This document shows, piece by piece, positions 1-64,000 of a stretch of DNA of 64,000 nt. A model generated the notes under the pieces. That model did no database searches. It was given only the letters and a program-made list of their open reading frames with translations, and had not been told where the DNA came from. This DNA is from Macrostomum lignano (Eukaryota). The number at the start of each line of letters is the position of its first letter. Position 1 is the first letter of the stretch. Made by a program: the position numbers and the translations under genes. The stretch covers positions 124,001 through 188,000 of the forward strand of contig NIVC01000751.1 of the NCBI GenBank assembly GCA_002269645.1, written 5' to 3'.

Positions 1-184
1 ATTTCACTCATAACATCCAGGACTACAACATGGCATGATTAAAAATGTGGATTTCGAAAAAAAAAATTTCTCACTGGACCCCCTATAAGAAGTTATTCCA
101 GCCAGTTGAAAAAAGTTTGCAATTAAAAATTTGGGGTTCTTCAGGTCTGAATATTTTCAGCTTGTCCCTCCGGGAGCAGGAACT

Positions 185-1094
185 TTGCCAGCCTTAAAGT
201 TGCTAGCCGGACAAGTTGTCGGCCGGACAAGTTGCCAGCCAGAAAGTTGCCATATTGGCCGGACAAGTCGCCAGCCGAACAAGTTGCCAGCCGGACAAGT
301 TGCCAGCCGGACAAGTTGCCAGCCGGACAAGTTGCCAGCCGGACAAGTTGCCAGCCGGACAAGTTGCCAGCCGGACAAGTTGCCAGCCGAACAAGTTGCT
401 AGCCGGACAAGTTGTCGGCCGGACAAGTTGCCAGCCAGAAAGTTGCCATATTGGCCGGACAAGTTGCCAGCCGGACAAGTCGCCAGCCGAACAAGTTGCC
501 AGCCGGACAAGTTGCCAGCCGGACAAGTCGCCAGCCGAACAAGTTGCCAGCCGGACAAGTTGCCAGCCGGACAAGTTGCCAGCCGGACAAGTTGCCAGCC
601 GGACAAGTCGCCAGCCGGACAAGTCGCCAGCCGAACAAGTTGCCAGCCGGACAAGTCGCCAGCCGGACAAGTTGCCAGCCGGACAAGTTGCCAGCCGGAC
701 AAGTTGCCAGCCGGACAAGTTGCCAGCCGAACAAGTTGCTAGCCGGACAAGTTGTCGGCCGGACAAGTTGCCAGCCAGAAAGTTGCCATATTGGCCGGAC
801 AAGTTGCCAGCCGGACAAGTTGCCAGCCGGACAAGTTGCCAGCCGGACAAGTTGCCAGCCGGACAAGTTGCCAGCCGGACAAGTTGCCAGCCGGACAAGT
901 TGCCAGCCGGACAAGTTGCCAGCCGGACAAGTTGCCAGCCGGACAAGTTGCCAGCCGGACAAGTTGCCAGCCGGACAAGTTGCCAGCCGGACAAGTTGCC
1001 AGCCGGACAAGTTGCCAGCCGGACAAGTTGCCAGCCGGACAAGTTGCCAGCCGGACAAGTCGCCAGCCGGACAAGTTGCCAGCCGGACAAGTTG
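185..1094. repeat. 16-bp minisatellite TTGCCAGCCGGACAAG
   Basis: About 56 units; gives the 16-aa periodic pseudo-ORFs in the track. Confidence 0.95.
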
Positions 1095-1619
1095 TTTTGC
1101 AGTGAACTCTGTTCGGCTGGCATGGTTATAGCCCCATGCAGTAATTACATTAACAAATTCCCATATGCAAGCTTCTGGCCGAAAATGTGGCTAAAAACTC
1201 TCAGATAGCGCTGATGCAGAGCAATCCTATGGCTCTCTGAGACCCAGCTGGTGAATTCTTACATGAGATAAGCTGCTTTGGTGCCTGAGTCAGCACTCTT
1301 ACTAGTATAGTAAGTACATGGTTGGTTCAAAATGATTGATTTGTCCACTGCAAGCATTGCCTTTCAGCTTAGCAGCTCAGTTGAGCTGGCATTGCGAATC
1401 GAAGAAAGAAAACAAAATAAATTATCCGATCCGACCAGATATTTTCAAACTCCTTTAGAGCGAACATGCTACTATTAGTATTAAAGTCCGGAATTTTGTC
1501 TAGACAAGTTCAGCACATGAAAAGAAAGCCAGAAATTGCAATACTCAATCAAACTGAAAACAGGGCCAGATAATTAAAGGAACACTCCCAGCTAAGCGAG
1601 TTTAATTGTAGCCTCTCAC

Positions 1620-1865
1620 CCAACCAATCAGATGTTCGGACTGCCGATGGCTAATAAGGTATCCTGAGCCGACTCTCGATGAAGTTCCAGTAGTTGTCAT
1701 CGAACTTGATGTCCCGCGACGGGGAGACTTTAAATAGGAATCAACTTTTACGTGATTTGTTACAGTGAAATACGTCGATTCTGATTGGCCGAGCCGATTT
1801 GTTAAAACTCAGGTTGAAGTTTCTGATTGGCTGGGCCGATTAGTTAAAACTCACGTCGAAGTTCG
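1620..1865. promoter_or_regulatory. Cluster of CCAAT-like boxes with a 41-bp tandem duplication
   Basis: CCAATCAG near 1624; two copies of CTGATTGGC...GCCGATT.GTTAAAACTCA at about 1781-1860. No associated gene identified. Confidence 0.25.
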
Positions 1866-2469
1866 GGATTGAAGAGGAGAGGCAGTGGGAAAAATAGCAG
1901 GAATATTATAGGATTTAAACAAATGTAAGTCACAACTGTGAAAACATCGTGATTATCCCAGACCATCGATCTGGCACCTGTAGACCCACAATGCCAGGTG
2001 GTCGCCAAATACCTTGACCCTGGTGATTAATGACCCAAAATTTACGAGCATCATGGGGAAAGCCTTCGGCGACATCTAAAGGTCAAACTCTCGAATCTAT
2101 ATCGCTAAATCAGAATAAATAAAGAAAAAAAGCAAGAGGGCATAACTGATATTTGCAATGCAATTTTTTAAGAAACTGCTCGATTTTTTCTAGAATCAAA
2201 AGAATTGCTGTATTTTTAAAGAACGGTATCGTTAGAAGCAAATATGAAACATTTAGTACATGCGGATATAGATAATAACAAAATTAACAGACTCGCGTGA
2301 TCATTAAGGCAAAAACTAGGAAAAGAGTAAGCAAATTTTTATAAACTTGTTATTAACGAACCTCTAAATAAGAACTACGAAAGGATGCATGATGCATCAG
2401 AGTAGATCAGTATTTTATTTTAAGGGAGCAAGGTGGCAGTTCGAAGCAGTGAGTGAGTTGGTTGAGACA

Positions 2470-2810
2470 GATGTCAGGTGGGTGTTAAGGGCAGGGAGTG
2501 GGTGGGTGTTAGGGACAGGGAGTTGTGTGGGTGTTTGGGGCAGGGAGTGAGGTGGGGTTTGGGGCATGCAGGGAGTGAGGTGGGGGGTTGGGGCAGGGAG
2601 TGAGGTGGGGTTTTGGGGCATGGAGTGAGGTGGGGGGCTGGGGCAGGGAGTGAGGTGGGTTTTTGGGGCAGGGAGTGGTGCGGGTGTTTGAGGCAGAGTG
2701 AGGTGGGTGTTTAGGGCAGGGAGTGAGGTGGGTGCTCGAGACAGGGAGTGAGGTGGAGGTTCGGTGCAATGGGGTGGGGGTTTGGGACAGGGTGCGAGGT
2801 GTTGAGGCAG
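2470..2810. repeat. Degenerate 23-25-bp G-rich minisatellite GGGGCAGGGAGTGAGGTGGGTGTT
   Basis: Directly visible. Confidence 0.85.
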
Positions 2811-3567
2811 ATGGCAAACAATAGTTTGAGTTGCAATACATAATTATGATTAGAACAGCGCGTGATTTAGCAGGCAATTAAAACATTGATTGGAAAATCG
2901 GCATACATAATTGAGTAAATAGTACACTTCAAGGTGAAAGGATGAAATTTTATTAACCTGCGGTTCTCTGAGCACATAGTAAAGAAAATACCAAAAACTA
3001 TAAATAAGCTGGATTACAGAAAATGGTTCTTAAAGATATTATTTAAAGATAACAAGTTTTTGTTAATAACAGAGTACTAAAATGGCAGTAACTAGCAAAC
3101 TATCTACTCATAGTATTAGACAAAAGAAGTAGGAAAACTGCTTAGACTGCTTGGTGATGCTTTACAGATTCGGATTAGTTTAGTAATCTGGCTCAGTAAT
3201 CAGGTGATTAAGGTTTTGTACAGTCGAGGCACAAATTGGTTTTGTTTGTTTATTTCTACTCAGAAGAGTCTTTTTTCATAATTAATAAACAACAATATTA
3301 CGTTGAATTACATAGGAAAAATGAATATATATTCAAAGAAAAATTTATGACAACAGAGTTAATTAAGGAACTCAAAAGAAAAAGTAAAACGTTGAAAGTG
3401 ATTAATATACTTTTTATTTACTTAGCGCCTCACTATATTTGACTAGTCACCACACCTGACTAACAGACTACTGGTAACCAGATCGTATAAAAAGGTTGGT
3501 CAGAATCTGCATCTACATCTAAGAGGGTCTCTTGACTAACAAAACTGGCCATTGTTCTCATTGCATC

Positions 3568-6500
3568 TCAGACCGGCAGCACCAGCTGCGCCAGCTTCAT
3601 CAGGTCCGATCGCATCGATTGATTGCGGCACACGAGCCGGACCAAATCCTGGGGCAGGCGCATTCTGCGGGATAAAGTTATGAAAACAAATCAAATCGGC
3701 TTTAAAAATAGATTCTCTAATTATAATATTCATATTTTCATAATCAAATATATTATGAGGTTTGGGGCAGGGGGATTAGAGCTGGGAGTGGGGTGGGTGT
3801 TTGGGGCAGGGAGTGGGGTATGTTTGGGGCAGGGAGTGGGGTATGTTTGGGGCAGGGAGTGGGGTATGTTTGGGGCAGGGGTGAGAATGTTTGGGCAGGA
3901 GTTGTGCACAGCTCTGTGCACATTGAGCACTGTGTGTTGCAGTTCAAGGCGACAGTCGACCCGCTGCCAGCGAGTATACTCAATCACATTTGCTTATGTT
4001 CATTCCGCTGGCAGCTGCTGAGCACATTTTGTGCACAAGCCCCAAATGTACTTTTAACACCTGTTATTTAAGAGCCAGGTTTTGCGTCTAGTGTCCCCGA
4101 ACTCCATCATAAACCCATGACGAAGCCTCTAATAAAGTCCCCTCACCCGTGCAAATCCGTGACGGCACCAAACTCGGCGGCCGGGTATTTCTCCAGCAGC
4201 TGCACAAGCTGCCTAACGCTGCCTAGCAACCGATCGGCGTCCTTAGCAACCGACTGACGCGTCAGTAGGCGTTGAATTCGTCGGTCCCGATAGCGTCGCT
4301 TGTGAACGGCCGCGTGAGCTCGCGAGGCGGCCTGGCCGGAGGCAACGAAGCCGCAGCGGGGCAGCGCTGCTGAGCAGTCTCGCTAGCCGATTTGCCGACA
4401 GTGGCTGCCCGGGTCCGGTGGCCCTGCTTGTGCACGATCAGGTCCCGGTGGCTCAAGCCCAGCCAGGGGCAGCGCTGGCACGAGTGGAACTCCTCGCTAG
4501 CTGGCAGCTGCTTCTCCTTCATCAACTCCGTTTTCAAAGATTCCGAAGCGGCTCGCTTTGAAGAAGCTCCAACGATGCTCTTAGTTGCTGCTGTTGTCGT
4601 TGTTGACGTAGCCGACATGGTCGAAGCGGAGTCGTTAGCAGCGGCGGCGGCGGCGGTGGCCGAGGCGGCGGCGGCCGCGGCGGCGTGAGCGGCAAAGTCT
4701 TGCATAAACAGCAGATTTGGCGGCGGGGGCGGCGGAGGCGGCGGCGGTTGCGGATGCTGGGGATGCAGCACAGAGGTAGGATGATGATGAAGCGGATGTC
4801 CTGGCAGGCCGAGGCGGCCGACAAAATAGCCCGGGGCGGCTAAAAACGGAGGCGGCGGCGGCAGCGGCGGTGGCGGCTGCTGAGGCAGGTAGGCGGCGGC
4901 TCTGGCGAGGTGCTCCATCAGCGAGTTGGAAGCTGCGGGCTCCTCAGACTGCAGAAGAGACTGCTGATGCCGCTGCTGCTGCTGCTGCAGCTGACGCCGA
5001 AAAAGCTCCGACTGATAATGGAAAGCGGCTGACGGCGGCAGCGGCGGAAAGAAACTCTTTGGCGCTGCATCCTGCTGCTGCTTTTGCTGCTGCTGAGTGG
5101 TGGTGAGATCCTCGGGGTCTTCACCCTCCGCCTCAGCTTCCTGCTCCATCGGGGTCTCGCCCGAGTTGTTCTCAAATGTCTCGATGGTCTCCGGCGGGTC
5201 CAGAAGCTCCGTGCCGTTAGAAGCCATGGGCTTAGCCGGGAAGCTGTGTCCGTATTTCTCTAAGCTGTCGCGCGCCTCATCAATGCTCAGGATTCGAACC
5301 GCGGCGCCACAATCGTGCTTCCGCTTGTTGTGGCGGACAATGTCGGACCTGTAATTGGAGCGGTAGCCGCAGCCCGAGCACATGAACCGCTTCAGCCTGA
5401 GCTGGTCAACTCGGGGACTGCCAAAGAAGCCCGAGGCGGCAGCGGCTGCTGATGACGAGGAGGCTGCAGTTGCCAGGAGGGGCGGCGTTTGAGTCATCTC
5501 GCTGCTCACTGCGGACCTGCGGAGGCGGTGCAGAAAAAGCAACGATTTGCAGTAGCAATCAAAGATCTCGGACGATGATCCCAGTTCCCAAATGCCGATC
5601 TCAAAGTAAAGAATAGGAATCCAGATTTCTCGACCCAATTTAGATCCCTAAAAATCCCCAACCTTGAATCCCTAAATTCACAGATCAATACGGATCAAAA
5701 GCCAAGAAGCGTCCCAGAAGCACTTCCGTCGACCCAGAGTTGTTACAGGTAACGCAGGTAAAATAGAAAAGAATCGACTCCAAACGACGCTAAACCGACA
5801 ATACGTCACGGTACAAAATCGCCAAAAAGTCAGTCTTAAAGAGTCGCCTAAGGGTCAATTTGAGGCGTTTTGAGGCATCTGCGACTCTGAAACTACGCAA
5901 GTGACTCTGGGGCCGTACAGTCGTATCTGAGGCGTGATAGAGTCGCTGTCACTGTAGCTTAAGTAGGTCACTTACAATCGTCTCCCCGTTTGAGTAATTT
6001 GAGTTTGAGCCGTTTGAGTCATTAAAAAGTCACAAGAGCCGCCCCAGAATCGCTAGAGTCAAGTGCTAGTGACTTGTTTGCAATGGCTCTTTAGCGATTA
6101 TTGTCACGGTAACGTTGTCAATGGTAAAATCCCAGACCCCGGTAATAAAAAACTCTCAACTCTCCAGCTCTCAATTTCGGCTTTAGACTCCTAGAAGGCC
6201 CCTGAGCATCACCACACACCTGCTAGCATCGTCCATATCCGCATCCGTGGCGTCGGTAGCGGTAGCAGCGGAGGCCGCGACACCACAGACAGCCCCAGAG
6301 TTGGCAACAGAGGCGTTGCACTTCCTCGAAGTCATGTACTCGTCTAAAGTCCGCTTAGCGTCCTCGTTGCTAAGGGTCTCAACAAATGCGTCTGGCTGGT
6401 TGCTATGGGCCTGTCTAATATGCTTGCGCACGTCCCACTTCCAATTGGACCGGTGACCGCAGGCCGAGCAGCGGAACGGCCGGTTGTAGCCGTCGCCAGC

Positions 6501-9500
6501 TTCGGCCAGTTCGTCTTTCACTTTGCCTTTGACGTCGCGCATGTACGACTCAATGGTGGCCTCCGCCTCGGCGCTGCTCATCGTCTCCGTGCACGCATCG
6601 CCGCGTTCCGGGTGCGCCACCTTGGTGGGATTGAGGTTTATCAGTTTAACAGGTGGTTACTGCAGGTAAGGTGATTATCAGGTAGGTTTATTAACAGGTA
6701 GGATGATTGTCAGGTGGGATGATTATCAGGTGGAATGATTGTTAAGTAGGATGATTATCGGGTAGGATGATTATCGGGTAGGATGATTATCGGGTAGGAT
6801 GATAATCAGGTAGGGCGATTATCAGGTAGGTTGATTATCAGGTAGGATGATTATTGGGTAGCGTGATTATCAGGTAGGGTGATTATCAGGTAGGGTGATT
6901 ATCAGGTAGGGTGATTATCAGGTAGGGTGATTATCGGGTAGGATGATTATCAGGTACGATGATTATCAGATAGGATGATAATCAGGTAGGATGATTATCA
7001 GGTAGGATTATTATCGGGTAGGGTGAGTATCAGGTAAGGTGATTACTGATTATCAGGTAAGGTGATTATCAGGTAGGCTGATACAATCATCGCTGACTCA
7101 CCTTAATATGCTTATTAATGTCCCATTTCCAATTGGATCGATGGCCGCAGACGGAGCAACGAAACGGCCGGCTGCCCTGCACACCTTTGCCGCTGCAGCT
7201 GGTGGCTTTAACGGCCGGCAAACTGCCGGAGCTTGGCTGGGATGAGGAATTTTTGGGCTGCTGCTTCTGCTCGGACGACACCTGAGGTTGCTGCTGCTGC
7301 TGCTGCAGTTGCTGCCGCTGGTGCTGGTGCAGTAGCATCAGGCGCACGGCACCCTGCTGGTACCAGCCGAGGGAGTTGCGAGCTTCGGCCTCGTCCAGGT
7401 GCAAAATTGAGGCTGCGGCCGCCTCGGCGGGATGAGCGCCTGACAGGTGTCTGCGAGTGCAGGTTCAGGTTAACAATAGGGATTTGTTCTTATGGAGAGA
7501 ACTCTAATAGGGGGCTCTGCAGAATTGCATACAGAACTGGGATTTGAGGTCAGAATGAGGTACTTGGGATCATAACGAAGAATTCGAGGACACAATGGAG
7601 GATCAGAAAGAATGAGGAGTCCGGAATTAGAATCGAGATTTAGGGATCAGAATGGGTTTTATGGGATCACAATGGGGCTTAAGGAATCAGGGTGGGGCTT
7701 AAGGAATCAGAATGGCATTAAGGAGTCAGAATGGCATTTAGGGATCAGAATGTGAATTTCAAGGATCAGAATGGGATTTAGGGATCAGAATGGGATTTAG
7801 GGATCAGAATGTTAATTTCAAGGATCAGAATGGGATTTAGGGATCAGAATGGGGATTTAGGGATTAAAATGGGATTTAGGGATCAGAATGTTAATTTCAA
7901 GGATCAGAATGTGAATTTCAAGGATCAGAATGGGATTTAGGGATCAGAATGGGGATTTAGGAATCAGAATGAGGATTTCGGGGATCAAAATGGGGATTTA
8001 GGGATTAGAATGGGATTTAGGGATTAGAATAGGATTTAGGAATCAGAATGAGGATTTCGGGGATCAAAATGGGGATTTAGTATCATAAATTCAGATGCCT
8101 CCTCACCTCGCCATCTCCCAGTCGCCGCCGCCGCGCCACCCACAGAGGCCGCAGAGCGCGGGCAGCAGCGCGGACTCGGGCGCCACCTGAGCCCTGGCGC
8201 CAGTCTCGGCAACAGCCGTATAAGCCCTAACTGAGTCGCAGTGCTCCCGCCTGATGTGCTTCTCAGACTCCCAGGACAGGTGAAACCGCTTGCCGCAGGC
8301 GCTGCACCTGTACGGCCTGGAGCCGTTATGAGTAGCCAGGTGAGAGCGCAGATCCGCAACTGACTGGCAGACGAAGCTGCAGACACTGCAGGGAAATATT
8401 GGAGTCTCCGGCTGCTGCTGTTGAAGCGGCTGCGGCACCGCGGGCGAGTTCTGACCAGCCAGAAGCGACGAAGAAGACTCGTCGATGTCGTTCAGCGACC
8501 GCGAGGCCAGCTCCTCCTGACTGGCCGTGGACCTGGCCGCCCTAGTGCCGGCGTTATTCTTATAATTAGCCATGATTTCGCTCAGAGTTTTATCGTCCGC
8601 AATCTCGCGCCGATGATGCGCCTCCAGGTGTCGCTTTAAGTCGCCTTTCCAAGCGGAGTTGTAGGCGCAGAAATGGCAGGCGAACGGCTTCACGCCCAGG
8701 TGTAGGCGGTTGTGCCTGCTCAGCTCGGACTGGTACTTGGCCTGATAGGAGCAGTGACTGCAGCGGTACAGGCCGTGGCTGTCCGGCTTCTTGCTGCCTC
8801 GATCGATGCCGTGGCTTGCCTGCAGGTGCTGGCTGAGATCGCCGTGCCAGTTGAAGGTGGCGCTGCACTGCGAGCACCGGTATTTTCGGCTGGACGACGG
8901 CTGGCTGCTGCCGCTGCCGCCAACGCCGCCCCCGCCGCCACCGACGCTGCTGCTGCAGTCGATTGAGAGGCGGCTGTCTTCTTCTGCTGAAGCAGCAGCA
9001 GCGGCAGCGGCGCCGCCATGCGTCAGGATGTGCGACTCCAGCAGGGAGAGGCTGCCTGCGGCGAGTCCGCAGTGCGGGCAGACGTACGCTACCCCAGCGG
9101 AGGCTGACGACGTGCCCGAAGCTGCGGCTGTTGCTGCTGCGGCCGACGCCGCCACGACTGCCTCTTCGCCCAGGTAGAAACCGTTGTCTAAAGATGTGTC
9201 GTCTTCTGCGGGGTAGGCAGTTTCCGGGGGCTGTCAATCACAGGTGCGTGTTCATTGGAGATGTCAATCACCTAAAGCTGTATTTATCGAGCCTTCAATT
9301 ATCTAGGTGTGTTTATCGGGGCCGTCAAATCATCCAGGTGTTTATCGGGGATGTCAAATCATTCAGGTGTTTATCGGGGATGTCAAATCATCCAGGTGTT
9401 TATCGGGGATGTCAAATCATTCAGGTGTGTTTATCGGGACTGTCGATTATCCAAGTGTATTTATCGGGACTGTCAAATCCTCCAGTTGTGTTTATCGGGA

Positions 9501-12500
9501 CTGCCAATTATCTAGGTGTATTTATCGGAACTGTCAACAATCCAAGTGAGTTTATCGGGGTGGTCAATCAATCATCAAGGTGTGTTTATCGGGGTGGTCA
9601 ATCATCCAGGCCCGTGTTTTCGGGGTGGTCAATCATTCAGGTGTGTTTATCGGGGCTGTCAACCATCAGGTGTGTTTATCGGGGCTGTCAATCATCAGGT
9701 GTGTTTATCGGGGCTGTCAACCATCAGGTGTGTTTATCGGGGCTGTCAACCATCAGGTGTGTTTATCGGGGCTGTCAACCATCAGGTGTGTTTATCGGGG
9801 CTGTCAACCATCAGGTGTGTTTATCGGGGCTGTCAACCATCAGGTGTGTTTATCGGGGCTGTCAACCATCAGGTGTGTTTATCGGGGCTGTCAACCATCA
9901 GGTGTGTTTATCGGGGCTGTCAACCATCAGGTGTGTTTATCGGGGCTGTCAACCATCAGGTGTGTTTATCGGGGCTGTCAATCATCAGGTGTGTTATCGG
10001 GGCAGTCTATTATCCACATACACGCGCAACAGTCGGCCGAGTCGGCCGATCCGGCCGACTGATTTGGTGGCCAACAAAGGAAGTCGCGAAAAGGCCCACC
10101 TGAAAAAAATACCCAAGTAGTTGTACTAAGTAGCTGACGAGGCATTTTGGCTTAAAAGGACAGTCATAGTTACTCCTGCCGTTTACCCAAAGTTGCGTTA
10201 ATTTTGCTTTAGGGTTTTTTACATGTAAGTCGCATTTTTGGCCAAAAACTACGTCGCATTTTTGTTAAAACTAAGTCGCACGGCCGACCGAATTTTGGAG
10301 GTTGCTCATGTATGATTATCCAGGTGTGTTTATAGGGGTGGTCAATCATCCAGGTGTGTTTATCAGGGCTGTCAATCATTCAGGTGTGTTTATCGGAGAT
10401 GCGAATCATCCAAAGGTGTATTTATCGGGGCTGTCAATTATCCAGGTGTATTTATCAGGGCTGTAAATTACCCACGTGTGTTTATCGGAGTGGTCAATCA
10501 TTCAGGTGTGTTTATCGGGGATGCCAATTATTAGGTGTCTATCGGGCCATCGGGGTTGTCAATCGTCCTGGGGTTAATGGGTGTTGCTAATTATCTAGGC
10601 GTGTTTAATCCAGGTTGTCAATCATGACTCACTCGCAGACGAGTCTATTAGCATAATAAACTCGGGATTAACTCACCGGATGTGCCGTCTCCTCTGCCTA
10701 GCTCGGCGTCGCCCAGATCTCCCTGATCCGACCCTGATCGATGGTTGTTCTCGCGATGCCGAGCCATCAATTCGCTGGAGCCAGCTAGGTGGCATTGATT
10801 GAACTGAAATTCAGCCGGCTGTAGTTCACCTGAGCCGCAGGCTAAACTGGATTCTGAGATCTCCATGGTTGCAGCGCTGTGCTTACCGGTTGACTGGCAG
10901 CTGTTTAAGGACGAGTATAAAAAAATAGGCCTGTGTACAGACAGCTTGTACATGTACTTGCACAGTGCAGGGCGCAACCCTATCTGGGGGGTTATGGCTA
11001 ATGTAAAGGAGCAGCCTATTCATCTGCAGACTAATCGCGGCCATCTCTGCTTAACTTTCTCACTCGGCTAGGGAATTCTAAAAGAGGCAGAGCAGCCCCC
11101 AAGGCACAGAGACTCAGAGTCTACAATACATGCTTAATGATTATAAAGTCGGGGGCGCTGTACATCCTGTGTATGTGCTCAGAAGTGCTCAGAAGTACTG
11201 TGAGTACTTCTTATTTTTATTGAGGGGACCCCGCTGATGCTGGAAAATACATAGGCATAATAGGCGCGCATGTCTATTTGAATTGCAATAAGCGCGCCAT
11301 ATATTCTGGACATAAGTTCGCCGAGGACGTTGCCACCCACAAGAGCGCAAGAACCATACCGGACTAGCAAACTATAAGACATCAGAGCAGATATGACACT
11401 ATACACTAGGAATAAGTTTCTAGTTAGAATTTTATTTCGCATTCATTGAGTTGTACTGAACTAACACCCACACCTTGACTATTGTATATGTACTGTTCAA
11501 TCCAGTTCAAAGGCACTCAGTTAGGCGCCGCAGGCAGGCACTCATTTTGGCGCCGCAGGCAGGCACTCATTTTGGCGCCGCAGGCACTCATTTTGGCGCC
11601 GCAGGCAGGCACTCATTTTGGCGCCGCAGGCACTCATTTTGGCGCCGCAGGCAGGCACTCATTTTGGCGCCGCAGGCACTCATTTTGGCGCCGCAGGCAG
11701 GCACTCATTTTAGCGCCGCAGGCACTCATTTTGGCGCCGCAGGCAGGCACTCATTTTGGCGCCGTAGGCACTCAATTTGGCGCCGCAGGCAGGCACTCAT
11801 TTTGGCGCCGCAGGCAGGCACTCATTTTGGCGCCGCAGGCACTCATTTTGGCGCCGCAGGCAGGCACTCATTTTGGCGCCGCAGGCACTCATTTTGGCGC
11901 CGCAGGCACTCTTTGACGCCGCATGCACTATATTTTGGCGCCCTAAAGCAAAATTATTGATTTACATAACGGATCACAAGGTGCGTCGGGGGGGGGGGGG
12001 CATAAAGCGTTGGCATGTCCCCCCTATACCTTGTGGCAACACACCATGCCCGATTTCCTTGCGCGCTTCTGGTAAAGCACCTTCATCTTTGTGCGCTCCT
12101 ATGCCTATGGCACTGAAAATGGCTTATCATGTCAACCCAAAGAATTCCATGCAAGAAGGGTATACGGGAAAAGGTATAGAAGCCATTAGCCAACCATTTA
12201 ACCAGCAGCAGAAGAAAAAGCAAAGCAATAACTGCGGACAAGCCACAATTGCACAATACAAGAAGACCGAAGAAAAGAAAGCTATACGCGCTCCCATCTC
12301 AAAGAGAAAGAAATGAGATAGAACGAAACGAAAGAAGACACAAACGCAAAAACTTCTATATAATAGCCGCGAACTGCAGGTGCAGCAAAACACACATATT
12401 AAAGGCTGGGGAGGCTGTTATAACTTTTCTAAGGATTCTTCGAGACCCTGGGGGCGAAGAAGATTTGGAAGAGATTTGAGAACAACAAACTGAGAATGAA

Positions 12501-13517
12501 ATGAAAGATGAAAAAGTGGCGCCGAAGCGACGGTGCATGGGGGGCTATTTTATATAAAATATAACTTAAATTTTCGGCATCAAGTTGAGAGTCGAGGACC
12601 ACTATGCCCCCGCCATTTAGTGACCAAAAAGAAGAAGTAAAATGCTTTTGCTGCAAGAGCGACGAGGAGAGAGTATAGCGCAAGGGAGGGTTGGGCAAAA
12701 GAATTCAAATCAAAAGAAGACTGAAAAGGCAACGCCGAAAGCCGAAGGCTATGTATGAAATGAAAGCATATAAAAGCAAGCAACAATTGCTTCTAGTTTT
12801 TGAAATAGAACAGAAGGCAACAATGACATCGCTAAAAGAGATTTATACTGTCCATTTCTCTAGTCCTAGAGTATAGATCTACGCGCATTCCAACTTGGAA
12901 CAGTTGCAACTGTTGCGAGGGCCCACTATCGGAGCAGTGAAGCGATGAGAACAAGAAAAGAAGGCGGTTGAAAAGAAGCCATTTTTTTGTAAAGCTTTCG
13001 TTAAGATTCTTTTTTATTACTAATACTATTTACTGCACAGTGCATTCGTACAATATATATTTCTTAAAATTGAAATGTTTTTTTTCAATTTTAGAATTTA
13101 GATTTCTATTGGCTATTGCCTATAACTTGCTAATTTTAAGCATTACTCGTGATTGTCGAACATAATCTTAAATTTTATATAGGGTAGACTGCACTGGCGT
13201 AAGATGAAACCTTACAATTCAAGGCTCGAGCTTCTAATTTCGAAGATCGCCCAATTCAATTCAAAAGATTGAATTTCAAACCATAACATAATAGAATTTA
13301 AAAAAACTTACACTTTCGTATTCCTTGGTAGCAGAGCGGCTACACTAAAGTCTGTTGTTCCCGTCTTCTTGTTGTTATTGTTACTGCTGTTGCTATTATT
13401 GTTGTTGTTGCCAACGCTAACTAACGACTGCACTGCAGAAGCAGAATCTTGTTCGTCTTTTTGCTGTCGTTCCTCCTTGACGAGGTTCTGGTTGCTGGTG
13501 ATTACTGAATCACCCAT
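3568..13517 (-). CDS. Multi-C2H2 zinc-finger protein (12 fingers, about 1250 aa), 7 exons, one apparent 1-nt frameshift
   Basis: Exons 13517-13312, 10900-10677, 9205-8107, 7450-7102, 6620-6220, 5516-4147, 3664-3568; all introns GT-AG with matching phases. Fingers 7 (CGLC...MAR|HLSGAH) and 8 (CSVC...KHIK|VAH) are completed only across predicted junctions. As given, exon 6 stops at 4262; adding one G at 4358-4361 restores finger 12 and the splice to exon 7. Confidence 0.85.
3765..3897. repeat. 23-bp G-rich minisatellite in ZnF intron 6
   Basis: GGGGCAGGGAGTGGGGTATGTTT units at 3803, 3826, 3849, 3872. Confidence 0.9.
6660..7080. repeat. 16-bp minisatellite GATGATTATCAGGTAG in ZnF intron 4
   Basis: Directly visible. 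Confidence 0.9.
7545..8090. repeat. 19-21-bp minisatellite GGATCAGAATGGGATTTAG in ZnF intron 3
   Basis: Directly visible. Confidence 0.9.
9225..10625. repeat. 29-bp minisatellite GGTGTGTTTATCGGGGCTGTCAACCATCA in ZnF intron 2, split by a MITE
   Basis: Near-perfect units at 9650-9990, degenerate units on either side. Confidence 0.9.
10017..10314. mobile_element. hAT-like MITE (298 bp) inside the 29-bp minisatellite
   Basis: 8-bp direct repeat ATTATCCA at 10009-10016 and 10315-10322; imperfect 14-bp TIRs CATACACGCGCAAC / CATACATGAGCAAC. Confidence 0.8.
11510..11945. repeat. 21/25-bp minisatellite (GGCA)GGCACTCATTTTGGCGCCGCA in ZnF intron 1
   Basis: Directly visible. Confidence 0.95.
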
Positions 13518-15829
13518 TGAATTAAAACAAAAAGAGGAGTCCCAATCAAATATTAAGTAGTAGATAATCTAAGCACAAGCTAAGTTACTTGACTGCTCAG
13601 TTACAGATAATTAACTCAAGTGTTAAAGCAACTAGTGAATGCTGAGAGCTAGAAGTGGCGGGGTATTTATTAGGCCCGGCTGGAGTCAGCCCACTAAGCT
13701 TTAGAAAGAGAGGAGGCAAGGAAGGGCAGAGAAGAAGTCCGACAAACCCCTCAGCAGAGCCTCCCCCTCCCCCTATCTTCGGCTGTGTGGAACGCGAGGG
13801 GGCGCTCCCGCGCGGGAGGAGTCAATTGATGCGAGAAAGCACAAGCGGCGGGGCAAAAGTGGGCGCTTGGCTGCGATTGGTTGGCGGAGTGGCGGGTTTG
13901 GGGGGGGGGGTTGGCCAAGCCTCCTCCAGTCTTTGGGGCAGGGCGGGGTTTATTAGCCTGCGCGATTGAACTGATGGTTTCCTCCAAGATAGTTAGTATA
14001 TACTCAGACGGCGCTTCTTGTATAATTCCTTTTATTTCAACACTACCTTCGTCTTCTCCTCGCGCCTTATCTACCAACCTTAACCTTGCGACCGCCCTGT
14101 GTCATTCTGTTCTGAATCTGATTGCTCTAGCAAAGTGAAATACGGGAGGGCCAAATTGTTCTTCGCACTGTCTTAGATGGGTAGAGCCGAGGAGGTGGTG
14201 GGTGCTTTATTGATTTTTTGAGCTAAGGCGCGGGCCGCGGTTTTCCGTTTTTCACTTTAAATACAGAAGGGGTTGCCGTCTGCCGGTCGGTGTCTTTTGT
14301 TGTGCGTATATACGCTTTTTGGTTTGGTGATTCTTGTTAGATAGGTGTGATGTGATAAAAGATGTGCACATAATAAGTCTGGGTTTTTATCTGAGGCTCG
14401 ACTGTGATTTTGATAGCAATTATGCTGGTTATTTTGGCTATTGTATTGTCATTAAACCAATTAACAAACTGTGCCGGCTCCGGTTGAGCCTGAGGCAACA
14501 CCGCCAAACAGGATATTTAAGAAATTTAATTTCACTCGCACTTACATGTTAAGTATAATATGTAGCAATTTTCTCACTTGCAGGTGCAGCTTTAATCTTA
14601 TGTAGTCTTACATATATTTGAAATTATTCAAAAGCAAGGCTGAATAACTTTTTCTTCTGTCGTGCAGGTGCAGGTAGGGATTTATCTATTAGGAGCTAAT
14701 CTGAAATTGCAAGACCACCCAACTTTTCGCAAGCTTTTATACAGGAGGACAACAGCAGAGAAGGGAAGAGCCGGGACGCGTTCAAGAATTCAGACAAGAC
14801 AATAGGAGTAGGAGAGAGAGAGAGAGAACGGGAAAGAAAGCTTGAGTTGATGATGATGAGGCTTGTAGGAGTTGCGCGCTGTCCAGCTGCCCCAAAGATT
14901 CCAATCCGGCCTCATTGCGGTGCTGCTGCCGGATCGTGAAAGATTAAGCAATTGAGTCCCAATCCGAAGCGAAGCCCGGATTAATCTTTCATGAGAACAG
15001 CCTCCCCCCGTGGCGTTTGCCTCTCCCCCTCGCTCTCTCTGTGCTGATCTCCTCTGCAAGGAGTTTTTATATCGCGGATCGCGCGGGAGCATCTCTCGAA
15101 ACGAAACAATGGGGATACGATAGGAGGATGCCGAGAGTCAGTCAGCGGTCCTAGATTGCGGCAGTGCAGAAGCAGCCGCCTGTCTGCATGCATCGTAAAA
15201 ATTCAGCCGGCAAACCCTCTCCCTCGAGTCCCCCCCCCATGTCCTGACCCTGCTGCTCCGCTTGCCACATGCATAATGCAAAGACGCCAAGCCAGAGCAG
15301 AACTTGAAACGCATAACTGCGCACAGCCTCTCTCAGAGCTGACCCTTTGATTTTTGATTGTCTTTCCAGCGCTGCCTGCCAACGATGCCTGGCTGAAATA
15401 CCTGTCCAAGTTCAACTCCTTTCCTTCACTTCATCATTCTCTAAAATCGCGTGAGGAGGCTGGGGGAACGGGGAAAGAAAATCAGGAGAAGGGAGGCTGA
15501 TTAGTCTGAGAGATAAGCGCACAGCTGGCTTGCTTCATCCTTTCTGCGGGGAATCGTTATTTTTTATTGTATCACCGCGTGCAAACTCCCATCCAGCAGT
15601 TTCTTTTAATCCCCATTGTTCTCAAGCAGGATTCATCGCAATTAATTAACTATTCTATTAGCGTCGTGCCAAACCGAAAGGACTTGGGAGCAGTGTTGGC
15701 ACTGGGGAGGGTCAAGGGACGCGCGGACGCCCTCTTCCTTCGGCGGAAACCCGGAAAAATACAAATGGAAAGAACCAAGCGAATTTTCGCTAACATACAG
15801 GCCAGCGCCCTTGCGATCCCTCAATGGAC

Positions 15830-16330
15830 CTTGACTCCCTGGGATCTGCCCCCTCTTTGGGCCCTGGACCCCCCCCCCCGGGATCCGCCCCTCTCTTTGG
15901 GCCTTGACCCCCGGGATCCGCCTCCCCTCTTTCTTTGGGCCTTGAGCCCCCGGGATCCGCCCTTCTCTTTGGGCCTTGATTTGACCTCCCCCCGTTATCC
16001 GCCCTTCTCTTTGGGCCTTGATTTGACCTCCCCCCAGAATCCGCCCCCATTTGGGCCTTGACCCCCGGCATCCGCCCCTCTTTGGGCCTTAACCCTCCGG
16101 GATCCGCCCCCTCTTTGGGCCTTGACCCCCCGGGATCCGCCCCCCTCTTTTGGCCTTGACCTCCGGGATCCGCCCCCCCCTCTTTGGCCTTGACCCCTGG
16201 GATCCGCCCCTTTCTTTGGGCCTTGACCCCCCCCCGGGATCCGCCCCCCTCTTTGGGCCTTGACCTCCGGGATCCGCCCCCCCCCTCTTTGTGCCTTGAG
16301 CCCCTGGCATCCGCCCCTTTGGGTCTTGAC
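15830..16330. repeat. About 31-33-bp minisatellite GGGATCCGCCCCCTCTTTGGGCCTTGACCCCCC
   Basis: Directly visible; C-run lengths vary. Confidence 0.9.
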
Positions 16331-17696
16331 CCCCATTATCCGCCCCCTAACCGAATTTCGGTTGCGTCACTGAAGGAGTCCCAAATCAAAGAGTTCCAGA
16401 CACTAGCCTGAAGGCTTGAGAGTTGCAGGTTGGGGAGGGGGGCAACTGACCTCCTCGACCTCCCCGTATGGATCAATTAATAATCTCAGTGCTGTCGGAG
16501 GGGGACAGCTACCTCAGGCTTGAATTTGAATGAATGCAGAGAGGCGTTTATCATATGCACGCACCAGGTGGCTCGCACTGCGGGATACCCTGAATAACTC
16601 TCTATACCCTGAATGCCCTGATAATGCAGAGTCGAAGTGAGCTCCAGAGGAATGGGGAGTTATTTCATAATTAATAATCAGCAGACAATAGATTATCGTT
16701 TGAAGCATCCCATTATTAGTGTATAGAGTCCCCACGTCTGTCTGGAGCAGTTATACTTTCAAATTATTCGTGGAGAAAGACGAGTTAACTTTGAGTTTTC
16801 AAATAAAGATAATTAATAATTATATGAGCCTTCAAAAATGTTTTCCAAGAAATAAAGAAACAATATTTGCCAGCAGAAGCTCTTTCAAAGATTTTTCAAA
16901 TGTTCTGGGTTTATCTAACCTGTTTGGATGACATCAGAGCTACATTTAAATAGTCAGATAGATTGCAGTTGATACCATATTAATCAGAAGAAGCACACGG
17001 AATACACTTACGGCCGGGTGAGCTGTGCTGCAGAAACCAGAAGAGAAAAAACTCAGCGCGCATCAGTTAATCATGGCTTCTCTTATCCTTGACAAACTCT
17101 GGCCCGCATTCAGATAGACGCTCGTATCAAAAAATTGTCGGCTTCAAAAGAAGCTACTTAGTCATGCGCGAATTAAGACGCTTGTAAGAGCAGCTAACGA
17201 AGAAAAAAAGCAATTCATATCTATAACCTGAGAATTGCAAAACTCTAAGTTCTTGCACAGTCGCTATAAATATAGAGTTTATAAATATGCAGACAAATAT
17301 ATATTTCTTTAAAGGCAACCTGCTCCCTACTAATGCAATTGTTGCTTCTTTATACTGCAATTAATTTATAATTATTGCGCACAATATTATTATTATAACA
17401 GGCCAACTTTGATAAACGAAATACGAATATGCCCATCAGGTCAAAAATTTTTTGCTCCAAAAGAAGAAGCAAATTAATTTGAACTTTCAAAAAACAGTAT
17501 CGAGAGCAAAAGAGAGACGGACAGGTGCACAGGATGGTTAGATAAGAATTCAATATATCTTATTGCGCAGTGCACTGCTCAGTGCAACAATAGTGCCTTC
17601 TCAAGACTTTTAAGTGCATTATAATTGGAGGTTTATAAATAGGGCATCGATTTGAGTGTTTTCACTTGGAAAAGCGAGAGATAAAACAGGAAGATC

Positions 17697-18575
17697 GAGA
17701 TAGACCAGGGAGAGATAGACCAGGGAGAGATAGACAAGGGAGAGATAGACCAGGGAGAGATAGACCAGGGAGAGATAGACCGGGGAGAGATAGACCGGGG
17801 AGAGATAGACCGGGGAGAGATAAACCACGAAGAGATAGACTGGGGAGAGATAGACAAGGGAGAGATAGAGCAGGGAGAGATAGACCGGGGAGAGATAAAC
17901 CACGAAGAGATAGACTGGGGAGAGATAGACCAGGGAGAGATAGACCAGGGAGAGATAGACAAGGGAGAGATAGAGCAGGGAGAGATAGACAAGGGAGAGA
18001 TAGACCGGGGAGAGATAGACAAGGGAGAGATAGACCAGGGAGAGATAGACAAGGGAGAGATAGAGCAGGGAGAGATAGACAAGGGAGAGATAGAGCAGGG
18101 AGAGATAGACAAGGGAGAGATAAACCAGGGAGAGATAGACAAGGGAGAGATAAACCAGGGAGAGATAGACAAGGGAGAGATAGAGCAGGGAGAGATAGAC
18201 AAGGGAGAGATAAACCAGGGAGAGATAGACAAGGGAGAGATAAACCAGGGATAGATAGACAAGGGAGAGATAGATCAGGGAGAGATAGACCAGGGAGAGA
18301 TAGACCAGGGAGAGATAGAGCAGGGAGAGATAGACCAGGGAGAGATAGACAAGGGAGAGATAGACCGGGGAGAGATAGACCGGGGAGATAAACCACGAAG
18401 AGATAGACTGGGGAGAGATAGACCAGGGAGAGATAGACAAGGGAGAGATAGAGCAGGGAGAGATAGACAAGGGAGAGATAGAGCAGGGAGAGATAGACAA
18501 GGGAGAGATAAACCAGGGAGAGATAGACCAGGGAGAGATAGACCAGGGAGAGATAGACAAGGGAGAGATAGAGCA
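17697..18575. repeat. 15-bp purine-rich minisatellite GGGAGAGATAGACCA
   Basis: About 58 units. Confidence 0.95.
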
Positions 18576-19394
18576 CGAGACTTACAATGCAGTATGAGAC
18601 AGAAGAGCAGCAAGAGTTTATCTGCACCAGAGCTTCAGACGGAGACAGACAGCAACAGATGAGATTACACAGCACACAGAGCCGTCAACTTCAATGCAGA
18701 GGCAGCACATCAAAAGCTACAAAAATACAGAATTAAGCAGAGTATCCAAATTCCTTCGTCAAAGTTTCGCTATTAGACAAGCAACCAAATCTCTAATCTC
18801 TCTCTAGAGAGAGAGCTTGCAAGCCGAAGAGAAACATAAATTTTCTTGTTTATCCAATCAATTACACTTGCTCCGGTGTTTGCAGTAAGTCAAGTAACCA
18901 TTCCGTCAATGCTAGTCGGACCATGTCTTACAAAAAAAGTTGCAAAAAAAGATGCTCACGCGTTGGGTGTTTATTTTCTCTAAGCCGAATTCTATCGGAT
19001 TGCTACACAGAAAACACGAAGAAAAAAGCTCAATATAGTCGGGTGCAAGTCTGCGCTTGCTGTTGGAGTTCCTAGCAGAGGGGGATGAGCCACCTAGCCG
19101 AGCCAGCCGGCAAGTCACTTAAGGAAACCGTGGCGCGATGTTTTCTTAAAATGTATCATGGGGGCACGAAACAGCTGCACGTACACTGCTCCTGCTAATA
19201 TCTGATTTTGCACATTATAGATGCTCTACATATTTAGACTGCTTACTACAATAGATTAATTCAACTAATGCTCTTCTCTCACTACATCTGAATTCTTGTT
19301 CTGAGTGAAATTTTTAGTATCCTTATCCTTACCTCATGACTGTCACTGTACTCTACTTCTCACTCTCACTCCTGTCTAGGCTCTATATGTCACT

Positions 19395-20160
19395 GTGATT
19401 CCCCTCTATCCCTCACTATCACTCCCCTCTATCCTCTTACTGTCACTCCCCTCTATCCCTCTTGCTGTCATCACTGCCTCTATTCCTCACTGTCACTCTA
19501 ATCTATCCCTCACTGTCACCCCCACTATCCCTCAATGTCACTCCCTCTATCCCTTACTGTCACTTCCATCTATCCCTCACTGTCACTCCCATTTATCCCT
19601 CACTGTCACCCCCACTATCCCTCAATGTCACCCCCACTATCCCTTACTGTCACTTCCATCTATCCCTCACTGTCACTTCCATCTATCCCTCACTGTCACT
19701 CCCATCTATCCCTCACTGTCACTCCCATCTATCCCTCACTGTCACTCCCATTTATCCCTCACTGTCACTCCCATCTATCCCTCACTGTCACTCCCATCTA
19801 TCCCTCACTGTCACTCCCATCTATATCTTACTCTCACTCCCATCTATCCCTCACTGTCACTCCCATCTATCGCTCACTGTCACTCCCATCTATCCCTCAC
19901 TGTCACTCCCATTTATCCCTCACTGTCACTCCCATCTATATCTTACTGTCACTCCCTCGGTCCCTCAATGTCACTCCCCTCTATCCCTCACCGTCACTCT
20001 CTCTATCCCCCAATGTCACTTCCATCTATCCCTCTTACTGTCACTCCCATCTATCCCTCACCGTCACTCCCATTTATTCCCAATGTCACTCCCATCTATC
20101 CCTCTTACTGTCACTCCCATCTATCCCTCACCGTCACTCCCTCTATCCCTCACTGTCACT
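19395..20160. repeat. 23-bp minisatellite CCCTCACTGTCACTCCCATCTAT
   Basis: Directly visible. Confidence 0.9.
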
Positions 20161-20719
20161 CTCTATTCATTGCTATTTACTACTAAAAGCAACTGAAATA
20201 ACGGACAAGCAACAAAAATCAGTTTAAACTTGAACGGCAATGAAACGAAAACCAATCGTCATCGACAAGCAGTCGGTCTCGCAGTTGTTTATTTTAAAAT
20301 ATGTTTTGTTTGCTTACAAACAAACTTATTGAACGGAGCGCACTCTACTGAAAATAATAATAAATGTAAAAGCGGCTGTGCTGTTACAAAGATGGTTGCC
20401 AATATACCAGTACGCAGCTTTCAAATTTTAAAACGAATAATTATTACAAGAAACATTAGTTTACTTTAGTGTGCCAGCATACTTACATAAACACTTGAAC
20501 TTACAGTTAGAGAGTCATATTTCGAGCCGAAAACTGACTTGCAACCAACCAGCCAAGCAGTTATTTTTATGCAAGGCAATTCGCACGGCAAAAACAGCAC
20601 AATGGGAAGCTGCCGTTATTTCTGTAGCACAAAGCTAATATAAATACGTATATCATATGTAACACATTCGTTCACCGGCTTCTGCACAGAATTTACATAA
20701 TCTTCTCACTACAATTCTA

Positions 20720-21055
20720 CCTAATATCCCTACAAATCCATAATCTCCCAACAAATCTCCCAAATATCCCTACAAATCTCCCCAATATCCCTACAAATCT
20801 CCCTAATATCCCTACAAATCTCCCCAATATCCCTAAAAATCCATAATCGCCCTACAAATCTCCCCAAAATCCCTACAAATCTCCCTAATATCCCTACAAA
20901 TCTCCCCAATATCCCTACAAATCCATAATCTCCCTACAAAACTCCCTAATCCCTACAAATCTCCCCAATATCCCTACAAATCTCCCTAATGTCCCTACAA
21001 ATCTCCCGAATATCCCTACAAATCTCCCGAATATCCCTACAAATCTCCCTAATCT
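20720..21055. repeat. 21-bp minisatellite ATCCCTACAAATCTCCCCAAT
   Basis: Directly visible. Confidence 0.9.
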
Positions 21056-21225
21056 CTCAAGAAATGTTTACAAAATTTGCATTAAGTACCTCATATAATA
21101 ACTTAGTGTTTACCTTTAAAAGTACAATTTCCTAGAAACGGGCCAGATCAGTTACAAAAAGCAGCGAACAAACAGCAGAGAACAGCTTCCAACAGCAAAA
21201 TCAATACAACAAACATTTATTGCTT

Positions 21226-24200
21226 TCATTTCTTCGACGCGGACGACTTCGAAACTGATGGCGCTCTGGACGATTTTCTTTGCCGACTGTTTGACCGACC
21301 GCCGTTGCCTTCGCTGCTGCCGCTCTCCTCGTCGCCGCCTCCCCGATCCCGACGATGTCGTTTGGCTTCGGTTTCGCCGGAACCGCTTGGCGATCGGAGA
21401 ACAATCGTGGCCGAACCGGAGGCCGCTTCGCCGGAACCGGAAGCTGCGGCGGCGGCGGCACTTCGCTTTGATCCGCTGGTTGTTTCCGACGATGTGGGCG
21501 CGGCCGAGGCGGCAGGCGCGGCGGCAGACCGTTGATGCTGATGCTCGGTTCGTCGACGCTTTGCATCCGGCTGCTGCTGCTGTTGCTGCTGCTGCTGCTC
21601 GGCTGCTCTACTAGGAGAAGCGCCTGGCGCTTTGCCAGGATTGGCCGTCGAACCGGCGCGACGAATCGAAGCGGTAACGGCGGCGGCCGCGTGCGGGCCG
21701 CCATTGGTGGCGTCGGATTTCTCCACTTTCTCCTACAATAAGAGGCATTACACTTTCTAGCTTAGTTTACTTGCATTTCTACTGGCAGTAGCGTAAGTGG
21801 GTCGATGCTTATGTTATTCAAATTCAATCTTTAAACTAAATTAAACTAAATTAAATTAAATTAAAAGACTAAAAGACATGGAATCTGTACATTCCTCATT
21901 GAATCTATATACATTCCCCATTGAATCTGTGCACATTCCCCATTAAATCTGTGCACATTCCCCATTGAATCTATATACATTCTCTATTGAATCTGTACAT
22001 TCCCCAATTGAATCTGTACATTCCCCAGTTGAATCTGTACATTCCCCAATGAAATCTGTACATTCCCCAGTTGAATCTGTACATTCCCCATTGAATCTGT
22101 ACAATACCCATGAAATCATTACATTTTCATTGAATCTGTACATTCCCCAATGAAACTGTACATTCCCCATTGAATCTGTACATTCCCTATTGAATCTATG
22201 TAAGTTATCCATTAAATATGTACATTCCCCATGTAATCTGTACATTTTCCATTGAATCTGCACATTCTCTATGTAATCTGTACATTCCCTACTGCCCACA
22301 CAACCCACCTTCTTGTGGAAGGCCTCCTCGGGCACCCATTCGGTTTTGCGCTTCTTCAGCATGCCCAGGTAGCTGATCGCCATGGCCTCCAGGTCCTTGC
22401 GCTTCTCCCGCTCCGCTTGGCGAAGCTTCTCAACGCGACGCTCGACGGCGGAGCCGAACTGTTGAATTCGCGGATAGTAGGCCAGTATGCGGATGAGCAC
22501 GAGTAGGGCGTTGCGAATTAGCGCGTAGTTGCCGTGCTCCAGACAGGCGATGAAGGCCTTGGTGATGCTGCGGATTTGGGAATGAATATTATTGACTGAT
22601 AAATTAACACGGCAATTCTGGGAGACTGGCCCAGCAACTGAGGATCTGGGAGGCTGGCCCAGCAACTGAGGATCTGGGAGGCTGGCCCAGCAACTGAGGA
22701 TCTGGGAGGCTGGCCCAGCAACAGAGGATCTGGGAGGCTGGCCTAGCAACTGAGGATCTGGGAGGCTGGAAGCTCAGCAACTGATGATCTGGGAGGCTGG
22801 CCCAGCAACTGAGGATCTGGGAGGCTGGAAGCTCAGCAACTGAGGATCTGGGAGGCTGGAAGCTCAGCAACTGAGGATCTGGGAGGCTGGCCTAGCAACT
22901 GAGGATCTGGGAGGCTGACCCAGCAACTGAGGATCTGGGAGGCTGGAAGCTCAGCAACTGATTATCTGGGAGGCTGGCCCAGCAACTGAGGATCTGGGAG
23001 GCTGGAAGCTCAGCAACTGATGATCTGGGAGGCTGGCCCAGCAATTGGGGATCTGGGAGGCTGGCCCAGCAACTGGGGATCTGGGAGGCTGGAAGCTCAG
23101 CAACTGATGATCTGGGAGGCTGGCCCAGCAACTGAGGATCTGGGAGGCTGGAAGCTCAGCAACTGATGATCTGGGAGGCTGGCCCAGCAACTGGGGATCT
23201 GGGAGGCTGGCCCAGCAACTGAGGATCTGGGAGGCTGGCCCAGCAACTGACACTCTAGGAGGCTGACCCAGCAACTGAGGATCTGGTAGGCTGGAAGCTC
23301 AGCAACTGAGGATCTGGGAGGCTGGCTCAGCAACTGAGGATCTGGGAGGCTGGAAGCTCAGCAACTGAGGATCTGGGAGGCTGGCCCAGCAACTGACACT
23401 CTAGGAGGCTGACCCAGCAACTGAGGATCTGGGAGGCTGGAAGCTCAGCAACTGAGGATCTGGGAGGCTGGAAGCTCAGCAACTGAGGATCTGGGAGGCT
23501 GGCCAGCAACTGACACTCTAGGAGGCTGACCCAGCAACTGAGGATCTGGGAGGCTGGAAGCTCAGCAACTGAGGATCTGGGAGGCTGGCCAGCAACTGAC
23601 ACTCTAGGAGGCTGACCCAGCAACTGAGGATCTGGGCGGCTGGCCCAGCAACTGAGGATCTGAGCGGCTGGCCAGCAACTGACACTCTGGGCGGCTGGCG
23701 CGCAGACAGACACTCACCGGTAGTGCCACTTGTGCACAACATGTCGGTAGTTCTCGTAGCTCAGCTGATCCGGCCCCTTACTAGACGGGGCACCGTCGAC
23801 GCCTTTTCTGAACACCGTGCTGAACCCTGGGTAGCCTTCGCACTCCCGTTTGTACACGTCAACGCTGGAGTGCCACTTCATGATGGTGTCCAGCATGGTC
23901 TTGAGGAAGCGACCGTAGCGCCTGGCCTCATTCTCGGTCAGGCAGGCCAGCGGCAGGGTGATGTCGTTGAAAATCCGATCGAAGCAGATCAGAGTGGAGA
24001 AATTGGCGGTCTTGGAGGCGTGCAGAATGTAGATGAACTTGGCCGAGTACACCGCGTCCTGGGCTGTGAACAGGATCCGCGGGAACACGCAAAACTGCAG
24101 GAAAGTGGTCACCGTGTCAGTCTTGGTTGATCGCTGCGTGTGAAACCACAGGTCTTTGTCTTTGGCGATGCGGGCTCGAACTCGGGACACGTGGGTGGCC

Positions 24201-27200
24201 AGCAGGCGCTCTTCCTCTGTCAGCCGGTCCGTGAGGGCCTGCGGGAAAGGAGGGGCCGGTTGCAGACAGACAGACAGAGACATACACTAAGACAGACAAA
24301 CAGACAGACAGACTATAAGACAGGCGAAGACAGACAAATGGCAGACACTATGAAAGACACAATGGCAGACACTATGAAAGACACAATGGCAGACACTAAG
24401 ACAGACACAATGGCAGACACTATGGAAAACACTATGGCAGACACTGGAAGACACTAAGACAGACACTATGGCAGACACAATGGAAGACACTAAGACAGAC
24501 ACAATGGAAGACACTAAGACAGACACAATGGAAGACACTATGGCAGACACTAAGACAGACACAATGGAAGACACTATGGCAGACACAATGGAAGACACTA
24601 TGGAAGACACTATGGAAGACACTATGGCAGACACAATGGAAGACACTATGGCAGACACAATGGAAGACACTATGGCAGACACTATGGCAGACACAATGGA
24701 AGACACTATGGCAGACACAATGGAAGACACTATGGCAGACACTAAGACAGACACAATGGAAGACACTATGGCAGACACTAAGACAGAGACAATGGAAGAC
24801 ACTATGGCAGACACTATGGCAGACACTATGGAAGACACTATAGAAGACACTATGGCAGACACAATGGAAGACACAATGGAAGACACTATGGCAGACACAA
24901 TGGAAGACACTATGGAAGACACTATGGCAGACACAATGGAAGACACTATGGCAGACACAATGGAAGACACAATGGAAGATACTATGGCAGACACAATGGC
25001 AGACACAATGGCAGATACTATGGCAGGCACTAAAACAGACACTATGACAGACACTGGCAGACACTAAGACACTAATGACCAGTCTCACCTGAAGACGCTC
25101 CTTCTCCTTCTTCTTCTTATTGGTCTGCATGGCGGCATTGTCCTCCACCGATTTGAGCTGAGTTTCAATCGCCTGCCTCTGCCGCTTGTAGGCCTCTTTA
25201 GGCACCTCCAAATCGCAGCATTGCAGCGTCCAGAATGTGACAAAGAATTCGATGTTCAGATCGTCCCAAACTTTTTTAGGATAGAGGCCGCGAACTTTCT
25301 CGGAAACCTCGCGGGTAACCTCCACGGAGGCGTCAACGAATGAGGTGATTTCTAGCGGGTCCACAGACTGAGCGTCCTGGGCTGGGCCTTCTGCGGGAAG
25401 GGCGGACGAACAAGCATCAGTACAAAAATGCTAGAGGACTACTTTTAGTAGACGTGAGTTTTTCAAAGGGGATAGTTTATTTTGATTAAATTGATACTGA
25501 GCTGAAATATTGACTTAGGCACTATAGTCACATTGAACGGTAACATGATGACCCGGAACAAAACGGTCACAAAATATGGACACAAATGGTAACCGGTGAC
25601 CATGACGGTTACAAAAACGGTCACAGCCCCTATTTGTGACCATTCCCGTTTTATACGGGGGGGGTGAGATTTCAGGCACTATAGTGAGATTCAGGCACAA
25701 GCGGGGTGAGATTCAGATACAAGACGGGTGACATTTTAGGCACTATAGGGGTGAGACTCAGATACAAGAGGGGTAAGATTCAGGCAAAAGAGGGGTGAGA
25801 CTCAGATATAAGAGAGATGAGATTCAGGCACTATAGGGGTGAGATTCAGGCACAAGAAGGGTGAGATTTCAGGCACTATATAGGGGCGAGATTCAGATGC
25901 AAGGGGTGATATTCAGGCACAAGAGGGGTAAGATTCAGGCTCAAGAGGGGTGAGATTCATACAAGAGGGATGAGATTCAGGCACAAGAGGGATGAGATTC
26001 AGGCACAAGAGGGATGAGATTCAGGCACAAGAGGGTGAGATTCAGGCACTATAGGGGTGAGACTCAGGGCTCCACCATCCCCAACTCTAACTCACTGTCG
26101 CCGCCACCGTCAGCCGATTCAGCCGATGCAGCAGCAGCAGCAGAAGCAGAAGCCGCAGCTTCCCTCTTGCCAGCCCTCAGCTTCCTGTCGCACAGCTGGT
26201 TAATAGTGTGAGCAAAGCCGCTTCTCAACAGGTAGAAGGCGGCATCAGCTGGCACGTGATAGACGTTGATCAGCTGATCGATGCTAGGGCACTGGGCTAC
26301 AAACTCGTCAGTAGATAGCTGCAGCGACAGGAATATGCCGAACTGTATGAGCACGTCCTGGCAGTTGTCGTACAGCCGGCCGCACTGTTTCACGTGACGC
26401 TCGGTTGGTTCGCCGTTGAACACAACGCAGTCGCGCTGCTGAGCCAGCAGGAATACAAATGGCAGTACAAGGCCGTGCTCCATCAGCAGCTCTTTTAGTC
26501 GGCTGCTGGACTTCTTTGTGTTGCGCACCTGGATGATTTTGGATGCGTCTATTTTGTTTGTTTGAAGAAGCAAATTCTAAGAAATGAGTTTGAGGTACCA
26601 ATTCTAAGAAATGATTTTTGAGGGCCAAATTCTAAGAAATGATTTTTGAGGGCCAAATTCTGAAATGATTTTCATTGAGGTATCAATTCTAAGAAATGAT
26701 TTTCATTGAGGTACTAATTCTAAGAAATGATTTTTGAGGGCCAAATTCTAAGAAATGATTTTCATTGAGGTATCAATTCTAAGAAATGATTTTCATTGAG
26801 GTACTAATTCTAAGAAATGATTTTCATTGAGGTACTAATTCTAAGAAATGTTTTTTGAGGGCCAAATTCTAAGAAATAGTGTTATAGTGTAATAGTGAGA
26901 AATGATTTTCATTGAGGTACTAATTCTAAGAAATGAATTTCGAGGGACTAATTCTAAGAAATGATTTTCATTGAGGTATCAATTCCAAGAAATGAATTTC
27001 GAGGGACTAATTCCTAAGTCTGGAGAGTCTAATTCTAAGAAATAATTTAAGAGCTGATTGAAATAAATGATTTTGAGAATTAAATTTATACAAATGATTT
27101 AGCAGTAGTAAATTCAAGTAAATATTTGAGAGCCATAACACTAATCACCCCATACCTGAGAGAAATATCCGCCCTCAACTCTGAGCAGTTCGCCGCCCAG

Positions 27201-30200
27201 CATAGCTTCCAACTGCTCCTCCGTGACCTCCTCTGACACTTCAATGCCGGTCATTTTGTGCAGAATTTCGCGCACCAACAGCAGATCGGCGCAGCGCTTG
27301 TTCTTCAACTGATTCAAGGCGTACTGAAAGCAGCCGGCCAAATCGAATGTGTACTTCTTACACATAGCGCCAACGAATGTGCTCAGTGTGAGCAGTCTTG
27401 GACTGTCCTCTGAGCTGTCAGCCAGAGCTTCGATAATGCAATAGGCAAGTACATCGAGACCGAGACTGTTCAGGTAGCGAAATGAGTCCACAACTGGTGT
27501 AACCAGATTGTCGTAGCGGGTGATCTGCTCGATCACTACTTCGAATAGTGGGCCAGGGTTCGAGTGGCTGAGCTTGCCCAGCTGCCGGCCCTGCTGTTTC
27601 ACGTTGTCCTTGGTTAGACGCTTCATCACGTATCTGCAAAATGTAGCCAATTCATTAATAGTGCAATAGAATCCGTATGAGGGCTTCGGTTTGTGATTTA
27701 TGACTTCGATTTATGACTTTCCGATTGTGATTCTGGAGTTGGGATTTCTGGGCTCAGGATTGGGATTTCTGGGCTCAGGATTGGGATTTCTGGGCTCAGG
27801 GTTGGGATTTCTGGGTTCGGAATCGGGACTTACGGATTCGGAATCGGGACTTACGGATTCGGAATCGGGACTTACGGATTCGGAATCGGGATTTATGGAT
27901 TCGGAATCGGGACTTACAGATTCGGAATCGGGACTTACGGATTCGGAATCGGGACTTATAGATTCGGAATCGGGACTTATAGATTCGGAATTGGGACTTA
28001 TGGATTCGGAATCGGGACCTACGGATTCGGAATCGAGAAGCTTACTTGGCCCGTCCGGTGACCTCAGCCCGGCGCCGGATCATGGCCGGGTGCATGCCTG
28101 GCGCCTCCGCTGCCTTCCACTGGCCGTAGAGTCTGTAGCGGAGATCGAATGGCAGATGGCGAACCAGAGACCAGACCAGCTCGCCCAGAGGGCAATTAGC
28201 TTCGCTGAGACTGAGCGCCGGCAGGATGCACTCGTCTAGCAGGTTGAACACGGCCTGTGCATGCGCGTGGATTGAAAGGGGCTCTGGATTGAATGCGCTG
28301 CTGACACAAGAGAGTGACAGATGGATGACACAAAAGAGTGAACAGACGGGTGATACAAGAGTGACAGATGGATGACACAAAAGAGTGAACAGATGGGTGA
28401 TACAAGAGTGACAGATGGATGACACAAGAGTGAAAGATGGATAGCACAAGAGAGTGACAGACGGGTGACACAAGAGAGTAAAATAAATAGGGTGTGACAG
28501 AAGTTGTCACAGACAGATGCAGAGAGTGAACAGACAGGTGCAGGGAGTGAACAGACAAAATACCCAAAAGCTACCTGAAAAGCGGCATCAATAACCGCGG
28601 ACTGCCCAGCCTTAGCTCTGGCAGCTAGGAAAGCCTCAGCCAAGCGGCACAGCTTAGCAACCAGTGCTGAATCCAGGCACACAGCCGGTCCCAGATAAGA
28701 CAATAGCTGAGCAACATTCTTCAAAGCTTCGCCAGGCTCAGCCGAGCTCAACAGATGATCGGCGACAGCAATGGGAGCCCGGTGCGAGCGAACGCAAGCG
28801 GGCAGCCGGCAGACGGTAGCGTAGGCGGACTCAATAACGGCGTGACCGATAGTGCAGAGCCGCCGGTTCAATGCCGGGTGACAGCCGGCTATGCCCGACG
28901 GGAATTTATCCAATAATACTCGAGCGCTATTGAAGTCGCCAGCCTCTAACAGGGCTTCGGCCAGGCCTAGCAGCTGATTGTGAGCAAACTGGGCGCCGGC
29001 TGGGCCTTGCAGTAGGTCGGCCACGGCGCTACCGGCCACCAGGTTGGATTCCGGGTCTGGGTCAGCAGCAGCCGCTGACGAGGAATCTGCGGCGTCTAAA
29101 TCGATGGCCGTTGAAGGTGTCGCTCCGGTTGTGTGCTGCTGCTGGTGCTGCTCTGACTGCTGCATCAGCGGCGGCGCCATCGGCTGAGCCGGCTGACTCG
29201 GTCGGAAGCCGGGGACTGCGAGCTGGATAGTGTAGGAAATTGGGAGCGAGTTTCAAATGGGGGACTGGTAATTATCACCCGAGTTTCAGGCCGATTCGAG
29301 CTGAAGGGCCATGTTGAGACATAGCGATTCTCAGCTGAGACAGGGCGATTCTCAGATGAGACAGGGCGATTCTCAGATGAGACAGGGCGATTCTCAGTTG
29401 AAACAGGGCGATTCTCAGTTGAAACAGGGCGATTCTCAGTTGAGACAGGGCGATTATCAGCTGAGACAGGGCGATTATCAGCTGAGACAGGGCGATTATC
29501 AGCTGAGACAGGGCGATTATCAGCTGAGACAGGGCGAGTCTCAGCTGAGACAGGGCGAGTCTCAGCTAAGGCAGGGCGATTCTCAGTTGAGACAGGGCGA
29601 TTCTCAGTTGAGACAGGGGACTCTTATATTAAACAGGGCGATTCTCAGATGAGGGAGGGCAATTCTAAGATCTAAGATGAGGGATGGCGATTCTAAGATA
29701 AGGGCGATTCTAAGATAAGGGCGATTCTAAGATAAGGGCAATTCTAAGATAAGGGCGATTCTAAGATAAGGGCGATTCTAAAATAAGGGCGATTCTAAGA
29801 TAAAAGCGATCCTAAGATAAGGGCGATTCAAAGATAAGGGCGATTCTAAAATAAGGGCGATTCTAAGATAAGGGCGATTCTAAGATAAGGGCGATTCTAA
29901 GATAAGGGCGATTCTAAGATAAGGGCGATTCTAAGATAAGGGCGATTCTAAAATAAGGGTGATTCTAAGATAAGGGCGATCCTAAGATAAGGGCGATTCA
30001 AAGATAAGGGCGATTCTAAGATAAGGGCGATTCTAAGATAAGGGCGATTCTAAAATAAGGGCGATTCTAAGATAAGGGCGATTCAAAGATAAGGGCGATT
30101 CAAAGATAAGGGCGATTCTAAAATAAGGGCGATTTTAAGGTAAGGGTGATTCTAAGATAAGGGCGATTCTAAGATAAGGGCGATTCTAAGATAAGGGCGA

Positions 30201-32031
30201 TTCTAAGATAAGAGCGATTCTAAGATAAGGGCGATCTGTGACTGGTTTGAAGACGATTCTACATTTCTACGGATAGAGGGTTAATTATTATTAATATTTT
30301 TAAAAAGCTTTCTGCTCCGAAAAATAGCAAAATTGAAACTCTCTCAAGGCCAAGTATGCCTGTAACGTTCAACATTACACCGAGAACAAGAGCCAGCCAC
30401 CAACCTGATCCAGATTGACATCAAGCGCCGCAGCGTCCAAGAGAGGCGCACTGGCCGCCGCTTTCCTAGCATATTTCCTAGCCTCTTGAAGCTGCTGTGT
30501 CAGCAGTGGCTCCATCTCGGACATGCTCGGCCACAGGTGAGGCAGCAGCAGTCGCAGTTCGGCCAGTTTGGATTTCACAGCCGCAGCGCAGACTCTGTAC
30601 AGTCCGGTAGGGGTTGCAGCGCCCTGATAAAAGGTGAACTTGTGACCCAGCAGTTGGCAGAGGTCGGCCGGGTTGGGCCTGTAGAGTCTGACCATGTCCA
30701 GCAGTTGCTCAGCCTCGTCTGAACGAACTTCGCAAGCGTCAAGGACCAGGTCCAGGACTCGGTTCGGGTCCAAGTCGAAGCACCCGATTAAGGCCTGTGG
30801 GGATGGGGCGGAATTGCCGAGTTCGAATTTGATTCGATTTTGAGATCCCGAGTCTGAGATAACGATTCCGAAATCCCGCTTTCGATATCTAGACTCTGAA
30901 ATCCTGATTTCGAGTTTCGATTCTTAGACCCGATTCTGATATCTCGATTCTAAAATAAATCTCCCTCATCGATTGTGAGATCCCCGATTCTGAGATCCAG
31001 CTTCCGAGATCCCAATTCCGACATCCTGATTCCGAGCTCCCGATTCTGAGATCCAGCTTCCGAGATCTCGATTCTGAGATCCCGATTCCGACATCCTGAT
31101 TCCGAGATCCCGATTCTGAGATCCAGCTTCCGAGATCTCGATTCTGAGATCCAGCTTCCGAGATCCCGATTCTGAGATCCAGCTTCCAAGATCCCGATTC
31201 TGAGATCCAGCTTCCGAGATCCCGATTCTGAGATCCAGCTTCCGAGATCCTGATTCTGAGATCCAGCTTCTAAAATCCCGATTTTGAGATCCCGCTAACC
31301 CGCTTCCGAGATCCCGATTCTGAGATCCCGCTTCCGAGATCCCGATTCTGAGATCCAGCTTCCGAGATCCTGATTCTGAGATCCAGCTTCTAAAATCCCG
31401 ATTCTGAGATTCAGCTTCCGAGATCCCGATTCTGAGAAGTTACATCATTAAAAGTGAATATATAAATGCAAAATACATTAAAGCCGCAACATACCTGCAA
31501 CCGAGGCAGAGCACTCTCGGGTGTCTGCTCACCGCTAGCCAGAGCGCCCAGCTCAACAATCAGCTTAGCAAAGCCTTCATTCTCTTCGCGTAGAAGATTA
31601 AATTTCTGCTGTTTATAGAACAGCCGAGTCTTCAGTTTAACGTAGCGACTTTGAAACGCTTGCTTACTAGCTATGATGTCGAGCTCTTCCAGCGTCTCGT
31701 CAGTTAGTCGTTCTTTTAACAACGGTTCAACAGTGAGCTGCATTGACTGACACTGGCGAATCAAAGCTAGCAGGCGTTGCCTCTCTGGAGAATTCTGCGA
31801 TTTCAGAGTAGTTTCTAAGTCTACTACGCTTAAAGCGTCAGCTAGCAGGCTCTCAAAATTAATAGAAGACAGAGTGCTCTCAGACTGCTGATGCTGTTGC
31901 ATCAGTTTAGCCAGAGCATTGGAGCAGTCTGGGGCAGATTTGCGTACGTGATCAGAGCACAGCTCATAAAGCTGCTGTTCAATATGGCTAGCTGCTATAC
32001 TGCCAGTCATTTCTGTGTCTGCTTTTGGCAT
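21226..32031 (-). CDS. THOC2: THO complex subunit 2, 10 exons, 1427 aa
   Basis: Exons 32031-31495, 30794-30405, 29222-28575, 28254-28046, 27633-27156, 26528-26096, 25390-25089, 24238-23718, 22567-22309, 21732-21226 total 4284 nt, in frame. THOC2 motifs [94 protein letters not shown] lies just after the stop (TTTATT at 21215-21220 on +). Confidence 0.95.
21880..22290. repeat. 20-21-bp minisatellite ATTGAATCTGTACATTCCCC, THOC2 intron 9
   Basis: Directly visible. Confidence 0.9.
22625..23700. repeat. 28/31-bp minisatellite GGCCCAGCAACTGAGGATCTGGGAGGCT, THOC2 intron 8
   Basis: Directly visible. Confidence 0.95.
24335..25070. repeat. 12-bp minisatellite ATGG(A/C)AGACAC(T/A), THOC2 intron 7
   Basis: Directly visible. 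Confidence 0.95.
25665..26065. repeat. About 22-bp minisatellite GAGATTCAGGCACAAGAGGGAT, THOC2 intron 6
   Basis: Directly visible. Confidence 0.9.
26572..27020. repeat. 28-32-bp minisatellite AATTCTAAGAAATGATTTTTGAGGGCCA, THOC2 intron 5
   Basis: Directly visible. Confidence 0.9.
27735..28035. repeat. Two adjacent 21-bp minisatellites, THOC2 intron 4
   Basis: GGGATTTCTGGGCTCAGGATT followed by GGGACTTACGGATTCGGAATC. Confidence 0.9.
28305..28500. repeat. 22-25-bp minisatellite GAGTGACAGATGGATGACACAA, THOC2 intron 3
   Basis: Directly visible. Confidence 0.85.
29315..30235. repeat. 21-bp GAGACAGGGCGATTCTCAGTT followed by 17-bp GGGCGATTCTAAGATAA arrays, THOC2 intron 2
   Basis: Directly visible. 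Confidence 0.95.
30830..31435. repeat. 28-bp minisatellite GATCCCGATTCTGAGATCCAGCTTCCGA, THOC2 intron 1
   Basis: Directly visible. Confidence 0.9.
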
Positions 32032-33489
32032 GCGTTTTATAGAATAATGAAGATCAATTGTGAAAGTGAAATCAATGCAGATATGATAGGGCAATCAGAT
32101 TGGTTAAAAAAAGAAAAATATGTTTTCGAATTTCTAAGTGCATGGACTTTCTTTTAATTTGAGCTAATATTTAATATTAACAATTAATTGCATCTGTATA
32201 CAGCTGTTCAGTCCAAGAACTGGGGGGGGGTTGCCTTATGCCCTCAATTATTCAATTATCAGAATCCTAAAAAATGATGTTTAAAGCAAAAAAGCATTGC
32301 TTTGAATGCCTGCTATCTAGCCTAAGATATCAGCATCCCCAGCTTATGAGCTTTAGCATTAAAGCCTCATTTCAAGTTGTAGCTTAATAGTTATTATTTT
32401 TCTCACAATTCAAAGGCAATAAACAAAAGATCCCCTAAGAGCTTTGCTTCAAAGCATCTGAGCAATTCTCATGAACCACAGCATTTTAATAATACCCTAT
32501 GAGCCTTGACTTCTTACTAAAACATCATAATTTTGCACTTAACTTAAAAATGCAGATCTATATAAGTTATACATGAAGATTTGTAGAATTTGTGCAATAT
32601 AAAAAAACCCACAAATTGTTTTCTAGTTGCTAACATTATACTTTTGCAAATATTGAGTACTGACAATAACATGTAAACAAAATATGAATTAAGTAAACAA
32701 ATATTTGAATATTCATTAAAGTGGAAGAATTCATAAAAATTCCTTATATATGTATTAAAAAACACAAGATTCTATCACTGATAAATGTCATTTGCAAACA
32801 AATAAGATGAATAAAAATGTTTTTTTATAATTTAATTATTAATAACATATGTTTAGACTTGGTAAAAGTTTGTTTAGTGCATTATAAGATTAGATTCAAA
32901 TAGAAGAGTCAAAAAGAATAGATAAGATCTCAATCTTGCAATTGATATTCAAGATTTAGACTTTTTCTCAATCAAAACTTAATTGATTAAATCTCTTTTT
33001 TTTACCTAAGATATAAAATAATGTAACAAAGAGCCCTGCCTAAGTTGGATGTCAGTATTTTGAATATAGCATAGAAATTTAGATATCAATATAAACATGT
33101 TGAATCAGATTAATTTATATTAGTACCAAAAATTCAACTTACTTTTGAGTCACTCATATTAATAATTTTAGCAATAATTTGGAAATATGGTGCTCTCTGA
33201 AAATGCTAGGTTTTTTCAAATAAAGGTTTTTTGAACAAAAGTGCAAAAGGTTTAGTTTTGTTTTTTAATACAGTAAAATTTATTTAAATAGGGCCTAAAA
33301 CTACAATTTTAAGTTTTTAGCTTTGCCTTATTTGAATTAAGAATCTAAATCACTATAGTCTAATAATAATAAAATTCCAAAATGATAATATAATGAAAAC
33401 CATACAAAAATCTTCAATTTACATTTAGTATTAGGCCTAGGCTACATTGGCATTTACAAAAATTTAATTTTTTTTCCAAGGTCTATATA

Positions 33490-34802
33490 CGAGGGGTGAC
33501 CAAAAAGTTCTGCAACCTTTTGTTATAGCTTTTAGTTATAGAATCGGCAAAAGCCAAAAACTTACACATATGTGGCTATATCTGTTTGCTATATTTATAT
33601 GCATTTTTGGCTTCCAAATGTGCTCCAGTAAAATTTCACAGCCATATATTTTCCATGTGTTTTCAGTAGCTGATGGAAACATCAAGACAGTGTTCGCTTC
33701 TATATCTTTATGTGGATGCAACTTGGTTGCAAAGTGACTGAGATTCACACCGATCTGGTGAATGTTTTAGCTGACTCTGCTCCATCATTTGACACGGTTG
33801 CCCGCTGGCTGCGCCATTTCTTGGAAGGCTGAGACAGCTTCAACAATGAACCGAGGTCTGGCCGACCCCGGACATCCGTGACCGAAGATGTCGTGGCCCA
33901 TGCCGATGCAATAATTCGTGAGGATTGGAGCATTATGCTGAGATTCCTTGCCTATGAGCTTGGTGTCAGCTATGGAAGTGCTCATAACATCATGCATGAG
34001 CAACTGGACCACACAAAGATCTGCGCTTGGTGGGTACCCCATCTTCTCACTCCGGAGCAGCAAGCAGAGAGGGTGAGCATCTGTCGCTTGTGGGTGCAAA
34101 TGTTTAAGCCCCACGGCCCACGACGACTGTCGGATGTCATCACAGGAGACGAATGTTGTATCTCCTTCTTTACCATGAAGGATAAGCAGTCCAACATGGT
34201 CTGGCTGGCAGAAGATGAGCCCGAGGCCCAAGGTGCTGAAGACCGGATTCTGTAGTCGGAAGCGGATGTTCATTTTTTCAACTCTCAGGGTGTTGTATCG
34301 GTGAACATCCTTTCAGCGGGTGCCACAGTGACTGCCAGGTACTACACAGACACCGTTCTGCCAGGCGTGCTGCAGGAGCGGCAGGAATGTGCGCGAACCA
34401 GGCATGGACCTCGACTCCTGCTGCACCATGACAATGCGGCACCGCACAGAGCGGCCTGAACTATGGCGTACCTGTAGCAGCAGGGGGTCCAGCTGCTGCC
34501 CCATCCACCCTACTCTCCAGACCTAGCACCATGCGAATTTTGGCTGTTCCCGAGGATCAAATCTGTCATTTCTGGGAGGCCATTTTCACGCATGCAAGAC
34601 CTTGCCCAAGCGGTACATTCAGCTCTACAGGGTATACCAACTTCGGAGTACCATGACTGCTTTCAGACATGGTGCACACGCATGCGACGGTGCATAGATA
34701 ATGGTGGAAAGTACTTTGAGGGAATGTGACACTGATTAGACGCCTCGGCTGCTGTAGCACTGAGTTGTGAGGTCACTTGCAGAACTTTTTGATCACCCCT
34801 CG
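33490..34802 (+). mobile_element. Mariner DNA transposon, 1313 bp, disrupted transposase
   Basis: 26-bp TIRs CGAGGGGTGA(C/T)CAAAAAGTTCTGCAA with 1 mismatch; TA duplications at 33488-89 and 34803-04. Motifs RSGRP, WVPHLL, ITGDE, HHDNA, YSPDLAP; stops, a frameshift near 34220, and the third catalytic Asp reads Glu (PCEF). Confidence 0.95.
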
Positions 34803-35100
34803 TAGAGTCTTCCAAACTATTGGGTTTATATAACCTATAAAATTAATAAAGTCTAAAGTTAAAATTTTAAAGTCTTACAAAGTCTTATATCAATGTATTA
34901 TATTTAGAGTCTATTACAAAAAATATCACATTTAAAAAAAATTCAACATTATCAAACCTCCAGAATCTAGCTAGTTAGAAATATGAGCACATCTAAATTC
35001 TAAGACATTAATTTTATTTATATCCTATTAAACATATTTTTGTTTAAAATTATTATAACACAATATCACTCTATCAATTGAATTTGGCCTATTTATTAAA

Positions 35101-37430
35101 TAAAGGCAGTTGTTATTTGTCCGGTTATTGGACAATAGCCATGTTTCTTATTTATCTGGTTAATACCAGACAAATAGGCATTTTGTTATTTGTCCAATTA
35201 AATTGATATTCTATTTTATAGAAACTACAAGTGGATATGCCTGGACTTTAAAGACTTTTAACTTGTATCTTGATTATTATGTTGTTATACTAGTGTATGT
35301 CACGAATATAACTTTGGCCTTTAACTTTTCTGTCAACTTTTTGTTAACTTTTCTGTTAACTCTTCTGTCAACAATTCTGTCAACTTTTCGTGTTAGTAGG
35401 ATAAATAAACTTTATCCATCAACTATTCCATCAACTTTTCCATTAACTTTTCCATTAAGTATTCCATAAACTTTTTCATTAACTATTCCATCAAGTATTC
35501 CAATAAATTTTTCTGTTAACTCTTCTGTCAACATTTCTGTTTACTATTCCGTTTCCTTTTTCGCCAAATATCTCATCACTTTTTCATTAACTATTTCATC
35601 AACATTTATGCAAGTCCGTAAAATATATTCTATCAAATTTTTTGTGTACTCTGAATGGAAAGTGTTAATTTTTTGCATAAGTGCAGTTTCCTTAGCAATT
35701 TTTTATACATGCTTTAAATTTGTTGAGTATACACATATACATGTATAAATTATAAATAAAAAGCATACGCAAAAATTTCCAGTGCAACATGTTCCAGAAT
35801 TTAATTGGTATTGCTGCACTACCTGCACTACAACATCTACACTTGTTCATTGATTTATCTTTGTGAAATAAAGCGCTGGTACTAGGGAAAATGGAAAAGA
35901 TGTACGTTGTTACTAACGCAGGCTTGTTTTTTCATCGATATATATAAGCATGCAAACACAATAAATGATCAAAGAGCTACTTGCATGATGATCCTATTTG
36001 AGAAAGTCACATATGTTTTTTCAGAACAATAAATTGTTGACGGAAAATTTGATGGAATACTTGACAGAAAAGTTGACAGAATAATTAACGGAAAAGTTGA
36101 TGGAAAAGTTGACGGAAAAGTTGATGTAAAGTTGATGGCCAAAGTTATACTCGTGTGTATGTCTATAAAGTATTTTTGTATATCATTTGAATGTATACTT
36201 TTTATATATAATTTATCTTGTGTTCCTAGAAATTATCTATTAATTATTTTAGTTACTGCTTATTCAGGAGTGTTTCTTTTTTTGTGATACTTATTGTATG
36301 TATCTTATTACTATTGTTTTACTGAATGTTAATTCCTATTGTATTTGAAACACGAATATGCTATGTTTGGTGTTAGAGTTCTTAGGTGCTATGGTAATTT
36401 ATAGAGTAGGGGGCCTAGCATAGTTGTTTCTGAATTTGAGTCCATCTAATTTAAATAATATATCTAATTACAGTAATTACTTATATTGCACAAATAGATT
36501 ATACAAATATATATGGAATAATTTTAGGCAGATTTCACCTACCAAGCCAAGGATACATTCATTCATTCATTTGTTATCACAACAAATATTGTTTGAATTG
36601 TTTGATTTCAAGTTTTTTTACATGTCTTATATTTAATATAATACTAAATTATGCCAAATTGCATATAGTATGCATTACACATATACTGCTTGGTTTGCAC
36701 TAGTTATAACAAATAACAAAATATGAATTAATTAATTAATATTAATTTGTATAAACTTGTATAAATTTATATAAACTAAAATTTTGTAATTACTTAGGAT
36801 ACAAGAAAGGTAATGGCTAGAGTTCCGGCAATGGAACCTATTTTCTAATAGCTAGGGATCCGGCAGTGCCATATAGAAGCATATAAAGACTGCTAAGAAC
36901 ATATCTTAAGAAGTCTGAATATTAGAAGCATCTCGTCCCGAATCTTATCATATCGTCTTAAATTTTAATCTAAAACAAAATCTCAATATCAGCCACCTGT
37001 AGAAAGAAAAATATAATGTTCCATCAATATTATAATGGCACTGCCGGATCCGTAGCTATTAGAAAATGGGTTCCAGTGCCGGAACTCTAGCCATTGCCTA
37101 CAAGAAAAGCATGGGTAATGGAAGCTTGCGGCACCGGGGGCATGTGTCCCCTTCCCCCCCCCCAGAAAATGAGTCCATGTGGTCATTTTTAGTTTTTTTC
37201 TGATTTTAAGTCCTAATTAGCAGCTTATAAAGGTACCTGTGCCCCCCTTGCCCTGTGCCTGGTGCCCTCGCTCAAATATTAGGCTCCGCCACCCCTGAAG
37301 AAAAGGTTTTAAAAATCTAGAATATTATCACTAAACAAATAGATAGGCTACTTGTGTTAGCAATTTAACCGGACAAATAGCAAAAAGGCTATTTGTCTGG
37401 TCACCAGACAAATAACAACTGCTTTAAATA
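35101..37430. mobile_element. Possible AT-rich foldback element with nested inverted repeats
   Basis: About 40-bp imperfect IR at 35101-35140 / 37387-37430; inner IR at 35301-35345 / 36110-36155 with subterminal CCATCAAC-like repeats. Confidence 0.4.
36812..37095. mobile_element. Small foldback/MITE-like element
   Basis: 61-bp inverted arms at 36812-36872 and 37035-37095 with 3 mismatches; no clear TSD. Confidence 0.6.
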
Positions 37431-38745
37431 AATGGATAAACAGTAGTGACCCTATGTAAAGTTAAATGATGTGTATGATCATGTGATGCTGCAATGGCAT
37501 TGGCCATTAAAAGATTCAGCTGACAGCTGCAGACATTTTTTCATCGCAGAAAGCATATAGATGATATAGACCTAGTCACTTAGTTAGATATTTTTACAAG
37601 TTTATAACGTAAGACTTTTTTAAATTTAAGTAGGCTGGCATAGGCGGCGTAGGTCTACAGGTCGTGGTCTAGGTCACTTGACGATGATCATGCAAGATGA
37701 TGTGAGAGCAACCATATGAATACAGTCAAGCAGAAAGAAAGGCATTGGGTGGGTTTCCCTGAGTCTGAATGACCCAGATGAGATGATATGAAAAAAACAA
37801 AAGCATCGTCGTTGCATTATTACTTACTTACTTACTTTCGAGTAGTTATAGGTCCGAGTGTCCTTTCGTTTCAATTCGAATCTTTTAGTTTTCTAAGAAC
37901 TTTGTGTACTTTAAACACAACAAGTGGTTCTATTATTCTTAAGATCGACAGAAAGTAATAAAGAAGGTTTTTTAAAACATTTACAGGCAGTTTGTACATT
38001 AAAACTGAAATATTCAATATATTTTTTCCTACATGCTAAAACGCAATATAGTACAGTAAACTCAAAACATGACTTTTTAAGAGGCCCCAGTTACCGTACT
38101 CGCCTTCTCTACGAAAGGCGGTGGCGGCCACTTCCCCTATTTTGTGGCTTCATTATCTGCACAGTGTACTAATTACCTCAACTTACCAAATATTTTTCCT
38201 CATTCCTCAGTATCCAATCGAACTTCTGGAGAGCAAATTTTAACTTGCAGTTAAACGAATATTAGTAAGGTTGAACTCAAATCAATTTAGTATTTAGTCA
38301 ATTCTAATTGAAATTATAGTCGCGATTGATTTTACCCTGTCTCTTATAAATGTATGTACTGCAAGTATTCGAAAGCTAACATCTCGTCAACTGCCAACTC
38401 GATTGTCACATAGCCATGCGCAGTACCCATTCGGCATTTCTATAATGTACTTGACAAGTTCAACTAAAAAAAATTAAGTTGCAATTGTTTGAAACATGCA
38501 TGGGAGTAGGAAGATATAGCAAAAAGTCTCTGTAAGAGATTTTAGTGGAACAGTGCTTAACCAGAAGCTTTTTTCTTGCAACTGTGTATGACTGTGTGTA
38601 ACTACGTACTTTGCATGATACAGTATGTACTCGTACATGTACATGTATATGGTACTGTAGGTCACATCGTCGACATTTTATTTAAATTGACGAGAAGACC
38701 GGCACCCCACGTACAGTAAATGAATAGTAGTGATGGTTCCATTTA

Positions 38746-39568
38746 CGAAAGGGGTGTTTCAATAGTAACGAGAATTTTGTTATAACTTTTGATCGGATGA
38801 ACGTACTGTATGAACCTGAAATTTTCACCCAACAATTTTACACATATGAGCAACTAATATGTAGCTTTATTTTAAGCCTTAGCTGCACGCAACTGTGTAA
38901 TCGTAAACGAAAGATCATGCCTCAAAATTTTAAATTACGATTTTTGTCTATGGCAAAAGTAACCAAGTTTGAACATGTTCATCAAGTCAAAAATCCGGCA
39001 AAATTTTTTATATTTCTTCAGCAATTTCAGTGAGCTCTACAAAGCTGCCATTCATCTGGATACCTTTCTCACAGCGATGCACCAGTTTTTTTAATTCCCT
39101 CCTCCCAAAAAACTCACGACATTTTCGGACCATCCAATAGTCTCAGTCGGAAAAAATTTGAGCCACTTTCACAGAACATTCTGTGCATGGCCACATCAGT
39201 CAGAAATTGCAAGTTTAACCAGGAATGCTGCAGCTCAAAACTGCAAGATTATTCCCAAGCAACTTTGCCCATAGAAAGCAGAAAGAGAGTGGGCCCTTAT
39301 GAGAAGTAGACAAATTTAACAGCAGAAGTATAAAAAGCCTTCAAATTTGAGTCTTTTTGCCATAGACAAAAATCGTAATTTTCAATCTCGAGGCGACTTT
39401 CATTTACGATTACACAGTTGCGTGCAGCTATATATTAAGGCTTAAAATATATAAAGCTGTTAGTTGTTCATTGTAAAACTGTTGGGTGAAAATTTCAGGT
39501 TCATACATTGTACGTTCATCCAATCAAAAGTTATAACAAAATTCTCGTTAGTTTTGAAACACCCCTTG
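38746..39568 (-). mobile_element. Non-autonomous mariner derivative with about 210-bp TIRs
   Basis: 38748-38959 is an imperfect inverted copy of 39353-39568; TA at both ends; internal minus-strand remnant WEEGIKK/LVHRCEKGIQMNGSFVE resembles a mariner transposase C-terminus. Confidence 0.8.
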
Positions 39569-39933
39569 TACCTATTTTTCAGTTTTTAAGCAAGGATCGG
39601 GATGCATGCACTTGTACATGTACAGGTATTTGAAATGCAAGCTCACATACTGTAATGTATAGTAGCTTGCAACTGTGACGTGTGGTTATAAAGAATACTA
39701 TGTATTAACACCACATATCTGATGGTTAGAATAAAGTCGTGTTGTGCAAACAAAGCTTGATTTGTGGATTTGATTTTGCGGATTAAGGTTAAAGAAAGTT
39801 TGTTCAAAAACAACATTCCTCAGGGCTTAAAAGAGAGGAAATGAAACAATGGCCATGACAATAAATACTGGGCGCCTCGATAAAATGATTTGTGTGTCAC
39901 AGTACTTGCAACAATCGCTGTTCTTCGTCAACT

Positions 39934-41359
39934 TCAGTCGCTGTCACTGTCCTCAGACGACGACGACAGCGACCAAGCAATAGCTGGCGGATGCGACGCA
40001 GCTGGCGAATGACGTAAGCCTATTGGTAACCCCATCATAGGATTGCCTGTTCCACCCTGACGTCCCTCATTTCCCAAAGTGACAGCCGCCAATAGCAGTC
40101 CGAATTGCATCACATTTCCAACAGTGCGAAGAATTTCCTCCTGATGACTTCTACGCTGCTGCTGAGCCATCATGCGAGATCGAAACTGGTCAGTTTCGGC
40201 TCTAACTCGCCTCTCAACTTCGAGTCTCTGCCGCTCTTGCCTCTCCGCCGCCTCCGCGGCTCTCCTTCGCTCCGCCTCTTTCGCTTTCTTGCGCTCCGCT
40301 TCCTCCGCCCTCCTCCGCTCGGCCTCCAACTCCAAGGAGGTGTACTTTCGGCCTCCATTGCTGGAGACCAGACTGTCAGCTTTGGACAGCAGAGCTTCAA
40401 TCTGCCTGTCCTGAACAGCTCTGTCGCACCTTCTGCCATTGTCCACCAGGGCGAACCGATTGCCGCATCTGGTGAGCAGCTGGTCCAGGTATGGGATCTT
40501 CTTCCTGTGTTTAAGGTGTTAAAAAGGTAATTAAGTAAAAGATTACTGGGCAGCTTCCCAGGGTCGACTTGCTTGCCCATACGGTTTTTCGACACCCTGC
40601 ACCGATGATACCGACATCAATCTGAGGTCTCTGCCATAAAAAACAGCTCGTGGTTATTACGGGGGCAAAATAAGATTTTTTGGCATATTACCCCTGCATT
40701 TTATGCTTATTTCAAATGCAATATTTGTCTTGACTGACTCTACTTATAGCGTCCTTGAGACGTTGCAGACGTGAGATTGAATTGTACAAGATGCTTGCTA
40801 ATCGGCCGAGACTTCCAAATAGTGCCAAATATGATTCTGAATGAGCCCACAGTTACATTGCACATATATATAGGACTCAACAGCACCTGATCTCCTGCAG
40901 CTCATTGCGAAACTCGGTCTCGTCGTTGTCAAACTCGTCTCCGTGGCTAAACACAACGATGGCGTGCTTGTAGAACTCATCACCGAACATCTCAGCGACC
41001 ACCTCGATGGCCCGTCTCTCCTCGGCCGTGAACCGAGCGTCGCACTTCAGCACCACCAGGAAGATGTCGAATCCCTCCGGACAGAAGCTGATGGCTCTCC
41101 GGATCTCTTCCTTCGCCTTCTCCTCGTCTGCGACGTCCATGGTTCCAGGGGTGTCGACCACAGTGAGGTCGCGACCTCTGGCGTGAGTTGAGATGCACTT
41201 GCAGTGCGCAGTGCCAGACAGCAGGCCGCGGCCCACCTGGAACTCCTTGGTGTTCAGCAAGGCGTTCGCCAAGGAGCTCTTTCCGCTTCCGGTCTTGCTG
41301 ACGAGAAGCATTGCGACTCGTTTTCCTGTTCTTTTGTTGCCATTAACGCTGAAGGCCAT
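39934..41359 (-). CDS. GIMAP/AIG1-family GTPase 1 (2 exons, 347 aa)
   Basis: Exons 41359-40887 and 40504-39934, phase-2 intron. LLVSKTGSGKSS P-loop, DTPG, RFTAEE conserved box, RCGNRFALVDN, Glu/Arg coiled coil, hydrophobic tail. Confidence 0.9.
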
Positions 41360-41744
41360 TTTAAAGCAGCAGAATGAATCCGATTGACTTCCTACGAATC
41401 TATTGATTGGAGATGTCTGTGTGCAGATGAAGCAGCACCGTTGTTAAGAATTATTGAAGTACAGCAGCAAAATGGTTTGGTTCCTTTTAAGCATGCCATT
41501 TCACCAGTGCAGCATTGTCTAACTGTCTAATAATAGCAGTGACGTTGAATAAGGAACCAAATATGTAATTTTGAACGTACATGGATCTACATCTTTAGGC
41601 ATAGGCCGATGCACAGATCAACCAAACAAGGAACTATACATGTCCGTAGCGTACTACTCGTGCAGATATGATATCTACGTGTGTATTAAAAGATATTCAT
41701 TATTATTGTTTTATTTTATTATTTTTTCAAACTTGTTTTTTTCT

Positions 41745-44700
41745 CAGGCGAATGGGCCCGTGACTTGGCTCTTAAAGTCGTGGATCGCACGGGTATAGGC
41801 CTCTCTATCAGATGGGTCTTTGGTTTTGAGCGCTCGTCTTTGGAGGGTCCTGGCTCGGCGCCGAAGAGCCCCGAGCTCTGGGTTCCACCAGGGAGCAGAT
41901 TTCTTGCCTTTATAGGCTTTTAGAGGGCAGGCTGCTTCAAAGGCAGTGGTGATCGCCCCGCCCAGGGAGGAGGCGAGATCATCCACCACCTGGCAGTCAG
42001 AGAGGTCATTGGGGGGGGGGGGTCAAGATCCCGAAGGCCGCGGTTCAGCTTCGAGCTGAAGGCGGCCCAATCGGTGTTCCTGACGTTCCGACTCCAAGTG
42101 ACCTTAGGCTTTTGCTTGGTCGGCCCAATGCAAAAGCGGATAAAGCGGTGGTCCGAGAGCGAGTCCTCGTCCCACACTCGCCAGCCCGTAACTGCGGAAA
42201 GCAGTCCGGGTGAGGCGATGGTGGTGTCGATGACTTCGGCCCACCGCCCATTATTGAACGTTGGTGCATTGCCCACGTTACAGAAATTGAAGTTTGTGCT
42301 GCTGACATAGGCCAGCAGCTCCTCGCCTCTGTTATTGGTGTTCCTGCTGCCCCAATGCAGGTGGTGTGCGTTCACATCCCCTGCAATGAGCAGCTCGAAC
42401 CGACGGGACGCGGCGTAGTCAATGAGGTTGACTCGTGCGTCGCAGACTACTGGGGCATCACCTGGAAAATGGGCAGATGCTACCAGCACAGGTTTATTGG
42501 GTATGAGGTTATTGATTTGAACAACACAGACGTCCCCAGTCGAGAGATCAGGTCTCATCCATGCCTCTAAAGCTTTTGCAGCAAAGACCAGAGATCTTGG
42601 GCGAGGCTGAGAGCCCGCCATGCAAAAACAGTGGTAGCCAGATGTCACATTATTTGGCTTGCCTTTAGTCATCCAGGGCTCCTGCACGAATACCAGGCCC
42701 GGAAGCTGTTGCTCTGTCGTGCGCATCAGGTTGACTGACGCCGCCACGCAGTTCTGGGTGTTGATCTGCAGACACCAGGTAGCCGCTGGCATCAGTGCAG
42801 ATCGGGTGTTGCAGTCGCCAGGAGTTCCTCCTCCTCCTCGGCGCTCACCAGCTTCGGATCGGGGTCGCCGGTATCCATGGGCTCTTCTTCAGCAAAAAGC
42901 CCCCGATTGGTCGGAAGGCAATAGGCAGCGTTCGCCGCCCTTCGCCCACCGGCCACGGGGTCCTCCGCTTCAGACTGGTCCAATGCCCTGGAGCAGCCAG
43001 CCGCCTGGGCAGGCGGGTCCGTCTCCAGTCGGCCCTGCCCGAGGGGTTGGGCCCAGCTGGGACGTCCCCACCCTCCCTGGACGAGCTGGTGCGCCTAGGC
43101 GTCCCGGCGACCTCTCGCCTCAGCTGGGTGATTTTGGCGGTACGGACTGTCTCAGCTGCACGCTGGTACAGGCCGCGCCGCTTGGTGCTGCGCGCCGGGC
43201 GTCGGTCGCCTCCGCCCTCAGCAGCGCGCTCAGCTTTGCCCGCGCGGCCGTGCTGCCGGGCGGGGCGGTTTGCTTTGGCAGCCCTGGCAGAAGCTCGCGC
43301 CTCGGCCCCGGCCGCCTCCGCATCCCGCCCGCCCTGCTCACTGCCGCGGGGAGGGTCGGCCTCGTAGGAGCGGATGCGCAGCTTCCAAAGGCCGACGTTG
43401 ATGAAGCTTCCGTGTGGATAACGTCTCATCCAGGCGTCCGAAAGCCCCAGGATGGCTGTGAAGCCAGTGCCGTCGGTGCGTTTAAGGGTGTCATGCACCA
43501 CTAGGCCCGCGGCAGGAAGCTCTCGGTTGACTGCTAGCAGTCCTTTCCGGAGCTCGTCAGCAGAGGTAACGACGCTCCTGGCCGGAACCCAGATTCGGTG
43601 CCTCTTGGTCCGGGGGCGTTCGTCCTCCCTGCAGAAGGCTGGGTTGAGGTCTCAGCTCTGCTCAGGCAGCAGTTCAAGGAGCCGCCGACCCGAGTCAGCA
43701 TCACTGGGCCAAATAAGAAGGCACGAGTCCCTCGTCGCATTCGAATGAATGTTTAGAGGCGTGCCCTTCAGAGTTTGCTTCCACAGGAGGCCATCAACGG
43801 CGCTTCTCACCTGCTTCAGCTGGTCGGGGGACAGGGCGCGCGTCCTTCCCCAGAATGACAACCGCCGGTTGCCTCTTTGCCGCATCAGCGTAGGCTGTCA
43901 ACCGACTCCCGGGGGTCAGTGGAGCCTTCTTCAGGTGGGCTGTCCACCCTCCCGGCTGCATCGGCCTCCCTATCCTGGGCAGGGGCTTCCGTGGGCTCGA
44001 GGCCCTCTTCCGCCACCGCCTCAGATTGGGAAGCTTCCGCTGCCGCGGGCCGTTGGCCCCTGGCGCCGGTTAGGCTTCCACCCTCCTTGGCCCGCCTCGC
44101 CTTGTTAAGTCGACGGCGGGCAGCTCCAGAGGTGGTGCTCAGCTGCTTGGCAGCTGGAGTAGCAGGTGTCTTCTCGGAGGCACCGCTCAGAGTTGGCTCC
44201 ACGGGTCTCGCCGAGGCGTCCCCGATGGTAGCAGGTGGTATGGCCGTAGAGTCCACGGCCCCAGCCGAGGCCGGAGGCACTGTTTCATCCACAGCCGGCA
44301 GGTTACTTCGGCTAGAAGCCATTGGCTGGAAGTAAAAAATGGGACTTCCTGCAGAACACAGGCAAAGAGCCGCAAGGCTGCAACCCCAAACCAAGCGGCA
44401 GGCCCCCAAAAAGCAAAATACCACCCTGCGGGGGGACCCAAAAGCGCAAGGGGAACTGTTAGCGACCAGACTACTCCCTGGCCAAGCGTCCATCAGCACG
44501 GAGTTACACTGGGACATTAGAGGGTGCGTTTATATGGTCACACCAGGACCCGGCGCCAACGAATCAGCTCGGCAGGGCCCAAAGGGGCCTGCCTTAACAC
44601 CCACGGGACGAGTACCCTTCGAAGTGCGCCTTGCAAGGTGAAAATCAGGAGACAGAGTCTCTGGAGCTATCAGCCCGCCAGGGAAGGCAGGTGGGAGCAT

Positions 44701-44800
44701 CGCTGGCTGGGATAAAGGCCATACCAGTCTCATACTGCACAGATAGTTCACCACGCCATTGCGTGCAGGACCCGGGGTCCTGGGGGCAAACAGCCCCGAC
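41745..44800 (-). mobile_element. Non-LTR retrotransposon (R1/LOA-like), 5' end intact, 3'-truncated before RT
   Basis: ORF1 starts at 44322 and is frameshifted. ORF2 starts at 42792 with APE endonuclease motifs CLQINTQN, FVQEPW, AGDVNAHH.HWGSRNTNNRGEELL, PTF, IDTT, SDHRFI; frameshift at a G-run near 42010-42022; ends near 41750 beside an A-rich tract. Confidence 0.9.
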
Positions 44801-45016
44801 GATTCTTCACCCCATCTGATCCTTCACCCCATCTGATCCTTCACCCCATCTGATCCTTCACCCCATCTGATCCTTCACCCCATCTGATCCTTCACCCCAT
44901 CTGATCCTTCACCCCATCTGATCCTTCACCCCATCTGATCCTTCACCCTATCTGATCCTTCACCCCATCTGATCCTTCACCCTACCTGATCCTTCACCCC
45001 ACCTGATCCTTCACCC
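44801..45016. repeat. 17-bp satellite CTGATCCTTCACCCCAT, array 1
   Basis: About 12-13 units, directly abutting LINE copy 1. Confidence 0.95.
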
Positions 45017-45507
45017 TTGAAGAATCACATTGGGTCTATATTCTGGTGGTGTGATTTTCATGCTGATACATACAATAAATGCGTGATCAAGAACTTCTAG
45101 ACTGCATGCACTGGACTAGACTGGACTTCTAGTAGAAGTCCTTGGGCGTGACTGCACGCACTTTATACTCTATTAAAGTAACCCCTTCCCGAGATTCCAG
45201 ACCCAGCAAATGCATTCGCGTTGTCATAATTAATACAATGCCATTGTCTTGTTCACTCGGTAAAAAACAGTCTATTTCAAATTAACAAAACACAATAAAG
45301 GTTCGAAGGGACCGCCTGCTGCTGCTAAAATTATGCATGACGGGACTGGCGCTTCTAAAAATAGGAGTTGCGACCGTTTAACTAGGAACTAAATTGTTTT
45401 TTCTTTTTAAATAAATCAGGAGTAATTAGGCGCAGAGCCAAAATTAATGCGAAGTTTCAGTAGGTTTATTTGCAACATCATTCTGCAGCTGCATTTTTTT
45501 AGAAAAA

Positions 45508-46065
45508 ATGGACAGCAAAGAAGCTCTAAAAACAGCATTGCTCAGGCTGTTCAGCGAGGCCACAAGCGGAAAGAGCTCCTTGGAGTTCGACGAGGGCCGC
45601 GGAATGCTCTCCAGCACAGCAAGCTGCAAGCGCATCTTAACTCACGCCAGAGGCCCCTATCTCACTTTGGCCGACACTCACGTGGACGGCGCTAACGAGA
45701 GGAACGCCGAGACAGGGACTTCGAGAGAATTTAGCATGATGAACTTCTTTCCGATGCTGAAGTCCCCAAGAAGAATGTTTGCTTCGCCAGTTTTTACCGC
45801 TTCGGTGTTCGACATCTGCTCTTTGGACTGTTTTAAGCGTAGGCCTATTATCAGAGAAAGAAACTACACCGCTAGCGAGCTGCAATCGGACATGCAGAAA
45901 GCAGACAAGGCGTGGAAGGAGCAGAAAAAGGCAACAGTTTCGGCGATGGAACAAGCCAAGCGGAAGAAGGCCGCAGACTGGCGCAGAGGAAGCCGGGAGC
46001 CGAAGGTCGGCCGAAATCAGCGGGTGCGACTGCACCGGGTGCAGCAACCGCGGAGGTCCAACTAA
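45508..46065 (+). pseudogene. GIMAP-derived intronless ORF, cassette 1 (185 aa, degenerate P-loop)
   Basis: Remnants SGKSSL, GRGMLSSTASCKRI and ARG..LTLADT align to exon 1 of the intact GIMAPs; ERNYTASEL resembles GRKYTSLEL in exon 2. Confidence 0.75.
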
Positions 46066-46434
46066 GACACCTGCTGGACTGGCCGACTGATTAAGCATCA
46101 CATTGCAATAATCGAAACATTGAAAACTCTCAAATTTGGCCTGTAGTTTTTTAATGTAATCCTTCTACATGCACTTATAGAAACCACTAGAAAGCTCGTA
46201 CTTGTACTACAGTTCCTTTTTTCTGGATTAAGGATCTAAATTCCTCTAAACCACAAGCAAAATTGCACGCTATAGTGATTTTGAATTTCGGTCATAAGTA
46301 CATTGTTTATATCATTGAAGCTGGAACACTTGGAAATAAAATTTTTGGAACTTCACTGGTTCATTGAATGATTGATGATTGAAATCACACTTGTGTTACA
46401 TGCGCATCTGAAAAAAGCTCTGCCAAATTTGTTT

Positions 46435-48159
46435 GATCTTCACCCCGTCTGATCCGTCACCCCATCTGATCCATCACCCCACCTGATTCCTCACCCCATC
46501 TGATTCCTCACCCCATCTGATCCGTCACCCCATCTGATCCGTCACCCCGTCTGATCCCTCACCCAATCATCTAATCCTTCACCCCATCTGACCCTTCACC
46601 CCATATGATCCTTCACCCCATCAGATCCTTCACCCCATCTGATCCTTCACCCCATTTGATCCTTCACCCCATTCGATCCTTCACCCCATCTGATCCTTCA
46701 CCCCATTTGATCCTTCACCCCATTTGATCCTTCACCCCATCTGATCCTTCACTCCATTTGATCCTTCACCCCATCTGATCCTTCACCCCATCTGATCCTA
46801 AAAACCTACCTGATCCTTCACCCCATCTGATCCTTCACCCCATCTGATCCTTCACCCCATCTGATCCTTCACCCCATCTGATCCTTCACCCCATTTGATC
46901 CTTCACCCCATTTGATCCTTCACCCCATCTGATCCTTCACCCCATCTGATCCTTCACCCCATCTGATCCTTCACCCCATCTGATCCTTCACCCCATCTGA
47001 TCCTTCACCCCATCTGATCCTTCACCCCATTTGATCCTTCACCCCATTCGATCCTTCACCCCATCTGATCCTTCACCCCATCTGATTCTTCACCCCATCA
47101 GATCCTTCACCCCATCTGATCCTTCACTCCATTTGATCCTTCACCCCATTCGATCCTTCACCCCATCTGATCCTTCACCCCATTTGATCCTTCACCCCAT
47201 CTGATCCTTCACCCCATCTGATCCTTCACCCCATCTGATCCTAAAAACCTACCTGATCCTTCACCCCATCTGATCCTTCACCCCATCTGATCCTTCACCC
47301 CATTTGATCCTTCACCCCATTTGATCCTTCACCCCATCTGATCCTTCACCCCATCTGATCCTTCACCCCATCTGATCCTTCACCCCATCTGATCCTTCAC
47401 CCCATCTGATCCTTCACCCCATCTGATTCTTCACCCCATCTGATCCTTCACTCCATTTGATCCTTCACCCCATCTGATCCTTCACTCCATTTGATCCTTC
47501 ACCCCATCTGATCCTTCACTCCATTTGATCCTTCACCCCATCTGATCCTTCACTCCATTTGATCCTTCACCCCATCTGATCCTTCACCCCATTTGATCCT
47601 TCACCCCATCTGATCCTTCACCCCATCTGATTCTTCACCCCATCTGATCCTTCACTCCATTTGATCCTTCACCCCATCTGATCCTTCACTCCATTTGATC
47701 CTTCACCCCATCTGATCCTTCACTCCATTTGATCCTTCACCCCATCTGATCCTTCACCCCATCTGATTCTTCACCCCATCTGATCCTTCACTCCATTTGA
47801 TCCTTCACCCCATCTGATCCTTCACTCCATTTGATCCTTCACCCCATCTGATCCTTCACTCCATTTGATCCTTCACCCCATCTGATCCTTCACTCCATTT
47901 GATCCTTCACCCCATCTGATCCTTCACTCCATTTGATCCTTCACCCCATCTGATCCTTCACCCCATTTGATCCTTCACCCCATCTGATCCTTCACTCCAT
48001 TTGATCCTTCACCCCATCTGATCCTTCACTCCATTTGATCCTTCACCCCATCTGATCCTTCACTCCATTTGATCCTTCACCCCATCTGATCCTTCACTCC
48101 ATTTGATCCTTCACCCCATCTGATCCTTCACCTCATCTGATCCTTCACCCCATCTGATC
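46435..48159. repeat. 17-bp satellite, array 2
   Basis: About 100 units, with 34-bp dimer variants. Confidence 0.95.
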
Positions 48160-48590
48160 ATTGAAGAATCACATTCGGTCCAGTTTTTGATGGTCTGATT
48201 TGGATGTTGATACATATGTACATTTAATTCGTGACTGCACGCACTTTATACTCTATTAAAGTAACCCCTTCCCGAGATTCCAGACCCAGCAAATGCATTC
48301 GCGTTGTCATAATTAATACAATGCCATTGTCTTGTTCACTCGGTAAAAAACAGTCTATTTCAAATTAACAAAACACAATAAAGGTTCGAAGGGACCGCCT
48401 GCTGCTGCTAAAATTATGCATGACGGGACTGGCGCTTCTAAAAATAGGAGTTGCGACCGTTTAACTAGGAACTAAATTGTTTTTTCTTTTTAAATAAATC
48501 AGGAGTAATTAGGCGCAGAGCCAAAATTAATGCGAAGTTTCAGTAGGTTTATTTGCAACATCATTCTGCAGCTGCATTTTTTTAGAAAAA

Positions 48591-49148
48591 ATGGACAGCA
48601 AAGAAGCTCTAAAAACAGCATTGCTCAGGCTGTTCAGCGAGGCCACAAGCGGAAAGAGCTCCTTGGAGTTCGACGAGGGCCGCGGAATGCTCTCCAGCAC
48701 AGCAAGCTGCAAGCGCATCTTAACTCACGCCAGAGGCCCCTATCTCACTTTGGCCGACACTCACGTGGACGGCGCTAACGAGAGGAACGCCGAGACAGGG
48801 ACTTCGAGAGAATTTAGCATGATGAACTTCTTTCCGATGCTGAAGTCCCCAAGAAGAATGTTTGCTTCGCCAGTTTTTACCGCTTCGGTGTTCGACATCT
48901 GCTCTTTGGACTGTTTTAAGCGTAGGCCTATTATCAGAGAAAGAAACTACACCGCTAGCGAGCTGCAATCGAACATGCAGAAAGCAGACAAGGCGTGGAA
49001 GGAGCAGAAAAAGGCAACAGTTTCGGCGATGGAACAAGCCAAGCGGAAGAAGGCCGCAGACTGGCGCAGAGGAAGTCGGGAGCCGAAGGTCGGCCGAAAC
49101 CAGCGAGTGCGAGTGCACCGGGTGCAGCAACCGCGGAGGTCCAACTAA
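48591..49148 (+). pseudogene. GIMAP-derived intronless ORF, cassette 2
   Basis: Near-identical to 45508-46065, offset 3083 bp. Confidence 0.75.
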
Positions 49149-49515
49149 GACACCTGCTGAACTGGCCGCCTGATTAAGCATCACATTGCAATAATCGAAA
49201 CATTGAAAACTCAAATTTGGCCTGTAGTTTTTTAATGTAATCCTTCTACATGCACTTATAGAAACCACTAGAAAGCTCGTACTTGTACTACAGTTCCTTT
49301 TTTCTGGATTAAGGATCTAAATTCCTCTAAACCACAAGCAAAATTGCACGCTATAGTGATTTTGAATTTCGGTCATAAGTACATTGTTTATATCATTGAA
49401 GCTGGAACACTTGGAAATAAAATTTTTGGAACTTCACTGGTTCATTGAATGATTGATGATTGAAATCACACTTGTGTTACATGCGCATCTGAAAAAAGCT
49501 CTGCCAAATTTGTTT

Positions 49516-50268
49516 GATCTTCACCCCGTCTGATCCGTCACCCCATCTGATCCATCACCCCACCTGATTCCTCACCCCATCTGATTCCTCACCCCATCTG
49601 ATCCGTCACCCCATCTGATCCGTCACCCCATCTGATCCTTCACCCCATCTGATCCTTCACCCCCATCTGATCCTTCACCCCATCTGATCCCTCACCCCCA
49701 TCTGATCCTTCACCCCATCTGATCCTTCACCCCCATCTGATCCTTCACCCCATCTGATCTTTCACCCCATCTATCCTTCACCCCATCTGATCCTTCACCC
49801 CATCTGATCCTTCACCCCATCTGATCCTTCACCCCATCTGATCCTTCACCCCATCTGATCCTTCACCCCATCTGATTCTTCACCCCATCTGATCCTTCAC
49901 TCCATTTGATCCTTCACCCCATCTGATCCTTCACTCCATTTGATCCTTCACCCCATCTGATCCTTCACTCCATTTGATCCTTCACCCCATCTGATCCTTC
50001 ACTCCATTTGATCCTTCACCCCATCTGATCCTTCACTCCATTTGATCCTTCACCCCATCTGATCCTTCACCCCATCTGATCCTTCACCCCATCTGATCCT
50101 TCACTCCATTTGATCCTTCACCCCATCTGATCCTTCACTCCATTTGATCCTTCACCCTATCTGATCCTTCACTCCATTTGATCCTTCACCCCATCTGATC
50201 CTTCACTCCATTTGATCCTTCACCCCATCTGATCCTTCACCTCATCTGATCCTTCACCCCATCTGATC
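49516..50268. repeat. 17-bp satellite, array 3
   Basis: About 44 units. Confidence 0.95.
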
Positions 50269-50699
50269 ATTGAAGAATCACATTCGGTCCAGTTTTTGAT
50301 GGTCTGATTTGGATGTTGATACATATGTACATTTAATTCGTATCTGCACGCACTTTATACTCTATTAAAGTAACCCCTTCCCGAGATTCCAGACCCAGCA
50401 AATGCATTCGCGTTGTCATAATTAATACAATGCCATTGTCTTGTTCACTCGGTAAAAAACAGTCTATTTCAAATTAACAAAACACAATAAAGGTTCGAAG
50501 GGACCGCCTGCTGCTGCTAAAATTATGCATGACGGGACTGGCGCTTCTAAAAATAGGAGTTGCGACCGTTTAACTAGGAACTAAATTGTTTTTTCTTTTT
50601 AAATAAATCAGGAGTAATTAGGCGCAGAGCCAAAATTAATGCGAAGTTTCAGTAGGTTTATTTGCAACATCATTCTGCAGCTGCATTTTTTTAGAAAAA

Positions 50700-51257
50700 A
50701 TGGACAGCAAAGAAGCTCTAAAAACAGCATTGCTCAGGCTGTTCAGCGAGGCCACAAGCGGAAAGAGCTCCTTGGAGTTCGACGAGGGCCGCGGAATGCT
50801 CTCCAGCACAGCAAGCTGCAAGCGCATCTTAACTCACGCCAGAGGCCCCTATCTCACTTTGGCCGACACTCACGTGGACGGCGCTAACGAGAGGAACGCC
50901 GAGACAGGGACTTCGAGAGAATTTAGCATGATGAACTTCTTTCCGATGCTGAAGTCCCCAAGAAGAATGTTTGCTTCGCCAGTTTTTACCGCTTCGGTGT
51001 TCGACATCTGCTCTTTGGACTGTTTTAAGCGTAGGCCTATTATCAGAGAAAGAAACTACACCGCTAGCGAGCTGCAATCGGACATGCAGAAAGCAGACAA
51101 GGCGTGGAAGGAGCAGAAAAAGGCAACAGTTTCGGCGATGGAACAAGCCAAGCGGAAGAAGGCCGCAGACTGGCGCAGAGGAAGCCGGGAGCCGAAGGTC
51201 GGCCGAAACCAGCGAGTGCGAGTGCACCGGGTGCAGCAACCGCGGAGGTCCAACTAA
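50700..51257 (+). pseudogene. GIMAP-derived intronless ORF, cassette 3
   Basis: Near-identical to cassette 2, offset 2109 bp. Confidence 0.75.
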
Positions 51258-51629
51258 GACACCTGCCGGACTGGCCGACTGATCAAGCATCACATTGCAA
51301 CAATCGAAACATTGAAAACTCTCAAATTTGGCCTGTAGTTTTTTAATGTAACCTTTCTACATGCACTTATAGAAACCACTAGAAAGCTCGTATTTGTACT
51401 ACAGTTCAAATTTTCTGGATTCAGGATCTAAATTCCTCTAAACAACATGCAAAATTGCCCGCTATAGTGATTTTGAATATCAGGCATAAGTACATTGTTT
51501 ATATAATTGACGCTGGAACACTTGGTAATTATAAATTTTTTGGAACTACATTGCTTCATTGAATGATTGATAATTTCAATCACACTTGTGTTACATAACA
51601 TATCTGAAAAGGGGGCTTCCAAGTTGTTC

Positions 51630-51948
51630 GATACTTCACCCCTGATCCTTCATCCCATCATCTGATCCTTCACCCCATCTGATCCTTCACCCCCATCTGA
51701 TCCTTCACCCCATCATCTGGTCCTTCACCCCATCTGATCCTTCACCCCATCATCTGATCCTTTACCCCATCTGATCCTTCACCCCTTCATCTGATCCTTC
51801 ATTCCATCTGATCCTTCACCCCATCATCTGATCCTTCACCCCATCTGATCCTTCACCCCATCTGATCCTTCACCCCTTCATCTGATCCTTCACCCCATCT
51901 GATCCTTCACCCCATCTGATCCTTCACCCTATCTGATCCTTCACCCCA
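51630..51948. repeat. 17-bp satellite, array 4
   Basis: About 18 units, several with a 3-nt insertion. Confidence 0.9.
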
Positions 51949-52422
51949 GCTATTGACTGCTGTCACTTTCGGCAGGCAGGGACATCTAGGTAAGACAGGT
52001 AATTCTATGATGGGGTTACCAATATTCATTCGACCAGCTGTGCCTCATCAGCCAGCAAATGCTTGGTTGCTTTTGCTTTCAACTGAGGACAGTGACAGAG
52101 ACTAAAGTTGATGAGGAAGAGCGATTGTTACATGCACCGTACTCCGTTTTGTACATGTAGAGGCGGCCAAATATTAATTGCCTTGGCAATTTTTTTAAAT
52201 GTTTCATCTTCCTCTCTTAAATCTGAACAAATAAACAAATGCAAATCTGAGAACGGCCCATAGAATTAAACATGAATGGCAAGTGTTTTGAATTAACTCT
52301 AGAAAGCAAGCTATCGAGAACTCGATTTTTCATGCTATATGGCACGACGAGTCAGAGTATAAAATTCGCCAGAAGCAAGTTCCGCCGGAAGGCGTGACAC
52401 TTGAGCAGTTGGAAATTCATGT

Positions 52423-52425
<3 letters not shown>

Positions 52426-52498
<73 letters not shown>
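52426..52498. repeat. (GA)n microsatellite
   Basis: About 36 units. Confidence 0.98.
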
Positions 52499-52501
<3 letters not shown>

Positions 52502-53455
52502 GCTGAAGAGATGTTAGCCACGCAATCGCTGCTGACGAGTGCGCTGGCTGGGAGCTGTGCTGCAACCGTTTGTTTGGATTGCGTTTGCAGCGAATCTGCT
52601 TAAAGATTGGAGTTTTTGTGATTTAAAGTAAGCCTCATTAATTTATGTTTTTATTTCTTTAATAGATAAAAACTCCAATAGTTCTTTCTTTTCTGACCAT
52701 CGTTCCATCTACGAGTAGCATAACAAATCGAGCTGGCTGTGACCAAAGAGGAAAGAATTCTGTCCTCCATGGGGGCAGCCCCCACCCCCCCCCCCCCCCC
52801 AAGGGGGCTTCGCGCTCCCTTGACCCCACTTTCTTCTGAAATTTGCCATAGACATTTTCAGCGGGCCGTAAAACCGTCTGAATAAATTGGAGAAAATGGG
52901 ATTTTACCATAGACAGTCTCAGCGGGCCGCTAACTATAACACTAATATATGGATGGGGCGCATCGGTCAGAAACGAGCTAACACTCCTCGGCGCTACGCA
53001 ACTCGGCGTCATAGCTCGTTTCTGCATTCTGCAGCCCATCAATATTGGTATATTGCACAGACCATAAATCAAACCAAAAAAATACAAGAACGAATTAAGT
53101 GCATCGATGAGCAATAAAAGAAAAGCACAGAGGTTGATGTGGCTGCAAGAACGGTTTTTAAACGGGACACTTACAAGCGTATATATATGCGAAGGCAGAA
53201 TATATATTAGAAGTGCTTATTCAAGTTGTTTTCTGCTACATTTATATTAATAGAAAATGGTTTGACAGAATCGAATTAACAGTAAAAATGACGCTTTCAT
53301 CCATTTTCGATCGGCTGTTCGAAGAAAGCTCCAATGCAATGCTATCGGACAATTCGTGTAGCTAGCTCGTATATTATATCGTATTAGTATTTTAGATATT
53401 ATACCATAAAATAATAATAGCGCATTCATAATATTCGAACGGAAACGAAAAACAC

Positions 53456-55866
53456 TCAGCTGCTAGGCTTGCCGTTGTTTTGATTCATAGATGCTAAAAA
53501 TTGTAGGCAGCTTTGCTGCCAGCTGTTCGCGAAAAGCCTTTCTTGAGCGTCATATTGTTGTTGAGGAGGTTGCGCTGGACCCGCTGAGCCATGGGACTGA
53601 GCAACCGGCGGGGCAGTTGCTCCTGCTTGAGAACTTTTGAAAAAAAATTCACGACGAGCCCCAGTGAGTTGCGGAGGAGGTGGCGGTGCAGGCCTTGCTG
53701 AGCCACGGGACTTTGCAACATGGGCAGTTGCTCTTGCCTGAGAACTTTTGGCTTGTTTTGGTGCATTGCCGGTGGCATTGGAGCCCGAAAACGCGTTGTA
53801 CACACCCGGAATACTCGTCACTTTTGAAACAATGTCGATCACTTTAACCGTAGTACCTAGCCAATCCACGCTCTGTTGTTGCTCTTGCTTTACCTCAGCG
53901 GTCACCTGCTCCCTAATACGCCTCTCAAATTCCAACTTCTCTTGTCTCCTCTTTGCTTCTGCTTCCTCTGCTTTCTTCCGCTCTGCCTCTTCCGCATTTC
54001 TCTGCTCCACAGAGGTGTACTTTTTGCCTCCGTTGCTGGCGACCAGACTGTCAGCCTTGGACAGCAGAGCTTCGATCTGCCTGTCCTGAACAGCTGTGTC
54101 GCACCGTCTGCCATTGTCCACCAGGGCGAACCGATTGCCGCATTTGGTGAGCAGCTGGTCCAGGTAGGGGATCTTCTTCCTGTATTTCAAATGAAAAAGT
54201 TACAGAGACCATGTGATGCTGATGTTTTTACTTTACATAGTAATTAATAATAACAATCGATCACACCTGCACCAATGGGCAGATGAGCAACCGACAGCTC
54301 AGCTGCAGCTATAGCGCGGGCCATCTGAAGGCTGCGTACGGCTGTTCAGTCCAAGGACTGGGGGGTCGCCACACACACACTCAATTACCCCAGCTAATGC
54401 TGGCACCCATTTTACAGCTGGGTGAACTGAAGCAATGCAGAGTTAAGTGTCTTGCTCAAGGACATAAATTGTTCCGGTGAGGGTCGAGAAAGGAACCCCC
54501 GACCTTCAAGTCGTGACTCTAACCACAAACCACAACCACTAAACACTAAACACTAACCACTAACCACTAACCACTAACCACTAACCACTAACCACTAACC
54601 ACTAATCACTAACACTAACCACTAACCACTAACCACTAACCACTAACCACTAACCACTAACCACTAACCACTAACCACTAACCACTAACCACTAGGTTAC
54701 AAAACAACCCCCGCCCTAGGCTACAACTCCCTTTTTACCTACGTTCGTACAATATGCTCTTACTAGCGTGATTTAGAAAAGTCGCATTAGATCTTTAAAA
54801 TAAAATCAGATCTTGGAACATTAGCAATCAGTAGAAAATGAAATTCGGAAGATGCTAGCCAAAGTTGCAACCAGAACAATGTACGCGAAAATTCAAGGTT
54901 TAAATCGATCACGCTCTACGTAACGCAGGATAAACATTATAACGCAGTCATATCAAACCTTAGAGACTAAAGAGAGTCACTGAGGATTTTTGACTTTTCA
55001 AAAAACCATGGAAGACATACGAAGCATAGGAAAGGTTGGTTGAAAAGTTCGCGGCCTAACATACAGTAGAAGCAGTTATCTTACCTACGTTATATCACAG
55101 TCAGTATATATTAAGAGTTCATAAATATAACTTAAAGGACATACAAAGGTCATGTATAACTGTCAGAACTGTCATAGAAAAATTGCTTTAAACTGTAATA
55201 ATAAACCAAACCATAGAAATTTACACAGTCGTGTAGACAGCTGACTTTCTCGGGCCATCTAGAACTCTGAATACAACCATCAATGCTACCAAACCAGCTG
55301 ATTACATATATTTACAAGCACAAACGGCAAGATCAAGGTCAGGCTCAGACCTGATGAGAAACACAAAATACTCCAACTGATAACACTTTTCAGAGACGTT
55401 AGGTAGAAAAATACTGAAGAAACTTTTACCTGATCTCCTGCAGCTCATTGCGAAACTCGGTCTCGTCGTTGTCAAACTCGTCTCCATGGCTGAACACAAC
55501 GATGGCGTGCTTGTAGAACTGATCGCCGAACATCTCGGCGACCACCTCGATGGCCCGTCTCTCCTCGGCAGTGAACCGAGCGTCGCACTTCACCACCACC
55601 AGGAAGCCGTCGAATCCGTTTGGACAGAACTCCATGGCCCTTCGGATCTCGGTCTTGGCCTTCTCCTCGTCTGCAACGTCCATGGTTCCGGGAGTGTCGA
55701 CCACAGTGAGGTCGCGACCTCTGGCGCGAGTTGAGATGCACATGCAGCTTGCCGTGCTGGACAGCATTCCGCGGCCCACCTGGAATCTTGTGGTGTTGAG
55801 CAAGGCGTTCGCCAATGAGCTCTTTCCATTGCCGGTCTTGCTGACCAGAAGCAATGCAGTTGTCAT
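53456..55866 (-). CDS. GIMAP/AIG1-family GTPase 2 (2 exons, about 386 aa; start uncertain)
   Basis: Exons 55866-55430 and 54179-53456, phase-2 intron. SKTGNGKSS, DTPG, RFTAEE, KCGNRFALVDN. The frame stays open upstream to an acceptor near 55945, so a short extra 5' exon is possible. Confidence 0.88.
54241..54716 (-). mobile_element. tRNA-derived CORE-type SINE with expanded A-box, in the GIMAP2 intron
   Basis: Minus strand reads CCTAGTGGTTAG..., GGTCGGGGGTTCC (B-box-like), CCTTGAGCAAGACACTTAACTC...CAGTTCACCCAGCTGTAAAATGGG (MIR/CORE-like), then a (TTA)-rich tail. Confidence 0.75.
54519..54694. repeat. (TAACCAC)n heptamer array, about 24 units
   Basis: Directly visible; lies inside the SINE head. 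Confidence 0.95.
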
Positions 55867-56116
55867 TTTTAAAAAAATCTTTTCTGGCATTAAATCCTTT
55901 AGTATATAGCCTTTACTGCTTGTTAATGGCTCCGTTCTCCCCGACTGCAAGACTTATAGTCTTGGCCCCAATATTTTTGTTCCTAGTAAAACGCTCGATC
56001 TCTACTGTCCTATTTTTGTCGCTGCCGTCAACTGTTTATGCTGTTTTTGTAGGGTCGATATAAGTAGCTTACCTGTCAAAACTTGTTTACCTCACTCTTG
56101 TTGAGTTCGGTTACTC

Positions 56117-56242
56117 ACTCAGACTGAAGTTCCGTCTAGTTCTAGTGCTTACCGAATGTACATGGACTACTGTACCATAGCCAGACCGCTCAAAAAAAGT
56201 GCGGTAAACACTGGAGCTGGAAGATGGAACTTCAGTCTGAGT
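56117..56242. promoter_or_regulatory. Imperfect palindrome between the divergent GIMAP2 and GIMAP3 genes
   Basis: ACTCAGACTGAAGTTCCGTCT...CTTACCG pairs with CGGTAAAC...AGATGGAACTTCAGTCTGAGT; a regulatory role is inferred from position only. Confidence 0.4.
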
Positions 56243-56470
56243 ATGAACTACGAGCCTTGCAATTTCTTAAAATAGCTTGCATCTCTTGGGTGGGGTAGAG
56301 AGTTAACCACAGAAAATACTCAATTTTTTAACTAGTCATGCGTTCGAACCTCATTATAAAAAACAGTTTTCCTTTCTGTTATTGCACTGCCGCGCGTATA
56401 CTACAACACAAAACGATTGTCAGACTACTTCTGTGTAATAAGCGTTTGCTGAGTAGTTTATACAAAAGAA

Positions 56471-57697
56471 ATGTTGACCCAAGCTAGATTTGCTAACACC
56501 CGAGGGACGGCATTGCTTCTCGTCAGCAAGACCGGAAGCGGAAAGAGCTCGTTGGCGAACGCCTTGCTGAAAACAACTCAGTTCCAGGTGGGCCGCGGCA
56601 TGCTGTCCTGTACCGAAAGCTGCAAGCGCATTTCAACTCGCGCCAGAGGTCGCGACCTCACTGTGGTCGACACTCCCGGAACCATGGACGTTGCAGACGA
56701 GGAGAAGGCCAAGACCGAGATTCGGAGAGCCATTGGCTTCTGTCCGGAAGGATTCGACGTCTTCCTGGTGGTGCTGAAGTGCGACGCTCAGTTTACGGCT
56801 GAGGAGAGACGGGCCATCGAGGTGGTCGCTGAGATGTTCGGCGACGAGTTCTACAAGCACGCCATCGTTGTGTTCAGCCACGGAGACGAGTACAAGAACA
56901 ACGAGTTCGAGTTTTCGAGAGACCTACAAAGCATAAGGTAACTATAATGTAATGTACATGTACTCGTAATTGAATCGCGCTAAAAGCAGAAAGGACGGAT
57001 TCGACGAAGCTTCAGTCCAGTTTGCTGTAGAATGTACATGTACATGTACAGACACAACTTGCATTAGCGCAATGATGGAATCACGCGATACTAAAGCTTT
57101 TTGCAGTTGTGTGTATATGTATTTTTTATATTTGATATCTTATTTTAGTACATGTACTTTTGTAAGTTCTGAAGATCATGCGCTATAGACAATAAAGAGA
57201 TCATTGTACAGTCTTACTGGTGCATTAGGTATCAATTAATAGTTGGCTTTTAATTACTGGCTGGCTATTTGTACCCAAAACGCAGGAAGCAGATCCCATA
57301 CCTGGACCAGCTGCTTACCAGATGCGGCAATCGATTCGCCCTGGTGGACAATGGCAGACGGTGCGACAGAGCTGTTCAGGACAGGCAGATCGAAGCTCTG
57401 CTGTCCAAGGTTGAGAATCTGGTCGTCAGTAGTCGAGGCAGAATGTACACCACTGTGGAGCTGGAGGCGGCGCGGAGGAGGGCGGAGGAGGCGGAGAGAA
57501 AGAGGAAGAGAGAAGAAAATGACAGGAAGGAACGGGAGAGACTGGAGTTGGAAAAGCGCGTGAGAGAAGATGTGATGCAACATCAACAAAGAGATACAAG
57601 CACGTTAGAAACAGCAATCGACGGAATATCGTTAGTTGTCAACGTGGCTTTTGAAGTGCATCGATTGTACAACTTTTTTAGTCCCTTATTTCGTTAG
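56471..57697 (+). CDS. GIMAP/AIG1-family GTPase 3 (2 exons, 292 aa)
   Basis: Exons 56471-56937 and 57286-57697, phase-2 intron at the same position as in the paralogs; same G1, G3 and conserved-box motifs. Confidence 0.9.
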
Positions 57698-58509
57698 GCA
57701 AAACTAAAAGATCATTCAAGCATTGCGTTATGATTTTATCAGTTGTATGCAGATACATGTACAAGTATTGTACTGTACCGCGAGCCGCGACGTACGGGTG
57801 TACATTATACATACATGCAACCCTTGACTAAGTGGACTGTAGATGTATTCTGTTCAGTTGATGTACAATTACTCCCCTTTCCAAATTCCATTTTCTATTT
57901 GCATGTACTTTGCTGTATTTTTGGAAGCATTAATTACAATTGTCATGTACATGTAACATTTGGTAATATAGCTCATCTCTATTCCCTGTGCATGAACTCA
58001 GCATAAATTTAATCTCTTGTAGGATAGCTAATAATTATTTAATAATTATTAGTAATAATAGCAATGATAGTTAATAATTAGTTGTCATTGTTTATAAAAT
58101 AGTTTCTGGCATTCTGATTTAATCTATAACATAGAGTTTGCTACTTGTTACTGGCTCTTTCTACGAGCGTACCTCACTATTGGACTTAGGGTCCAGACAC
58201 AAGATTTTTGTTCCTGGTACGTGTAAAACGGTCGCGCAACGTCCTATTATTGTCGATTCCATCAGCTGTTTACCTTAAGTACCGTTGTAATATTCCTTTT
58301 TGCGGCCTAGTTGGTACTGCAAGCTTTCAATTTAATCATAGATACGGAAATCAGGCTTGCGAGACTGAAAATTTTCTGTCTATGGTCGACGCTCGTTGGC
58401 ATAGCGAAGTTCAATTTAATCCTGGGGGCATCAATTTAATCATTCTATGTTTTCAAAGCACAGTGTATTTTTACTGTCATCGTAACTTGTCTTTAACTGG
58501 CTTGATTTA

Positions 58510-59232
58510 ATGAGTAATCCGGACGAGCTACTTGAAGAGGATTACAGTGAGTGGATTTTTGAAACTGCAAATACCGACATCGACCAGGCAAATGACGGCA
58601 TCGATCAGGCAAATGACGACATCGACCAGCCAGCCCAAGTACACCGCGGGCAGTACAACAAGATTAGCGATGAGAAATACGGTCTGATTGTCACCGCTTT
58701 AGAGCGCGGCGATAGTTCGATGAAAATTTCTCAGTGGCTACAAGCGAATGTTCGTACTGTTTACTCGATTCGAAGGCGGTACGAACTCACTGGTCGCCGG
58801 AACCGACTAAGTCGAGGAGGTGCTCGTCAAGTGAAACTTACTGACGCTCATGTGCAGCACCTGCTGGAATGGATCGAAGAAAACCCCCAGCTAACTTTGC
58901 GAGAAATGAAGCTTAAGCTTCGTATGTGAGTCAACTGTAAGCCGAATGTTGGACAAGCAGCTCATCACTCTAAAATGCCTTAGCCGAGATGCCGACATTC
59001 CAATCGCAAGAAATTCTGCAGAGAATCGAATTTCGCGGCAAGAGTTTGCTCAGTGGTTGACTGGATTTGTCCCCTGAGGTTCACTTGATTTTCATTGAAG
59101 AGACAGGTTTTAACATCTGGACACGTCGGACGCAAGGTCGCAGCATAAGGGGCAAGAAGGCTAAACGCAAAGTTCACACGCAACGTGGAGTGCAGGTGAA
59201 CATCGTGCAAGCAATTACACCTAATCTCGGCC
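58510..59232 (+). mobile_element. Tc1/IS630-like transposase remnant
   Basis: HTH region, RGGAR.VKLT, EENPQLTLREM, STVSRML, then LIFIEETGFN (first Asp reads Glu); two frameshifts; truncated before the rest of the DDE motif; no TIR identified. Confidence 0.8.
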
Positions 59233-59276
59233 TGGTACATCCAGATTCCAGACGTTCATCAATGATCTGGTGCAGT

Positions 59277-60666
59277 GATGAAGCTGCCGTGTGGATAACG
59301 CCTCATCCAGGCGTCCGACAGCCCCAGGATGGCTGTGAAGCCAGTGCCGTCGGTGCGTTTAAGGGTGTCATGCACCACTAGGCTCGCGGCGGGAAGCTCC
59401 CGGTTGACTGCTAGCAGTCCTTTCCGGAGCTCGTCAGCAGAGGTAACGACGCTCCTGGCCGGAACCCAGATTCGATGCCTCTTGGTCCGGGGGCGCTCGT
59501 CCTCCCTGCAGAAGGCTAGGTTGGGGTCCCAGCTCTGCTCGGGCAGCAGCTCAAGGAGCCGCCGACCCGAGTAAGCATCACTGGACCAAATGAGAAGGCA
59601 CGAGTCCCTCTTCGCATTCGAATGAATGTTCAGAGGCGTGCCCTTCAGAGTTTGCTTCCACAGGAGGCCATCAACGGCGCTTCTCACCTGCTTCAGCTGG
59701 TCGGGAGACAGGCGCGCGTCCTTCCCCAGAATGACAACCGCCGGTTGCCTCTTTGGCGCATCAGCGTAGGAGGCCCGGGGGTCAGTGGAGCATTCTTCAG
59801 GTGGGCTGTCCACCCTCCCGGCTGCATCGGCCTCCCTATCCTGGGCAGGGACTTCAGTGGGCTCGAGGCCCTCTTTTGCCACCGCCCCAGATTGGGAAGC
59901 TTCCGCTGCCGCGGGCCGTTGGCCCCTGGCGCTGGTTAGGCTTCCGCCCTCCTTGGCCCGCCTCGCCTTGTTAAGTCGACGGCGGGCAGCTCCAGAGGTG
60001 GTGCTCAGCTGCTTGGCAGCTGGAGTAGCAGGTGTCTTCTCGGAGGCACCGCTCAGAGTTGGCTCCACGGGTCTCGCCGAGGCGTCCCCGATGGTAGCAG
60101 GTGGTATGGCCGCGGAGTCCACGGCCCCCGCTGAGGCCGGAGGCACTGTGTCATCCACAGCCGGTTGGGTACTTCGGTTAGAAGCCATTGGCTGGAAGTA
60201 AAAAATGGGACTTCCTGCAGAACACAGGCAAAGAACCGCAAGGCCGCAACCCCAAACCAAGCGGCAGGCCCCCAAAAAGCAAAATACCACCCTGCGAGGG
60301 GACCCAAAAGCGCAAGGGGAACCGTTAGCGACCAGACTACTCCCTGGCCAAGCGTCCATCAGCACGGAGTTACACTGGGACATTAGAGGGTGCGTTTATA
60401 CGGTCACACCAGGACCCGGCGCCAACGAATCAGCTCGGCAAGGCCCAAATGGGCCTGCTTTAACACCCACGGGACGAGTACCTTTCAAAGTGCGCCTTGC
60501 AAGGTGAAAATCAGGAGACAGAGTCTCTTGAGCTATCAGCCTGCCAGAGGAGGCAGGTATGAGCATCGCTGGCTGGGATAAAGGCCATCCCAGTCTCATA
60601 CTGCACAGATAGTTCACCACGCCATTGCGTGCAGGATCCGGGGTTCTGGGGGCAAACAGCCACGGC
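59277..60666 (-). mobile_element. Second copy of the same LINE (5' UTR plus partial ORF1)
   Basis: Colinear with about 43400-44800; ORF1 ATG at 60188 is open through the segment frameshifted in copy 1; homology ends near 59277. Confidence 0.9.
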
Positions 60667-61575
60667 GATTCTTCACCCCATCTGATTCTTCACCCCATCT
60701 GATCCTTCACCCCATCTGATCCTTCACCCCATCTGATCCTTCACCCCATCTGATCCTTCACCCCACCTGATTCTTCACCCCACCTGATCCTTCACCCCAT
60801 CTGATCCTTCACCCCATCTGATTCTTCACCCCACCTGATCCTTCACCCCATCTGATTCCTCACCCCATCTGATCCTTCACCCCATCTGATTCTTCACCCC
60901 ATCTGATTCTTCAACCCATCTGATCCTTCACCCCATCTGATTCTTCACCCCATCTGATCCTTCACCCCATCTGATCCTTCACCCCATTTTATCCTTCACC
61001 CCATCTGATCCTTCACCCCATCTGATCCTTCACCCCATCTGATCCTTCACCCCATCTGATCCTTCACCCCATCTGATCCTTCACCCCATCTGATCCTTCA
61101 CCCCATCTGATTCTTCACCCCATCTGATCTTTAACCCCATTTGATCCTTCACCCCATCTGATCCTTCACCCCCATCTGATTCTTCACCCCACCTGATCCT
61201 TCACCCCACCTGATCCTTCACCCCACCTGATCATTCACCCCATCTGACCCTTCACCCCACCTGATCCTTCACCCCATCTGATTCTTCACCCCACCTGATC
61301 CTTCACCCCACCTGATCCTTCACCCCACCTGATCCTTCACCTCATCTGACCCTTCACCTCATCTGACCCTTCACCCCATCTGATCCTTTACCCCATCTGA
61401 TCCTTCACCCCACCTGATCCTTCACCCCATCTGATCCTTCACCCCATCTGATCCTTCACCCCATCTGATCCTTCACCCCATCTGATCCTTCACCCCATCT
61501 GATCCTTCACCCCATCTGATCCTTCACACCATCATCTGATCCTTCACTCCATCTGATCCTTCACCCCATCTGATC
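60667..61575. repeat. 17-bp satellite, array 5
   Basis: About 53 units, directly abutting LINE copy 2. Confidence 0.95.
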
Positions 61576-62014
61576 ATTGAAGAATCACATTCGGTCCAGT
61601 TTTTGATGGTCTGATTTGGATGTTGATACATATGTACATTTAATTCGTATCTGCACGCACTTTATACTCTATTAAAGTAACCCCTTCCCGAGATTCCAGA
61701 CCCAGCAAATGCATTCGCGTTGTCATAATTAATACAATTCCATTGTCTCGTTCACTCGGTAAAAAACAGTCTATTTCAAATTATCAAAACACAATAAGCT
61801 TGCAAGTGACCGCCTGCTGCAGCTAAAATTATGCATGACAGGACTGGCGCTTCTAAAAATAGGAGTTGCGACCGTTTAACTAGGAACTAAATGGTTTTTT
61901 CTTTTTAAATAAATACAGAGTCTTTAGGTACAGAGCCAAAATTGCTGCGTGCAGTTTTTTGTAGGTTATTTTTCGTCTGATATTATTCTGTAGCTGGAAA
62001 CTTTAAAGAAAGAT

Positions 62015-62524
62015 ATGGAAAGCGCTAGAGTGGTTCTGATTAGCAAGACCGGAAGCGGAAAGAGCTCGTTGGCGAACGCCCTGTTCAACACCACGGAGTT
62101 CCACGTGGGCCGCGACATGCTGTCCAGCACTTCAAGCTGCAAAAGCATCTTATCTCGCCTCGCTGGGGCCGACACTCCCGGAACCATGGACGTTGCAGCA
62201 GACGAGGAGAAGGCCAAGACCGAGAACCGTAGAGCCATGGAGCTTTGTATGAGAGCGTGTCGAGTTTGTCTTGTGCTAGTGGATTCCCATTGCGACGCTC
62301 AGTCCAAGGAAAGAAATTACACTGCAAGGGAGCTGCAATCGGACATGCAACGAACAGAAAAAGCAAGCAAGGAGGAGAAAAAGGTAACAAAGGCGATGCA
62401 GATTACGGAACAAGCCAAGCGGAAGAAGGCCGCAGACTGGCGCAGAGGAAGCCGGGAGCCGAAGGTCGGCCGAAACCAGCGAGTGCGAGTGCACCGGGTG
62501 CAGCAACCGCGGAGGTCCAACTAA
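62015..62524 (+). pseudogene. GIMAP-derived intronless ORF, cassette 4 (169 aa, P-loop and DTPG retained)
   Basis: VLISKTGSGKSSLANALFNT and DTPGTMDV are intact; the sequence jumps from HCDAQ to ERNYT, losing G4 and the intron; C-terminus as in cassettes 1-3. Confidence 0.8.
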
Positions 62525-62893
62525 GACACCTGCCGGACTGGCCGCCTGATCAAGCATCACATTGCAACAATCGAAACATTGAAAACTCTCAAATTTGGCC
62601 TGTAGTTTTTTAATGTAACCTTTCTACATGCACTTATAGAAACCACTAGAAAGCTCGTATTTGTACTACAGTTCCCTTTTTCTGGATTAAGGATCTAAAT
62701 TCCTCTAAACCACATGCAAAATTGCCCGCTATAGTTATTTTGAATTTCGGGCAGAAGTACATTGTTTATATCATTGAAGCTGGAACACTTGGAAATAAAA
62801 TTTTTGGAACTTCACTGGTTCATTGAATGATTGATGATTGAAATCACACTTGTGTTACATGCGCATCTGAAAAAGGCTCTGCCAAATTTGTTT

Positions 62894-63524
62894 GATCTTC
62901 ACCCCGTCTGATCCGTCACCCCATCTGATCCATCACCCACCTGATTCCTCACCCCATCTGATTCCTCACCCCATCTGATCCGTCACCCCATCTGATCCGT
63001 CACCCCATCTGATCCATCACCCCACCTGATTCCTCACCCCATCTGATTCCTCACCCCATCTGATCCGTCACCCCATCTGATCCGTCACCCCATCTGATCC
63101 GTCACCCCATCTGATCCATCACCCCACCTGATTCCTCACCCCATCTGATTCCTCACCCCATCTGATCTGTCACCCCATCTGATCCATCACCCCACCTGAT
63201 TCCTCACCCCATCTGATTCCTCACCCCATCTGATCTGTCACCCCATCTGATCCATCACCCCACCTGATTCCTCACCCCATCTGATCCCTCACCCCATCTG
63301 ATTCCTCACCCCATCTGATCCCTCACCCCATCTGATTCCTCACCCCATCTGATCCCTCACCCCATCTGATTCCTCACCCCATCTGATCCCTCACCCCATC
63401 TGATTCCTCACCCCATCTGATCCCTCACCCCATCTGATTCCTCACCCCATCTGATCCCTCACCCCATCTGATCCCTCACCCCATCTGATTCCTCACCCCA
63501 TCTGATCCTTCAGCCCATCTGATC
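62894..63524. repeat. 17-bp satellite, array 6
   Basis: About 37 units, mostly GATTCCTC/GATCCCTC variants. Confidence 0.95.
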
Positions 63525-64000
63525 ATGCACCTTTATCATTCAATGTAGATAATTACATTCGGTCCGAATTCTGATTTTGTGATTTTATTTTGATACATCC
63601 TATACTTTATGCGTAGGAAACCTAGTCTAACCCAGATTCCAGACTCTAAGGTAGCTCGTGCATTTGCGTTGTATCAAGAATTAGTACAGTTTAATTGTAT
63701 TTCGGTCACTCGGTAAAGAACTGTCTATGTTAATTATAATTAACGAAACACAATACGATTCGAAGGGACCAGCTGCTGCTATTATAAAATTATGCATGAC
63801 GGGACTGGCGCTTCTAAAAATATTACTGAGTAACTGCTGAATTTTGGCTGTGTGCTTAAAATTGGCGCTATATACGAGCGTACAAAGGAGCGTACATACT
63901 AGCGTACAAAGGAGCGTACATACGAGCGTACAGACAAAAATTCGTTCCTAGTTAAATAGCCGCAAATGGGAAATACTTCATAATGAGAAATACTTGCGAC

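What the first reader, a model, noticed from the sequence alone, without database searches (positions are those of the whole stretch)
44801..63965. Satellite-bracketed GIMAP cassette that amplifies as a unit
Seen: a roughly 1.35-kb block (upstream region, GIMAP-derived ORF, 3' flank) occurs at 45017, 48160, 50269 and 61576, and a diverged fifth starts at 63525. The four complete blocks sit between arrays of one 17-bp satellite. Arrays at 46435, 49516 and 62894 open with the same ordered variant units. Flanks are mosaic: cassettes 3 and 4 share proximal 3' variants, while cassette 4 matches cassettes 1/2 distally. Established: GIMAP/AIG1 GTPases are immunity-associated and expand by lineage, and tandem arrays promote unequal exchange. 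Inference: the satellite acts as a recombination scaffold that multiplies and shuffles a GIMAP-derived module, a possible copy-number diversification system beside the intact genes.
Basis: partly seen in the sequence, partly recalled or inferred. Interest (0 to 1): 0.75.

Follow-up and report, generated by a model that had tools for sequence, protein, structure and literature searches.

The report
Tandemly amplified GIMAP gene fragment, flatworm
In a flatworm (Macrostomum lignano) immune-type GTPase gene cluster, a decayed gene fragment and its neighbouring 17-bp repeat array were copied in tandem by ordinary unequal recombination, so copy number differs between the genome's duplicated copies, with no sign of a purpose-built diversification system.

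Summary
Six arrays of one 17-bp minisatellite lie between 44801 and 63524. They bracket four ~1.35-kb cassettes. The array-opening unit order is shared and the flanks are mosaic, as described.

The window is Macrostomum lignano (Mlig_3_7, contig NIVC01000751.1). The "fifth cassette" is the promoter region of an intact GIMAP gene (D) that starts just past the window.

Each cassette is a truncated GIMAP copy. It keeps the promoter and about 100 N-terminal codons, fused to a diverged C-terminal helix region. The G4/G5 motifs are missing.

Other contigs of the same assembly carry the locus with 2 cassettes or 1, against 4 here. The single cassette is a C1/C4 hybrid, as a recombination deletion would leave.

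Cassettes 1-3 are 100% identical across the core. Identity between the two cassette types is U-shaped: 94-100% near the arrays and 44-60% in the centre. dN/dS is about 0.6 with no codon-position bias.

Best reading: birth-and-death of a tandem gene family by unequal crossing-over and gene conversion, using both arrays and cassettes as homology. This genome is already known for about 15% tandem repeats and for large indels between subgenomes. Amplification homogenises the copies rather than diversifying them. Interest is modest.

The parts
39934..41359 (-). GIMAP gene A, intact-looking, two exons (exon 1 40877-41359, exon 2 39934-40446)
   Evidence: Pfam AIG1 E=1.2e-30. Exon 1 is 97% identical to gene D of the sister locus, in inverted orientation.
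41762..44800 (-). LINE-like fragment 1: ORF1-like region plus endonuclease domain, no reverse transcriptase and no poly(A) at its 3' boundary
   Evidence: Exo_endo_phos_2 E=5e-18. It is 95% identical to the second copy at 59276-60666. It is absent from contig NIVC01001267.
44801..45016 (+). 17-bp array S1, 12.7 copies
   Evidence: unit map
45017..46433 (+). Cassette 1 (type I core). ORF 45508-46065, 185 aa. Its 5' 130 bp are of the 'a' type shared with the L002 cassette.
46434..48159 (+). 17-bp array S2, 101 copies. It opens K-H-I-C-E-E, and a 34-bp dimer variant dominates its end.
48160..49514 (+). Cassette 2 (type I core). ORF 48591-49148.
49515..50268 (+). 17-bp array S3, 44 copies. Same opening and same ending as S2, with a shorter interior.
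50269..51641 (+). Cassette 3 (type I core). ORF 50700-51257. It has its own diverged distal 3' flank.
51642..51948 (+). 17-bp array S4, degenerate, with 37/54-bp higher-order structure
53456..55950 (-). GIMAP gene B (exon 1 55426-55950, exon 2 53456-54190). The intron holds (CTAACCA)25.
   Evidence: AIG1 E=1.7e-29 and 1.8e-7
56471..57697 (+). GIMAP gene C (exon 1 56471-56941, exon 2 57269-57697), head-to-head with gene B
   Evidence: AIG1 E=3.6e-31 and 8e-7; inverted repeat I1
58510..59275 (+). Truncated Tc1/mariner-like transposase fragment
   Evidence: HTH_32 and HTH_29 hits. My own reading of a DDE-like stretch in ORF 59067-59381.
59276..60666 (-). LINE-like fragment 2: 374-aa ORF1-like ORF plus 5' UTR. 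Same junction with the 17-bp array as fragment 1.
60667..61575 (+). 17-bp array S5, 53 copies
61576..62892 (+). Cassette 4 (type II core). ORF 62015-62524, 169 aa. It retains the P-loop GSGKS and the DTPG motif.
   Evidence: AIG1 E=3.3e-8 covering profile positions 2-108 of 212. 55% identity to gene D over 106 aa. GIMAP4 3LXX E=1.7e-5.
62893..63524 (+). 17-bp array S6, 37 copies
63525..64000 (+). Upstream (promoter) region of intact GIMAP gene D. The gene body lies at window-equivalent 64068-65612, outside the window.

Best explanation
**What it is.** This is a GIMAP (AIG1-type GTPase) gene cluster of the flatworm Macrostomum lignano that is evolving by birth-and-death.

**Inferred history.**
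- An ancestral unit of [17-bp array - promoter - GIMAP gene] was duplicated in tandem.
- One copy lost the middle of the gene: G4, G5, the conserved box and the intron. It became a ~1.35-kb 'cassette' flanked by the same array on both sides. That bracketing is an automatic by-product of duplicating a unit that includes the array.
- The cassette lineage split long ago into two core types, I and II.

**Later events.** Direct repeats, both the arrays and the cassettes, have served as homology for unequal crossing-over and gene conversion.
- (i) The type I cassette with its array was recently amplified to three copies on this haplotype.
- (ii) The cassette edges next to the arrays were homogenised, while the centres stayed diverged.
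- (iii) A sister haplotype lost about 16.7 kb by recombination between cassette 1 and cassette 4, leaving one hybrid cassette.
- (iv) The arrays themselves expanded and contracted.

**Function.** The cassette ORFs lie in transcript-derived gene models, yet they evolve like decaying or weakly constrained fragments. The amplification changes dosage and structure, not sequence diversity.

**Shown versus inferred.**
- Shown: the anatomy, the mosaicism, the copy-number differences between assembled versions, the hybrid cassette and the loss of motifs.
- Inferred: the order of events, and whether crossovers started in the arrays.
For: - **Source.** Exact-protein look-ups place the window in GCA_002269645.1, contig NIVC01000751.1. 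Papers citing that accession identify it as M. lignano.
- **Unit-wise duplication.** 45147-47189 matches 48230-50268 at 97%, and 47407-49819 matches 49515-51948 at 95%. S2 and S3 share both their opening and their closing unit order.
- **Cassette origin.** The cassette upstream region is 75-77% identical to the region upstream of gene D, and the array/upstream junction is homologous. The N-terminal ~100 codons are GIMAP. The tail starts at the conserved C-terminal 'xxYTxxEL' motif. The tail also gives weak collinear DNA matches to exon 2, z = 3.5-4.9 for genes A, B and D.
- **Copy-number differences between contigs.**
  - NIVC01001778 (L002): gene A - LINE1 - array - one cassette - array - gene D.
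  - NIVC01001267 (M3): gene A - 3 array units - one type I cassette - S4 - genes B/C - LINE2 - S5 - type II cassette - S6 - gene D.
  - The window: four cassettes.
- **Hybrid cassette.** The L002 cassette is C1-like up to alignment column ~135 and C4-like from column ~230.
- **Order of events.** The LINE1/LINE2 duplication (4.3% divergence) appears older than the window/L002 split (2.5%). L002 therefore most likely lost the interval.
- **Recent amplification.** C1 = C2 = C3 at 100% over columns 201-900, while the M3 type I cassette differs there by 4-12%.
- **U-shaped identity.** Type I versus type II identity is 94-100% at the edges and 44-60% in the centre. In the core each type is closer to the intact genes (0.22-0.36) than to the other type (0.385).
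- **Array dynamics.** S6 has 30, 36 or 52 units in different versions, one of them with an internal duplication.
- **Genome context.** Tandem repeats make up about 15% of the genome (PMC5730564). Homeologs differ by 32-36% once long indels are counted (PMC10733133). Other sampled loci hold arrays every 1-2 kb.
Against: - **Breakpoints cannot be assigned to the arrays.** In a tandem structure the unit boundary is arbitrary, and the one clear hybrid junction lies inside a cassette.
- **The contig may be chimeric.** From ~53.3 kb to 69.7 kb it has no substitutions relative to contig NIVC01001267, which ends there. PMC10733133 reports 36% of the assembly length in scaffolds that are chimeric between subgenomes. 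The join to the right of cassette 3 could therefore be an assembly switch, and four versions of the right arm exceed the three-subgenome model.
- **No raw reads could be examined.** The three-copy tandem rests on one PacBio/Canu contig.
- **Limited sampling of the genome.** The 17-mer could be searched in only about 190 kb of M. lignano sequence.
- **The ORFs are suspiciously well preserved.** Both cassette types keep an ORF from ATG to the same stop, despite about 40% core divergence and several indels. That is more than simple decay predicts.
Confidence: 0.72

Rival explanations
1. Assembly artefact. The three tandem type I cassettes, or their link to the B/C region, come from Canu stacking or joining reads of different subgenomes or haplotypes in a very repetitive neopolyploid genome.
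For: - Contig NIVC01001267 is substitution-free against the window from 53.3 to 69.7 kb and ends there. The only dense differences lie inside cassette 3.
- Contig NIVC01001266 ends inside an S5-like array.
- PMC10733133 reports 36% of the assembly length in chimeric scaffolds.
- There are four right-arm contig versions (two of them substitution-free duplicates of each other) against three subgenomes.
Against: - C1, C2 and C3 are not interchangeable. C1 has a different 5' segment. C1 and C2 share a 3' flank found in no other contig. C3 has its own 3' flank.
- S2 has 101 units and S3 has 44.
- There are no Ns in the window.
- The 7-kb block is within PacBio read length, and coverage was 130x (PMC5730564).
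- A chimeric join to the right of cassette 3 would not remove the C1-S2-C2-S3-C3 tandem.
Confidence: 0.13
2. Functional module. The cassettes encode expressed 'mini-GIMAP' proteins (P-loop half-domain plus a charged helix), for example decoys or regulators of the intact GIMAPs. Array-mediated copy-number change would then be selected as a dosage or diversification device.
For: - Both types keep an ORF from ATG to a shared stop, in all six cassette versions compared.
- All indels between the types are in frame in the protein-guided alignment.
- About 450 bp of promoter-homologous sequence is retained.
- The ORFs are GenBank gene models. That annotation derives from RNA-seq-guided transcripts and excludes repeat-overlapping and non-coding ones (PMC5730564).
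- Copy number differs between haplotypes.
Against: - dN/dS is 0.58-0.73 in the better-sampled cassette comparisons, against about 0.3 for most intact-gene pairs. The type I within-type comparison is not different from neutral (p=0.23), with differences at codon positions 1/2/3 of 5/10/8.
- G4/G5 are absent in both types. Type I also has a damaged P-loop and no DxxG motif, and gets no Pfam hit.
- The amplified copies are identical, so no diversity is generated.
- No paper mentions these gene IDs, and no paper in the library pairs GIMAP with flatworm biology.
Confidence: 0.1
3. Mobile-element origin. The 17-bp array is the 5' tandem-repeat region of the LINE-like element, or part of another transposon that captured a GIMAP fragment, and the copies arose by transposition.
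For: - Both LINE-like fragments abut the array at the same junction (…GGCGATTCTT|CACCCC).
- A related LINE ORF1 contig carries ~105-bp tandem monomers in its 5' region.
- A Tc1-like fragment lies in the locus.
Against: - All arrays and cassettes are head-to-tail in one orientation at one locus and its homeologs only. Four other M. lignano AIG1 loci (about 88 kb) and the window outside the reported 44.8-63.5 kb interval hold none in the listed matches.
- S2, S3, S4 and S6 have no LINE next to them.
- LINE fragment 1 lacks a reverse transcriptase and a poly(A) end, so it is itself a segmental piece.
- No tRNA or Rfam feature was found.
Confidence: 0.05

Closest known systems
Birth-and-death evolution and concerted evolution of tandem immune-gene clusters by unequal crossing-over or NAHR and gene conversion (for example vertebrate GIMAP clusters, plant NLR clusters). 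From general knowledge.
   Same: - Direct-repeat gene copies.
- Truncated pseudogene-like members sitting beside intact genes.
- A hybrid copy at a deletion junction.
- Patchwork identity between copies.
- Copy-number differences between haplotypes.
   Different: - The amplified member is a promoter-plus-fragment chimera, not a whole gene.
- A 17-bp minisatellite makes up 35-55% of each repeat unit and supplies part of the homology.
- The comparison here is between subgenomes or haplotypes of a neopolyploid flatworm.
Gene-containing macrosatellites (human D4Z4/DUX4, RS447/USP17, CT47 arrays). From general knowledge.
   Same: - A kb-scale head-to-tail unit (3.1 and 2.1 kb start-to-start).
- Each unit carries an ORF with its own upstream region.
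- Copy number is variable.
- Copies within an array are homogenised.
   Different: - Only three copies.
- The units are unequal in length, because the internal minisatellite varies.
- The ORF is a degraded GTPase fragment with no evidence of function.
Minisatellite instability as mapped by variant-repeat order (Jeffreys-type MVR maps). From general knowledge.
   Same: - Arrays share conserved ends with variable interiors.
- Internal block duplications occur (52 against 30-36 units in S6).
- Higher-order dimers are present.
   Different: There are no germline mutation-rate or hotspot data here, and the arrays are compared between paralogous positions as well as between alleles.
Human GIMAP7, GIMAP2 and GIMAP4 GTPases (PDB 3ZJC, 2XTM, 3LXX)
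   Same: - Gene D matches GIMAP7 at E=7e-24 over residues 5-250.
- The type II cassette matches the first ~85 residues of the GIMAP4 G domain, at E=1.7e-5.
   Different: The cassettes lack the second half of the G domain (G4, G5, conserved box) and the hydrophobic C-terminal segment present in gene D.

Membership tests
GIMAP/AIG1 GTPase (cassette ORFs) | AIG1 domain match above the Pfam gathering score, over the whole domain | tested here: not met
   Type II scores 33.6 bits against a cut-off of 27, but covers only profile positions 2-108 of 212. Type I gets no hit at E<=0.01.
GIMAP/AIG1 GTPase (cassette ORFs) | G1 P-loop and G3 DxxG motifs | tested here: inconclusive
   Type II keeps SKTGSGKS and DTPG. 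Type I has SEATSGKS and DTHV (DTPV in the M3 copy).
GIMAP/AIG1 GTPase (cassette ORFs) | G4/G5 guanine-specificity motifs and the conserved box | tested here: not met
   The alignment to genes A-D shows the region from ~residue 100 to ~200 deleted in both types.
GIMAP/AIG1 GTPase (genes A-D) | Full AIG1 domain and similarity to solved GIMAP structures | tested here: met
   AIG1 E=1e-29 to 4e-31 for exon 1, plus exon 2 hits. GIMAP7 3ZJC at E=7e-24 over residues 5-250 of gene D.
NAHR / unequal crossing-over rearrangement | Directly oriented homologous repeats flanking the gained or lost interval, with a hybrid repeat at the junction of the shorter haplotype | tested here: met
   The L002 single cassette is C1-type at its 5' end (96.9% over columns 1-130) and C4-type afterwards (95-100%). 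The ~16.7 kb between C1 and C4 is absent there.
NAHR / unequal crossing-over rearrangement | Observed de novo events or reciprocal products in pedigrees or populations | not testable with these tools
   Only one assembly of one inbred line is available.
Gene-containing macrosatellite | Head-to-tail units of at least 1 kb, each with the same ORF | tested here: met
   Start-to-start spacing is about 3.1 kb and 2.1 kb. Three 185-aa ORFs differ by at most 2 residues.
Gene-containing macrosatellite | Copy-number polymorphism | tested here: inconclusive
   Type I copies number 3, 1 and 0 on contigs 751, 1267 and 1778. These are homeologs or haplotypes within one assembly, not individuals, and assembly error is not excluded.
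Transposable element carrying a satellite and a captured gene fragment | Dispersed copies at non-homologous sites with terminal repeats or target-site duplications | tested here: not met
   The 17-mer and cassette occur only at this locus and its homeologous contigs, within the ~190 kb sampled. The cassettes are bounded directly by arrays.
Programmed cassette-based diversification system | A set of sequence-diverse donor cassettes feeding an expressed gene | tested here: not met
   The amplified cassettes are 100% identical in promoter and core. No conversion tract from the cassettes into genes A-D was seen: core distances to the genes are 0.22-0.36.

The most novel reading that the evidence does not exclude
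The cassettes are expressed 'mini-GIMAP' genes (half a G domain plus a charged helix, with their own promoter). Their dosage would be tuned by minisatellite-mediated unequal exchange, so that the M. lignano subgenomes carry different doses of a GIMAP regulator or decoy. More broadly, the ubiquitous locus-specific minisatellites of this genome would be the main substrate for the very large indel divergence between its subgenomes.
Probability: 0.1. Interest if true: 0.55.

Novelty: new member of a known kind. Interest (0 to 1): 0.28.

Why it matters
**As it stands.** This is a well-resolved example of a tandem immune-type gene family decaying, amplifying and homogenising in a repeat-rich neopolyploid genome. 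Four assembled versions of one locus capture an amplification, a recombination deletion with its hybrid junction, a gene-conversion-like patch and array length changes.

**Practical uses.**
- It flags a place where the Mlig_3_7 assembly may be chimeric or redundant.
- It shows that several annotated 'genes' (BOX15_Mlig029569, BOX15_Mlig001629) are truncated GIMAP derivatives.
- It documents an uncharacterised GIMAP cluster in a flatworm.

**What it does not show.** It reveals no new mechanism. If the mini-GIMAP ORFs proved functional, or the minisatellites proved to drive subgenome divergence genome-wide, it would matter more.

Tried and rejected
- **LINE ORF1 (374 aa) protein search, to ask whether the array belongs to the element.** It returned only two short Logan contigs and one UniRef protein. 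The related contig L004 shares the 5' UTR but stops before the junction, so the test is inconclusive.
- **BLASTN of the cassette tail and 3' flank against the extended locus.** It matched nothing but the other cassettes. Only Smith-Waterman against shuffles and protein motifs gave weak evidence that the tail derives from GIMAP exon 2.
- **Rfam and tRNA scans of 39-64 kb.** Nothing was found.
- **Search for the cassette ORF family.** Only two 90% clusters turned up, all M. lignano. There are no Logan contigs for the cassette ORFs, nor for the two intact-gene proteins looked up (P0027, and P0007). Transcript evidence therefore rests on the annotation pipeline alone.
- **Literature search for the gene IDs and for GIMAP in flatworms.** Nothing relevant was found.
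- **Positive selection or diversification.** Rejected on dN/dS and on the identity of the amplified copies.
- **Retrocopy origin of the cassette.** This cannot be tested because the intron lies inside the deleted interval. The retained promoter homology argues for DNA-level duplication.
- **Polishing artefact as the cause of the C3 core being identical to C1/C2.** Considered unlikely by reasoning alone. It was not tested.
- **Not attempted.** A genome-wide 17-mer census and read-depth or long-read checks are not possible with these tools. Structure prediction would not discriminate between the hypotheses.

Full report
**1.

TRF finds one 17-bp unit (GATCCTTCACCCCATCT) in six arrays: 44801-45016 (S1), 46434-48159 (S2), 49515-50268 (S3), 51642-51948 (S4), 60667-61575 (S5) and 62899-63524 (S6). 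A 16-mer of the unit matches 246 times at up to 2 mismatches, against 0.07 expected. All listed matches are on the + strand at 44.8 kb onward.

Between the arrays lie four ~1.35-kb blocks: C1 45017-46433, C2 48160-49514, C3 50269-51641 and C4 61576-62892. They align end to end.

I recoded each array as a string of variant units. S2, S3 and S6 open with the same order, K-H-I-C-E-E in the lettering, with S6 differing at one unit. S2 and S3 also close with the same order.

The mosaic flanks are real:
- In the proximal 3' flank C3 and C4 are 99.3% identical.
- In the distal 3' flank C4 is 96.9% identical to C1/C2.
- In that distal flank C3 is only 84% identical to every other cassette.

**2. Source and context**

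The 185-aa cassette ORF is an annotated protein of GCA_002269645.1, contig NIVC01000751.1. Papers citing that accession identify it as the Mlig_3_7 assembly of the flatworm Macrostomum lignano.

The fetched locus L001 overlaps the window exactly and extends it by 8.5 kb. Histone H2A, H2B and a dynein light-chain gene follow.

Gene D is a bona fide GIMAP. Pfam AIG1 is recorded on the annotated product, and human GIMAP7 (3ZJC) matches at E=7e-24 over residues 5-250.

The window holds three more intact-looking paralogs:
- A: 39934-41359, minus strand.
- B: 53456-55950, minus strand.
- C: 56471-57697, plus strand.

It also holds two fragments of a LINE-like element (41762-44800 and 59276-60666, minus strand) and a truncated Tc1-like transposase.

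Minisatellites are the rule in this genome:
- 25% of the window is tandem repeat, and 35% of its first 32 kb.
- Four unrelated M. lignano loci hold a different array every 1-2 kb.
- The genome paper reports about 15% simple and tandem repeats (PMC5730564).

**3. What a cassette is**

From 5' to 3' a cassette contains:
- About 450-490 bp homologous to the region upstream of gene D, at 75-77% identity. The array/upstream junction is included.
- About 100 codons of the GIMAP N-terminus.
- About 70 further codons, then about 370 bp of 3' flank.

There are two core types.
- Type II (C4): 169-aa ORF. It keeps the P-loop SKTGSGKS and DTPG, and matches AIG1 over profile positions 2-108 of 212.
- Type I (C1-C3): 185-aa ORF. 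It has SEATSGKS and DTHV, lacks eight residues after the P-loop, and gets no Pfam hit.

Both types lack G4, G5 and the conserved box.

The tail begins at the conserved C-terminal motif: cassette ERNYTAREL, gene D RKYTSLEL, human GIMAP4 EGCYTNRMY. It also gives weak, collinear DNA matches to exon 2 of genes A, B and D, at z = 3.5-4.9 against shuffles.

I therefore read the cassette as an internally deleted GIMAP copy. Plain BLASTN does not see the tail homology, so this step is probable, not proven.

**4. Related versions of the locus**

Cluster members led to three further contigs of the same assembly.

| Contig | Structure |
|---|---|
| Window (NIVC01000751) | A - LINE1 - S1 - C1 - S2 - C2 - S3 - C3 - S4 - [B, C, Tc1] - LINE2 - S5 - C4 - S6 - D |
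| L002 (NIVC01001778) | A - LINE1 - S1 - one cassette - S6 - D - histones; 97.4% identical to the window in the A-LINE1 arm |
| M3 (NIVC01001267; L009 and L011 merged) | A - three array units - one type I cassette - S4 - B/C - LINE2 - S5 - type II cassette - S6 - D; no LINE1, S1, C1, S2 or C2 |
| L010 (end of NIVC01001266) | Starts inside an S5-like array, then type II cassette - S6 (52 units) - D |

Cassette number is therefore 4, 1 and 2 in the three complete versions.

The single L002 cassette is a hybrid. Its first ~135 alignment columns are of the C1 type, including a 61-bp segment found only in C1. From about column 230 it is of the C4 type. That is the product expected from recombination between C1 and C4 with loss of the ~16.7 kb between them.

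LINE1 and LINE2 differ by 4.3%, while window-LINE1 and L002-LINE1 differ by 2.5%. Assuming a roughly constant rate, the LINE duplication predates the split. L002 therefore most likely lost the interval.

**5. Recent amplification and homogenisation**

C1+S2 matches C2+S3 at 97% over 2 kb. The end of S2 plus C2 and the start of S3 matches S3 plus C3 and S4 at 95% over 2.4 kb. The array and cassette were therefore copied together.

Over alignment columns 201-900 (promoter and core) C1, C2 and C3 are 100% identical. The type I cassette of M3 differs from them there by 4-12%.

To the right of ~51.2 kb the window and M3 differ by four substitutions up to 53.3 kb. From there to 69.7 kb there are none, only 1-2-bp indels of the kind sequencing leaves. 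So either C3's core was recently overwritten by a C1/C2-type sequence, or the contig switches haplotype there.

Between types I and II, identity is U-shaped:
- 100% and 93-97% in the first 400 columns.
- 44-81% in the core.
- 94-100% in the last 480 columns.

In the 78 shared GIMAP codons, each type is closer to the intact genes (p-distance 0.22-0.36) than to the other type (0.385). The simplest reading is an old split of the cores, with later homogenisation entering from the array sides.

The arrays also change by block duplication and deletion. S6 has 30, 36 or 52 units, and S3 looks like S2 with its interior removed.

**6. Function**

Nei-Gojobori dN/dS values:

| Comparison | dN/dS |
|---|---|
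| Type I vs type II | 0.62 |
| C4 vs L002 cassette | 0.58 |
| C3 vs M3 type I cassette | 0.64 |
| Most intact-gene pairs | 0.31-0.35 |
| Gene A vs gene D (97% identical, few changes) | 0.54 |

The C3 versus M3 comparison is not different from neutral (p=0.23). Its 23 differences fall at codon positions 1, 2 and 3 in the ratio 5:10:8.

Against pure junk:
- Every version keeps an ORF from ATG to the same stop.
- The ORFs are GenBank gene models (BOX15_Mlig029569, BOX15_Mlig001629). That annotation derives from RNA-seq-guided transcripts and excludes non-coding and repeat-overlapping ones (PMC5730564).

I found no publication on these genes, and none on GIMAPs in flatworms. I conclude the cassettes are probably transcribed, truncated derivatives under little or no coding constraint.

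Their amplification yields identical copies, so it is not a diversification device.

**7. Mechanism and rivals**

*Best explanation (0.72).* Birth-and-death of a tandem GIMAP family, with unequal crossing-over and gene conversion using both arrays and cassettes as direct-repeat homology. The 'bracketing' follows automatically from duplicating a unit that begins with an upstream array.

*Assembly artefact or chimera (0.13).* PMC10733133 reports three subgenomes (S, L1, L2), SNP divergence of 1.9-2.4%, and 36% of the assembly length in chimeric scaffolds. Here there are four right-arm versions. However, C1, C2 and C3 each have distinguishing flanks and arrays, so a simple stacking error is unlikely.

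*Functional mini-GIMAP dosage module (0.10).* See section 6.

*Transposon origin of the array (0.05).*
- For: both LINE fragments meet the array at the same junction, and a related LINE has 5' tandem monomers.
- Against: LINE1 has no reverse transcriptase and no poly(A) end, most arrays have no LINE beside them, and the 17-mer is absent from the other ~88 kb of M. lignano AIG1 loci sampled.

**8. Comparison and verdict**

The structure works like NAHR-driven tandem gene clusters, and like an incipient gene-containing macrosatellite with three units of 2.1-3.1 kb.
- Genes A-D pass the GIMAP membership tests.
- The cassette ORFs fail them: half a domain, no G4/G5.
- Programmed diversification and mobile-element models fail their defining tests.

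The finding is a new member of a known kind. It is a tidy case study, and a useful flag on assembly and annotation, but it would not surprise a specialist in this genome, where large indels between homeologs are already documented.

The decisive checks could not be run here: long reads spanning the block, a genome-wide census of the 17-mer, and type-specific expression.

Noticed in passing
window 21943-32094, minus strand: By my reading of the ORF translations (no domain search was run), these are exons of a THOC2-like gene. They are separated by introns that each hold a different minisatellite array (units of 14-31 bp, 0.3-1.1 kb long). 35% of window 1-32 kb is tandem repeat.
   Followed up: partly
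window 29315-31437; L005 14243-15116; window 60659-60667: Minisatellites with a shared GGCGATTCT core occur in the presumed THOC2 introns and, with a different 26-bp unit, at an unrelated M. lignano locus. The same 9-mer forms the junction between the LINE-like fragment and the 17-bp array. This may be a dispersed minisatellite family from which the 17-bp unit arose.
   Followed up: partly
L006/L007 10001-12080; L008 10001-13293: M. lignano encodes 499-509-aa proteins that combine an AIG1 GTPase domain with a Hint (hedgehog/intein-type) domain (P0012, P0013). I know of no description of this architecture.
   Followed up: no
window 53301-64000 and L001 to window-equivalent 69728, against contig NIVC01001267 positions 1 to ~16400: The two contigs of Mlig_3_7 are substitution-free over 16.4 kb, differing only by 1-2-bp indels, and contig 1267 ends there. 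This is either redundant assembly of one locus or two identical-by-descent haplotypes, and there may be a chimeric join near 51.2 kb.
   Followed up: partly
window 50846-50974 (cassette 3 ORF codons ~50-92) against M3 cassette: Substitutions between the two type I versions form a dense patch: 12% over 100 bp, with 15 of 43 residues changed. There is no codon-position bias, and the cause is unknown.
   Followed up: partly
window 40877-41359 (minus strand) and window-equivalent 64143-64578 (plus strand): Exon 1 of genes A and D forms an inverted pair with only ~5% nucleotide difference, while B and C differ from them by 12-17%. This suggests gene conversion between the inverted outer genes of the cluster.
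   Followed up: no
window 54519-54694: There is a (CTAACCA)25 heptamer array in the intron of GIMAP gene B. It is conserved in contig 1267.
   Followed up: no
L003 1-190: A Logan contig encodes a related LINE ORF1 (71% identity). Its 5' region contains two ~105-bp tandem monomers.
   Followed up: no
window 4262-5638 and 8103-9155, minus strand: Two ORFs that look by eye like C2H2 zinc-finger proteins, with long low-complexity (Q/P/A-rich) stretches. Minisatellite arrays lie between them.
   Followed up: no
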